This document shows positions 1-64,000 of a stretch of DNA of 64,000 nucleotides, piece after piece (positions within the stretch are counted from its first letter, which is position 1; each line of letters begins with the position of its first letter). Below the pieces are notes generated by a model that did no database searches, had not been told where the DNA came from, and saw nothing but the letters and a program-made list of their open reading frames with translations. This DNA comes from Octopus vulgaris (Eukaryota), in NCBI GenBank assembly GCA_951406725.2, contig OX597818.1, positions 76,384,001 through 76,448,000 on the forward strand, in the 5' to 3' direction. The translations under genes were made by a program, and so were the position numbers.

Positions 1-59
1 AAGGAAGGAATGATGATAGTGATGTGGTCCTCATGATAATTGAGGAACCCTACCGTCCA

Positions 60-1400
60 AGATATTGAACACCAAGGGTAAGTTCCCTCTCCAATTCCTC
101 TTTCCGGCTCACAGGTATACACTTAGAGCGGTAACATCCACTCTTACCATTTTCGTAACGTTCATCCACCTTTCAATTAATTCACTTAAGGACACTATAG
201 ACTCGGCCGATAGACGGGTCCGTCACACACGCGACAGCAGCTGTTCGACATAACTCCACAAGTTAGCAATGTCCACACACCGAACGAGTGTGTGCAGAAC
301 GATTTCGTCGCTCTACGCGCACCTCGGACAATCCCGTCCGACAGTACATCCGTGCCTGTAGAGGTTATCTCGAACTGGAAGCGCCCCTCGGAAATTATCT
401 GGAAATTATCCATGATAGTCCCCGACCGGAAAGTCCTCCGGAACAGACTAACTAGTTCGTCTTCATCGACGCTCAAAGTCTCTCCGAGAACGTCGTTGTA
501 TTTCTCTGCTACTAATCCACTATTTATTGCCGAAGTGGAACTTTTACCAATCCCATTACCCGACTGGTACTGGGCTGTGAGCACCTGACGACACTCCAGG
601 CACCAAATGTCATGGAGACGATCTGCGGAAAGATGTGCCTCACAGATGGAACCCACATATGTTCACCGTCTAGAAATCGTTGCAAGTAACACAACCTGAA
701 CGTATGTCTGCGCATCAGAATCCACGGCATGCATAAGCCGTCATGCATAGGATGCTGGCAGCAGACTGACAGCCTGACCATTGGAATGCGCTCTTTCCAT
801 CTTAAGAAAATGAATGAGACGCTCCAGCCTGATCTAGCTGTAGCCGGAGCAGGATACGACGGTCAGGCGATAAATGATGACAGAGGTGATATAGGCATTA
901 GCCACCTCCACCCGACCTTTCAGAGACAGCTTCCTCTCTGCCCATTTCTGGGTAAGACTGGCCACCTTGTTCCACCACATTCCAGTTCGTCACATCGACC
1001 GAGCCAGACCTCGAGTAGCTTGACAGGTCCATCAGTCCAGCTTCCAACGTTGCCGTCCGACGGTATCGAATTTCCTCTGCAGGTGTCCAGACGCGAGCCC
1101 ACCCACTTGTTGACGTTGATTTTGGCCCCTGCGACCGACTCGTATTCCTTTAAAATAGTGCCGACCGTCTCCACTTCGGAGGCCCCCGACACCACGACGG
1201 TATCGTCATCCACGTACGTCGACACAACTCTACCTTGTCCCAGTTCGAAAGGGATGCCCCTCAATTGTTCCAACTTCTGCAACTATTGGCTCGAGAGCCA
1301 GCACGTTAGAAGAGGCTACAATGGACAACCCTGACAGACCGATCTTGCTATGCGGAATGGTTCCGACAGATGGCCGTTTACTTTGACCACCGAACAGATG
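60..1400 (-). mobile_element. Decayed Tx1/L1-clade LINE, RT and C-terminal region
   Basis: Minus frames give STYVDDDTVVV...ILKEYESVAGAKINVNK (YADD-type RT motif) and RLSVCCQHPMHDGLCMPW. Same family as 41595-42375. Frameshifts and stops. Confidence 0.85.
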
Positions 1401-1604
1401 CCGAAGTATGAAATTTAAGTTCTCTCCACTTGCGAGAAACACATTTCTAAACAATGGATTTTCGGTTAGAGTTAGCTTTTTCCTTCTCACTAAGGGACAT
1501 AGCATCTGGTTTTACAATATCATTTTTGTACTTGAGAGTTTTACCTTTCAGGTCTCGCACCGAATGCACGGTCCTCTGGTTAACTGCCCTCAAAAAAGAT
1601 AAAG

Positions 1605-1870
1605 AGTTGTGTTTTTTATGTTGTTATTGTTGCCATTGTTGTTGTTTTCCACACAGTTTTTGTTGTTATAAGTATTATTATTGATAACTGCATCCTTGTT
1701 TTCGTTATTATTGTTGTTGACGTTGTTGCTGATGGTGTTGGTGCTATTGTTGCTTCTGCTGTTTCTGTTGCTATTGATGCTGTTGTTGAACACGTTGTCG
1801 TTACTGTTCCTGCTGTTATTGTTATTGTCGTTGTCATTGTCGATGCTACAACTTGTAACTTTGTAGGTGT
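1605..1870. repeat. Degenerate (TTG/TGT)n trinucleotide tract
   Basis: Direct inspection; explains the poly-N/T/L ORFs. Confidence 0.9.
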
Positions 1871-2109
1871 TGCTGTCGTCATAGCAACAAGAAATTCCAT
1901 TGCTTTATGTCGATAAATTTATTTTAACTCCAGCCATGACTATATTTGGAAACAAATCTGGGTCGACTGAATAGTGTTCACAGTCGATTTTTATTATTTT
2001 GTCGTATATTGACATTTCTTTTTTTACAAAATATACAAAATTTTTGTTTTCACACAAATATAAAATAGATATCACCGAGTTACACAGGCCCCGACAAAAG
2101 TGGGTGTAA

Positions 2110-2424
2110 ATGAAAAGAAATGCCACCGCCGCGATCCCGACAATGTCGACAAAATAGTTATTACAAAATAATTGACTGAATGGACTTTAACCAGCCGAAA
2201 CTTACCAATAGTAACTGGTGCACTTGGAAGTATCACCATGGCTGAAAAAGACTGGTGCAAGTGTGATGGTAGAACACCAAAAATCAACATTGCTTGGAAC
2301 TGCAAGAATGTTTTGCAGGGTTCTTGAAGTATGACCAGTAAATAAGTGTCACGTTAGTCTGCTGGCTGTGGACAGCTGACACTTTCTGTCATACCCAAGA
2401 AAATAAGCTGAGGTTTCATCACAT
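2110..2424 (+). mobile_element. Old 3' fragment of an R4/Dong-type LINE
   Basis: Encodes PIVTGALGSI...TLLGTAR, the RLE C-terminal motifs; followed by a (CAA)n tail. Confidence 0.65.
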
Positions 2425-2451
2425 AACAACAGCAGCAGTAGCAGCAGCAGC

Positions 2452-2544
<93 letters not shown>

Positions 2545-2561
2545 AATATAATAATAATAAT
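2425..2561. repeat. (CAG)/(CAA)n grading into (TAA)n microsatellite
   Basis: Direct inspection. Confidence 0.95.
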
Positions 2562-5041
2562 ACGTTCTACCAAAAACTGAAGACACGAAAAATCCAAAGA
2601 GCTACCGACCAATAGCATGTCACAACACTATCTACAATATCCTCACATCGATCCTAACTGAAAGAATATACACTTTTCTTGAACAGAACTCTATCCTTCC
2701 ACACGCTCAAAAAGGTTGTAAAAAGAATTCTTATGGGTGCAAAGGTCAATTACTCATAAATAAAATGATTGTAGAGAATTGCCAGAACAAAAGGAAGAAT
2801 CTGAGTAGGCACGGATAGATTACAGGAAAGAGTTTGATAGTGTCCCACATAACTGACTACTCAGGGTCCTTGAGATGTATAAGGTCTCTCCTATCGTCTC
2901 CAAATTCTTACAAGGTAGCATGGCCAAGTGGACTACACGTCTCCTTCTAAACTATAGTAATGGGATGAGCCAATCTAACATCATCAACATAAAACGAGGC
3001 ATCTTTCAAGGTGACTCCCACTCCCTTGGCAAAAACGTTAGCACGCCGGGCGAAATGCTTAGCGGTATTTCGTCTGCGTTACGTTGTGAGTTCAAATTCC
3101 GCCGAGGTCGACTTTGCCTTTCATCCTTTCGGGGTCGATAAATTAAGTAACAGTTACGCACTGGGGTCGATGTAATCGACTTAATACCTATGTCTGTCCT
3201 TGTTTGTCCCCTCTGTGTTTAGCCCCTTGTGGGTAATAAAGAAATACCTATTACTCTTTTGCATGGCATTGATCCCACTCTCAAAAGAACTGAGTAACAC
3301 CGGCCATGGATTCGAATAATATTATAGTAAACCATCTGTTTTATATGGACGATCTGAAGCTGTTTGCTAGAAATGACGAAGAACTAGTAAGGCTGTTAAT
3401 AACTGCTTAAAGAGTTCAGCAATGGCATCGGGTTGGATTTTGGCTTTGACAAGTGTGCTAAAGCAACTTTTGTAAGAGGTAAGCTCAGGCAAACAGCTTC
3501 CATTAAATTAGATGCCGACACTACCATCAGCTTGACCCACAAGAAAGCTATAAATAGCTGGTGATAAACGAAGAAGATGGTATACAACACGCTACTATGA
3601 AGGAAAAAAATAAGAAAGGGGTTTTACAGGAGAGTATAACTCATGCTAAAAACTGGAATCTGCTCTAAAAACCGCATCGAAGCGATTAACACCCTGGCAC
3701 TTCTTGTAGTCCAGTACAGTTTTAATATCATTAACTGGAATCTTACCGAGCTGCAACGCCCGGACAGGAAGACAAGAAAACTACTAACATCTAAGAACAT
3801 GCACCACCCAAAAGCAGACGTTGATCGTCTGTAGCTACATAAAAGTAATGGGCGAAGAGGAATGATGCATGTAGAACTCTGCTATAAGACTGTGCTATAG
3901 CAATGAACAAGTATTTATCGAGTACAGAGGACTGAATGCTGCGGCTTATGTGCAAACACGAAAGCAGCAAAACATCACATTCTATTGTCAAGGAAGCTTG
4001 CAAATTCGCAAGGGAACTCGGCATTAACCCTGAATTAGATGAAGAAACTGAAACCACTGCCACCAAACAAGCAAAATGGATCAAACAGACTGCAAAAAAG
4101 AACGGGCAGAAACACATCTAGGAGTGGTGTAGACAGAAGCCTGTGTATGGACAGTATATACTTCGAAGCCGAAATGCTGATGTTGAGCAAGCCACAATCC
4201 ATCAGTGGCTGAGAAGTTCAAAACTGGAAGCAGAGACTGACTGTTTCATATTAGCGGCACAAAAACAAAGCTTGCTTACCAAAAGCTACCAGGCTAACGT
4301 TCTTCAAAACGTGTCTGACCCAAAATGCAGATTCTGCAATATATTTGATGAAACAATAAACCATCTCGTCATGGGTTGTCCTGTGCTGACACAAAACGAA
4401 TACAAAAATCGCCACGATAGGGTAGGACAGTATTTACATTGGAAAATATGTAAACACTACAAAATCAGCACTCCTGTTTACTGGTTATCCTAAGCCAGTC
4501 GTTAAAGGTAAAAATGTCGCTATTCTCTGCGATTTTCTAGTCAACACTGAGAGAACGATCCAAGCTAATCGACCAGACATAGTAATTAAAGACAGAGTAG
4601 AAAATATTTGTAGACTAATAGATGAGTTCCCACTGATAAGAATATATCTGTAAAGGTATTTGACATATTAAGTAAATATAAGGACATGGAAATTGAAATA
4701 CAAAAGATGTAGCATCTTAAAGCGAGAACTATTCCTGTTATTTTGGGTGCCCTAGGTATGATCAGAAAGAGATGTCAGAAACATCTAGATAGTATCCCAG
4801 GAAAACCATGTCTCAGAGAAATCAAAAAGATTGTGCTGACAAGTACTGCCCACATCCTTAGAAAAACCCTATCAGTTTGAATGTGTGTTGTATTACATGA
4901 AGATATCCCGCTACTGCCCCTGCCACTAGCCCTCCCTTAGCATTCAGTCATACTGTATCATCTCTTATCCTTCATTCACCCTAGGACGCTGGGTGTGTCT
5001 CGGCGAATGATTATAACAAACATGCTGATTAAAAGTAAATC
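2562..5041 (+). mobile_element. 5'-truncated R4/Dong non-LTR retrotransposon (RT, CCHC, RLE), decayed
   Basis: IKRGIFQGDS, YMDDLKLFA, HHPKADVDRL, WLRSSKLEAET, CRFCNIFDETINHLVMGC..RHDRVGQYLHW, NRPDIV; (TAA)n on both sides. Confidence 0.92.
3027..3246 (+). mobile_element. tRNA-derived SINE inserted in the Dong RT
   Basis: B-box-like GAGTTCAAATTCC and central GTCGACTTTGCCTTTCATCCTTTCGGGGTCGATAAA; splits the QGDS-(S)PLLF motif; many copies in the window. Confidence 0.9.
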
Positions 5042-5095
<54 letters not shown>

Positions 5096-5270
5096 GAAGA
5101 AGAAGAAGAAGAAGAAGAAGAAGAAGAAGAAGAAGAAGAAGAAGAAGAAGACGAAGAAGAAGAAGAAGAAGAAGAAGAAGAAGAAGAAGAAGAAGAAGAA
5201 GAAGAAGAAGAAGAAGAAGAAGAAGAAGAAGAAGAAGAAGAAGAAGAAGAAGAAGAAGAAGAAGAAGAGA
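5042..5270. repeat. (TAA)n LINE tail followed by (GAA)n
   Basis: Direct inspection. Confidence 0.95.
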
Positions 5271-5465
5271 AAAAAACTAATATGTATGTTTAGTTTTGGC
5301 ATGAACCCCCAAAATAATTTACCGCGTGTTTTAGTAAATATATAGATAAATAATAAATAAACTCCTATTTACCTTCAGGATCCAAATTGCTGTTAGGGGA
5401 AGGATAAGGGTTTAGGTAAATGCTAGGGGAGGGATTACCCTAATTATACAATTTTAGATCGTATA

Positions 5466-5797
5466 TGTAGCAGTAATGCTCAGCAGTCAGATCACTACAC
5501 CTGATGTCGTGATTCGCAAGAATATTACCCACGTGATCAACAAAATCTGATCAATCACAACTTCGCGTAGAATAATTTCCAGCGACGATCTCATCTTTTG
5601 GCACGCTTCTTTCTGAGCCTAACCATCAGTAATAAATTCGGCACACCTTGACTACTTGACAGAGAGCTTGAAGAGAGCAATGACAGGCTCCGAAAAAGAT
5701 GGCCAGCAGAGACAGCAGACAGCGGCTGACAACACGAAGGCAATGAACAACCGGAGGGGGAAATTCACTAGTAGACAAGCAGCTCTTTCATGCTACA
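5466..5797 (+). mobile_element. Probable solo LTR
   Basis: Termini TGTAGCA...TGCTACA form a 7-bp perfect inverted repeat (TG..CA). Homologous to the minus-strand copy ending at 8180 that leads into gag. No TSD seen. Confidence 0.65.
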
Positions 5798-6226
5798 ACT
5801 ACACCAAGAACAATAATATTCAAAACTTTCTTGATGTTTTGTCGCTCATAATAACGAGAGTATTTGCTTCTGTTTACGGGAAGAATAAACATTTTGTTTA
5901 CCAAACATCCAAATAGATTTCCGTCTTCTCCGTACAGAAATCTATTACACCCAAGTAATTGCCCATAACTAAGCCAGGCCCTTCTTTCAACTGTTTCTCT
6001 GTGTCTGGAACCATCTTACATCACGCCTCAACTTTGCCAGTAAAAACAAATGGAAGAAATCCCTAGTCTAAGCTTTTCTTTGCCTACTGGCGTTAATGAA
6101 TGTTTCACATTAACCTAGTCCTTTCCTCCCTTTGCCCTCACCATCTGCATCATTATCATCCTCACCTCATCTCCTCTAGCCACGTAACAGCATCTAGTAA
6201 TGCCTATTCCTCTTTAGAACTCTACC

Positions 6227-6321
<95 letters not shown>

Positions 6322-7819
6322 TAAGCCTAGATATTTGTGTGTGTGCGCGCGTACGCGTGTGTATGTGTATGTGTATGTGTGTGCATGAGTAATATTACCG
6401 GTGAGGGACCCAATTTGATGAGAAATGAAAGCTCACTAAAATCGAGATAAATAGTTAGCTATATGCACTATAAAGGAAAACAAACCTACCTGGATTCGCC
6501 ACAGGAGAGAGTGAGAGAGAGTGTGTGTGTGTGCGAGAGAGAGAGAGAGAGAGATAGAGAGATGGAGGGAGAGAGAGAGAGGGGGAGAAAGAGAGAGGGA
6601 GAAAGAGGGAGAAAGAGAGAGAATGAGGGGAGAGGAAGAGAGAAAGAGAAAGAAAGAGAGGAAAGAGGTTTGCGTATGAAAGAGATAGACGTTTGTTTGT
6701 GTAAGATAAGAATTTTGCATGTTGCATGTATATGTATAGTGTGTATGCGTGACAGAATATGTTTATGTATGAGAGAAGATATGTATTATGAGAGACCTAG
6801 ATGTTGGTGCATGGAGTGTATGTATAGGATAATATATGTAAGTGTTTGAGACAGAAGTATACACATTTTCTCTGTTGGGTCCTAATGTAAATGTAAATAC
6901 AACTTTTTGATGGGAAAATCTTAACCGTTTATAGTCTACTTTCTTACATTTTACTTTCTGTGATTTGCTTTAGTCATAAACATGAGAGGAGCTTCAGTGT
7001 AATAAGTGATAAAATTAAACAGCGTTATAGAATATAGGAGTGGTCAGTCTGATGATAGTTAAGTGTCTGCGAAAATACGATCCTCGTGTCACACGAGAAG
7101 GGAATAAATGTTATAAGTTTATCCCGTAAATAGTTTATAAGTGTGTATGTATATATTTACAAGTATGCATATGGTGATTGCCACTTCTTTACAGAAGAGG
7201 ACCATCTCTTCAAATCGTCATCAGATCTCATGACTAATATGTCTGGATCTGGGCAAACAGATCCTAATGCTGATGTTACAAACATTTTTAGGCATAAAAG
7301 TGTCAGGCATTGAAGTCAAATCATCATTAAAGTACCCGCACAAGGAATTGTAAAGTTTACAAATGATACAAGAAGAGAGTTTGGTGGATGTTGAATCGAA
7401 ATGGTCACTAATATAGACTTTTGTCTTGGTGCCAGTTAAGACCACGTTACTGAAGAAGTAGGAATAAATGTAACATACGGAAGTGGAGCATTTAAAGGTT
7501 TTGAGCCGTGTATTGCAGAGGCAAAGGAGGGCTTCTATCAAACAGAAATCGCAAGGTTTTTGAAAGTATGTGGAGAATTTAGAAATGCAAGAACAAGAAG
7601 AAAGTAAGAGGAGAGGACAGTTTCGAAGGAAAGTTTGCTGGAGTGGAAAGGCGGATGAGTGAAAGGTTTTTAGAAAAGTATTCCGTTTTCAGGGTGTGCG
7701 TTTCAGGTTTACAATTCGTCAGGGAATTCTGGAATGCGAAGGTTAAGGTTTTAATTATACCATAAAATAAAAGCGATCTATAAGCAGAATAAATAGTGTG
7801 TCGGATAAAATGCTTTGCG

Positions 7820-8180
7820 ATAATTACTTCATGCGCCGGAGAAGTTGATAAAGTTTTCCGTCGCCCAATTCCTCCATGATAAGAAGCTGGTGCAACCGCT
7901 GATGCTGGGACTCTAAGAGGCATTTGAAAAACTCTCTCTTAAGGTTTTCATACGGAACGATGCCATCTCTGTTGACGAACTTCTCCAGTGTCTGTCAATG
8001 CTCTCTCTACTGCATCCCAAAGCTCTCTGTCTAGTAGTCAACGTGTGCCGAGTTTATACTGGTTGATAGGCTCAAAAGGAAGCGTGCCAAAAGAAGAGAT
8101 CGTCACTAGAGCCTTTTCATCACGTGGGCAATATTCTAGCGAATCGCGATATCGGGTAATTGCTGAATATACCCACTACA
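7820..8180 (-). mobile_element. LTR fragment joined to a Gypsy-type gag remnant
   Basis: Starts TGTAG and matches 5466-5720. Then PYENLKRE..ESQHQRLHQLLIMEELGDGKLYQLLRRMK, resembling the gag motif RLxQLLxxEELGDRKPSQLLRRM. Confidence 0.75.
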
Positions 8181-8894
8181 TATTCTTTTACATTCTGATG
8201 TAAAATCCCGAGGAGGCCAATTATGCATTCCATCTTTGTAGCCTCAATAAAATAAAGTGTCTGTCAAGGACTAGAGATTATCTTATCAACTTTACGTCTC
8301 TCTCTCTCTCTCTCTTCCTCCTCTCTCCCTCTCTCTCCCTCTCTCTCTTCCTCCTCTCTCCCTCTCTCTCCCTCTCTCTCTCTCTCAAATCCAAGGGTTT
8401 GTGTCTAAATAAGAATACGATATTGGAATTGGTCAAGTGTTGAGTTGTTGAGTTTCACAAAAATCTTAAGAACTATTTGAAAGGTTGACATAGTTATTAC
8501 GAGCGTTCTTATTGGTGGGTCTTGAAGTATTATTGGCAATGGACGAAAGGGGTGTGAAAAACGGTCACAGAAACCTGCGCAACCAAGGTTAACTAACCAA
8601 ATGACGTTTTCTTTATAGTAACTGTAAGCGTGTAAGTATCTGTACTTTTTGGTACTTTTTGCGTGTGTATGAGCGTGCATACATGTGTTAGTAGATGTAA
8701 CAGAACGTTTTAGAATTTGAAAATGTATTTATTATTTATACGAAGAAACAGATATGATCCAGTGAATAATGTTTAAAAGGTTTATAAATATCACAAAAAA
8801 GTGAGACTATAATGAGAAATTACGTTTATATTGAGCAAATAGACATTATGGAGTAGATACATGAAGCATATTATAGATATGGATTGGCGCATTT

Positions 8895-9530
8895 AATTTC
8901 TTTGACTCCATATGGAGCATAGGGCTCCAACAAAAGATTTCCATCTGTCTAGATCATTGGTAATGGGTCGCAGTTGTGCCTTGGTGTAACAGCTAGCCTC
9001 TACTTCTGGTTCAGTGAACCTTCAGCATGTTGTTTTTAGTCTGCAACATTTCTGTTTCCCTTGGAGTGCCCATTGGAGGGCTTGCCTTGTAATGTTGAAA
9101 ACAAGCTTCCATAGGTTGCGTTCCAGCCAACTCCATTTTCTTCTCTAGATCTGGGTTTCGATAGGTTGCTGGTTCTTCTGTTTCCCCATAAGTCTTTGTT
9201 TGTGGGTCTGTCTTGCCATCTCAACCAAAGGATGTTGCGGAAACATCTGTGCATAAAAGTTTGGAACTTGTCAATGGAGGACTTTGTGACTCAATATATT
9301 TCACACATGTACAGCAGAACCATCTTCAGGTTCGTGTTAAAGATTCCGAGTTTTGTATTTGTTGACAAAGTCAGTGATCTTCAGATAGGTCTGAACTTCC
9401 TGAAGGCAGCTGCAGCTCCCCACCTCGACTCTTGATTTTATGTCCTGATCTGTTCTGCTCTTCTTATTGGCTACTCTTCCCAGGTATGTGAAATGACTGA
9501 CATCTTCATTTCTCTCTCTTATGACTGAAG
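8895..9530 (-). mobile_element. RTE-clade LINE 3' fragment
   Basis: EDVSHFTYLG and RCFRNILWLRWQDRPTNKDLW motifs. Confidence 0.8.
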
Positions 9531-10929
9531 TTTGTATCGTTGGACGCATGCGCTCTCATGCTTTCCGCCTTTCCGATGCTGATCTTAAAGCTAGCTTTCA
9601 TGACTGCTACGCACATTTCTGTGACGTTTTCCTCTATGTCAATATGGCGTTGAGAGATCCAATCCTTGCAGTGTTTAGTTCTCTTCCTCCAAATTTCTTC
9701 ACTGTTATTTTTTCCATATTGTTTTCATTTCCAACCTTGTCTGCTCTACTGATGCATCTTCTTCAATAAGAATGCTGAGGGCCTGGAATCTGTTGGTGAC
9801 ATGAAATCTGGCTTTGGTTTAGTAGGGTAGTGCTGTACTTGTATCCTGATTTAATAGTCGTACTTTGACGTTGTAGTTCCAGCATACATGTGTGTGAGTG
9901 TGTGTGTGGGGGGGGGGTACGCATGCACGTACGTGCGTGCGTGTATGAGTGTGGCAGTGTGCGCGCGCGTGTGTGTTTGTGAGTGTGTGTGTAATGTGGT
10001 TTACACTTACGTTTTACGAAAGGTGCCAGCTGCTGGCAGTGCTGTTGTCACTTACCCTGTCAATAAATTGTCCACTGGCTTTGCGTCTTCGAAGATGTGA
10101 GAAAAACAGGCACCGGGTACCGACAGGAAAAGCATCTAACTATAAAAAAATATCTCGATGATATATTTACCTAAGCCATGCTAGCATAAAAACAAGCAGA
10201 CGTAAAAAGGGAACGAAGAAATTCTGAACTTTATGAAGTTTTGTTTTGTTTTTCTTTTTTCTGCAGACACTTGGTAACACCACGATGCCAAATTTTGTCC
10301 ATTTTCAAGAGAAGTCGCCACTAGTTACTTTTGAAGTCTTCTTTGAATCTTCAGATGTCAGTTTATTTGGAAAGACGCAATGCAGTTATAAATAAGAATT
10401 AAAATTAATGCATGCAAGGTTTCACAACTCTAGCGTCACTCCTTCATAGTCAACCTATTAACTTTTCAGCTCTCCCTCATATGACCATTTATTTAGGACG
10501 AGAAATTGCGACATAAAATTAAACAGAAGTGTCGGCAGAATCTGGCAGCTGTTGTTATTTAGCTCCAGACCAACTGAAAGTGTCCCAGCTGTGACGATCC
10601 AGTATTTTTCCTATGTGCAGCGAACTCAGAATAATATTATAAAATACAATGAGTGCTTTCTTAGGACGGTAGTGTAAGAATATCCCTATATCGGCAAAGT
10701 CTGTTTAATAATGTTCATAAGTCGAACAATTTTCCAGGCTATTAAACCCATCTTTATGTGACATGTATTTACAATGTTTATGTCAAGACTAGCGTGCGAC
10801 ACATCAACAATCCCGAGATGATTTAGTTCCGTCTCCTTTCCGTTCATTCTTAATTGTCCTCTTTCAAATTTTGCTCCATTTTCATTTTTCTCGGCTTGTC
10901 TGTTGCCTGTCTCGCTTTAAAATCTTTTC

Positions 10930-10991
10930 TCTCTTTCCATTTCTCTTTCTCTCTCTTTCTCTCTCACTCACTCACACACGCAATACCCCGC

Positions 10992-11077
<86 letters not shown>

Positions 11078-11142
11078 GTCTGTCTGTCTGTCCGTCCGTC
11101 TATCTCTATCTACCTGCTTGTCTGTCTATCTATCTGCCCCCC

Positions 11143-11174
<32 letters not shown>

Positions 11175-11190
11175 TTATCTATCTATCGAT
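10930..11190. repeat. (CT)n/(TATC)n compound microsatellite
   Basis: Direct inspection. Confidence 0.95.
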
Positions 11191-11396
11191 CGATCTCAAC
11201 TACCTTTATCATAATCATATCTTTCTATCTCAAACATCTATCTACACAGTCACTACTTTCTCTCAACACATTCCTATAGAATTACAAACAGAAAAGAAAA
11301 CAAAAGACAACAACATTATGAGTGACATTTGACGAAAAATGAATTTTAAACGAAAACAGATGAAGATATATTTTTATGTTAAAATATATGTACCAA

Positions 11397-11795
11397 AGGC
11401 GGTGACTGGCAGAAACGTTAGCACGCCGGGCGAAATGCTAAACTGTATTTCGTCTGCCGTTACGTTCTGAGTTCAAATTCCGCCGAGGTCGACTTTGCCT
11501 TTCATCCTTTCGGGGTCGATGAAATAAGTACCAGTTACGCACTGGGGTCGATATAATCAACTTAATCCGTTTGTCTGTCCTTGTTTATCCTCTCTGTGTT
11601 TATCCCCTTGTAGGTAGTAAAGAAATAGGTACTTCATCTGTCTTTATGTTCTGAGTTTAAATTCCGCCAAGGTCGACTTTGCCTTTCATCCTTTCGGGGT
11701 CGATAAATTAATTACCAGTTGTGTACTGGGGTCGATCTAATCGACTGGCCTCCTCCACAAAAATTTCGGGCTTTGTGCCTAGAGTAGAAGAGAAA
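11397..11795 (+). mobile_element. tRNA-derived SINE, full copy plus tandem partial copy
   Basis: Same family as 3027-3246; central domain repeated at about 11650-11740. Confidence 0.9.
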
Positions 11796-11811
11796 ATATA
11801 TGTACCATTGT

Positions 11812-12140
11812 GAGGGCGCGTGACTTTAGTGACTAGGGTATTCGGCTTACGATCGTATGGTCGTGAGATCGATTCCTGACAGTATGCTGTGTCTTTGTAC
11901 AAGACACTTTATTTCACGTTATTCCAGTCCACTCAGCTGGCACAAATGTGTAGTACCTATATTTCAAAAGGCCAGCCTTCTGACATGCTGTGTCATACTG
12001 AATCTCCCAGGGAACTATGTTATGGGTATGCGTGTCTATTGAGTGCTCAGCTACTTGTCCATTAATTTCATAAGCAGGCTGTTCCATTAATCGGATCAAC
12101 TGGATCCTTCGTCGTCGTAACCGACGAAGTGCCAGAAATA
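11812..12140 (+). mobile_element. tRNA-derived SINE, second family
   Basis: tRNA-like head followed by CAAGACACTTTATTTCAC...CCACTCAGCTGG; related copies at 17430-17655 (-) and near 63520-63740 (-). Confidence 0.75.
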
Positions 12141-12665
12141 TCTACCATTAAAAACAAACCAAAGTACATTCCTATTCCTTCCTGACATTTACCGACAATA
12201 TGACCTAGGGCACTCTGGTACCTAGTTTATGACCAATAAAATCTACCTCAGTATTATACCAGGACTGATGCTATTTCTGCATTATCAAGGGAAGGAAAAT
12301 AGAAGAAACCCTGCCGACCGCGGCAGGATTTGAACAAAATGATCCGGAACAAATACCGAATAAAAATTTTGCCCGACGCCCTAACATTACTGCCACAGAA
12401 AACAATCGGTATTTGTAGCACTTTAACTGCATGAGGAGCGCCAGATTTTTTCAACTGTGAACTTGTATTGTGTCACACTGATATCACGCCACTCTCACCT
12501 TGAGATTTTACGACGACACAAGCCTACTTCATTCACTTGTCAACGAATTGCATGGTTTTTATAGATATACACGTCGCAGGGATGTGTGTGAGTGTATGTG
12601 CGCACGCGCGAGCGTGTGTGCGTGTTTTTGTGTATGCATATATGTATACTTCGTTTTTGTATCTA

Positions 12666-13335
12666 TTGGGTTGGCAATTAAATTCCCGCCGTTTTTTAAA
12701 ATTAAAATATTTAAAAAGGTTTTATAAAAAACAACAACTAATTAATCAATAATGTATTCACCCTCGTTGTTTACAACTTCTTCCCAACAGGGCGGGCGTT
12801 TTCATGCAGCAGAAGAACTCCATGCGGATCTCATGCTCCATACTTCTGAACCTTTCCCATCGAGTGAAGATGCTTCTCTATAGTAGTGTGGGAGCATTCC
12901 CTTGTCGTTTGACGAGAATTTCCGTGCAAAAGTTGGTTTAATAGCTCTTCATCGAACTCAACTGGACGACCAGAACGATGTGCGTCTTTGAGGTCAAAAT
13001 TTCCGTTTTTGAATTTGGCATACCAATCACGAGCGGTTCTTTCAGCTATGGCACCCTCTCCATACACAGCACAAATGTCGCGAGCAGCATTTGCGGCCTG
13101 TGAACCTTGATTAAGAGCAAAAAGAGGGAGGTGTCGAAAAATGCTCGTTTTTCTTAACTTGACATTCCATTTTAATGATCTGAAAATAAACAAAAATTAA
13201 CTAAAATTAACTAGAAAAAAATAGATTCCAAAATGATTCAAAAATAGAATTCTCGAAAAACATAGATTCCAAAATTTAAAAACGCAATAAATTCCAAACT
13301 TAAAAAAAACGGCGGGAACTTAGTTGCCCACCCAA
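12666..13335 (-). mobile_element. Internally deleted mariner transposon
   Basis: TIRs TTGGGT(T/G)GGCAA(T/C)TAA(A/G)TTCCCGCCGTTTTTT at both ends, TA at the left; ORF has AARDICAVYGEGAIAERTARDWYAKFKNGNFDLKDAHRSGRP. Confidence 0.93.
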
Positions 13336-13458
13336 TTAGTTTGCAAGATTCTTTATGTGAATTCGTGTGCTGAAACAAATTTTCTTGTGTCTGGGGAAAG
13401 TCATAGTGCCTTGATATAACACACTCACCGGTTCAATTTCCACTCATTTATTTATTTA

Positions 13459-13505
13459 TTCCAGAAAGCTTTTTCGTCGCAGCATTTGTGACCGTATCAG
13501 TGGAT
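13459..13505 (-). ncRNA. Type I hammerhead-like motif, variant core
   Basis: UCCA CUGAUAC G GUCAC-AAAUGCU-GCGAC GAAA AAGCUU UC UGGA. Confidence 0.55.
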
Positions 13506-13749
13506 TTTGACTCGGTCCGTTATTGAAGCTGCGTTCCTTTTTGTTTTTGCAAAAGAAAAAACGAAAGCGTTATTTCTTTCGTGAGATTTTGATGCGAAAT
13601 TTTGTTGTGCGTGTGTGTGTATGTGCAGGCGCCATGTGTATGTATGTATGTATGTATGTATGTATGTATGTATGTATGTATGTATGTATGTATGTATGTA
13701 TGTATGTATGTACAAAAGGAACGCAGCTTCAACAATGGACAAAGTCAAA

Positions 13750-13796
13750 ATCCATTGATGCGGTTGCAAATGTAGCGACGAAAAAGCTTTCTGGAA
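13750..13796 (+). ncRNA. Type I hammerhead-like motif, variant core
   Basis: UCCA UUGAUGC G GUUGC-AAAUGUA-GCGAC GAAA AAGCUU UC UGGA; palindromic stem III AAAGCUUU. Confidence 0.6.
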
Positions 13797-13883
13797 TAAA
13801 TAAATAAATGAATGGAAATTGAACCCGTGATTGTGTTATATTGAGGCACTATGACTCTCCACAGACTCAGCAAAACATTATAA

Positions 13884-13943
<60 letters not shown>

Positions 13944-13948
<5 letters not shown>

Positions 13949-14357
13949 ATTTAGGAATGGTCATTTTGCCAGTTTAGCCAATAAAAACACACGCACTATA
14001 TATTTGGTGTTACTTTGCTTCAGTGTTATTTATTTTTTACATTAATCTTAATCTTATTTCGGCCAGAGTTCTTTCGTCACACTTCTGTGACCTCATCAGT
14101 GGTCCTTTGCTTTCTTCTTTCTTATTGGTGTGTCTCTCCTTACTAACGGTCAGCCATTTTGTATTTTGTATTCCTATTGTATGTATCTTCACTTGCGCAT
14201 GCGTATACCTCTATGTGTGTCTATGTTTAGTTAGTGTGTGCGTGTGTGTGTGGGGAGGGAGTGCCTGTAATATTTGTTGGCTAAACTGGCAAAATGACCA
14301 TTCCTAAATACAACAATATCTGTTTCAACACACGATTTCACATCAAAAATCTTGCAA

Positions 14358-14360
<3 letters not shown>
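13944..14360. mobile_element. Non-coding PLE-like element with inverted terminal duplication, flanked by (TA)n
   Basis: 13944-13983 is the reverse complement of about 14276-14315; contains an HHR. Confidence 0.75.
14061..14105 (-). ncRNA. Type I minimal hammerhead ribozyme
   Basis: GGACCA CUGAUGA G GUCAC-AGAAGU-GUGAC GAAA GAAC UC UGGCC; intact core, 5-bp stem II, CUC triplet. Confidence 0.75.
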
Positions 14361-14418
<58 letters not shown>

Positions 14419-14420
14419 AT

Positions 14421-14712
14421 AGGCGCAGGAGTGGCTGTGTGGTAAGTAGCTTGCTAACCAACCACATGGTTCCGGGTTCAGTCCCACTGCGTGGCACCTT
14501 GGGCAAGTGTCTTCTGCTATAGCCCCGGGCCGACCAATGCCTTGTGAGTGGATTTGGTAGACGGAAACTGAAAGAAGCCTGTCGTATATATGTATATGTA
14601 TGTATGTGTGTGTGTTTGTGTTTGTCCCCCTAGCATTGCTTGACAACCGATGCTGGTGTGCTTATGTCCCCGTTACTTGGCGGTTCGGCAAAAGAGACCG
14701 ATAGAATAAGTA
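14421..14712 (+). mobile_element. tRNA-derived CORE-like SINE with internal (TA/TG)n
   Basis: GGCGCAGGAGTGGCTGTGTGGTAAG..GGTTCAGTCCC..CACCTTGGGCAAGTGTCTT; other copies at 38930-39815, 54604-55040 and 58125-58500. Confidence 0.88.
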
Positions 14713-14724
14713 CTAAAGGCTATA

Positions 14725-15320
14725 TACCGATTCCTATATGCCACTCATATCTGAACTCGGCCTGCTTAGGAGGTTGTTATGTCCTAGCATATGTGCTGCT
14801 TCTTTTAGTTTTCGAATTTTCCAGTGGTGTTCTCTGTCTATTATTTTAACTTCATCCTACAGGGAGAGGTGGTCTCCATTTTTCCATACATGATCAGCTA
14901 TACTCGATTTGTCAATGTCTCCTCGTGTCACAGCTTTGCTATGTTCGTCTACCCTTATTTTGAAGGGACGGCATGTTTCGTCTTTGTATAACCTACCACA
15001 GCTGCATGGGATGGAGTACACGCAGTCTTTGGTGATATTCTCTACTATTGGTGGTTTTACTCGAAGAAGATATTTGCGAAGTGTTGTATTACTCTTGAAC
15101 ACTGTCCTGATGTTATACGGGCCGCATATCTTTTGTATCTTTTCGGAGAGGCCTTTCACATAGGATAGATAGACTGTGAACAGTTTATTGGTTTCATTCT
15201 CTCTCTTCTTCATAATTGAAGTGGATAGTATACTTTGGGGGTAGTTGTTGCTTAATAGATTATTATTGAGCTTGATCATTTCTTCGTGGTGTGTATCTGG
15301 ATCGCTACTTATATTCGAAA
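14725..15320 (-). mobile_element. Penelope-like element, RT thumb and GIY-YIG fragment
   Basis: LLSNNYPQSI..LSYVKGLSEKIQKI..CVYSIPCSCGRLYKDETCRPFKIRVDEH..SSIADHVW..RKLKEA. Confidence 0.9.
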
Positions 15321-15339
15321 AATACCTTAGAATCAGGAC

Positions 15340-15640
15340 CCAGGTTCGAAATTTCCCCAAGACATCTGATAAAGGCTGGAGGGTGTAGATCATGTCATAT
15401 TTTGGTGGAAGACATCGCACATGTGTTTAGCATGTCCCCCAAAGTATCATCAAAATATTACCTCCCTATGTGACACGACGTTGTCGCAAAAACAATATAC
15501 TGTGCCATTCAGAAAAAAAGACTGTCCTGGAATAAATATAGAGAATCTTTCCTGGTACTGAATACATGCACAAACATCAACTCAAAGAATACTGAAGGAA
15601 CATTCTTACCAAAACATCTGTCAAGCATAAATGTGACAAG
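15340..15640 (+). mobile_element. RLE-type LINE (R4/R2-like) zinc-knuckle fragment
   Basis: CRSCHILVEDIAHVFSMSPKVSSKYYLPM*HDVVAKTIY (CCHC plus RHD). Confidence 0.7.
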
Positions 15641-15879
15641 AGTTTTCAGAAAAAGAAGTCAACAAACCAACTCTCACGTTACAAATACAATCTGTAACTG
15701 GAACAGTAAAAATATGAAAGACTTTTTACAAGTTTAAGATGTGACATTGTTTTTCGTAATCTACTTTCCGACGATGGAGTTTTGTATCTTTGTTAGAAAC
15801 CAGCTCCTTCCTCAGAGAAAGAATTTAAATAATTACGAACAGAAGAGACCATACATGCATACATACATACATACATACA

Positions 15880-15910
<31 letters not shown>

Positions 15911-16150
15911 GTGTGTGTATTATATACATGCCTATATATATGTAAATGCATGTGTATGTATATATATATATACATACATATACGTACTTACATATACACA
16001 CACACATATGTGTGTATGTATGTATGTATGTATGTATACGTACATATATAATTACACGCACGCATATATAGAGAGAGACAGGCAAGTACATTGACAGATA
16101 GACAGAACGACGGACAGACAGATAGCTAGCTAGCTAGCTAGCTAGCTAGC

Positions 16151-16202
<52 letters not shown>

Positions 16203-16311
16203 AGAGTTGCGTAGTTCACTAACAAGTGATATGGTACAAACTCGTGTTGTATTAAGTCTCAAGGTCAAAGTATGATGGCGTGATATTAGTGACAAGTGAA
16301 AGAGAAAGAGC

Positions 16312-16346
<35 letters not shown>

Positions 16347-16534
16347 AAAAGAGAGAGGCGAGAGAGAGAAAGAAAGACAGTAGGATACAGAGAGGTAGAT
16401 GGAGAGTGTGGAGGGGAAGTGAGATAACACTCATAGATGAATAAGCCTGGCTCTGCCGTCAGATTCAGGATGAAGGACAGAACATAAGTTCATATAGATT
16501 GTAGTGTTTTATCAAATATGTGTGATTGTGAGTG

Positions 16535-16603
<69 letters not shown>

Positions 16604-17429
16604 CTATGCATGTATCTATGTATTTATGAATGTATCTATGCATTATGTATGTACGTACGTATGCATGTATGTATGCCGAGACATTAACCTGTAGTGGATA
16701 CTATTTCATTAAAGCGGTGCTCCAGCATGGCTACAGTCAAATGACTGAAGCAAGTGAAAGAATACAAATATATACATACAGATACAGACACACATACATA
16801 CTAGTACGACTACTACTACGACAACTACAATGATGGCGCAACGTATGTTTAAGTGTGTTTGCCTGAAACTTCAAAGACATTCTGTCATTTGAGCCTCAAC
16901 ATAACACATTATTCGGTTTATGATGTTCTTTCAGTTTTCCTTCTTTTTTCCTTATTTTACTTTATTTTGCATTGTATATGTGTGTATGTATGTATGTATG
17001 TATGTATGTATGTATGTATGTATGTATGTATGTATGTATGTATGTATGTATGTATGCATACATGCATGCACGTATATATGTACGTATGTATGCATGCATG
17101 TATGTATGTAAGCATGCCTTATGCATATATGTATGTATGTATGCATGTATGTATGCATGGATGTATGCATGCACTTATGTATTTATATATGTATGTATAT
17201 TATACATTATTATATAATACATATTATATTATGTATGTACATATATTATATATATTATATAGGATGGCCAAACAGCGGCTCGCGAGCCTCATACGGAAAT
17301 TGCTGGGTCTTGTGCCAAAATTTGAAACCGTTATATGTGACTTGGGGAAACACGTTGGCTGAGATCTTTTTTTTTTAAATCTCAATTAGCATAAACCTTA
17401 ACTAAAGACCCCTCCCGAGTCATATAAAT

Positions 17430-17655
17430 TCATAGGGACGGTTTTCCGGTTTCTGTGGTGTATATATTCTCTGCTTGGACGGGACACCGGTCCGTCTAAA
17501 GATTAGTCATTTTTTCCCAGCAGAGTGGACTAGAACAACGTGAAATGATGTGTTTTACTCAAGAACACAACGCATCGCTCCGTCCAGGAATCAAAACCAC
17601 AATCTTACGGTTATGAGTCCAACACCCTAACAACTAAGCCACGTACCTCCACTAA
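17430..17655 (-). mobile_element. tRNA-derived SINE
   Basis: tRNA-like head on the minus strand, related to 11812-12140. Confidence 0.7.
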
Positions 17656-17949
17656 CATAAGCCTTAAAGAAGAAAAATTCAAACTTTATGATTATTTATT
17701 GGGTCCGGTAGTTTAGAGCTGCGGGAACGGTTTGCTTTTGCAGGAACGAGGAACATTTTGCAACTATTTGAAAAATGCCCAAATATGAATTGTAATGATT
17801 TTTTAAAAATTTCTTCTATATTAGGTTTCATTCTCTCTAACTTTCTCACCACTATTCTCATTCAAGCTGTAACCAGGTGGATACATATAAGTCTATAAGG
17901 ATATGTCATTTGCATGTGGAATTCTGTTTTCATCGCTCTATTTCAAATC

Positions 17950-19548
17950 ATGCTGCTGTGTCAGTAAATACTGTTGACAACGTTCAGCAAGAAAGCCGAT
18001 GCAAAGACAGAAGCCAGTTTTGTTATTTTCTGGAATACTGCTCGAGCTAAACGTCCATTATTTGGTGGCGAATTTATTAACAATATAGCTGATGTTGTTG
18101 CAGTGTTAGATCCGAATAACACAAGACTTCAGTGACAAATAGTACAAACACTAATTTCAGCCGCTCTAAAGAGAGGCATATCTCTCAGATCAGTGCTGAT
18201 GTTGCATGCAAAATTCCCTTTTGACGAACCAACTGCGATACAAGGCGAATCTATTGACATACAAGACAACCCACAGCTAGCAGTTTTTGTTTATTTTGAA
18301 GTAACTATGAAAGAAGAGATGTTGAATTTGATGGAATTAAAAGAAACAACTTGTGCTGCTGACAGAGTATTAACAAATACTGGTGTTTCGCTATATAGAC
18401 TTGTTAGTGTTGCAACAGATGGAGCGCTTGCAATGGTGGTGGTGGCGCTGAAGGTGGAGGAATGAAGGATTAGTTGCACTTATGAACAGTAATCCCAGCT
18501 TTCCAGAATTTCTCTCAGTTCATTGTATTATTCATTGCGAACACCTAGTTGCCAGATACATTCATGGTTGATGCGGTCAATGATGGTTGACAGTTTCTCA
18601 ACCTTTATTAATGGCATCATCTGCTGGGGAAATGGGACAAACAGAATTGCAGGAGGACCTAGATCTAAAGATAATCCATAAATCCCAGTCTATAATTGAG
18701 TTCTAGAAACGAGTTCCAGAAATAAAATATACTGGACTGAAGAAAACTAGCGTGCTACACATCCCGATTTTTTGCACAACATACTGCTATGAATCAATGT
18801 ACTCTATAATGAAGCTTGTGTAACTGAAGAATAGTGTAAACCTCACAAGCCATCACCTGACAGAACTAATTCGTACAACCTTGACAAATAGCCAGATTTT
18901 CAACGACTAACAGCCGAGATGGAAACACATAAGACCTCTTTCTAGTAGTAAATAACGGCTTTAATAACCTGGTAGGGTCTTATTTAAATAGCTCTAATTT
19001 TATTGGTTTGCCTTTTTGCACGTTTTCTTCCATATTTTGACCAAATATTTAATAAGATAAATAAATAGCATTAAAAGAGTATACATTTTCCTTTACACTT
19101 TTAGTTTTGGCTGTCTAATTTTATTTATTGAAATGAAAATTCGTTAATTTTTCTGAAATGTTATTGTAGTTCATAACCGTATTAAATGTACTAAAACTTT
19201 TGGTGTATAAATTGAAATTTATGCAATTTAACAGTTTTCAATATTGCATTAATGTATAAATATTGTTGCATACATGCAAAATGTATATGGATCAAAACAT
19301 ATTCTTTTATTGTACTGGTTTCATTCATTAGACTACGAACATACTGGGTCATCGCCTTGAAGGCATTTTGTCAATTATATCAACCCAAGTACTTACTTTT
19401 TAAGCCTGGTATTATTTTATTGATCTAAGTTGCAGCACATAAATACAAACGTTAACAGACTGTAAATTTTGTTCACGTAGTGCGGCTCCCAAGCATCTGA
19501 ATTTTATTGAATGTGACTCTTACGTTAAGTAAGTTTAGTCAGCTCTAG
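17950..19548 (+). mobile_element. Decayed hAT transposon (Charlie/SPIN/GTF2IRD2-like)
   Basis: ESIDIQDNPQLAVFV..EEMLNLMELKETT..VSVATDGALAM..HCIIH; Charlie-like right end near 19530-19548; left end unclear. Confidence 0.75.
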
Positions 19549-19639
19549 TATAGACGGTAGGAGAGATATTTGGAGACATATTTGATTACTGAATAAAACA
19601 ACTCTAATCTAGTAAAGCAAAATGTATTTGATATAAATT

Positions 19640-21130
19640 TGTGCACGTTCTCGATAAGCTTTCTTATAAGATTATTCTATGAACCCGCCTTCAGCTTTGA
19701 TGACTACTTTAATGTGGACCGGAATCATTGAAATCCTGCACTAAATAGTCCCTATTCATTTCGGACGTCACCGGGATACTGACGGCTTCAATTAAGCTAA
19801 AATATTATGAGGATGTCGATTAGTCTCCTTTTCAATAACGGGCCAAACATTGTAGTCCATTGAATTTTAAATCTGGCAAGTTTGGAGGTCACAAGTTTGG
19901 TATTACGTGATCGTAAAGATTATCTGACATCCGTTCCTGGGCTAGAGGGCTAAGTGAGATGGTACTCAGACTTATTGGAATATGTGTGGTCATCCACCGT
20001 GTACTTCATCCATCCAGGGCTTAACAACTGTCTATAGTACCCTAAAGCATTAATTTAAAAACCCACCTTTTAGAAAGATGTGATGTGACATGATCTTTGT
20101 TACTAAAACCATCACAGATTATGGAAACTTCGTGTGCATTACTCTGGATATATCAGAAGGATCTATTCATAATAATCTGTCATTTCTCCTGTTAGACTTT
20201 TGGTCTTGGTCGGAGTTCTTCTCGTTAAAGAACTAAAGCATACTGTAACATTGGATTTAATCCCACGTTTTGCCACATATCTCAAACCACAATTCAATTA
20301 TAATTTGATCCAGTAGCAACCGAGATTTTACCTAATGAACGGCTATTGTTCACGTGATAGTTCAGTGGTCCAACTAGAAATTTCTGTAAGCAGGGCCTAT
20401 AGATACGGTCAATTTAAGCGCCGAAATTCAGAGTACCTAGGGTTGGATTTGAATTACACTATCCATATAGCTAGTCTCACGGCTGTGTATTCAATCAAGA
20501 ATGATCCAAGAAGACATGTCACGACACCTGAATATCCACTTGATATATAAAACCCAGCCCAAGTTTTGAATTTCAAACAGACATTTTTCTTTCGAGTCAT
20601 ATTACGCTGTTTCATCCTACTGTTTGAGTTGCATGAAAACCTTTTCTATTAATGTAACAAATAAATTATGTTGCAATATAAAAAAAACATATTTGTGAAG
20701 GCTTTTGCCGTGGTTAGATAACCGCTTAGCCCGGATCAAACAGTTTTCCTGATTTTTCCCAAATAAATTGGTCTCTCATCAGTACACACGACTCGTACGA
20801 TTGTTCTCGTGCACCACAGTTCTGGTACTCCACTCCAGTACTTGAAATTCTTTGGCGATAGCCCTCATTGATTTTCCGGGTCCATCATCGATAATATTTT
20901 GAATCAGAAAATTGTAATGCCCTTATAGTGTCTGAACGTTTAGAATTTTATATTTCTCTTTGATACAGTTGAAACATTCCCACTAGAGACTTCCAGTTCC
21001 ATCGTAACTTTATCTACAGAAGGATGCAACATTTACAAAGTTAGCCATTTCTAAATCGCTGTGACAACAATGACGTCATGTCTTTCAGTTTCTTATGTGA
21101 GCATTTTATCTGATACGAGGGATCTGAAAG
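19640..21130 (-). mobile_element. Decayed maT/DD37D-like Tc1/mariner with an internal insertion (about 20130-20700)
   Basis: IDDGPGKSMRAIAKEFQV..TVVHEN at the N-terminus and VVKPWMDEV..PPNLPDL..MDYNVWPVIEKETNRHPHN at the C-terminus. Confidence 0.7.
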
Positions 21131-21343
21131 AAGTAAAAACCTTTTATCCTTAAATACCGCTTACATCCTGCACACACACGCGTGCACGCATGCACAGAGG
21201 CACACACACTAACATGTGTATGTATGTAAATATATATGTATGTATGTATACAAACTTACATACACATATATATGCATACATACATGCACACACACATGTA
21301 TGTGTGTGTGCGTGTGTATACGAGTATGTGTGAGTATATATAA

Positions 21344-21408
<65 letters not shown>

Positions 21409-21443
21409 TATATAAGTATATAAATGTGTGTGTATATATATAT

Positions 21444-21479
<36 letters not shown>

Positions 21480-21881
21480 GTATATGTATATATATGTATA
21501 TGTATATATATGTATATATATGATGACGTCTCGTTCTGCTGGACTAGCCACCTAACAGGATACAATCATGGGTCAGATCTAATCTCGATTCGTCAAAAAA
21601 ATGATGACGTATTTCTTCCGTGGCAAAACTGTCGCTGCGCTTGGTTGGTTTCCTTTAGGAGTCTTTTCACTATATTCGTTGAGACTGGGTTTTGATTGGT
21701 TTGGAACTATATGACGTCAGTGAAAAGTGCAAGTGACCACAGCCTAGCTGAGCTGATATAAACCCAACAATCACAAAATTCACCAAAATTATGCGAACAG
21801 ACACCGATCAAAAATCATTACTGTTGCTCCCATTGGAACACAAGATAAAATCTAAAATGAACTCCTTGCCTTTTCAAGAAC

Positions 21882-22115
21882 ATGAATTTTTTATATTTGA
21901 CTCTATTGAATGTATGTCACAATTATGAACTACTACATCATACTCTTTAAACATATAGCATGGACTCCCTTTATTATATATGAATTTTTTATATTTGACT
22001 CTATTGAATATTATATATGAATTTTTTATATTTGACTCTATTGAATATATGTCACAATTATGAACTATTACATCATACTCTTTAAACATATAGCATGAAC
22101 TCCCTTTATTATATA
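21882..22115. repeat. AT-rich tandem duplication, about 98-bp unit (2 full copies, 1 partial)
   Basis: ATGAATTTTTTATATTTGACTCTATTGAAT recurs at about 21882, 21980 and 22017. Confidence 0.9.
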
Positions 22116-22244
22116 TAATTTTTTTTGATAAGGTTCGTTATTTCAAGAACCGAAACATGTTAAAAATTAAAATTTGTCTAATATAGCAGCATTTTCAAAC
22201 TTCATTTTTTACAAATATATATCCACTCGTATACGAGCTAATCT

Positions 22245-22304
<60 letters not shown>

Positions 22305-22309
<5 letters not shown>

Positions 22310-22950
22310 TAAATGAGGGCAAAGGAAAAAATTTCTAATGCCAAATATGCCGAAAAATTGGACATATTGTCCATTAACCATATAATTTTTTCACAATACT
22401 CACGCTACTTGAAAAAAGGTCGACAGACATTTCTAAAAAATTCCATTATTACCATATCGGACCAATTTCAGAGTTAGCTACTAAGAGCCCCCTCTTCGTC
22501 AGCGATACATGTGGCAAAAGAAATAAATGAGATACTTACTCATACCCATGGAAGAAGCAAACACTAAGTCATGAGCACAACTAAGTACCCCAAATACATC
22601 CAAAATAGAAATACTCCAGCCCATTCGAGACACGTGCGATTTGAACTGAGGCTCTCACAGAGTGAGATAGTCCGGAAGTGAACGCTTAAATTTATATCTA
22701 ATGAGGATAAAATTTCTTTTGAAAAAAATATTCTTACGAAAAAAATGTTATCAATGGCCAGCATATTAAAAAATACCTTAAACGGTTAAATTTATAAACA
22801 ATTCATAAATGAGGGCAAAGGAAAAAATTTCAAATGCCAAATATGCCGAAAAATTGGACATATTGTCCATTAACCATATAATTTTTTCATAATACGCACG
22901 CTACTCGAAAAAAGGTCGATGGTTATAATGGAATTTTTTAGAAATGTCTG
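22305..22950 (-). mobile_element. Non-coding HHR-containing retrozyme/PLE-like element, 496-bp monomer in partial tandem
   Basis: Direct repeat 22305-22423 = 22801-22919; HHR between the copies; abuts (TA)n; terminal 31-bp inversion. Confidence 0.8.
22453..22509 (-). ncRNA. Type I minimal hammerhead ribozyme
   Basis: UGUAUCG CUGACGA AGAG..CUCU GAAA UUGG UC CGAUAUG; 7-bp stem I; GUC cleavage after 22460. Confidence 0.8.
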
Positions 22951-23049
22951 TGACACAAAGTATGACAAGCGTGACACAAAGTATGACAAGGCTGGCCCTT
23001 TTAAATACAGGTACAACAAAAATAGGAAGAAAGAGTGAGAGGAATGTGT

Positions 23050-23212
23050 GGTCATAGAGTACATCTGGGTTCGCCACTACCCGCTGCCAGAGCCTCGTGA
23101 AGCTTTAGGTATTTTCGCTCAATAAACACTCACAACGCTCGGTCTGGGAATCAAAACCGCGATCTTATGACCTCGAGCTACTACCCTAACCACTGGGCCA
23201 TTGCGCCTCCGC
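23050..23212 (-). mobile_element. tRNA-derived SINE, third family
   Basis: Head GGAGGCGCAATGGCCCAGTGGTTAGGG..GATTCCCAGACC. Confidence 0.8.
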
Positions 23213-23223
23213 ATACACACACA

Positions 23224-23259
<36 letters not shown>

Positions 23260-23312
23260 TATATATATATAGAGAGAGAGAAAGATATATATATATTTAT
23301 TTATTTATACAT

Positions 23313-23365
<53 letters not shown>

Positions 23366-23443
23366 GAGGGAGAGAGAGATTTACATATATATATAAATAC
23401 ATATATATATATTTACGCACACACCCACACATATACACACACG

Positions 23444-24662
23444 CACGACGGAAGTAAATTGACTCCTCGTAAAACATTGTTTTATGTTTATTTTAACTTG
23501 AAAGGGTTTATATTTTTTGTTAACGGACATTTTTGTTTTTCAGGTTCTATATGTGACTGTTTAATCATACCACGTACAAAAGAAGCCTTGGAACTGTCCA
23601 AATTTCAAAGAGGCCATATTGTGGATCAATCTGAAGGTAGACTTAAGGTAAAATCGCAAAAAACCTGGGGATCCCACTTTCTACAGTTAATAGGGTGATT
23701 GTGCAATTCACCAGAGAGGGGAAGGAGCCCACATCCCCTTGCCCAGGTTAACCAGGGCCCTCTGACAAGAGGGCCCTGTTAAATGTTAAAAGAAGTATGG
23801 AGGATAATCCTCATTGCAAGGACTCTGACATAGCAGAACAAGTTGATGTCAGTCCCAGAACAGCTGTCAAGTATCTCCACAAACATGGTTACTATGACAG
23901 AGCAACAGGAAGGAAGCCCCTCCTTCAACCAGCCAATATCAAGTGGAGAAAAGATTGGGCCAGTGCGATGATGGAGTGGCCGCTAGAATTTTGGGACACT
24001 ATAATATTCTCTGATGAGTCCAGATTTGTTGTATTATCTGACTGGTCAAGTGTGGATCTGGAGACTGTGTAATCAAGAATTTAATGTGTAATAATTACTG
24101 TCAATAATGAAGCAAGGCTACTATTCTGTGATGGTCTGGGGAACAATTTGAAGTAAAGGTCAATCAGGGCTGGTTGGAGTGTGATGGAAACATAAACTCA
24201 GATAAATGTGTCCATATTGCAGAAGAAACTCCTTCCAATCTTCTCCAATGGTGAACTGATTAAAGAAGACTATGGAAGATGGGACTCCTTCTCACACGGC
24301 TAAAAAGACCCAAGATCGGTTGAAAAAGAATGGCATTAAAAAACTTCCATGGCCAGGCCAATCACCAGATATGTTCCCTATTGAATAGCTCTGGGGCATA
24401 ATGGATGAAACACTTCGTAAAACGAACAAGAAAGCGTCCTCAAAGCCAGATCTTTTGAGATTACTACATGAAACTTGGCAAGAAATTCCCCAAGAGAATA
24501 TTTGTTATCTCATCAGTAGCATGCCTTATAGGATCCTTGCATTGAAAAATGCAAAAGGCATGTCTACTAAATATTAGATATTCATATCAAAATAATTAAT
24601 AAATAATTTCAGATTAAAATAAATTTTAATGATTATAAGGGTGCCTATTTACTTCTGTTATG
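23444..24662 (+). mobile_element. Decayed full-span Tc1 transposon
   Basis: LELSKFQRGHIV, RKPLL, IIFSDESRF, VMVWG, WPGQSPDMFPIE motifs; diverged TIRs of about 35 bp sharing GAAGTAAAT. Confidence 0.9.
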
Positions 24663-24693
24663 TGTGTGTGTGTGTGTGTAGTTATACGTACAT

Positions 24694-24738
<45 letters not shown>

Positions 24739-24752
24739 CATATATATACATA

Positions 24753-25906
24753 CTAGCAAATGCACCCATACTTTAGACGGGGTAATTATTAATTATTATA
24801 ATGGTGCATTCCTGTGGACGGTTTAAGGTGAATTAGATAATTTGGGCTTCAGTGACGTGCTCTATCATTTGTTTGACCTCAAGGCGAGTTCCATTGCTTA
24901 GTGTATTTAGATTGTGTAGGAGGATGACAGGACAACTGATCAGTTGTCAACTGATCTGTAACAACGTTCTTGAGAATGTAGCTGACTAAGTCACATTAAG
25001 AGTGTTGACAGCTGCATTTGTAGGTGCAAGAACAGCCCTGTCGCGAAGCCAATTTGGTTTTATGCATTCCGTTGTAAGATTTGGATAAACGGTAGAACAC
25101 AAGTCAACAGGGCTGGATTCAGTGTGGCCAATGATGGTAGTATCCATGTATCCGTTGTCATCGGACGTAATTTGTCCATTGCCAATTTTAAAGAGCATTT
25201 CCGAAAACTGGGTTGTAGGCTGACCAGTTTGTAGGAGTGATCATATGTTGATGGTGAGTTGTTTAGATTAGACATGCGACCTAAGGAGGGATTTTTAAAG
25301 TTAAGTATTAAGTTTATCAGCAGGTGTTCCTTTGGGTATAATAGGCAGAGTTTGTCGAAAATCTGCAAGAAGAAGAGTCACACCTTGTTTGATCTAAGAT
25401 CTCTCATTGTGGTATGAAGTGCTTGTAGGGAACATTTATAGGACATAGTTGCTTCATCCCAAACAATGAATTTGCATTTTTTCAAAATTGTCGCTTTGTC
25501 CGAGAAATGCATTATGTGGCACGTTGGGTTTTCTTGATGTACTACATTGAAAGGCAATTTAAAAGTAGCGTGTGCTGTTCGTCCGCCATCTTGAAGAGTC
25601 GAGGCTATTCCTGGGGAGGTAACAGCAATAGCAAGATCACCATTATGCCGCATCTTCGCAATAAGATTCAGGAGGAACGTTTTTTTCTAGTTCCACAGGG
25701 TGCATCTAAGATGATTCCGCCAGTGTGTGTGTAGATGTTTTCGAGAACGTAATTGTATACGTCAGCTTGATCCGAATTGAGAAATTGTCTACAATGAACT
25801 GTTTGAATTTGTGGATGTTTCCCTGAGAATGAGACCATACACACACACATACACACACTCACGTACACACGCACACAGACACATCTTCTGTACTATATAT
25901 TATAGA
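24753..25906 (-). mobile_element. Internally deleted Helitron with Pif1-helicase fragments and both termini
   Basis: A|TC 5' end at 25906; hairpin plus CTAG|T 3' end at 24753; LDAPCGT, GIASTLQDGGRTAHATFKLP, IVWDEATM, RAVLAPTNAAV. Confidence 0.92.
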
Positions 25907-25950
25907 TATATATAGTTATATTTATAGTTATATATATATAGTTATATTCG

Positions 25951-25987
<37 letters not shown>

Positions 25988-26049
25988 AAATGTGTATATA
26001 TACATATGTATGTATACATACATATATACATACATATATATACATTAGT

Positions 26050-26790
26050 CTAACTTCATCATGGTTTTTGTAATTAATTTATTTATCCCTTTCTATAGTT
26101 TTCCACCCTCCTGTTCATATTATTATTTTTATAAGTGGCCCTTCTAATTAAGTACCCCTAAGAAACTATATTATCATGTATGTATTAACTCTGGAAACTT
26201 TTAAAACTTATATTACACATCTCAGTTTATAATTGATATATAGTTGGCATGTTCTATAGCCTCAATATTCCTCATGTAAATACCGGGTATCAGTCTTTAT
26301 AGATACCACCAAATAACTAATAACTAATAAAGAAATAATTTAGTTTAAACGATTGAGTTATTAAACAAATTCTATAAAATCTTCTCTTTCTATTGATGAT
26401 AATAAGGTATATATACTTCATCATGGCTTTTAGTGATTAAACTATTTATTCCTTTTTATGGTGATCTACCCTACTGATCGTATTATTATTTTTATATTAG
26501 CCCTTAAGTAAGCCTAATGTTTGTACCCCTAGAAATTTATATTAGCTTATATATAACAGCACCGGAAACTCCACAACTTATAATACACCTCTTAGATTAT
26601 AATTATTATAAAATATAGTTAGCATGTTCTATCGCCCCAGTATTCCTTTCTTAAATTATCAGTAAATGCAAGTGATCAATCTTCATAGATACCACCTAAC
26701 AAGTAAATATTTAAGTATATGAATAAATATTAAACTAATTCTATGTAATTTTTTCTCTCTCTATTGTTGTAAATGTTGGTATATACTCAA
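26050..26790. repeat. Diverged tandem duplication, about 360-bp AT-rich unit
   Basis: ACTTCATCATGG, GTACCCCTA, GCATGTTCTAT and ATAGATACCACC occur in the same order in 26050-26410 and 26415-26790. Confidence 0.8.
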
Positions 26791-27338
26791 AATTATTCAA
26801 ACATCATTTTGGTTATAATATTTTCTTAATATTTTTTGATAACCCTAAATTTTAACTTTATACAATATAACAATATTGTTTAAATCATTCAACTCTAGTA
26901 CCCCATGATAAAAATTTCCCCTGTATTATCATTATTGGTTTTATTAGAGTCTTGCCCCTTTAACTGGTAATTAACATCTTGATTTAAGATCTTCCTTTAC
27001 CAAACCTCATTATAGCCAGTTACTTTATACTACTTCAAAATAATTTTGACAAGTTTTATGACTATACCCACTATGATTCCGTCATCTCCCTCATTCCCTT
27101 TCCTAACAGACACTGCTCTATTGTCTTAGATTTTGATATACAAAAATTTGATAAACTAGGACTATAAATCGTAACCTACCCCAAAAATCAATGACAAACT
27201 AGAACCCTAACAAGTTTCTTTTTTTTCCTGGTGTCTTAGTAACTTCTAAGCGGAAGTGAAAAACTTTGTCTGTTCTTAGAGGATTTAAGTAAAATTATGC
27301 AAATGTGTCCGACTGTTTAAATTAATTCTATTTATTTA

Positions 27339-27424
27339 TGCAGCTGAGGATAGCTCTGCATTTAAATTGATGTAATGATTGCATTGTTCAATTAAATGGA
27401 ATCCCTTGAAACGGTCATACTGTA
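27339..27424 (+). ncRNA. Decayed type I hammerhead with long stem II
   Basis: UGCAG CUGAGGA [hairpin CAUUUAAAUUGA/UCAAUUAAAUG] GAAA CGGUCA UA CUGUA; base of stem II unpaired. Confidence 0.55.
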
Positions 27425-27594
27425 GCACTTCTGGATATCCTGTTGCTTATTTTGATGTATATATATATATACAATTACACATACATACATACATACATAC
27501 ATACATACATACATACATACATACATACATACATACATACATACATACATGCATACATACATACATACATGCATACATACATATATACATATCC

Positions 27595-28015
27595 TGATAT
27601 TGACGCGAGGGATGTGAACGAAGTCGATCCTCAACATACAATCTTGGACGTATCCTTTACTACTTCAGACATTACAGCTGCAATAAATGAGATCAAATAC
27701 TTTTCTGCTGAAGGACCTGATAGTTTCCCCGCTAGTGTCCTGAAGGAATGTTGGTACCAACTTGCAATCCCTCCAACCAACTTCTGTAGAAATTCTTTAG
27801 ACTCAGACTATATAGCGAAGTAGCTCCTATCCCAATCTGTTATTTCAGATTTCAAAGAGGAAAACGAATGCCTCGCAGTCAACTATCGTCCAATCTCACT
27901 CACTTCCCATTTCATCAATGTGTTTGAAAGCGTGGTGAGATCAAGGTTAGCTAGCTTCCTGAAGAGCCCCAATCTTCTAGATTCAAACCAGCATGGCTTT
28001 CGCTGCAGCTGAGAC
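27595..28015 (+). mobile_element. CR1/L2-group LINE RT, 5' piece (interrupted by hAT)
   Basis: SAEGPDSFPASVLKEC, NYRPISLTSH, NQHGFR. Confidence 0.85.
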
Positions 28016-30272
28016 CAGGGATGCTACTGTTGGGTTTGTACACTCAGATCTGGGGTTTTTTTGAGCAATGACGGGTTTATGGGTTTTAATTTCCAAATTT
28101 ACATTAAATCTGGGTTTTTAAGTTAGCTTTGGCTGCAAACTTATCTTTTAAAGAGAATTCGGTGTTATACACTTTGTATGCAATATGTACCAAAGTTGCA
28201 CCTCTTCTAATACTTGGTAAATTTTCTATATATCATCTATAATCATCTCATGTAATGAATTTATCGATACAAATGTTGTATGTGGCGTAATTACCGATCG
28301 TACGCGTTCATTACTTGTTTATATTTGTATCATACCAGGCAACTACAAGTTACAACGCGTTGGTAACCCCTAGTACACTTGTCTGAAATTCTGACACCGC
28401 CAGTTGACAACTTGACTGTGTTGATGGTGTGCACTTCGATTGTTACTCGCAATTTAAAATTTGTTTAACATTTTGGGTGAGTGTTTTTTTGTTTTGTAAC
28501 CCTTTGCGAAATAATGGCAGACAATAGTGGGTCCAAAATGAGGAAGTGGAAATTCTCAAGAAACGAAAGTTTTCAGTATTGATAGATGAGAATACAGACA
28601 TCTCAGTGACACAAATTTTAACGATAGTTGTTCCCCCTTTTTTTTGTCAAGGATGCTCTTCTGGATGCAATTATAGTAGAAAATGGTTCGTCTCAGGTCT
28701 TGTACGATGCTGTCAAGTCTACGCTTACAAAAGAAGATGTATCTACGAGCAACATACTTGGATTTGCCAGCAATAGTTACTCAACATTGATGGGTAACAA
28801 GAGCGGGTTTCAAAAGTTATTGAGAAACGATATTCCGACTGTATTTACAATAGGCTGTGTTTTCAATTCGTTTGCACTGTGTTCAAGTCATACAGTGAAG
28901 GCTTGACCTTCGTATCTCGAGTCCTTTTTAAAGGACTTCTTACTTTTCTCGAAGTGGCAAACGTCAAAATGACTTCAATATGATACAAAGTGTTGTTGGC
29001 ACAAAAGAAAGCAATATTCCAAAACTTTCACAAACTAGATGCTTGTCGTGTGAAAATGTAATTAACGTTATAATAGAACAGTGGGATGCCCTTGTACTTT
29101 ATTTTTAGTCTGAGGATAAAGTAGAAAAAGTAGACGGAGCAAAAAGGATCTATGAAACAATGATTAACATAGGGGTGAAGCACATGCTGCTCTTCTTACA
29201 TTATATATTAAAGAAAGTAAATGCTCTCAATGTCGAGTTTCAATCAGAACACTTTTGACTGCATCTGTTCCATACACTTGTATCCAATGAATATAAAAGC
29301 ATCCTTAGTTGCTTTATAAAAGAGGATGTTTTAACTGTATCTAATTTATCAGATATTGATATTAATAACACAACAAATCACAAAGATATGAGTGATATTT
29401 ACCTCGGTGGACGCGCAATGAGATATCTAGAACAAAACCCCATCATTGGTGACTCAGCTAGATTCAAAACTGATTGCAAAAATTTTTAAATAGAATTATG
29501 CTCTCAAATAAAAATGCACTTTCCTCTCGATGAAGCTGGAGTGCTTGCCCTCTTAGAAATACTTGATCCAAAAGCAGTGCGCAATCTCACTAACGCTCCC
29601 CAGTCAATAATTCCCTTGGCATCAAACTTTCCGGCAATTGCACCAGGAAACACTTGATAAACAAGCCGATGAATGGAGATTATTTCAGTAATATGAAGAT
29701 ATTTCTGTTTCCTCAAAAAGCATCCCCGAATTCTGGTATTCCATACGCAATCTTAAAGACGGGCTTGACCACTCTAAATTTGAGAGGCTGTCATAATTCA
29801 TGACTAATTTAACGGTGTTACCTCGTTCATCAGCGCGCATGGAACGCATATTTTCCCAAGTAAATTGCACAAGCACAAAGTTCACTAATAGGATGAAGGC
29901 CGAAACGATCACCGATCGTCTTCTCGCTAAACAAACAATTACAAAAAAGGGAACGTGATACATTTCTTGGGAGCCGAACGCTAAACTTATTAAAGATGTA
30001 GTGGATGTGTCTTATCACCGTAGATATATAAGTAGGCTGAACTTCAAAAAGGAAGGAGTGAATGAAGATGATATGGGTATGTATGAAATTGACAATTAAC
30101 TGCCATATGATATAAAGTAAGTATTAAATTCTGTATTCATTTTGTCATATATCATATTTTATCATTAAATTACCAATTATATATTTTCTAACATCTGGGT
30201 TTATAAAATAGGATTTGGGTTTTTTGTAGCAAATAATCTGAGCGTTTTATTATTTGATGAGTGGCAACCCTA
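28016..30272 (+). mobile_element. Decayed hAT transposon (Blackjack/ZNF862-like)
   Basis: FSVLIDENTDISV, MGNKSG, IGCVFNSFALC, VLPRSSARMERIFSQVN; ends CAGGGATGCTAC and GTGGCAACCCTA; no TSD resolved. Confidence 0.88.
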
Positions 30273-30650
30273 CAGGGATTGTCTAACACAACTCTTACAT
30301 CACGTCGATGACATCCTTAAAGCCTTGGGATCAGGTTCGAACTCTGATGTCATATACCTGGACTTCAGTAAAGCGTTCGACAGAGTCGACCACAATATCC
30401 TACTGTCAAAATTGTCAAATATTGGAATCTGTGGAAAACTACTAAATGGATTGAGTATTTCCTGGAGAACAGAAACATGTCGTGATCGGTGTAATCCACT
30501 CAGTCCAGCAAAGGTCACCAGTGGTGTTCCTCAGGAGACTGACTTGGGCTCGCTTCTGTTTATAGGCTATACAAATGATATTTCAAGAGTCATCAATCAC
30601 AGCAAAGGGAAAATAATGACTCCAAGCTCCAGAAAATCATCCACGGAGAA
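30273..30650 (+). mobile_element. CR1/L2-group LINE RT, 3' piece
   Basis: RDCLTQLL..DVIYLDFSKAFDRVDH..SGVPQETDLGSLLF continues the piece before 28016. Confidence 0.88.
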
Positions 30651-30901
30651 GACCGCATGTATGTATACAATTATAAGAGCGTTGACAGCAAGAATAGAGT
30701 CCTTTGCCTCTAATTTCTAGCAGTGTAGGTGTTCCAACACACTCGGTCATATTTCCTTTTTGGTGAAACTCTGCTAACTAGCTGCCTCATTTAATTATTT
30801 GAATGCACATTGGCGATTCGCTAAATCATCCATAAACATTTTTATGGAATAAACATATATGTTTGTAGCTCGGCTGTCCGGAAAGAAGCGAACTGTACTG
30901 G

Positions 30902-30949
30902 CCCTTTTGAAGATGCTTCGGCCTAAAGCTGAAACCCCACGGTAAAGGG
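30902..30949 (+). ncRNA. Type I hammerhead (C3U)
   Basis: CCCUU UUGAAGA UGCUU..AAGCU GAAA CC-CCAC-GG UA AAGGG; GUA cleavage after 30944. Confidence 0.7.
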
Positions 30950-31146
30950 ATATTACAGTCGTCAATCTCCGGCCATCTACAGTTGCTGCCGGCATATATG
31001 TATATAATTATATGCGCGTTGACAGCAGCAATAGAGCCCTTTAGCTCTTATTTCTAGCAGTATAGGTGTTCTAGAACCCTCAGTCATGTTTAATGGCATT
31101 TATTGTTTTCCTTTTTGGTGAAACCCTGCTAACTAGCCGCATCACT

Positions 31147-31976
31147 GGATCTTTTCGGTTTGAACGACAGTTTTTAACATAATTTCTAGGTAACTAAAAA
31201 ATTTTTAACTTCGTATACTGGTAGAATGTGTTTATAAAGCATCATTTTCTCTTGGCTTTCTTGGGAAGATTCTACAGGTTGTAACATATTTCGTCTTTAA
31301 TTCCTTGCATTCGGCAATTTTAACCAATTAATGACCGTCTATTGAGGTGAAAGCATTCTGTGCCGTATGAATATGTCCCTCCTTTAAGAAATAGATTAGG
31401 TTTATTTACATTTGTGAAGAAAAAAAGATACCCTTCCCCCACCCCTAACCCTAACCCTAACTAACCCTAACTTACCCTAAATCTAAAATAGATTGAAATG
31501 CAATAGATCGATACTAAGGCCATAATTATGGGTGATAATTTCATATGACACCGCTAGAAAAACCTGCCATTTTCTCTAGCTGTGTCATATGAAATTGTCA
31601 CCCATAATTATGACCCTCGAATCGATCTATTGCATTTCAATCTATTTTAGATTTAGGGTTAGTTAGGGTTAGGGTTAGGGGTGGGGGAAGAGTATCTTTT
31701 TTTCTTCACAAATGTAAATAAATCCAATCTATTTCTTAAAGGAGGGACATATTCATACGGCACAGAATGCTTTCACCTCAATAGACGGTCATTGATTGGT
31801 TAAAATTGCCGAAATGCAAGAAATTAAAGACGAAATATGTTACAAACTATAGAATTTTCTCAATAAAGCCAAGAGAAAATGATGTTTTATAAACACTTTC
31901 TACCAGTATACGAAGTTTAAAATTTTTAGTTACCAAGAAATTATGTTAAAAACTGCTGTTCAAACCGAAAAGATCC
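31147..31976. mobile_element. 830-bp palindromic MITE/foldback element with (CCTAAC)n tracts
   Basis: Arms 31147-31560 and about 31572-31976; ends GGATCTTTTCGGTTTGAAC; flanks GCATCACT and GCATCATCT look like an 8-9-bp TSD. Confidence 0.88.
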
Positions 31977-32075
31977 GCATCATCTAATTATATACATACA
32001 CGCACGCACACATGTAGGCATATACATACACTCACACTCACACACACGCGTACACCTGTCCAAGGAGTTCCATGC

Positions 32076-32149
<74 letters not shown>

Positions 32150-32150
<1 letters not shown>

Positions 32151-32683
32151 CCCCGATGCAGTACCATGGTTTCTAATGTTAGCTAACTAGATGTATTAAC
32201 ATGTACATTGTTTCATCTTGGTATAAAAGATGGACTACAGCAAATATTCTTCTCAATACCACAAATTTTCTTGTCATTTGCTTGATCTTAACCAGTTGAG
32301 CATGTCCCTTATTGGCTGACGATATGTGCGTCTCTGATCATGAGCAGTAGTGGGGAAGCATCATAGCCATGTGTTGAGATGAATTCTTTGGGTTTGGATA
32401 ATTCACCTTTGGAAACATTGGTTTTTGTTCATCATCCTTAATCAACCCTTATTCAGGGACCTTTTGAGCGGGATGGGCTACTCGACTTGAAGAAAATTCT
32501 AACTGAGCCTCACCTGCAAGGTCATGCACTGTTTATCTTGATATGAGGTCACTATGTCTTGCACATACGGTTGTGATCCATGTGCCTGGTGTACTCTTAT
32601 CAGACAGGTAGTCGTCATGGGTATACTAGGCTTCGTCTATTTTACCCCAATGTCACTTTGATGGTACGCACTGCTCTCTCAGT
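32150..32683. mobile_element. About 535-bp element embedded in (TAA)n
   Basis: Long (TAA)n on both sides; weak R4-like HGY..WLRSSK translation on the minus strand. Confidence 0.5.
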
Positions 32684-32717
32684 TAATAATAATAACAACA
32701 ACAACAACAACAACAAC

Positions 32718-32768
<51 letters not shown>

Positions 32769-32804
32769 TCAAATTTTGGCACAAGACCAGAACTTTAGTA
32801 ATAA

Positions 32805-32873
<69 letters not shown>

Positions 32874-32900
32874 CGACGACGACGACGACGACGATGATAA
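32684..32900. repeat. (TAA)/(CAA) and (GAT)/(GAC) microsatellites
   Basis: Direct inspection. Confidence 0.95.
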
Positions 32901-33533
32901 TCGTGGTGATGATGGAAATGGCGGTGAGGGTGGTAGTGATCATGACGACACGACGACAGCGGTGGTGGTGGTCGCCGTCGCAGCGGTGGAAACGATGGTG
33001 GTGGTGATTTTTGTGATAAATAGTGGAGGATAGATGTAAATAATGATGAGTAACAAAACGAGATAGGATATAAGTCAAACAAATTAATTGTTATAAAATA
33101 AGATATTTTTTGCTGGTTAAAAGTTAATTACAATAGGCTTATATCAGAAACCTACACCCACTCCTTCCATTGTGATATTAATTATTACTAACACAGCTGA
33201 TAATTAAAGATTATAATTAGAAACGTATGAGGTACTACGCTAAAACAACTGTGTATCGGTAAATTCATCTAAATTAAGATTCTGGGCGATACAAAAGCTT
33301 TTGCTGGAAAATATTAACACTGAAAGACTTCTTTGTACATATAGATGATGATACTTCCTGTGTGTTAGTTCTTAGCATAGCTGTATAGTGTTATCAGTGC
33401 GAAAATCGATCGGTTGGAAAGGACAGACTTATCATGAGCATTGAGATTTAAAAGTTGTCATTGCATCAGTCACTGAAACTAGGGACTGTAATTGCGTAAA
33501 AGTGAACTGTAGGTCAATGTATTTTTAAGGTCT

Positions 33534-33616
<83 letters not shown>

Positions 33617-34459
33617 TGAGAGAGAGGAGGGAAACAGCTACCAACATTCTAAGCTAAGATTTCAAACCTAATTTACAATTTGATATAAGTTCCTAGTTCC
33701 TAGGCCTATTGTTTTCGCTTGTTGCCCTAAGTGATTAATCAGAATAAGCTGACTCCTTAGACCTTTGAGAGTTATTCACGTGCCAAACCTGATATAGTAG
33801 AAGAATCCTTTGTTTTTGCTTAACCTAGTATAGTAAGAAGAACATAAAACCACGACAGCAAATTAACTCCTTCTCTTTGGTAACTCGGCACCTATCAAAA
33901 GTACACGTCCATCTTTCTTCTTTCTTCCTTCTGTCCAGTACTGAAGGAGAAACAGCATGGGACAATACACTGCTTATACTTTCTACTTACCTTAATGTTT
34001 TTTTTACTCTCTCACTCTTGATGAAACTAATTATCTACAGAATGGGCTAGAGATCTACAAATAACTTGTATACACAATAACTCGACGAAGTGGTAGTTTC
34101 TATAATGTACCACAATAACAATATAAATAAACAGCCATCTCAAAAATGAATTAATATTGTTTTTATCATTCATTTATCCGATGCATCATGACATTAAACT
34201 TTGTCATATATATACACAAATAGCAGCAGATGGATTGTGATTCACTACTGCTGCTTCAGGTGGGGTTTTTTTTATGAATAGAATTATTACATCACGCTGT
34301 GAAAAAACCGTTTTCATCAGGTGAATATATGTAAGAATTAAACATTTCAAAGCATCTCAATGCATAAGCAAAATGCCATTTCGTGAGACTCACCAACTAA
34401 AATTCGTCCTGACCGAATTTTAGCCGGTGAGTTATGAAATGGCATTTTGCTACGGAATT

Positions 34460-34512
<53 letters not shown>

Positions 34513-35174
34513 TAGCAAAATGATAAATAAAACATATGCATATATACATCTATATGTACTTACATATATATGTATATATACATGCATATATAGGTACAGG
34601 ACACCAAAAAAACGTCGAACACAATGAGAAACGAAAACATAAAAACAGAACCGTGGAAACGGACATTTTTTTAAACAACGAAAAAACAGGATGCAAGACA
34701 TACGACACAAGGAAAATTCCCCTTCTTCAGCCACCTCCGTTTCGTCTACTCCGCGTTTCGAAGGTAAAGGCGAGACACGACTTCGATGAAACGGTCCTTC
34801 CCGCAAATAATTTGAGATTTTTTGCGGAGGAGTAAAAGTGGTAACAAAAACAGGACAGTAAAAACAATACAAGACAGTAACAGCTTATTGTTCGCTCAAC
34901 GTAGCATCAACAAAGACAAAAGTACTCCATACAGTGAGAAATAAGTATTTAATGTACACAGTACAAAAAATAGTTTCTTACTAGGATCGAGGTAAGTTTT
35001 TATAACACACCTTATGTCTCCAAATAATCTCTACACTCTGACCACGTGGTCTATTTAGCCTGCAATCAGGACACTAATACAAGAGAAATCACGAGAAAAA
35101 CGAAAAGGTATATATGTGTGTGTGTGTGTGTACATGCGTATATATATCTACATATACATATGCATATACATATA

Positions 35175-35870
35175 TATTTAAAAGACCACAATGAACAATT
35201 TCATTTAGAATGGTTGATTCTCTCAATTTCGATACCATATGACAAAGGCAAGAAATTCTGTCTTCTCTGCAATTCTGAGCTATTTTTCATTATTTTTTCT
35301 AAAAAATACTCTAGTAAACACGGTTATAGAGCGAGCATACAGATGTAAGCATTGGCAAAAACATACATTTAGTGCATATAAGTAGTCTCTATCATTATAT
35401 ATAATTTAAACTTTAATTTCCTTTATATTTAACATCCACTATTAATATCCCTACTGTTTCTGTTAGCTACTTATGACGTTATATCATATAACGTTTTTTT
35501 AAACAATATCAATAGCGTTCTGTCTATCGCTATACAAATCCATCATTTTTTGCTAAAATGTCTTATTGACGAGTTTCGTTTTTTTCACTTTCCTGAGGAG
35601 AAGATTGCATTGTTTATACCATTTATTCTTTTGAATAGTATCAGTGGAATTTTCGAAACATGTGTCGAAAGTAAAAATATTTGATTATACCTACGTTAAC
35701 TCCATTTTTTTATTCATATTATTCAAAATATTCAACGTAAACACGAAGTTTCTACCTTTATAAACAAGGAGTTACAACACCTTTACTTGTGAGATTTTTG
35801 CTGCCCTGGTAACTATTTTTTTTTTTTCCGTGTTAATTGTTAACAAGGTAAAAATACACTCATCTATTTA
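35175..35870 (+). mobile_element. Penelope-like element 3' end (endonuclease C-terminus and pLTR)
   Basis: LKDHNEQFHLEWLILSISIPYDKGKKFCLLCNSELFFI, a W..L..PY..C.LC..E motif; downstream HHR; ends at (TA)n. Confidence 0.8.
35582..35677 (+). ncRNA. Type I hammerhead ribozyme, well formed
   Basis: UUUUCACUUUC CUGAGGA GAAGAUUGCAUUG..CAGUGGAAUUUUC GAAA CAUGUG UC GAAAGUAAAAA; GUC cleavage after 35666. Confidence 0.85.
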
Positions 35871-35916
<46 letters not shown>

Positions 35917-35920
<4 letters not shown>

Positions 35921-36540
35921 GAATTTACAAAAAAACAAAAGACGAAGACGGGTGTGTAAACAACAAACAGATGTATTAGTTTAACGCTCGGGAAGTGAGA
36001 AACTATTTTACGTTTCGAGCCTACGCTCTTCGACAGAAAGGAACACAGAAATAAACAGGGATAGAAAATAAAAAAGGTTTAGTGGCTAGCGATCTATCAT
36101 GGCGAATGCCGGACAAAGGGGTCACACAGGAGAGCTAGGAAGAAGGGGAGATAATAAAGTAGTGGTAATCCCAAAACGAAGGTGCGCGTGTGTATGTGAG
36201 AGTGTGTATATGCGTGTGGAAGGGGGCTAGTGACCTTGATATGCATGTGTAGGTGTGTGAATGATGGCGAGGATGCTGGGAAGTAGTCAGTGCTAGTGTG
36301 TGCGCTGGTGTGGGTGCTGGGAAGTGGTCAGTGCTAGTGTGTGCGGGGTAGTGTGATGTGGTGTGGTGCGGTATGGTGGTGTGGTGGTGTGGTGTGTGGT
36401 GGTGTGTGGTGGGTGGTGTGGTGGTGTTGAGGTGTGGGGGAAGCAAGGGTTGGGGTGTAAAGGATTATAAAGATGATGGGGTTGGAATGTGTAGGAGTGG
36501 GGTAATGAGGGAGGGGTGACGATATATATATATGCGTGTG
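35917..36540 (-). mobile_element. PLE pLTR-like element with a CA-rich body
   Basis: Abuts (TA)n, carries an HHR motif, and has a degenerate GT-rich tract at 36180-36540. Confidence 0.6.
36005..36040 (-). ncRNA. Minimal hammerhead-like motif (A6U, extra A)
   Basis: UUU CUGUCGA A GAGC-GUAG-GCUC GAAA CG UA AAA. Confidence 0.6.
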
Positions 36541-39029
36541 CATGAATGTGAGTTTGTCAGGTTGTTCTTGAGTGCTGCTGATAACATGTAATACAACCTG
36601 TTGAATGGTTGAACCTCAGTAGCTAACCGGCAACTCTACCAAGCCTGCTTGGTGAGTAGAGTGTTTTGTTGGACACCCTACTGGACGAAAAACAACACCC
36701 GTCAAAAGAGTAGATGAATTTAGTTGAGCCAACGTCCATCCAGTTACGTGATATGTGTGTGTGTATGTGTACGTGCGTGCATGTGTATACGTGTGTGTAC
36801 GTGTAGGAGTGCGTGCGCGCGTGAGGACTTCCAAATATCAGATTAGTTGCCAGGTGTGCATTTAACCTACCAGGACATGTTGGACCCTACTAAGCCAAAA
36901 AATGGAGGACTCTAATAGAAAAGCCTGAGGTATGTAGCACATAGAGTTTGTGGCAAAATGTTTTTCACCAATTTTCTTCTCTCAACGTTTTCGAAAAGCA
37001 TTGCTGGCCGTACACATCTTTACCGTTGAAAAACATCTTCAGATGATTTATTTTCAAAGTAACGGCTTATAATATTGGCTGTTACACCCTCACTCGGTGA
37101 AGCCGACTGCGGGTAAGTGTCGAAAGCTTGGTCTTCGTGATTCTGTCCATTGTTCTCGGAATCTGCGCTCAGAATTTATTAATGTTACCTGTCAAATTTG
37201 CCACTAACTTAGGTGAGACATAGTTCAATTTAGAAATCTCATTCAACTACATTATTATCGACCTAGTTCAAATAATTAAGTAGATGTGTATTTATCTACC
37301 CCTTGAATAATCCCATCGACCCCCAGAGGTCAATATCGACCACTTTGGAGATCACTGTCCTCGACTATGCTTTCTGCACCCTTGCTTTCAATCATTTATC
37401 TTCTTTCCTCTACACGACCTCGCTCTGGTCACGATGTATATACAAGAAATTTACATGGCTCAGCGCATCCAGCATATCTTTTGCAATTTATCATATTTGC
37501 TTTACCCATAGAAATTACTTACGACCACAGAGCCAGACAAACTTGATCTCTGCATTTCCTGTAAGACACCTACCCCAAAATCCACTACTTATTGCCAAAA
37601 ATCTTCCTGCAATACCATAGATTAAGAATAGTAGTGTCATATTCAGATGCACTTGAATATGCAATCTTCTGATTACGTAATCTGGCATTGCATCACATTC
37701 AGACCAACTCAAACCTGCACTCAAGCCAATTCTGCACGCTAATCAAATCTCTTCATTCTACAGTGAAACTGATATTGCACGCAATTCAGACCCACTTGTA
37801 TATGCACTAATATTCACATATACATCACTTCAGCTTCTTTCTCTTGGTAGCTAAGATATTTCTCGCCTTAATTCATTTCCATCCGTACACTTTCTATTTC
37901 ACAGTTTGCACTGTACACATCTCCATCTTCCCCCACCTTCTCTGATTGATCGAACGCCAATTTCCTTTTTTTCCTTCTTTTCTTTTTTGTCTTACCCCGT
38001 TATTTGTATTTCCATGCAATTTATGATAGCACGTATATAACCTTCCGTAAAAACTGACGCCATGCAATTTCTTCTCACAATGTCATCACATTCACTGCTT
38101 TGTCTTGCATTTAAAGTTTTACAACATACATTTCATGGAAGCAATTTGTGCCCTGGTAAGTAAGTAATTATAACGTTATTTTCAAGCTTAAAACAAAATG
38201 ACTTATCTCATCAGTGGGATATCACAAACGATTCGAAACACAGTCTTAATTAACGTGAGAATGCTAATAATGAGGTCCTTCATTGGATCAAAGGCTCTAC
38301 ATTCTTAAGAAGACAATTAAATCAAAATCAATGAAATCAACCAAGTCCTTAACTGGAACTAATATCATCAGTCACAGTTGATACAAAAAGAACAAAAAAA
38401 TCTAATTCGGTTTCATTACGACTTGAACTTAAAATATGAAGGGACGTAATTACCACAAGGTATTTAGAGATCAGCTGCTTAGACGAGATCGTTATCGAAA
38501 CTGGTCGAGATCTACCATCCTCTTTTTAAGACAGCGGGGTATGGTTTGATGGAGATTTGACTGCTATTTCTAAAATATGAAGGTATTGCGTAGAAGGCTC
38601 CTCGTTGATTTGTTTATATCTTGTTTATTATTATTATTCATTGTTATGATTTTTTTCTTTTTCGTCAGATTTAAACCTGAAACCCAATATCAAGGACAAA
38701 GCAACACGCACTAAAAGCATTAACTGATACATGAGAAAATGTTAACTTGAATAATCATTCTTTTTCTCTTTCTCTTTTTCCTCTCTTTCTCTCTCTTTCT
38801 CCCTCCTTCTCACTCATTCTTTTTCTTCTCTCTCTTTCTCTCTCTTTCTTTCTCTTTTGCTCTTCTCTTTCACTCTATCTCCCTCTTTCTTTGTTTCACT
38901 ATAATAAATATTTGAAACAAAAGGAAGCAAAGAAGGCGTGGTTCTGTGGTAAGAAGTTTGCTTCGCAACCACTTGGTTCTGGGTTCAGTCCCACTGAGTG
39001 GTACCTTGGACAAGTGTCTTCTATAGCGC

Positions 39030-39575
39030 CCCACACATAATAATTAAGGGGGTTGCAGTCTGGAGAGTTAGGTGGCCAGATGTTAGGGGTGATGTCATCA
39101 CAGAAATTGTCTGACAGTCATGACTGGGTTCTGCTTGTGTGGCATGGTGCAGAGTCCTGTTGCCAGAGATAGGGTCGTCCAGTAGCCATCCTCTTCACCC
39201 AAGGGAGCACTACTTCCTCAAGGCATTTTATGTAGACCTCCATGTTGAGTCTAAGGCCGTGTGGGAAGATGACTGGAGGCTTAACGTCGCCATCACTAGT
39301 GATCACTCCAAACATCATGATGTTGATTGGATGTTTGAATTTTATCACTCTCGGTACATGTTTTGGGGACACGGCAAGCAAACGGTTGTTCTGCATGTTC
39401 AGCATCTGTTCGTTTCCAAATTTCTGGCAGAGTGAATTGCATCATGGTGCTGTTTTTCTCACAGACGATGTCCAACTGACCCTACTATACTGTGAAGTTG
39501 ACAAAATCAAAACTAAAAAAGCGCATGCGCGAAGTTAAAAATATAAAATGGCGACAATTTATCCATCCCACCATA
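39030..39575 (-). mobile_element. maT/DD37D-like transposon fragment inserted in a SINE
   Basis: KHPINIMMFGVITSDG..YIKCLEEVVLPWV..WQQDSAPCHTS; SINE halves at about 38930-39030 and 39610-39815. Confidence 0.85.
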
Positions 39576-40278
39576 TGTATGTGTGGGGGGATGGGGGGGT
39601 GCGCGCGTGTATCTTGGTATTTGTATCTTCCACCGCTGCTTGACAACTGGTGTTGATGTGTTTTCGTTCCCGTAACTTAGCGGTTCGGCAAAAAATCCGA
39701 TAGAATAAGTACCAGGCTTAAAAAGAAAATAAGTACTGGGATCGATTAGTTCATCTAAAATTCCTCAAGGCGGTGCCACAGCACGGCTGCAGTTCTAATG
39801 ACTGAAACAAGTAGACTTATATTTTTAAATCATATGGTTCTAGTTTAGAGATTCTGGGAAATACTCACTTTGAAATAGTCTATATGAAACCGAGTGTTAA
39901 AACTCACGCTGTATGCTGTGAGTGTAGCGATGATGCGAAACCGAGACCCTGTATACGCGGTTAGACATCACGAGCAAACCACCATAGTTTCACATGATCG
40001 GTCTATTAACTGAACAGTTAATGTGAAGCGAAGGTATGGACAAGGTTTTCTCGAACACTCTAGAATTTGATTTTCTGGTTCCCTGTAGATGCTGTTCGTT
40101 GCACATTTTTACAGCCAGGCAGCGCAAGCAAATGACCCATGAAGACAGCCAAGACAGATGGCTCGGGCAGATTACCAAGAATCTCCGTCGCCACGAAGAT
40201 AGCACAATTGTTTACAGATCTGTTAAACAATTCGCATGTTGTCTTACTGCAATCTCAGAGTAGTATATCTCTCGCTCA

Positions 40279-40353
<75 letters not shown>

Positions 40354-40599
40354 TATTTCTGTTGTTAACTATAAAGGCCAACGCATTTTGTCTTTATGTG
40401 CGACAATAAATTCTTTTGTTAAATGTTCTTTATACAGCCAAAAAATACATATTTTCATTCATTAACTCAACCAACTACAACAGCATGGACGAAGCATCAT
40501 AAGGCCAATCGTGACACGAGGATCATTTTGTCAAAATAAATAAATAATTAAATAAATAAATAAATAAACGCACTGGTTTTATTTCATTTAATTATATCC

Positions 40600-41137
40600 A
40601 GATTGTATCTAGACAGAGTATTTGTTAAGTCAGCGGATAGGGATAGCATAGGGTGCCCACAATTCAAATTGGTCGGCTACGCAGACCACAAATTTGTGAT
40701 CTGCACAGTCGATTTAGATAGGACTTGTAGACAGGGACCCAGTTACTGGAAGTTGAACGTGTCCTTTTCGATGCGCAATGACTACAAGGACCGGATTAGC
40801 TAACTAGTTAGCGGCAGTTGACGGGGACAATCGTCAACAAACGGTGGCGGATAGCCCTGAAGAGGGCAATTGGAGCAGAATCGATAGCGTTTAGTAAAGA
40901 GTTAGCAATATAAAGAAATAGATTAGAGGGAGAACTAGTTAGTAAACTGGAAGAGGCAATCGCGATTGACGTGTTAGCAGCGAGAATGACTCTTGACCAT
41001 TTCTTTGAGATGAAACACGAAGGATGCGTTGCCAGAGCTAAAGCCCGTGCGCTAAAACATGAGGGAACTAAAGCCGTCCGATGGGCCAGAATGGTGGAGA
41101 CGCGATGTGGCAGCAAAACCACGATTGGGTCTTTGAC
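40600..41137 (+). mobile_element. Tx1/L1 LINE, end of endonuclease and linker
   Basis: YLDRVFV..ADHKFV..GPSYWKLN. Confidence 0.85.
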
Positions 41138-41590
41138 CAGCGGTTCTCAAACTTTTCAAAAAAATTTACGTGCCGATCCCCTTACACATTTTTCGATGAT
41201 TCGCTGTCCTTATAAAATTCAGGATAATTAGCATGAAAAAAATGACATGCATTCGTGTACCGAACTTTCTGAACTATGAGCCGGGCTAAGAATGGGTGTC
41301 TGGCAAAGGGCAAAGTCATGCGGGAACATGCACCGGTGAGGATACCGACGGCGAGAGACATGCAAACGTGTGGATTGCAATAGTGGAGTGGTGAATCATG
41401 TGAGCATAGAATACCGACAGCACATGCACAATCAACCGTAATACCCGCATATTTTCCATCGGCCAGTCACACCTGTTGTACAAGTGTAATTAGCAAATGA
41501 GCGTGTTGGAGAGGCGTGGTGTTTTGAGGTCAACGACAAAAAAAGATGATAGCATGCGAAAAATTGAAAGTCTTGAAATGAGCAGAGAGG
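41138..41590 (+). mobile_element. hAT-like non-coding insertion (one terminus)
   Basis: Begins CAGCGGTTCTCAAACTTTT, a Charlie/SPIN-type TIR; replaces the LINE RT core; right end not found. Confidence 0.5.
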
Positions 41591-41594
41591 AAAC

Positions 41595-42375
41595 TGTTCT
41601 TGAAAGGTCGGGCAGAGTTGGCGAATGCCTGCATCACCTCTGTCATCATTTATTGTCTGATCGTCGTGCCTTACCCTAGTTATTGCTTGATCAAGTTGGA
41701 GCGTCTCTTGTTCACTTTCTTGTGGAAAGGACGCGTTCCAATGATCAGGCGGTCAGTCTGCTGCCAATTCCCTCTGCGTGGTGGATTAAGCATGCCGTGG
41801 CTTTTAATGAGCAAACACGCGCTTAGGTTGCGCCACCTGCAACGATTTCTAGATAGTAAACGTGTGTGGGCTCCATCTGTGAAGCACGTCTTTCCGCATC
41901 TCGTCTTTTTCACGGAGCTGCAGTCCTGGGTGAAGGATAGTCCAAGACTGGGCGCCTGGCACCCAGAATGTCGTCAGGTGCTCACTGTCCTCTAGCAGTC
42001 GAGCAATAGGATCGGTGGATGTTCCATTTTAGCTATATATAGAGGAATAGTGGAGGGGAAGTGCGACGACGTCCTCGAGGAGACTCTAGGCGTCGACGAA
42101 CACGAACCGGCTAGTCTGTTCCGGAGGAATTTTCGGTCGGGGATTATTATGAATAATTTCCAGGTGTCTTTGATTCGGCAGTGCTACCGGAGGTCGCTAC
42201 TGGTTCGAGATAAACTCTACAGGCATGGATGTGCTGTCAGATGGGCTTGTCTGAGGTGCACTCCGCTAGTCAGTAATGCCCGGGCATTACTGACTAGTGG
42301 AGTTATGTCGAACAGCTGCTGTCTCGTGTGAGATGGATCCGTCTGTCAGCCGAGTCCATAATGATGATTGCCCCG
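41595..42375 (+). mobile_element. Tx1/L1 LINE C-terminal region
   Basis: LKGRAELANACI..FTFLWKG..RGGLSMPW..VRDKLYRHG..CLRC; homologous to 60-900. Confidence 0.88.
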
Positions 42376-42524
42376 CCGGGCAGAATGGTTAGCACACCGA
42401 GGAAAATTCTTAGTGGTATTTCGTCACTTTTTACATTCTGAGTTCAAATTCCGCCCAGGTCGATTTTGCCTTTCATCGTTTCGGGGTCGATAAAATAAGT
42501 ACCAATTGAGCACTGACGTCGATG

Positions 42525-42560
<36 letters not shown>

Positions 42561-42808
42561 TGTACATTTAAACACACAAGAGATGGCCATAATAGGACAT
42601 CTGACTCGCTAGAAAGAGTAGTTAAATGTCAGGTGTCCTATTATGGCCATCTCTTGTGTTTAAATATACACTGTATATATGAATACAGTGTATATATGAG
42701 TACACTGTATATATGAATAATATATAGTCTATTGATTAATTTTTCCTTCTGGCTAGACCACTGGTAGCAAAGAATCTTTCTAAAAAATTTTTGCTACCCT
42801 AAGATTTA

Positions 42809-42840
<32 letters not shown>

Positions 42841-42843
<3 letters not shown>

Positions 42844-43735
42844 TGTTCGGTTTAAATTTGACAATGTGTATAAAGGGAAAAGAACACAATATCGCATCCA
42901 AAACTAAAAGTATTTTTTAAAATTCAAAAAATTTCAGTTAGTTTATGGCTGGGAAATGGTTTACTCGTTTACTCACAGCAGCCGACCTCAGCTTGCACCA
43001 ATGCCTCAAGACGGCTCCGGCACCTTGTCATGCGTTCTTTAGTGTATTTCTGGGAAGATCTCCGAACACCTCCTTGACTTTGGTCACCAGTTTGAACTTG
43101 GTGTTGCAGGCGGAACGGTTAATGTCTCTTTCAACTGCGCCCCACACGTAGTAATATATAGGATTACAATCAAGGGAATTTGGAAGCCAGACATTGAGGC
43201 TGGTGAAGTTGTAGAAATTCTCCGACAACCACTTCTGACTCATTCCGGAGGTATGGGAAAGAGCTGAATTCTGCTGCTACACATGGCCTTCCAGCAGCAA
43301 CACTCCCCGGCAAGAGTTCGACCACAGTTTCCAGTAGTTTCACATAGCCGTCTGAATTGAGCTTAAGACTCTGTTCAACGGTGTGGGGATGTTTTCCGGC
43401 GAACGGACGCAGTCAGAACGCCTTATTTGCTAGCCACAACCTCGTAGTCTCTGTTGCGTTGCAGCTGTCTGTATTACGTTTTTACAGCCTTTACAGTGTC
43501 CACAGAGCATTGAGCAAAAATCACGTCAGCATGTTGATATTCGGCATGAATCATCATGATATCGCTAACTCTTTTCCAATATTCAGATGGCTTCCAATCT
43601 TCCATGTCAGTTAACTTTTCTTGACTACAGTTTTAATCTTTATGTTCTCCAACGCCGTTCATTGTTCACCAAAAAGATCAAGCTGCTCCTGAAAAAAAAA
43701 CATAAAAAGTGGTCGAATTTCGCCCGAGCACCCTG
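42841..43735 (-). mobile_element. Internally deleted maT/DD37D-like transposon
   Basis: SQKWLSENFY..WLPNSLDCNPIYYYVWGAVERD; diverged TIRs (CAGGGTGCTCGGGCGAAATTCGACCA at the right end). Confidence 0.85.
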
Positions 43736-44009
43736 TGTGTGTGTGTGTCTGTGTGTGTGTGTGTGTGCGTGCGTGTGTGCATGCGTGTGTGTGTATGTGT
43801 GTGTGTGTGTGTGTCCACCACTGCTTAACAACCAGTATTACTTTGTTTACGTCCCCGTAACTTGGCGATTTGGCAAAAGAAATCGATAACATAAGTATGT
43901 CTCAAAAATAAATACTGGGGTTGATTTGTTCGATAGACAGAAATATAGGTAGGTAGGTAGGTAGGTAGGTAGGTAGGGTTGAACTGAAAGAAAAAAAATT
44001 TAAATACTC

Positions 44010-44245
44010 TTTTTCTTTTTATTACCCACAAGGGACTAAACATGGAGGGGACAAACAAGGACAGACAAAGGGATTAAGTCAATTACATCGACCCCAGTGC
44101 GTAACTGGTACTTAATTTATCGACCCCGAAAGGATGAAAGGCAAAGTCAACCTCGGCGGAATTTGAACTCAGAACGTAACGGTAGACGAAACACTGCTAA
44201 GCATTTTGCCCGGCATGCTACCGATTCTGCCAGCTCGCTGCCTTC
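44010..44245 (-). mobile_element. tRNA-derived SINE (family of 3027)
   Basis: Reverse complement of the 11397 copy; further copies at 42377-42525 and 44925-45080. Confidence 0.9.
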
Positions 44246-44304
44246 AAAGAAATTAAATACTCTTGACTGGCAAGTGACATCGACTGAGCCCTGTTACAGA
44301 CTAG

Positions 44305-44600
44305 TGGTGATGATGTGAGGAGGGATATTGGCTAATAGTGGTCTCGGTGTGAGGAATGGCTATTTGGTTAAAGGAGGTGTTGGTGATGTGAGTAGGGATA
44401 TTGATTAATAGAGGTGACGATGATGATGGTGCGAGTAATAATAGTCGTTACTGATGTAGCGGTGGTGATGGTGTGAGTAGGATTATTTGGTTGGAGGATT
44501 TGGTAGTGTTGATAGTGGTGTGAGTAGGGTTATTTGGTGAAAGGAGGTGGTCGTGGTGTGAGTAGGGATATTGGTTAATGGAAGTGGCGATAGTGGTGGC
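44305..44600. repeat. Degenerate minisatellite, about 40-bp unit
   Basis: GGTGTGAGTAGGGATATTGGTTAA-like core repeated about 7 times. Confidence 0.75.
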
Positions 44601-45779
44601 TAGGCAGCCAATGACATAGTTTTTGTTGTTTTTATATATCACGCATCGTTTAACGCATGCGCTTTAATGCAATTAATTATCGTCTGCTCCACTGAAATTT
44701 GTAAAATATGGACAACGATTGACGATGAGCAAGAATGAAAAGGTTTATGGTAAGGCGTTTACATATTTTTTTCAAATAATAGCATTAAGATTTGTTGAAA
44801 TATTTACCAACGTACTGAAGCAGAATGGTAATATGGGTAGTTGACTTGGTAGAAGTCCTCAAAATTATCCCGTTCTTTTTAATAACAACTTTGGCCATCT
44901 CTGATTTCAATATTTTTACGAGACGGCTAGCTGGCAGAACTGCTCGCCCACCGGGGGAAATGCTTAGCAGTATTTCGCCTGCCGTTACGTTCTGAGTTCA
45001 AATTCCGCAGAGGTCGACTTTGCCGTTCATCCTTTCGGGGTCGATTAAATAAGTACCAGTTACGCACTGGGTCGATTATAATAGCATGGAATAAACTACC
45101 TACATCACTTCTAAGCTGTCAGGACACTTGATCCTTCAAAAATTCCATACTTCCCGAAATTCACCAAACTACTCCTGATGTACCTACACACCCATTTCTC
45201 TTTATAACTCTTTTAAAGTTCATTTTTCTGTATTTGAGATGGTGGTGGTCTTTGTATCGTGTCTGTACTTATAGCTTTCATTGCTGCTTTTTTTCTTTTT
45301 TGTTGTTACTTATGTTTGCTTTCCGTCCCTGATTTTAACATTTTCTGGTGAGTTGTGGTACACCTGAGACCTGAAATACAATATCCTCATAATTATAGTT
45401 AAGCTGGTAGAATTGTTAACAGAGAATTCGATTTCAGAACGTAAGGCCAGACAAAATGCTCAGTGCTATTTTCTCTCGGTTCTATGTTCTAAATTCAAAT
45501 TGCCTTCCATCCTTTCGAAATCGATAAAATAAGTACCAGTTGAACGCTGGGGCTGATGTGATCGACTAATTCCAACCGCCAAAAATTTCAGGCCGTCTGA
45601 AGAATTCTAACAGTTAAAATTGTTAACCTCTCGATGTAAAGTGAAAAAAAATATACAAAGTAGTAGATGTAAGAAATAGCTTTTAGAGATGTTTATTGAG
45701 ATTGTACCATCAATGTTAGCTGTGTTTTCTTTTAGACCATGTCAAGAATCAAATACGTCAGAAAAATATATAATTCTGT

Positions 45780-46250
45780 CTTATGCTGGTCGTTTCGCTC
45801 GTCACACTGAGCTAAACTTAATTATTTAGCGGGCCCTGGCTCGGGTAAATATCCCCTCAGTTCTGAAACCGGCGAAATTATCCAGAAGTGATGGGAAGAG
45901 ACCAGATTGGCTTATCCTGTGTCCCTAGGTAAAAGGTAGGTACCTAATCTGGGACGCCGGTCTGTGACTCCTTTGCACCAGCATCCTGGATGCGGTGGAA
46001 AATGGGAGGGTCACTACTTCCGTAGCTAAACGGAACAAAATCCTTAAGTACCGGGACTTGTCAGTGAACCATTTCTTCCCCCACTATAGCGTTTGAGACT
46101 TTTGGAGGGGCTAGGTCGGTAACAGCGGAGTTCTTGTCATCGTTGGCGGCTCGCCATACCGAGGTGTCAGGTGATGCCCGTGAGGGTGCTTGGCTGTTTC
46201 AATACCTTAGCCTCGCCCTCGCCTGGTAATATTGCATGTGTGTTGGCTTG
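45780..46250 (+). mobile_element. CRE-clade non-LTR retrotransposon, RLE 3' remnant
   Basis: [55 protein letters not shown] matches the CRE RLE pattern RH..LN.II.RAL..P..EP..L.R.DGKRPDG....W..G..L.WD. Confidence 0.85.
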
Positions 46251-47117
46251 CTTATGTAGGTTCCTTTGAACCTTGAGGTGTACGACCAATTGAGGCACTT
46301 GGTGTTTTTTTTTTTCTTCTTTTTACTTTTTCTCCTTTTTCTTTCTTTCTTCCACTTTTTATTTTTTTTCTCCATTTTCTTTCTTTGCTCATGTTTGTTT
46401 TCTTCAGATTTTGATTTGTATTTCAACGTGGTTTTGTATTTTATATGTCTCATATACGTGCGTGTTATATTCCAATAAATTGTTATGAAAAAGTAAAAAA
46501 TCTTTTTCAAAGTAATCGTGGATGTCGTTATTATCATATTAATGGGACATGGGAAGTGTCTTTAGTCTTATGTTAAAATTTGTTTCAAGGCCCAGAAGAT
46601 TGCAGAACTTGAAATACACTTGACTTTTTCGCAAGTTTTTCCATATTTCCAGTTATAGAGATAACTGGTTTGTGTTGCATTTTGTGAAGAGAGCGAAGTA
46701 CTGAAATTGTAGAAAAAGAAGTGTTGTTTCTCTTCTCCGGTTTCAAAATAACAGTTTTAAAGTACAGAACTTTCAGCAAATTTAATTTTTCTACAAAATA
46801 TATTTTTTTTCTCCTTCAAAACTTCTTTTCTTTTCTTCTTTTTTCTGGTTTGAATTCTAGATAGAGTTGTTTAGTATCGTAGTTTGTGCTACAGGGACAG
46901 AGAAATATTAAAATAATATCACGTCACAAGTAAACGTGCTTGATTGTGTTTATACAATCTAATCTTGTTCAAAATGTTAATGTTGGAAATTAATATATTT
47001 TTCTCGTAGGATAAAATTTTTTTTTCACTAGAACATATTGGTTAACTGAATTATTATACACTTATTTACATTTTTAAAGGACCGAGAGAAAGCCCGTGCG
47101 TTTTCCTACATGCCATA

Positions 47118-47209
<92 letters not shown>

Positions 47210-47369
47210 ATTAGAGGATATATTAACCTCTTAAAGGGATGATTACATCCAAGAAAACACTGATTCTATACCTTATGTTTTTGGGAAATAAAATTTCCCT
47301 AAATCAATAGGTATATATTAAATATATAATCCGTATTAAGTTAAGAGCAAAATGTTAGTGATTAATATT

Positions 47370-50300
47370 AATGATGGTGTAGGGAGTGTAGGCATACTCT
47401 TTGCGGAGAAATGGTTGGATAAGGTCATAGAGGTTGTCAGGGTATGCGACAGAGTGCTTAAGCTCAGGCTAGTCCTGCAGAGCAGCACAGCTACAATTAT
47501 CTCTGCCTAGGTCCCACAAGCGGAACTACCAAATGATCAGAAGGACCATTTTTATGATACCCTTCTACAGGCTACCTCAAAGACGAGTGGCAATGACCTC
47601 ATCTTTGTGGCTGGATATTTTAATGGGCATGTTGGGCGGCAATCCAGTATCTTCACTGGTGTACACGGGGGCCATGGTATTGGTTCCCGGAACGATTAGA
47701 GAACTAGGCTACTGGAGTTCTGTGATGCATGTAACCTTTTAATCTGAAACACTAAGTTCAGGAAGCCAGACAGCCAACTGATAGCCTATCAATCAGGGGA
47801 CTCTGCTAGCCAGATTGATTTCATCCTCACCAGACAGCGGGACGCAGGGTTGCTCTTAAATACAAAGACCCTCCCTGGTGAGAAATGCCCCCCCCCCCCC
47901 CCCCAACATAGACTAGTCGTTAGTGACTTTTGACTCGAGCCCAGGATGATGCCAAGAAGCAGACCAATCCTAAAGAGAAGGATTTGGAAGCTAAAGAACC
48001 CTTCACATGGTCAAAGATTTAGGGACATCCTCATCGAGAAATTTGATGAGAGGGAGAAGGAACTACAGTCCTCGGACATAGAAGATGGATGGAAATTCTT
48101 ATGGGACAGCTTACTGAGTGCCACAGACCAAGTCTGCAGATGGTACGAAGTCCCTTCCAGACCGAGAGTAATGTGGTGGTGGAATAATGTGGTAGACAAA
48201 GCCATCAGAGCAAAGAAACGGGCCTGGAAAACCTGGAAGGGTGGAGGTAGCAGGGAAGCATACCAGATAGCCAGAAGGGAGGCTAGGTGACAGATATACA
48301 AAGCCAAAGGCGAAGCAGAAAAGAAGTTTGCCAATGTCCAGTGATGTGAGGACCAAAGAACTGAAGAATTCTGGATTTCAAGACAGTGTGTGAGAGAAAA
48401 TTGTGATGTCACAGGAGAGAAATGTGTCTGCATGGATGCTGGTGCACTTGCTTTTAATGATTCTTAAAAGAAAGAGGCTTGGAGAAGTCATTAAGAAAGA
48501 CTGCTGAACATGGAGAATGCATGGGAGGAGGAGAGCTTGCCAAATGTTGATCCAGCAGAGGGACCAGCTATCTGAATAGACAACACCCTAGTAGATAAAG
48601 CAATTAAGGATATGAAGCCAGGAAAAGCCCCTGGCCCATCAGGAATCACCGCTGAGATGCTTAAAACATCTAGTGGTGTGGGCTATGGCCTAGTCTCCTG
48701 CATTGTAAACCAGGTAGTTCATGATAGAGTCATGCCCAATGACTGGCGTAGCAGCACCATAGTCAACTGCTACAAGTGTAAAGGTGATGCTTTAGTTAGA
48801 AATAACTACAGGGGTATCAAACTGCTGGATGAGGTGATGAAGGTCACAGAAAGGGTCATAGCCCAACTAATTAGAGAGAGAGTCTGCTTAGATGAGATGC
48901 AGTCCGGTTTTGTGTCAGGTAGAAGCACCACTGATGCTATATTCCTGGTATGGCAACTGCAGGAGAAATACTTAGTCAAAGATAAATCCCTATATTTGGC
49001 TTTTGTGGACTTGGAGAAAGCCTTTGACAGGGTCCCCCGATCCCTTATATGGTGGGTGATGCAGAAACTGTAGATGATGGTTAATAAGGGCTGTACAGTT
49101 AGTAGAATTAGGATTGGAAATGAGTATAGTGAAGAATTCTGGGTAGAAGTAGGGGTCCACCAAGGATCAGCCCTCCGCCCCCTCTTATTCATCATAGTCC
49201 TCCAGGCCATAACAGAGGAATTCAAGACAGGTTGCCCCTGGGAACTCCTCTATGATGACCTGGCCCTCATAGAAGAATCACTACCAGAACTAGAGAAGAA
49301 ACTTGAAGTGTGAAAGCAAGGTTTAGAATCAAAGGGCCTTAGAGTCAATGTTGCAAAGGCCAAAGTTCTAGTAAGTAGGAAGGTGAACATATCATACAAC
49401 CCTTCAGGTAGGTCGCACTGCTTGATCTGTAGAAAAAGTGTAGGTAGAAACTCCATAAGATGTACACAGTGTAAGCTATGGACACATAAGAGGTGCAGCA
49501 ACATCAAATGAAGATTAACCAGGAAGAGAGCTTTCATGTGCAGCAGATGCACAGGGGCAATAAACACCACAGATGCTCAGAAAACAGATTCCATCATATG
49601 CCAGGGTGACAAACTAGAAGTAGTTGATAGCTTCTGCTACCTAGGTGACCAAGTCTGTTGTGGGGGGTGGATGCTCAGAGGGTGTTACCACTAGAATAAG
49701 AATAGCCTGGGCAAAGTTCAGAAAGCTTCTACTACTACTGGTGACAAACGGCCTCTTGCTCAGAGTGAAACATAAATTGTATGACGCATGTGTGCAAACT
49801 GCCATGCTTCACAGCAGTGAATCATGGGCTGTGACTACTGAAGACATGCATAGGCTCGAAAGAAATGAAGCTGGCATGATCGGCTGGATGTGTAATGTCA
49901 GTGTGCACACATGACAGAGTGTAAGTACCCTGAGAGAAATGTTAGACATAAAAAGCATCGGATGTGGCATGCAAGAGAGACTTTGCATTGGTATGGTCAT
50001 GTACTGCGGATGGACGAGGAGAGCTGTGTGAAGAAGTGCCACTCCCAAACAGTGGAAGGAATCTGGGGTAGATTGAGACCCAAGAAGACATGGGATGAGG
50101 TGGTGAAGTATGACCTTCAAACGTTGGGCCTCACAGAGGCAATGGCAAAAGGCCAAGACCTCTGGAGGTATGCTGTGACTGAGAAGACCCGCCAAATAAA
50201 GTGAGTCCACAACTGTAGCCTACACCAGTGTTGCATAACCAACCCACTCAAAAAGTACCTTGGATCGTAGGGTGACATGCCATGCTTGAGGAGACCTATT

Positions 50301-50690
50301 GAGTCAAGTGCATCAACATCAATATCAATAGCAATATCAAAATCAAATCAAATGGAAATTGTAGTTGTGAGCCCTGTGCCAGTAGCACGTAAAAAGCACC
50401 ATCCAAACATGGCTGATGCCAGTGCCGCTTTGACTAGCTTCCATGCCGGTGGTGCATAGAAAGCACCATCCGATCATGGTCGATGCCATCTCCTCTGGCC
50501 CCTGTGCTGGTGGCACATAAAAAGCACCCACTACACTCTCGGAGTGGTTGGCATTAGGAAGGGCATCCAGCTGTAGAAACACTGCCATATCAGATTGGGG
50601 CCTGGTGCAGCCTCTTGGCTTCTCAGACCCCAGTCAAACCATCCAACCCATGCCAGCATGGAAAACAGACGTTAAATGACGATGATGATA
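47370..50690 (+). mobile_element. 5'-truncated RTE-clade LINE with 3' UTR and (GAT)n tail
   Basis: APE motifs (AGYFNGHVG, SQIDFIL), MKPGKAPGPSG, NYRGIKLL, FVDLEKAFDRVPR, GVHQGSALRPLLF, WYGHVLRM; many stops. Confidence 0.95.
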
Positions 50691-52266
50691 ATCATTTCTT
50701 CCTACAGCTCTTTCCATTTATACTCATTGGATAACTTACAAATTTATGCATTAAATTTGCATTTATAAGTTATGATCAAAATATCATCAGGGAAAAATTA
50801 GACATTAAAAAATTACATGTTGACCTATCTGCTCATTCCAGCAGACTAAATATACGGGCTGCTTTGGGGATTCCACTCTTTGATTTAGTGTCGAGTTAGT
50901 CTTTCTCTTTCCCAAGGCACTTACAAGGCAGTGAATGATTGTGCTTCAAGTAACTTCCATAACTTGCTAATTAAACCATAGCTCACACACACACACACAT
51001 GCTGTGCTCCAGCATGGCCACAGCCTTAGGGCTGAAATGTATAGGAGAATAAAAGATTATGTATCTCAACGCTGGCTAAACTTTGATTTTCAATTCTACC
51101 ATGTGTAGCTCTTGTAATAATATTTGATTTCAGTGCTATTTTTCCTAAAACAGCTTTTACATCCTACTTTTAAGTATTACTAGTAAAAATGATGAGTTTG
51201 TAGAAATCTTCCACAAGCAGACATTACAGATGTATATGGCTGTCAAATTTCTCTTAGACTGCATCTATTATCTTTAAGAAAAGGCCACAATGGGTTATAC
51301 TATGCTGGAAAAAAAGAAACAGACTGGATGATTATGAGTGGAAAGTGTTTGGTGAAGGTCAGCTCCATCCGAATTGACCTAAAAACTAGACAACAATCAA
51401 TATGTAAATAGGTCCCTAAGGCAGTGATCTGGCAGAATTGTTAGCACACTGGGAATAATGCTTAGCGACATTTTGTTATTCATGTTCAAATTCCACCAAG
51501 GTTGACTTTGCCTTACATCCTTTTGGGGTCAACAAAATAAGTGCCAATTTAATTGACTTACCTCCTCTTCTAAACCTGCTTGCCTTGTGCCAAAATATGA
51601 AACCAATATGTAAATAGGTCCTGTGATAACCTATATGTAAATAGGTACACTTTACAGTCAACAGAAACATTACAGAGCAGATTTCTCTTGCAATGATACA
51701 AGGCAACATATATTTATATGGGACAAGTACATTCCAAAATTTATTTTATTGTCTCTAGAGGAATGAAAGTCCCATCAATGCCAGAAGAATTTGAACTCAG
51801 GGACACAACTGTTTGGTAAGACATGTTACTGCTTCTTTTGCCAACTATTTTAGCAGCTGATATTGTTAAGGACAACTCATATTTTAGCTCAAAAGAAAGT
51901 TTGGGGATATTACCAAAGTCCTTTTCTTAACATTTCCAGTACTAAAAAACACAAGAAAAGACCAGAAAGCTGAACTGCCACTGGTGTTGGTGGTGATGGT
52001 GGATTACTTTGCAGTAACCATTCTGACTTAATGTGCATTGAATTCATATCTCACCCAGGTTAACTTTGCTTTTCATCCCTCTGTAGTTGATAAAATAAAG
52101 AATCAGTCAAGTACAGGATTGATATAGTGACCAATGGTTAACATGCAGTATTTAAAAAAAAATGAAATTAAATTGACCAGAAGTGATTCCATAATTTCCA
52201 TGCACAAACTGTAGAAGTTGTAATGAGACTTGTCTAGAAGTGGTCCACATAACAATGTGAACTATG

Positions 52267-52334
<68 letters not shown>

Positions 52335-53764
52335 TAATAATAATAATAATAATAATAATTAATTAATTAATTTACATTGTATCTCTATGAGAATATGTAG
52401 CAAAACAGATTTAGAGATCATGAAAGACTATTTGTGAATATCATTTTGTGCATCAGTGTTTGGTATGTTTTCCCCATAAATGTAACTTTTTATATCTTGT
52501 ATAAAGTACATGAACAGGTTTCATTTTATATAAAATATATGTACATTCTATACATTGGTTATTTTACAAATTGTTCACAGGAAAATATCAAAATATCAGA
52601 TTTCATTTACCATTTCTTTCAGTCAATTTACTTTCATTTTTTAACCCTTAAGCTGAATGTTAAATCTTAACCCAACTGATTTGCCACCACCACCACCACA
52701 TTCACCACCACCTATGTTAGAAACCACATTAGTATTGTTCTAACAAGACTAACTAATAAATAGCTTTTAATCCAATGTCCATTCATTTCCATTGTTACAT
52801 CACTAGCTTAATTCTTATCCTAATAATTTTTAGGTGAATTTTGTAAATTGTCTTAATGACTTGGTTACAATGGCTTCAGTTTCCAATTTAATTCCACCAT
52901 TAATAAATGCTTTCTGGGAAGTTTGATGAAGTCTAATAATGTCAGAGGTGAAGTTGTAGAAACATTGGCCACATGCATTTTGATAATGTGTGAGAGAGAA
53001 TATCAAGATGAAAATGTTTTCTTGTAGTTTGCATCACAGTGTTGTATCAACACATCAGGATTTAGTGATGGACTATAAGTTAATAAATGTATACAATTTA
53101 TATACTTGTTTGCCGAAACTTCTTTAGAAAACATTAAACAAAACATATTCTATTCTAATAGAAAACTTTGATGTGATTTCCTGAATATGTTGGGGCTAAT
53201 GATCAAAATTATTTACATTGTCATCTCAGTCTTATAATGTAAAGTGACTAAGTCAACATACATATATATCTCCTATCACATTTCATATGGCATAACTGGA
53301 GGATACATACATACATACATACATACATACATACATACATACATACATACATACATACATACATCTGTGTATGAATACAAAGAGAGAGAGAATTGATGTA
53401 TAAACATAAAAAAATTACATCCATGATAATTAAGAGCTCAATAATTCATTAGCAAACTCCAACATGTTATAACATCACAGTAAGTCTAGGTGGAAAATCT
53501 TTGTATGCATATACATAATCAGCTAAAACAATCCTTTAGAGCAACATATTTAGAATAAAAGGCAGAAAAGCATAATTTTTACAAATACTCATAATTTAAT
53601 TTCAGTCAACAGTAGATGTCACTGTAGGGTTAAGAAGTTTGCTTCCCAAACACATGATTTCAGGTTCAGTTCCACTATGTGACATCTTGGGCAACTGTTG
53701 TAAGTCTTGGGTCAACCAAAGCCTTGTGAGTGGATTGTGTATACAAAAACTAAAAGGAAACCAA

Positions 53765-53797
<33 letters not shown>

Positions 53798-54169
53798 ATA
53801 TCATTATTCAGTTTTATTTCAAAATTTCTTGCCAATAGAGAAAGAGATGGTTTCTAACCTAGATCCAAGGTTCCTTCGTTGGAATTATGTGTGCGTGTGA
53901 GTGTGTGTGTGAGAGAGAGAAAGAGAGTGTGTGTGTTACTCTCTCCTTGTCTTGGCATCGTATGATAGTTGTTAAAATGAATTTCACTGTCACATAAGCT
54001 GTCATTCATTTCCAATATTCTGAAAAAACGTATCTGGCCAGGAAGGAATTTTACCCTGCTTGAAGATAGGTGAAGGTTAGTAACAGAAAGGGCATCCAGC
54101 CATTGAAAATATGTCTCAACAAATTCTGTTCAACTCATGTGAACATGGAAAAGAAATGACTAGTTTATA

Positions 54170-54356
54170 TATTATTAGGTCAGTTATAACTAGGTCATAT
54201 ATTACCAGGTCATGTTTTAAGAGATTGGATGTAATAAAGATCAAAGGTCATGCATTATGAAGTTAAGAATAATTGGGTCAGATGTAGCTATGTCATCTAT
54301 TAAGGGATCAAGTATAATTAGGTCATTATAATTAGGTTAGGTACAACTAGGTCAGA
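54170..54356. repeat. About 15-bp minisatellite built on AGGTCA
   Basis: RGGTCA at 54177, 54192, 54207, 54245, 54275, 54320 and 54349. Confidence 0.75.
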
Positions 54357-54603
54357 TATTGGTTTTAAAGTTTGGTGCTGGGTCAGCAAGTTTGAGGAAG
54401 TGGGTAAGTTGATTGCATCAATCACCCTAGTCCTTTATTGGTACTTATTTTAATGACCCTGAAAGGATGAAAGTCAAGGTCAACCTAACCAATAAAGATG
54501 GATGAAATGTAGCTAAGTATTTTACCTGGCATACTAACAATTCTAGACAGAAACTGAATGAAGCCTGTCATATGTTTTTGTTTGTGTGTGTGTGTGTGTT
54601 GTA

Positions 54604-54741
54604 GGAAGCTTGCCTCCCAACTACATGGTTCCAGGTTCAGTCCCACTGTGTGGCCCCTTGAGCAAGTATATTCTACTATAACTTTGGGCCAACCAAAGCT
54701 TTGTGAGTGGATTTGCTAAACAGAAACTGAAAGAAGCCTGT

Positions 54742-54793
<52 letters not shown>

Positions 54794-54805
54794 TGTGTGT
54801 GTGTT

Positions 54806-54836
<31 letters not shown>

Positions 54837-55040
54837 CTTTATGTCTATGTTTGTCCCCACCACTGCTTGACAACCAGTGCTTGGTGTGTTGATGTTCCCA
54901 TAACTTAGCAGTCTGGCAAATATGACCAATAGAATAAGTACCAGGCTTAACAAAAAAATAAGTACTGGGGTCAATTCATTCAACTAAAACAAATTGTTCA
55001 AGGCAGTGCCCCAGCATGGCCGTGGTCTAATAACTGTAAA
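54604..55040 (+). mobile_element. CORE-like SINE with internal (TG)n, CpG-decayed
   Basis: Homologous to 14421-14712. Confidence 0.85.
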
Positions 55041-55784
55041 AAGTAAAAGATAAAAGATATATAAAAATGTACACACACACACATCGATATATATATATGT
55101 GTGTGTGTGTGTGTCTCCTTGAAATGACATCAGATGATAGTTGTAAATGAGTGTCACCATCATACAAGCAGTGTCCAGTCTTCTGTGAAAACGTATATCT
55201 GATCATGAGGAACTATTACCTTATTTGGAAACAGCTGAGAGTTGGCAACAGGAAGGGCAGTCACCTGTAGAAAATCTGCCTTAGTGAATTCCATCCACCC
55301 TCTGTGAACAGTTGAAAGTGGACGTTAAAACAATGATGACGGTGTATTCTCACTCCACATCCAATAATACCAATTCTTATGGAAGCAAAATTGAAGCATG
55401 TCTTGACACTAAAGACTGTCTAAAAATAATCATCTGCTCAGTGACCCACAAATACCTAAAATATGTTAGTATATTTTAGAAAAGTTCTGATGCCTATAAA
55501 AATACTTCTGTTTTCAGAGATCATTTGTTACTGGACCCTGAAAATTACATTATCTAGTGTATCTTACCCTATTTAAGATGGTAGAATGTGTGTTGAGGGA
55601 ACTTGGCTATCTGACTCTTGTTTTTTTATAGCAAATTGGGTAACCATGTAGAGTTTTCCTTATTGGCTTCTTGCTCATATCTTCTTTACAGATGTTGACC
55701 TGCAACAGTTTAAAAAGAACATCATCAAGGTCCCCAGTTTCAGAGAATCTGCAAAGATAATGAGCAATGCCTTTTGCTCTAGAC

Positions 55785-56260
55785 CAGGGGCCAGCAAAGT
55801 GTTTAATAATCACTCCTAGGGATCTATATGGCTATCCAAAGGATTAATTACACCATTTGAAAAAGTATTAAGGATGCTAAATTATTAGGGAGCTGAATTT
55901 GGAAGAGCAAAATAATTTAAGGCTAAAACTCACTAATTTCCAGCCAAATATTGATGCTGTGACTAATAAACACTAAACATATATTTCGCATTAAATATTC
56001 TGATTATATCAATACAAATGATTTTTTTTTATTTTTCTTTATCAATTTCAGTAAGTATTTTTTTAATTATATTTCTTTAGATATTCCTTATCAAAAAGTG
56101 GTAATGATACAAAAGAATGAAAGAATTAGTTTTTAAATCAAAAAAAAATTTTATTAATTATACTTATTAATTTCATTTCAGAAATTAACATGATAAGGGT
56201 CAATAAGTTATCAATGATTGTATGAAGGGGTCAATTACATAAGAAATTTGCCAAACCCTG
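55785..56260. mobile_element. hAT (Charlie-like) MITE
   Basis: Ends CAGGGGCCAGCAAA and TTTGCCAAACCCTG; left flank CTCTAGAC fits the nTCTAGAn target. Confidence 0.6.
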
Positions 56261-57724
56261 GTTTAAATGGAACATTAATAACATCAAGTTCACAGGTCTC
56301 GGATGGACTGCTCCTTCTCAACTCAACAAGTAAAACAAAATAAATATTCATCATCATCATCATCGTATAACATTCAAGTTCCACACTGGCAATTTTTTCT
56401 GATGTCTCCAAGAACTGCATCATTCACTACTGTCTACATTGACATGGACAGCAGGATGCTCTTCTGAACACCAATCACTTTACATTGTGTACTTGGCACT
56501 TTTTTCATTGCAACAGTAGTAGCGAGGTCACCATGCAGTATGCAACACTACAAGCTCCAAGGGATGGCTTTCTGTTCAGAGATGAAGGATTGAAGTATGA
56601 GGAAAGAGGCCAGAGCAAAACAGGTTTCTTGCTGTAGACAAGCTACAATGCTACTCATATTTTTAAAAGCAATAGTAGGAATGATTGGTTGGAGGTTGCA
56701 AAAGTGCATAGGGGAGTAAGAGATAATAAATTATCTAACAATTGCTTAATTTCTCATTTGTTGGTATGTGTTGTTTAGCTGTTGTAACTGGTTGCTGTTT
56801 GTTACAACTTAAAACAGAGAAAAGCAGTGAAAAAAAACTCTTATGGAATTGGGACAGGAAGTGTTTATTTCTATCATGTTGTCAGTTACAATGACTCACT
56901 GACTTCTTTGTGTCCGGTTCCAGAAATGACAAGCTATTGAATGGCAAGCCCTTCCCCAACAGACTCAGATGCTAGTCTATTGCAAACAGGTTTATTTTTA
57001 GCTGATATTAGGGAACAATCAAGAATTTGCACAGTGTTTTTATACAAAGCACGTGTGAATCTGAGCAGGTTTGGTCCATAGTTTTATCACTCCATTGTCT
57101 GAAGAGCCAACTTTATATGTATATTGTATCTATAGCACTGTGCTATAGCCATTAGTCAAGTGACATAATTTTTAGTTGTCCACATACATCTTATTTCAAT
57201 TATATATCTTACATAGTTTCTATCCGCCAATGTTAGCAGCAGGAGTAGTGTATAATCCAATAAAAGTTTCATTGTCATACAATACCATGAATAAATTCTA
57301 CCAGAGAAATAGTTTGGTAAAATATTCTCTCTTTTGTTGCTCTGCTGATTTCCTTCCCAACATGGAATGCAGTATGATGAACCAATGAGGGAACTACAGC
57401 AGTGGTTAAATAATAAAGTTAGAAGAAGGAACCAAATTATTCTTAAATCATGCTCTACTATCTTTATGCTTCCCAACATACAAAACAGGACAAGTCAATG
57501 CAGGAACCTTTTTGTCAGACAATCAGATAGAAACACCTGTCAAATCACTCTCAAATCACATCTTAAGTAAAAAAAAACAATAGCTGATACTTTGGATGAT
57601 GTAGGTGTTGTAAGTGAGATGATTATGTCAGAATGTCTTTTATTGTAGCTGGGATTGACCTGGGGCTAAACAACAACAATTTATTTTATAAACAATCTCC
57701 TGTGTTTTGTTTTATATACATATA

Positions 57725-58119
57725 CTAGCAGTATCGCCTAGCGTTGCTCGGGTTTGTAAGGGAAATAACTATATAAGCATTTTTAGAGATGTAAAGTATA
57801 ATAGCCATCTCAATATGGCTAACCACAAAGGGGGGTGTTACTGTAGCTTTTTACGTTCTGAGATTTAATAATACATTTTTAGAGAGTTACTTCCCTTATA
57901 TAATAGCAAAAAAATGCATTAAAAATGGGAAAAAATCATGGTAATTTTTTTTTTAAATCGTAGACTCATCGTAGATGCGCGCTAATACCCAGAAGGGCTT
58001 AATATGAATCACGACTATCAGATACCCACTTTTGGTTATACTGCACCGCAAAATGTGGGAGTAGTTAGGAATCTAAATCGTAGGAGACAGACACACAACT
58101 TCACTTTTATATATAAAGA
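57725..58119 (-). mobile_element. Non-autonomous Helitron
   Basis: A|TCTTTATATAT 5' end; CCCGAGCAACGCTAGG hairpin and CTAG|T 3' end. Confidence 0.85.
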
Positions 58120-58124
58120 TATAG

Positions 58125-58500
58125 ACGAAGGAGTGACTGTATGGCAAAAAGCTTGCTTCCCAACCACGTAGTTCCTGGTTCAGTCCTACTGTATGGTACC
58201 TTGGGCAAGTGTCTTCTACTATAAGAGCAAAACCATGTGAGTGGATTTGGTAAACAGAAACTGAAAGAAGCCCATCGTATATATATATGTATATACATCT
58301 ATGCATGTGTGTGTTTGTTCCCCACCCCCATCAACACTTGACAACCAGTGTTGGTGTATTTACATCCCAGTAACTTAGCAGTTCGGCAAAAATAGACCAA
58401 CAGAATAAATACCAGACTTTAAAAATAAGTACTGGGGTCAATTCAAGGTGGTGCCCCAGCATGGCAAAGTCTAATGACTGAAACAGGTAAAGATAAAAGA
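58125..58500 (+). mobile_element. CORE-like SINE
   Basis: Homologous to 14421-14712. Confidence 0.85.
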
Positions 58501-58565
<65 letters not shown>

Positions 58566-58744
58566 GGGAATGGTACTACTGGTTCATTTTCACTATCACT
58601 CTCCCCTACAAATCAGTAGCCATGTAGCTCATCTACAACAAAGAACTTGCTAAACCCCAACCCTTTCTCACATACCTTGACCTTCACCTAGCTCAGAGAT
58701 ACACCCCACTACTCAGGTTTTGTAGATCTGTGAACTGCACGGCA

Positions 58745-59100
58745 ACCTCACTAGTGTTGATAGCACAAAAAAAGCACTCAGTACATGATGTAATGTGGTT
58801 GGCATTAGAAACCAGCTGTAGAGACCATGCCAAAGTGCACACTGGAGCATGATGCACTCCTTGGACTCATTAGAACCAGCCAACCCATGCCAGTATGGAA
58901 CATGGATGTTAGATGATGATGATGTATATCATCATCAACATTTAACATTTATTTTCCATGCTGACATGGGTTGGATGGCTTGATAGGAACTGGAAAGAAC
59001 AGGGGCTGCACCAGGTTCCATAGTCTGTTTCTACAACTGGATGCCCTTCCTAATGCCAACCACACTACAAAGCATACTGGGTTGGGGTTTTATGTAGCAC
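58745..59100. mobile_element. Two RTE 3'-UTR fragments, tail-to-tail
   Basis: GGTTGGCATTAG..AACCCATGCCAG..(GAT)n on plus, then the reverse complement; another plus copy at 59845-60075. Confidence 0.75.
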
Positions 59101-59392
59101 CTTGGTTTTAGGATCTTAATTCTGCTGTGGTGGGTAGATCTTGTGTACTGCAAGGTACCACATATCTTGGTCCTCTGCCACTTTCTTCATAAGCTTCAGC
59201 ACTTTGAGATCAGTCTTCAATACTTCATCCCATGTTTCCTGCATCTCCTTTTTCTGCAACTCTCTCTGCTTTAAGTGACTGGCATTTCTTTATGCAACTG
59301 TTCACATCCATCTGCATATGTATATATTTGTGTGTGTGTGTGTGTGTGCGTGCGTGTGTGTGCGTGTGTGTGTGTATGTATATATGTATGTA

Positions 59393-59427
<35 letters not shown>

Positions 59428-60689
59428 CTGTATGTATGTATGTATGCATGTATGTACGTATGTATGTGTGTATGTATGTGTGTGTGTATGTGTGTATGTA
59501 TGTATGTATGCATGTATATTTTAATATTTGCAGCAATATTACATTTGGTATCTTGAAAATATAAATATTGCCATGTGCAGAGATCACATTATGTAAGGGG
59601 ATAAAACATTTTACTTCAGAAATGGGAATAGCATTATACTGAGAACACATTGTACTCTCATAAATACAGTAAGTATAATATATCCTAATTATACTCTGTG
59701 TGTTTGTGTGCCTCCATCATTGTCCTACTGGGGTAGCCAAGTATCTCCTCTGTAGTAATACCACAATCTCCCACCTGGCACACAGCCACTTCCTTCAGTA
59801 CCACTCCTTCTCTCAGCAGAGAGGTCTTTGTCATGCAAGGTATATGGCAACCCTGCTAGTGCTAGTGCTGGTGCTATGTAAAAAGCACCTGTGCTAGTGC
59901 CATGTAAAAAGCGCCCAGCACACTCTGTAAATTGGTTGGTGTTAGGAAGGGTATCAGCCATAGAAGCCATGCCAAAACAATCAGTTGGAGCCTGATGCAG
60001 CCCCCAGTCTTGCCAGCTCCTGTCAAACTGTCCAACCCCTGCCAGCATAAAAAATGAATGTTAAATAATGATGATGTTATATTTATGCATGTGTATGTGT
60101 GTATATATATATCGCCAGAAGAGTAGAAAACCAGATGTTCAGATAAGCAATCTTGTTCTTTCAACCTCGTACATCTCTAATCCTTCTCTTTCAGCGCAGA
60201 TCATCATAATTAGCTTATTAGTTCATTTCATTATTCTATCTATTTCATTACCTATGTAAACATAGTTTCATCTTCCATGCTGTATGTTTAAAAAAACACG
60301 CTTAAGATCCCTTTCGCTCGATCCAATTCACTCTCTTTCACATTCATTTATTATCGTCACTTAAATCATTCATTTATTTAATTTTGTCACAGATTGGCTG
60401 ACCGAAAACTCTTGGTAATAGCTCTAGCTAAGATTTTCAAATACCCAATTCTATCTCACTGTTATCATAATATTCTCTGACACTGGCAACTTGAGTTTCT
60501 CTACTGTTTCACGGTACCAGGAGTCTCTAACTTCTGACCTCTATTGGATGTCTTCCATAAACACTTCTAAAGGCTTAATGCACCCCCTCATCCCTACTTA
60601 GGGTTTATCTCCTATGTAAGGTAGCAATCATACAGCGCATAATAATGATGGTGTGATGTATGCAGGCTGAAGACTATTGTACATACATG

Positions 60690-60985
60690 AGTTCTGCCAA
60701 ATGCAAGCTTGCTTTTCAGGTACATGACACTGCTGTTCCCCATCCCAGGCTCTCATGGGCCCGCACCTCCCATACCCTCAGGGTTGGCACACTCAATGTG
60801 GGCACACTGAAAGGTAGGCCTGGTGAGATTGTTGAGATGCTTGAATGTAGATGTGTAGATTTATGCTGCATCCAAGAAGTAAGGTGGAAAGGTGGTTCTG
60901 CTAGATTCTTCACAGGCAAAGAATATAGGTATAAGATTTTCTGAGCAGGGAACACTGATGTGGTCGAGGGCATAGGTATACTTCT
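60690..60985 (+). mobile_element. RTE LINE endonuclease N-terminus
   Basis: LRVGTLNVGTLKGR..VDLCCIQEVRWKG..GIGILL. Confidence 0.9.
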
Positions 60986-61335
60986 TGTTTTGAGGTCTTG
61001 AAGATGGAGGTCCCGAGTATTTCCATCAGACACTATTGTGCAAATCTTTTTCACTAAATTAAAGGGAATATTTCTTTTGATGTGTTTTGGATGGCATGAG
61101 CTAAACAGAAGATATTGCTTCAAATCCATTGGTTGATGATAAATGTCTGTTAAAATTTGGTTGAGGACTTTTTTTATCATAACTAAGAAAGGGAGCTATT
61201 CATTGCTATATTCCATTGTAAACTGAACGCTAGGGTTTATACTGTTTAAGATTGATTTAAATTCCAAAAGTTTATCAATGGTCTCATTCCAAATGATAAA
61301 GCAGTTATCCAGATATCTTTCCCAGTTCTATATAT
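60986..61335 (-). mobile_element. Penelope-like RT fragment
   Basis: KRYLDNCFIIW..INPSVQFTME..LPFL..TDIYHQPMDLKQYLLFSSCHPKHIKRNIPFNL. Confidence 0.9.
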
Positions 61336-61558
61336 TCAACAGTATCGGCACCAAGCAGTGTTCAGGCATAAGTGAACTTTAGTTAAAATATGTTTGAGAC
61401 ATATTTCAACTTCTAAAGGTAAATTCACTGCAGTTACTATGGGGAAAAAATAATTTCTTTTGGTATAAAGGTGTAAAAACACCATATCTGCCCAGGGTTT
61501 CCCCCTGCTTGATTTCCAGATACAACATTTCTAGCTGTTTAGCTGTTTTCATATATAT

Positions 61559-61607
<49 letters not shown>

Positions 61608-62259
61608 GGATACAGTATATTCACTGTATTTAGGCCGCAAGTGAAATATATTCTCTGGTATAATGCTATTCCCACCTCTGTAGTAATATATTTTATCCCC
61701 TTACATAATGTGATTTCTGGATATGGCAATATTCAAATTTTTAAGAAACCAATTATAATATTGCTGCAAATATTAAAACACATAAAATAAATGTAACTAA
61801 ATAAAAATAAATAAAACATACATTAAAATTTTTCTTTTTCTCAGTAATTTTTACTGAAAAACTATTAAGCAAAGACTGCAGTACAGGTTGAAAAAAGAAA
61901 AGGCTTATTGTTCATAAAATTAATTTATTACTTAGAAACTAAAATTAATTTATTACTTAGAAACTACCAAAGTCTGGTTTATAATCTGATTCTCCAAATA
62001 ACTCTATTCTGCTTGATTTAACTTTCATCAATGCCCCCTCCCCCCATCCTATCATTCTATTATCTTTTTCATCCAAATTTGCAGTGGTGTCTGTAGTTGC
62101 CTTCTGATCATTCCATATCAAATTATCTTTTGTTCCAACCAATTTATTACTGATGCAATTCTTAAAAAGTTCAAAGAAACCTCACACTCAAATAAACCAT
62201 TCCTAGTTACTTTCATCCAAGTGACAACAATATAAAACCAGGCTTTAGAGATTACTTAC

Positions 62260-62338
62260 AGCTTTTCTCATCTTCATCTGCTGACATCCCTAATATCCAG
62301 TGTTTGTTATCTTCATCCTTAAAGAGTTTGTTCAAAAG
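62260..62338 (-). other. Candidate 79-nt internal exon
   Basis: ttctttag|...|gtaagt with an open frame LLNKLFKDEDNKHWILGMSADEDEKS; no homology recognised. Confidence 0.25.
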
Positions 62339-64000
62339 CTAAAGAACACCAGTCAATGTAAATGGCATTATAGCTTGATAAGTTTTAATATCTTTCAATA
62401 TTATTGTACTGGCACAGTAAGATGAGTCCTAAACTGATCCCCACCTGCAGGTTTCTTTAGAAGTAATCCAGATTGTTTATCTGATACTTTTCTCCTTCAT
62501 AAATGCATAACTTCTCCATCATTTTAGCCTTTAGGTTGGCACTGTATAATATCCCGACAAGAAAATACTTCATTTTTAAAACATTATCTGTTTTTAAAAA
62601 ATAACCTTGGGATTTCGTTCAATCCCATCAGCTAAACATGAAACTCAGTAAAATATATTCTTGAGTATGACACAAGATCAAGGCCTTCCTACTGGCAGTA
62701 ATCAAAAGAGCACATTGAAAGAGAATATATTAATTACAGAATTGATGGAGGTTGGGAAGAAATAATTAATCACACTGTTTCTAACTGCCCAGTCTTATCC
62801 AAGAGAAAATATATCTACAGACATGATAGAACTGGGGCCTTCATATATTGGAAATTATCTCAGAATTATACATTATCAAAAGAAAAGAGATGATATAAAC
62901 ACCTCCAGAGAATGTATAAGAGAATGACAATATGACAATACTCTAAGCCATAAATATGTTAAGCCATAAAGACAGGAAGATAAAGGCTAATTGGTTGGAT
63001 AGTGTTGTAAAAGACAACCAGGAATGGAATTGCTTCCTAGCTGATGTTTAAATCTGGAGATAAAGATAATGTGGGGAATAAAAATAGAAACAATCTCTTG
63101 AGATTAATGAAACAAAACATGCAACTAAAAAGTCTGCACCAATCCTACAGAGCTCATGGCGCTGCAGCTTATCCAGATTTTCCAGATGTTTTAGACTTAG
63201 AGTACAAGACTTGCTTCTATTGGACAGGATGTCAGCCTGTACTGGAGTGATTTGATATGAAGTGTGCCACTCAAGGACTCAGTGTGCCACCCAATCCAAG
63301 AACTGAACTAAACTTAACATGAGTCTAACACCCTTACCAATGAGCCATGCTTCTTCACATACTGACTTATATATAACCAAAACTCCAAGGACTTAAAAAT
63401 ATGACCAACATATAGTAAATAGCATTACTAATCTCTTTAGCCATACTACATTGGGTACTTTCAATACAACAGAAGTAAAAAAAATGTTTCTTGTTAAGGT
63501 TTGTATTTCCTTGAAAAATCGTTCACTCTGGGGGAAACATCTTTACTTGCTGTAACATCTCTCAGGATCTCAGACAGAATTCCCTGTTATCAGTATTCAG
63601 TTGTTCAATCAGCTGAACTGCCAGCCTCATTGAATTAACATGTAAGTGACTGAGTATTCCATAGACGTTTACCCTAACATAAGGTGAAATCAACTTGACA
63701 TTGTGTGTGATAAGTATGTCCTTTTTGAATTACCGGTATGATCCATTTGATGGGCTTCCGTACAATTTCTGTCAACTCAGTTAGGCTCAAAAGACAGAAA
63801 TCAACCAGAGACTATAGAAAATGACTCCTGCCTGAGATGCCACACAGCAGACCTTATGATTGCAAAGTAAACTTCTTAACCATACTGTGTCTCGTAAATG
63901 ATAGACTAATTTCTTGTACATACTGTTCTCATACAAACACCTGACAAATACCAATATTTGAGCCATGTTTGAAATGTAGAACCTATTGTTGGATAAACAT

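What the first reader, a model, noticed from the sequence alone, without database searches (positions are those of the whole stretch)
13338..36040. Eight hammerhead motifs from several families in non-coding PLE/retrozyme-like units within 23 kb
Seen: type I HHR folds at 13459(-), 13750(+), 14061(-), 22453(-), 27339(+), 30902(+), 35582(+) and 36005(-). Most have a short or palindromic stem III (AAAGCUUU, AUUGGU, ACAUGUGU, ACGU). They lie in units that end at (TA)n-type microsatellites and are arranged as partial tandems or inverted dimers. One is attached to a PLE endonuclease C-terminus, and PLE RT/GIY-YIG fragments occur at 14725 and 60986. Known: minimal dimerising HHRs mark PLE pLTRs and animal non-LTR retrozymes. 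Inference: this genome hosts a diverse set of ribozyme-processed, possibly circular, non-autonomous RNAs mobilised by PLE RT, including non-canonical cores that standard searches could miss.
Basis: partly seen in the sequence, partly recalled or inferred. Interest (0 to 1): 0.8.

Follow-up and report, generated by a model that had tools for sequence, protein, structure and literature searches.

The report
Hammerhead ribozymes in Penelope retroelement remnants
This repeat-rich animal DNA holds about ten sequences shaped like small self-cutting "hammerhead" RNAs, likely the decayed ends of several Penelope-type jumping genes, where such motifs are already known; one family carries an unusual core whose activity is untested.

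Summary
The eight hammerhead-like motifs are at the stated places. I found two more (22125+, 50790-) and a half motif (15366+). Four motifs score beyond chance; the rest are degenerate, and Rfam finds none. Six of eight lie within 300 nt upstream of (TA)n (background 10%). One follows a Hydra-type Penelope endonuclease C-terminus. Related copies in sequencing contigs show Penelope hallmarks: a shared optional 3' tail, inverted joints and (TA)n ends.

Best reading: old 3' ends and short non-coding derivatives of about seven Penelope-like families. This is a known class. The circular-RNA claim is unsupported here: no locus has two same-strand ribozymes of one family, the "dimers" are inverted, and no go-back joint was listed for the one family tested.

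The new detail is family A. Its majority core is UUGAUAC (known U3-A8 swap plus C at position 9) in about 15 contigs in each of two organisms, with a compensatory stem II pair against sister family B. Cleavage is untested, and copies show CpG decay. The scan has noted similar Penelope hammerhead variants on other DNA. Interest is modest.

The parts
13338..13612 (-). Family A copy 1 (non-coding, about 210-nt body plus two tail pieces at its 5' end); hammerhead-like motif 13460-13504, C3 13500, predicted cut after 13464; core CUGAUAC, stem III AAAGCUUU
   Evidence: family state
13714..13886 (+). Family A copy 2, inverted relative to copy 1, ending at (TA)n 13887-13942; motif 13751-13795, core UUGAUGC
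13944..14363 (-). Family B unit (13944-14259) with canonical core at 14099, plus an inverted copy of its 3' end carrying the tail shared with family A (14260-14363, + strand)
   Evidence: tail junction seen as a loose end in 54 contigs of X1
14725..15312 (-). 5'-truncated PLE ORF fragment: RT C-terminal region and GIY-YIG-type endonuclease, with an in-frame stop
   Evidence: (14 relatives, best 63% identity, most carrying PF26215 and some RVT_1)
15366..15390 (+). Half hammerhead-like motif (first core half and start of stem II only) in a piece inverted against the PLE fragment; candidate only
   Evidence: sequence
22120..22166 (+). Additional motif U with U3-A8 core (UUGAUAA), 5-bp stems I and II, palindromic ACAUGU; unit ends at (TA)n 22248-22305
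22307..22951 (-). Unit T: 496-nt non-coding monomer, a 117-nt extra 3' copy (96.6% identical) and a 33-nt inverted piece; canonical motif 22453-22509, predicted cut after 22460
27339..27424 (+). Degenerate motif L1: canonical core, 57-nt stem II region with unpaired base, imperfect palindrome; 114 nt upstream of (TA)n
   Evidence: did not pass the descriptor
30655..31146 (+). Unit F: 337-nt non-coding partial tandem (about 1.45 copies, 75% identity), second copy interrupted by an inverted-repeat element; full-size type I motif 30891-30961 with 3-bp stem III and extended stem I
35178..35390 (+). Frameshifted C-terminus of a Hydra-type PLE endonuclease (CxxC, E, LN, CxH pattern), truncated at a microsatellite
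   Evidence: searches compared by eye with PMC8557442 section 11 and supplement; Atlas lead only
35587..35672 (+). Motif H: canonical core, 6-bp stem I, 55-nt stem II hairpin, stem III ACAUGUGU; 3' UTR of the Hydra-type fragment, ending at (TA)n 35875-35916
35917..36180 (-). Unit S: minimal hammerhead 36006-36039 (extra A after position 9, 4-bp stem II, ACGU) with U at position 6
50696..50797 (-).
60989..61324 (-). Second PLE fragment (RT region only), degraded and interrupted
   Evidence: tblastn E down to 2e-14

Best explanation
The motifs are hammerhead-shaped sequences near the ends of short repeat units that mostly stop at (TA)n tracts, and they are likely the old 3' ends and short non-coding derivatives of about seven Penelope-like retroelement (PLE) families. 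Inferred mechanism: a PLE RT-endonuclease nicks (TA)n, starts reverse transcription near the element's 3' end (with or without an optional tail) and usually stops early or switches strand. Because the hammerhead lies 100-300 nt from that end, even short insertions keep it, which explains ten motifs in 64 kb with little coding sequence. Shown: motifs, (TA)n ends, tail sharing between A and B, inversions, a Hydra-type ORF end before H, and family A's UUGAUAC core. Inferred: PLE origin of the units with no ORF, non-autonomy of T, F and A, and past dimer- or protein-assisted cleavage. The copies here are probably inert, and family A probably spread with a weak or dead ribozyme.
For: Hydra-clade PLEs carry 3' hammerheads with 3-4-bp near-palindromic stem III and insert at (TA)n (PMC8557442). 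Partial tandems, inverted 5' copies and optional 30-40-bp tails are described PLE marks. B-type 3' end joined to the A tail in 54 contigs; tail followed by TA-rich letters in 171 and 183 contigs; 12 of 14 listed joints change strand. S matches the published minimal architecture except at position 6 (PMC4209133). U3-A8, U3.G8 and U.U at 10.1-11.1 are all in print. CpG-type changes hit G12 in 14% and 17% and C11.1 in 31% and 29% of depth. In 6 of the 12 inverted joints the upper end lies at 13512-13518, upstream of the motif, so those templates were uncut. This fits PMC11167929, where cleavage was dispensable for insertion in vitro.
Against: Only H has a recognisable ORF directly upstream; for A, B, U, T, L1, F, S and L2 no coding partner was found (six-frame reading; tblastn used only one PLE type). 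Family-level data exist for A only. The T and F junctions define non-coding monomers of retrozyme size. Family A depth falls about 80-fold across the predicted cut site and 77 and 74 contigs end at 13460, which could mean that cut RNA was the template. L1 and S could be chance or dead motifs.
Confidence: 0.7

Rival explanations
1. Several families (best candidates F, T, A) are non-LTR retrozymes: tandem non-coding units whose transcripts self-cleave to monomers, circularise and are re-inserted by a PLE RT.
For: F (337 nt) and T (496 nt) are non-coding partial tandems near the 150-450-bp range of PMC7229834. F has a full-size fold with 3-bp stem III and an extended stem I. The A1 5' end resembles a tail-to-head junction (sequence; A-rich, weak). 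A 2026 preprint proposes that animal retrozymes derive from PLE pLTRs.
Against: No locus has two consecutive units that each hold a hammerhead, the preprint's criterion. A1 and A2 are on opposite strands. No go-back joint among 14 listed joints in 4 runs for family A (contigs, weak). In the preprint 8 of 9 tested dimers did not cleave.
Confidence: 0.17
2. Only the four strong motifs (B, T, H, L2) are real hammerheads; the degenerate ones (L1, S, F, U, A) are chance look-alikes in AT-rich repeat DNA.
For: Shuffles gave up to 4 hits at score >=7 and up to 6 at score >=6. L1 and A1 failed the descriptor. No Rfam support.
Against: A aligns to canonical B at 75% over 52 nt (E 7e-5) and its majority stem II is fully paired. 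U, S and L1 lie 114-123 nt upstream of (TA)n, like the strong motifs. F has paired stems I, II and III and a second stem I segment.
Confidence: 0.1
3. The cluster is a functional host locus that processes a long transcript with several ribozymes.
For: Density only: nine full motifs between 13.4 and 36.1 kb against one elsewhere in the window.
Against: Mixed strands, unrelated families, each inside an interspersed repeat, many with broken cores; family A copies decay at CpG.
Confidence: 0.03

Closest known systems
Minimal, dimer-dependent type I hammerheads of metazoan Penelope-like elements (Cervera & De la Pena 2014, PMC4209133)
   Same: Type I order, short stem I, extra nucleotide after position 9 (A, B, S), palindromic stem III, mostly single dispersed motifs, opposite-strand pairs a few hundred bp apart, U3-A8 and U3.G8 variants.
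   Different: Family A has C at position 9; every row of the supplement alignment part that I read has A9. S has U6. H, L1 and L2 have 55-69-nt stem II regions.
Hydra-clade PLEs (Craig et al. 2021, PMC8557442)
   Same: Endonuclease C-terminus with CxxC and CxH around E and N, hammerhead about 100-200 nt from the 3' end, near-palindromic 3-4-bp stem III, (TA)n insertion.
   Different: Motif H has a much longer stem II than the listed Hydra motifs and differs in sequence from the listed octopus Hydra element; only about 70 frameshifted codons remain.
Animal non-LTR retrozymes (Cervera & de la Pena 2020, PMC7229834; Li, Clavereau & Pollet 2026, 10.64898/2026.07.22.740005)
   Same: Non-coding units of a few hundred nt with a type I hammerhead, low GC, proposed PLE origin; F is the closest in fold and size.
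   Different: Here units are 1.2-1.45 copies with one hammerhead; no multimers or circles seen.
Poseidon element of Anolis (PMC11167929)
   Same: Optional 3' tail, AT-rich target, hammerhead near the reverse-transcription start.
   Different: That element is intact and assayed; these are decayed fragments. No ORF starting inside the core was seen for A or B.

Membership tests
Type I / minimal PLE hammerhead | Core CUGANGA(H)...GAAA...UH, or the U3-A8 covariant | tested here: inconclusive
   Met by B, T, L1, H, L2 (canonical) and U (U3-A8); F has U3.G8, which is in print; not met by A1, A2 (C9) or S (U6).
Type I / minimal PLE hammerhead | A at position 9 in family A | tested here: not met
   no change from C9 to A9 at or above 10% of depth in X1 or X15; majority U3 (717/776 and 714/759 depth, 13 contigs each).
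Type I / minimal PLE hammerhead | Paired stems I and II | tested here: met
   Met in 9 of 10 full motifs; L1 stem II base unpaired. Majority family A stem II is five Watson-Crick pairs, one differing on both sides from B.
Type I / minimal PLE hammerhead | Short, self-complementary stem III | tested here: met
   Fully self-complementary (G-U allowed) in A1, A2, U, T, H, S; 6 of 8 in L1 and L2; 4 of 6 in B; F has an ordinary 3-bp hairpin.
Type I / minimal PLE hammerhead | Self-cleavage as dimer or with protein help | not testable with these tools
   Needs in vitro assay; only contigs, no raw RNA reads, were listed.
Rfam hammerhead families | Covariance-model match | tested here: not met
   No hammerhead row in 5 of 5 E-value scans (one low-scoring row was not shown).
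Penelope-like elements (EN+) | RT and GIY-YIG ORF upstream of the hammerhead-bearing end | tested here: inconclusive
   Met for H by motif pattern; possible for the half motif at 15366; not found for the other eight units.
Penelope-like elements (EN+) | Partial tandems, inverted 5' pieces, optional 3' tail, microsatellite targets | tested here: met
Hydra clade | EN with CxxC and CxH flanking conserved E and N; RT signature motifs | tested here: inconclusive
   EN tail pattern matches by eye; RT absent, no alignment or tree; Atlas hits 0.77-0.82 are leads only.
Non-LTR retrozymes | At least two consecutive tandem units each with a complete hammerhead | tested here: not met
   No such locus in the window; no go-back joint listed for family A. 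Other loci of T and F not examined.
Non-LTR retrozymes | Non-coding unit of about 150-450 bp | tested here: met
   F 337 nt; T 496 nt is slightly above; no protein match seen.
Non-LTR retrozymes | Abundant circular RNA | not testable with these tools
   Only assembled contigs of guessed RNA runs were available.

The most novel reading that the evidence does not exclude
Family A's UUGAUAC core (U3-A8 plus C9) is an active natural hammerhead variant, working as a dimer or with PLE protein, and ribozyme cleavage fixes the 5' ends of many inserted copies. The window would then sample several undescribed 200-500-nt non-coding mini-PLEs or retrozymes that multiply through cut or circular RNA, giving a genomic record of hammerhead function in PLE transposition.
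Probability: 0.12. Interest if true: 0.62.

Novelty: new variant of a known kind. Interest (0 to 1): 0.33.

Why it matters
The role of hammerheads in Penelope elements is open: cleavage is slow in vitro and was dispensable for insertion in the one purified system. A family that multiplied with C at conserved position 9 is a natural test of whether the ribozyme is needed. Copy ends near predicted cut sites, if confirmed genome-wide, would show that cut RNA is used as template. Otherwise this is ordinary but unannotated PLE debris that Rfam-based annotation overlooks.

Tried and rejected
No whole genome was held, so no genome-wide scan or consensus was possible. Pattern scans for family copies found 0 stretches in viral contigs, metagenome contigs (35) and prokaryote genomes (94). 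A PLE protein scan of metagenomes gave 2 loci (43-45% identity) with almost no 3' UTR and no credible hammerhead. Reading core codons from spurious ORF homologues of B and S failed: 0 hits. No RNA holder was listed as on record; this says nothing on expression. The two guessed RNA runs covered the family A motif with only 1-2 contigs and listed no place where many molecules begin or end; contigs cannot show ends or levels. Pfam gave no PLE family for the two PLE fragments or the Hydra-type piece (36 ORFs of 213). Core-like strings at 7049, 20782 and 38214 were rejected for lack of stems; 49071, 56075 and 61869 scored 6-6.6, within shuffle range. Octopus Naiad 3' ends seen in supplement passages do not resemble these units. 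Paper searches for window motifs found 0 papers. 'hammerhead' with 'A9C' found 0 papers; a wider position-9 search listed 25 of 41 papers, none on this by title or abstract start. Lunse et al. on PLE hammerhead variants is not held and may already list C9 cores. Supplement file 1 of PMC4209133 and the preprint's supplements could not be seen. The organism was not identified by any search; an octopus-like genome is my recalled impression only.
Full report
Context. The window is 37.7% GC, rich in microsatellites and transposon fragments. No genome was held and run labels are coded. It looks to me like an octopus genome, but that is recalled and untested.

Observation. All eight motifs exist. I name them by C3 position: A1 13500(-), A2 13755(+), B 14099(-), T 22502(-), L1 27344(+), F 30907(+), H 35593(+), S 36036(-). 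My descriptor scan returned 11 hits at score 6 or more, including six of the eight. It added U at 22125(+), with the U3-A8 core, and L2 at 50790(-). A half motif lies at 15366(+). Against 40 shuffles, four hits (H, L2, T, B) are clearly beyond chance: 4 against a mean of 0.1 at score 10. At score 7 the count is 8 against 1.15, so single weaker motifs are not secure alone. The descriptor was written after seeing the motifs. Rfam listed no hammerhead in 5 of 5 scans.

Anatomy. Three tracts are each flanked by two different families end to end: A2 and B, U and T, H and S. T is a 496-nt monomer with a 117-nt extra 3' copy and a 33-nt inverted piece. F is a 337-nt partial tandem broken by an inverted-repeat element. 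A1 and A2 are inverted copies, 87.7% identical; A and B align at 75% over the motif. No locus has two same-strand hammerheads of one family, so none could excise a unit-length RNA or form a cis dimer. A read-through of A1-A2 would instead form a long hairpin (inference).

Coding partners. 14725-15312(-) is a PLE RT-end and GIY-YIG fragment, with 14 relatives at up to 63% identity. 60989-61324(-) is an RT-region fragment. Upstream of H, two frames give a CxxC, E, LN, CxH pattern. This matches by eye the Hydra clade description and consensus ends in PMC8557442 (section 11; supplement parts 1, 2, 52, 53). No alignment was run, and the Atlas gave only a weak GIY-YIG lead. No ORF was recognised upstream of the other units.

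Family test. I laid contigs of four runs on A1 (13300-13612, 80% likeness); X1 and X15 are DNA of two organisms. Position 3 is U in 717 of 776 and 714 of 759 depth units (13 contigs each). No change at positions 8 or 9 is listed. Four weaker rows were not shown, but the tallies by kind show that C9-to-A is under 10% in both runs; one unlisted T>C per run and one unlisted G>A in X15 could be minor G8 or U9 copies. The majority core is therefore UUGAUAC plus an extra G, and each window copy is one change from it. A change at 13489 (59% and 86%) completes a five-pair stem II that differs from B on both sides of one pair. The two organisms probably share inherited loci, so they are not independent. 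CpG-type changes reach 14-34% in core and stem, including G12, so copies are old. Depth over the motif is about 700-2,200, against about 50 for a single contig, while the 3' tail reaches 2e5-7e5. Family A is thus a small branch of a large group sharing that tail. Loose ends show a B-type end joined to this tail in 54 contigs and TA-rich letters beyond the tail in 171 and 183 contigs. Twelve of 14 listed joints change strand, two skip, none goes back.

An open hint. Depth falls about 80-fold between 13453 and 13475, across the predicted cut after 13464, and 77 and 74 contigs end at 13460. T's inverted piece also begins 0-4 nt from its cut site. Cleaved templates could explain this. So could priming in the adjacent AT-rich tract, microhomology at the T junction, or sister families with another hammerhead. 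The loose-end agreement (0.53-0.59, against 0.42 for unrelated flanks) points partly to sister families. Six of the 12 inverted joints reach 13512-13518, beyond the motif, so uncut templates were also used.

Mechanism. Shown: motifs, ends, inversions, tail, family A core. Inferred from PLE biology: endonuclease nicking at (TA)n, internal start of reverse transcription giving the optional tail, and frequent truncation, which leaves hammerhead-bearing ends. In PMC11167929 (passages and section 3 part 2) the Anolis hammerhead needed protein, was dispensable for insertion, and no RNA-seq reads ended at its cut site. From my own knowledge, A9 pairs with G12 in the active fold, so C9 likely lowers activity; I found no paper to cite for this.

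Comparison. PMC4209133 (main text parts 1-2 of 4; supplement file 2 part 2 and passages) already describes minimal palindromic hammerheads, mostly single, opposite-strand pairs, U3-A8 and U3.G8 cores, and a tentative circle model. PMC3088659 (section 8) covers U3-A8, A6C with low activity and U.U at 10.1-11.1. PMC7229834 (passages) and the 2026 preprint (parts 1-3 of 5) define retrozymes as tandem units; the preprint requires two ribozyme-bearing units and found 1 of 9 dimers active. PMC13282606 (part 1 of 3 and passages) counts 31 recently active Penelope-like families in Octopus vulgaris and never mentions ribozymes. C9 cores were not found. Lunse et al., seen only as a reference and summary in PMC6765202 (passages), could not be read and may hold them.

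Verdict. A real and well-spotted set of motifs that belongs to a known class. The retrozyme and circular-RNA reading stays possible for F, T and A but has no support here. The family-level C9 core is a modest new variant whose activity is untested. Earlier AI notes on other genomes report similar cases; none overlaps this DNA and I did not treat them as support.

Noticed in passing
window 13887-13942, 22248-22305, 35875-35916: Three (TA)n tracts are each flanked by two different hammerhead-bearing families facing 3' end to 3' end, suggesting reuse of the same target tracts.
   Followed up: partly
window 27344, 35593, 50790: Three motifs have 55-69-nt stem II regions with strong distal hairpins, longer than the published Hydra motifs and beyond usual descriptors.
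   Followed up: partly
window 26053-26785: A degenerate 362-bp tandem (69% identity) begins at a TA-rich microsatellite about 560 nt upstream of motif L1; no coding potential seen.
   Followed up: partly
window 34590-34900 (-): A repeat-like unit ending in a TA-rich tract holds CUGAAGA followed by a hairpin but no downstream GAAA; possibly a half-core motif.
   Followed up: no
window 31147-31976: Inverted-repeat element with 274-bp arms (94%) and internal TAACCC-like repeats, inserted in the second copy of unit F.
   Followed up: no
window 12834-13337: Mariner (Mos1-type HTH) fragment whose end abuts the 3' end of family A copy 1; that end has high depth.
   Followed up: partly
window 21882-22104: Young 135-bp tandem duplication (96.6% over 88 nt) just upstream of motif U.
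   Followed up: no
window 14422-14718, 38932-39023, 54595-54978, 58126-58445 and 3027-3246, 11396-11746, 42379-42528, 44018-44244, 44931-45082: Two abundant SINE-like families; the first abuts the truncated 3' end of the PLE fragment at 14725.
   Followed up: no
window 923-1282, 2561-2815, 30169-30717, 48576-49070, 23752-24069, 25381-25686: Other transposon fragments: four RT pieces, a Tc3-type transposase and a PIF1 helicase.
   Followed up: no

Follow-up and report, generated by a model that had tools for sequence, protein, structure and literature searches.

A dispersed non-coding hammerhead element in the octopus genome: insertion at (TA)n tracts and frequent read-through of the predicted ribozyme cut

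The window is a stretch of 64,000 nucleotides of the Octopus vulgaris genome (contig OX597818.1), which comprises 2.8 Gb and is rich in microsatellites; all coordinates refer to this window. At positions 22305-22950 lies a non-coding element of ~500 bp with a predicted type I hammerhead; many hundreds of such copies occur in the genome. This copy reads on the minus strand within 2 kb of DNA with a GC content of 0.35, and its monomer has no coding capacity, stops being frequent in the six-frame translation. The features of the locus are as follows.

22248..22306, no strand: (TA)n target tract, common to the end of a Neptune-type Penelope-like element (PLE), tail-to-tail
22305..22800, minus strand: full monomer of 496 bp with no long ORF; the family has two fixed 3' ends, and 22305 corresponds to one of them
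22452..22514, minus strand: type I hammerhead (core and stems) with a predicted cut at 22460/22459
22697..22800, minus strand: counterpart of the 'tail' (~105 nt) that separates the fixed 3' ends, with the second end at ~22697
22801..22919, minus strand: upstream unit truncated at its 5' end, a pseudo-LTR-like partial tandem that matches the full unit at 115/119 bases
22920..22950, plus strand: inverted piece, covering +5/+6 to ~+37 past the predicted cut
22951..23210, minus strand: flanking SINE without the next ~110 nt present in other copies, a likely target-site deletion

The preliminary description of this locus had reported a 119-bp direct repeat (22305-22423 and 22801-22919), a 31-bp reverse-complement piece with one mismatch, (TA)n at the other end and a stop of the upstream copy ~5 nt from the predicted cut. 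This layout was borne out in every part: the repeat has the identity given above, positions 22920-22950 match 22424-22454 in reverse complement at 30/31 bases, and the inverted piece starts +5/+6 from the cut. A hairpin lies at 22706-22752 inside the equivalent of the tail. The flanking SINE is presumably of the tRNA type, and a 20-nt duplication is found at its junction (22950-22969 and 22971-22990); the loss of ~110 nt from the SINE together with this joint duplication suggests a distant second break. The junction of the copy reads CGA-TGG, compared with CGATATGG at the predicted cut, so that a start at +1 with the loss of 2 nt is as possible as a start at +5/+6. Furthermore, the inverted piece ends exactly at the start of the forward arm (y-z = 0), a geometry that would fit the twin priming described for L1 in the cited passages of PMC2837659.

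A genome-wide search for the family gave 3116 candidate matches, and among the 40 scored the full monomers were 92-97% identical. The two fixed 3' ends, ~105 nt apart, both lie against (TA)n, at 119 and 201 exact junctions; among 30 loci picked by similarity alone, 27 were (TA)n-ended, as expected of the microsatellite or AT-rich target of a PLE-mobilized element. The arms of the insertions were analyzed in 183 loci (339 segments, with five short low-identity segments left out). Exactly one arm per 3' class was found in 100 of the 183 loci, a share that is biased upwards because many of these loci were anchored on the two 3' ends, and the arms are arranged head-to-head in the maps. Their median lengths are 192 and 236 nt, and 5' truncation is random, with ends spread along the monomer. 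Only 5/98 and 4/86 arms are longer than one monomer, and thus few copies test circularity; these long arms always run on into a further monomer and never into an ORF, reaching ~3.6 units in one locus (L208). Partial tandem and inverted insertions with a one-sided tail are present, as in PLE-mobilized elements, and short inversions are frequent (24 distinct cases from 30 rows, six being duplicates); two of the 24 end at +1..+5, namely the window copy and L091, the inversion of which starts at +1, and several others cross the predicted cut. Tandem units each bearing a hammerhead, as in retrozymes, occur in the family, but not in the window copy alone: the second hammerhead is passed by 23 arms, and 18 pattern matches have two post-cut segments one unit apart. 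The lack of coding capacity and the low GC content are likewise those of non-LTR retrozymes, and the RT and GIY-YIG ORF of an autonomous PLE is absent from the element. An older sister family (L241-L258; 70-84% similar to the monomer) has the same architecture, a shorter tail and another stem III length, and it is also non-coding. Clusters of 5' ends stronger than that at the cut site lie at monomer positions ~132-136 and 254-258 (L020 numbering).

On the minus strand the hammerhead core starts at 22502 and reads CUGACGA...GAAA-UUGG-UC. Stem I has an internal loop, stem II is lengthened by an inner hairpin and stem III is minimal; the core and stems are those of the type I motif of non-LTR retrozymes, although the Rfam models miss it, both at the gathering score and at E<=10. 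In an alignment of 13 hand-picked copies from two sister families the stems covary, with 91.8% of the cells paired (99% in stem II) and five pairs showing two-sided change; slid controls gave 25-39%. For stem III the preliminary description had considered ACCGGU likely, but the family carries AUCGGU, with TCGG between GAAA and UC in 148/161 copies. The window copy has TTGG at this place (AUUGGU), a decayed stem III with a computed self-duplex energy of 0.0 kcal/mol, compared with -4.5 kcal/mol for the family form. In addition, the first pair of stem I is an A.C mismatch in 151/161 copies, an anatomy that would be that of a weak ribozyme. In three loci (L315, L348 and L365) internal deletions between short microhomologies have removed most of the hammerhead. 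A further hammerhead-like core, CUGAUGA...GAAA with a 6-bp stem II, is located at 14099 of the window on the minus strand.

A plot of the 5' termini against the GUC site had been proposed beforehand as a check, and its outcome was mostly negative. The proposal that the 5' ends map to the element's own cut did not hold, since the arms mostly pass the cut and end all along the monomer; what stood was a borderline, 2-3-fold excess at the cut. The predicted cut junction is intact at 668 genomic sites (exact 30-mer across the cut). The first hammerhead is passed by 180/182 arms, with two stops compared with 3.0 expected, and the second by 23/26, with three stops compared with 0.87 expected (P 0.059; 13/236 windows are equally extreme). 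Without the window copy the pooled stops number six compared with 4.4 expected (P 0.28), and in 104 pattern-anchored loci three ends fall at +1..+5 compared with 2.6 expected, other 5-nt windows showing stronger clusters. An early cluster at the cut site (4 compared with 0.58 expected) came from 30 loci chosen for length and included the window copy; it shrank with more loci and was discarded. Read-through of the predicted cut is the rule in this family.

Two further samples, which overlap with the arm set and with each other, were directed at the cut itself. The post-cut sample took in 100 sites, the first among 478 that have the exact post-cut 30-mer (45 intact by cross-reference, 43 + 12 examined directly): 94 pass, four end at -1..+3 (L009, L312, L324 and L345) and two are ambiguous (L323 and L327), the four ends comparing with 1.3-2.0 expected (P 0.045-0.14). 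A targeted pattern that selects a broken upstream context gave 28 matches, which were sorted by hand into nine junctions at -1..+3 (among them L351, identical to the ambiguous L327), 12 true ends at -2..-13 (or 11, should two of them stem from one event), three internal deletions, three small indels and one ambiguous case. The rate ratio of -1..+3 to the 12 upstream positions is 2.25-2.45 (P 0.04-0.06); it falls to 1.8 (P 0.12) if the internal deletions are counted as ends, P then spanning 0.07-0.13, and for -1/+1 alone it is 2.4-3.0 (P 0.03-0.07). Overall, the local excess at the cut is 2-3-fold with P 0.03-0.12 on hand-classified junctions, and the cut-ending share would be ~2-3% of ~750 copies, background included and 35% detection assumed. 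A short fold-back (GTAA) directly follows the cut-side CG in five loci (L323, L324, L358, L363 and L370), and in L370 both arms start at -1/+1. Such a fold-back is compatible with an end at +1 or at -1 and hence is no proof of cleavage.

These counts bear differently on the ways in which an end at the cut could arise. That ribozyme-made 5' ends at the predicted cut are the general rule is very unlikely, and is largely refuted by the read-through counts: the near-complete passage of both hammerheads, the pooled stops, the stronger clusters in other 5-nt windows and the 668 intact junctions all stand against it, and the samples that favour it overlap. The nine targeted junctions, the four post-cut ends, the three stops at the second hammerhead, both arms of L370 and the inversion of L091 nevertheless lean towards some cleavage. 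A minor class of cleaved templates is plausible, with slightly less than an even chance, and its absence is given an even one. Were there no such class, the excess would derive from microhomology or from pausing of the RT at the hammerhead, and the end of the window copy would be due to chance. Candidate microhomologies exist (between ATAT and the TA target, in a GG/CC fold-back and in the near-palindrome around the cut), L005 adjoins a TA tract, first-passage stops are fewer than expected, the P value rises once internal deletions are counted, the fold-back junctions are as compatible with an end at -1 as with one at +1, and in the cited passages of PMC11167929 RNA-seq reads ending at the PAc cut were not found. 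However, the site had been predicted beforehand, an excess is favoured by three of the four partly overlapping samples, L370 has both arms at the cut, and fold-backs elsewhere are not enriched (43/339 compared with 36 in controls). As for the window copy, the preliminary description had read its 5' end as ribozyme-made and as a genomic fossil of hammerhead activity. With read-through common, 5' ends spread and the excess borderline, a single copy ending at +5 cannot be called a cleavage fossil; cleavage may have made this end, but we consider it less likely than not, and the copy alone offers no more than a possible trace of self-cutting and adds little by itself.

The nature of the template was addressed through rare variants. 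The arms of one insertion share such variants (99 per 29,539 sites, compared with 0.0001 per site between loci), as do the tandem units of one arm (31 per 10,309 sites); the differences between tandem units are symmetric (176 compared with 182), with no directed difference in more than four of 67 pairs. Private variants common to the repeated units of one insertion fit one template, probably a circle. Shared variants would also arise from a tandem source locus that was recently homogenized; L208 holds ~3.6 units. The circular fold of the monomer has z = -6.1 for L020 and z = -3.1 for the window copy (30 shuffles). Two earlier proposals fared well here: priming at the TA tract is supported by the fixed 3' point, and copying across the hammerhead for more than one monomer by the long arms, a circular template being plausible.

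It could also be asked whether the units represent solo pseudo-LTR remnants that an autonomous PLE has left, derived from a linear partial-tandem locus, and not a self-standing retrozyme. Their architecture equals that of PLE ends and the arms are mostly short, but each arm longer than a monomer enters another monomer and not an ORF, and the older sister family is likewise non-coding; this origin is already disfavoured and appears unlikely. Among 46 GIY-YIG loci (150 of 6136 candidates scored) no autonomous PLE with the same terminal sequence was found. The search yielded a young family encoding a 781-aa RT + GIY-YIG protein (L289-L301, mostly 98-99.5% identical), which its zinc-finger-like linker would place in the Neptune type as described in the cited part of PMC8557442. 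An overlapping 479-aa frame without a clear Pfam family precedes the 781-aa frame (L297:581-2017). This PLE terminates on (TA)n and carries a variant hammerhead of its own, and in L297 the upstream repeat begins 8 nt before its own cut. It was rejected as a terminal-sharing partner since the TA target is common but the terminal sequence is not, and the only strong match between it and the monomer came from a relative nested downstream of a single copy (L270/L290, the same place); it is thus a candidate helper only. A motif taken up as another lead to a partner led to the older non-coding sister family and not to an autonomous PLE. In the window a decayed Neptune-type PLE 3' end (21516-22247, plus strand; 77-91% to L297) carries a minimal hammerhead (U3-A8 variant, 22125-22162) and has a short tail on the (TA)n tract of the element, tail-to-tail; an old fragment at 61026-61327 (minus strand) is 65% similar in DNA to the RT region of the Neptune type.

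A mechanism can be proposed from these observations. A borrowed Penelope-like reverse transcriptase/endonuclease likely copies the element into (TA)n tracts, by target-primed reverse transcription that would proceed from both DNA ends on one RNA with two internal start sites. The template is probably a circular or uncut multimeric RNA, so that in most copies the predicted cut is read through. In the window copy the first cDNA would have run 1.24 monomers from the TA tract; a second priming, which likely involved both the point where this cDNA stalled and a remote DNA break within the SINE, would then have left the 31-bp inversion, this second step being twin priming with target deletion. A few percent of the templates probably had a ribozyme-made 5' end, and the window copy may, with rather less confidence, belong to them. 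We consider it quite probable that the locus is one PLE-copied insertion of a non-coding ~500-nt hammerhead element from a circular or uncut template that is mostly read through. More tentatively, and somewhat short of an even chance, the junctions of the family may record a retrozyme cycle in vivo: two-ended priming on mostly circular RNA, with a few percent of cleaved linear templates having an exact +1 5' end, often with a CG-GTAA fold-back, fixed in the genome.

The question addressed is whether hammerheads cleave in vivo in PLEs and animal retrozymes, and whether the template is a circle. If true, the retrozyme-cycle reading would be genomic evidence of in vivo cutting by a PLE-type minimal hammerhead, which the anole PLE work did not detect in the cited passages of PMC11167929. 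So far the junctions show read-through for the most part, and perhaps a small cleaved fraction. Hundreds of readable junctions in one family open the question to a census, and the value of the family is as census material. Among the published titles and abstract openings surveyed, none concerns the family or a genome-based count of where PLE 5' ends lie relative to the cut, which does not by itself settle absence from print.

Several known systems share parts of this picture. EN+ PLEs leave partial tandems, an inverted 5'-truncated copy, a tail at one end and microsatellite or AT-rich targets (PMC8557442, in part), and for the anole PLE two internal RT start sites flank the tail, cutting and extension affect both DNA strands, the main in vitro substrate is uncut RNA, and the ribozyme is dispensable in vitro, RNA ends at the cut not having been found (PMC11167929, in part). 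The octopus insertions are alike in all of these traits of structure and target, including a hammerhead that would be unneeded for insertion; they differ in the absence of an RT/GIY-YIG ORF and in a tail of ~105 nt, compared with 30-40 nt in the cited passages. The minimal hammerheads of PLE pseudo-LTRs (PMC4209133, in part) have a similar quasi-palindromic minimal stem III that would need a dimer, and motif pairs 100-700 bp apart on opposite strands, whereas the octopus stem III palindrome depends on G.U pairs (the -4.5 kcal/mol form), an A.C mismatch lies beside the cut and stem II has an inner hairpin. In L1 twin or dual priming (PMC2837659, in part) the 3'-most base of the inverted piece similarly adjoins the start of the forward piece, but the window locus has no poly(A), no target-site duplication was seen there and the flank is apparently deleted. 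Another likeness is to metazoan non-LTR retrozymes, as characterized in the cited parts of PMC7229834 and 10.64898/2026.07.22.740005: non-coding, low-GC repeats with a type I hammerhead per unit, a self-paired monomer and dispersed monomers, for which PLEs were proposed as mobilisers, as a proposal only, in PMC7229834. The octopus unit is longer (~500 nt compared with a typical 170-400) and occurs mostly as dispersed truncated two-armed insertions and not in arrays; the window copy, having a single hammerhead, falls outside the two-HHR 'active' class of Li et al. (10.64898/2026.07.22.740005, in part). The comparison is one of sequence-level features, with predicted cleavage and putative circles; on these features the element would work like an animal non-LTR retrozyme mobilized by a PLE.
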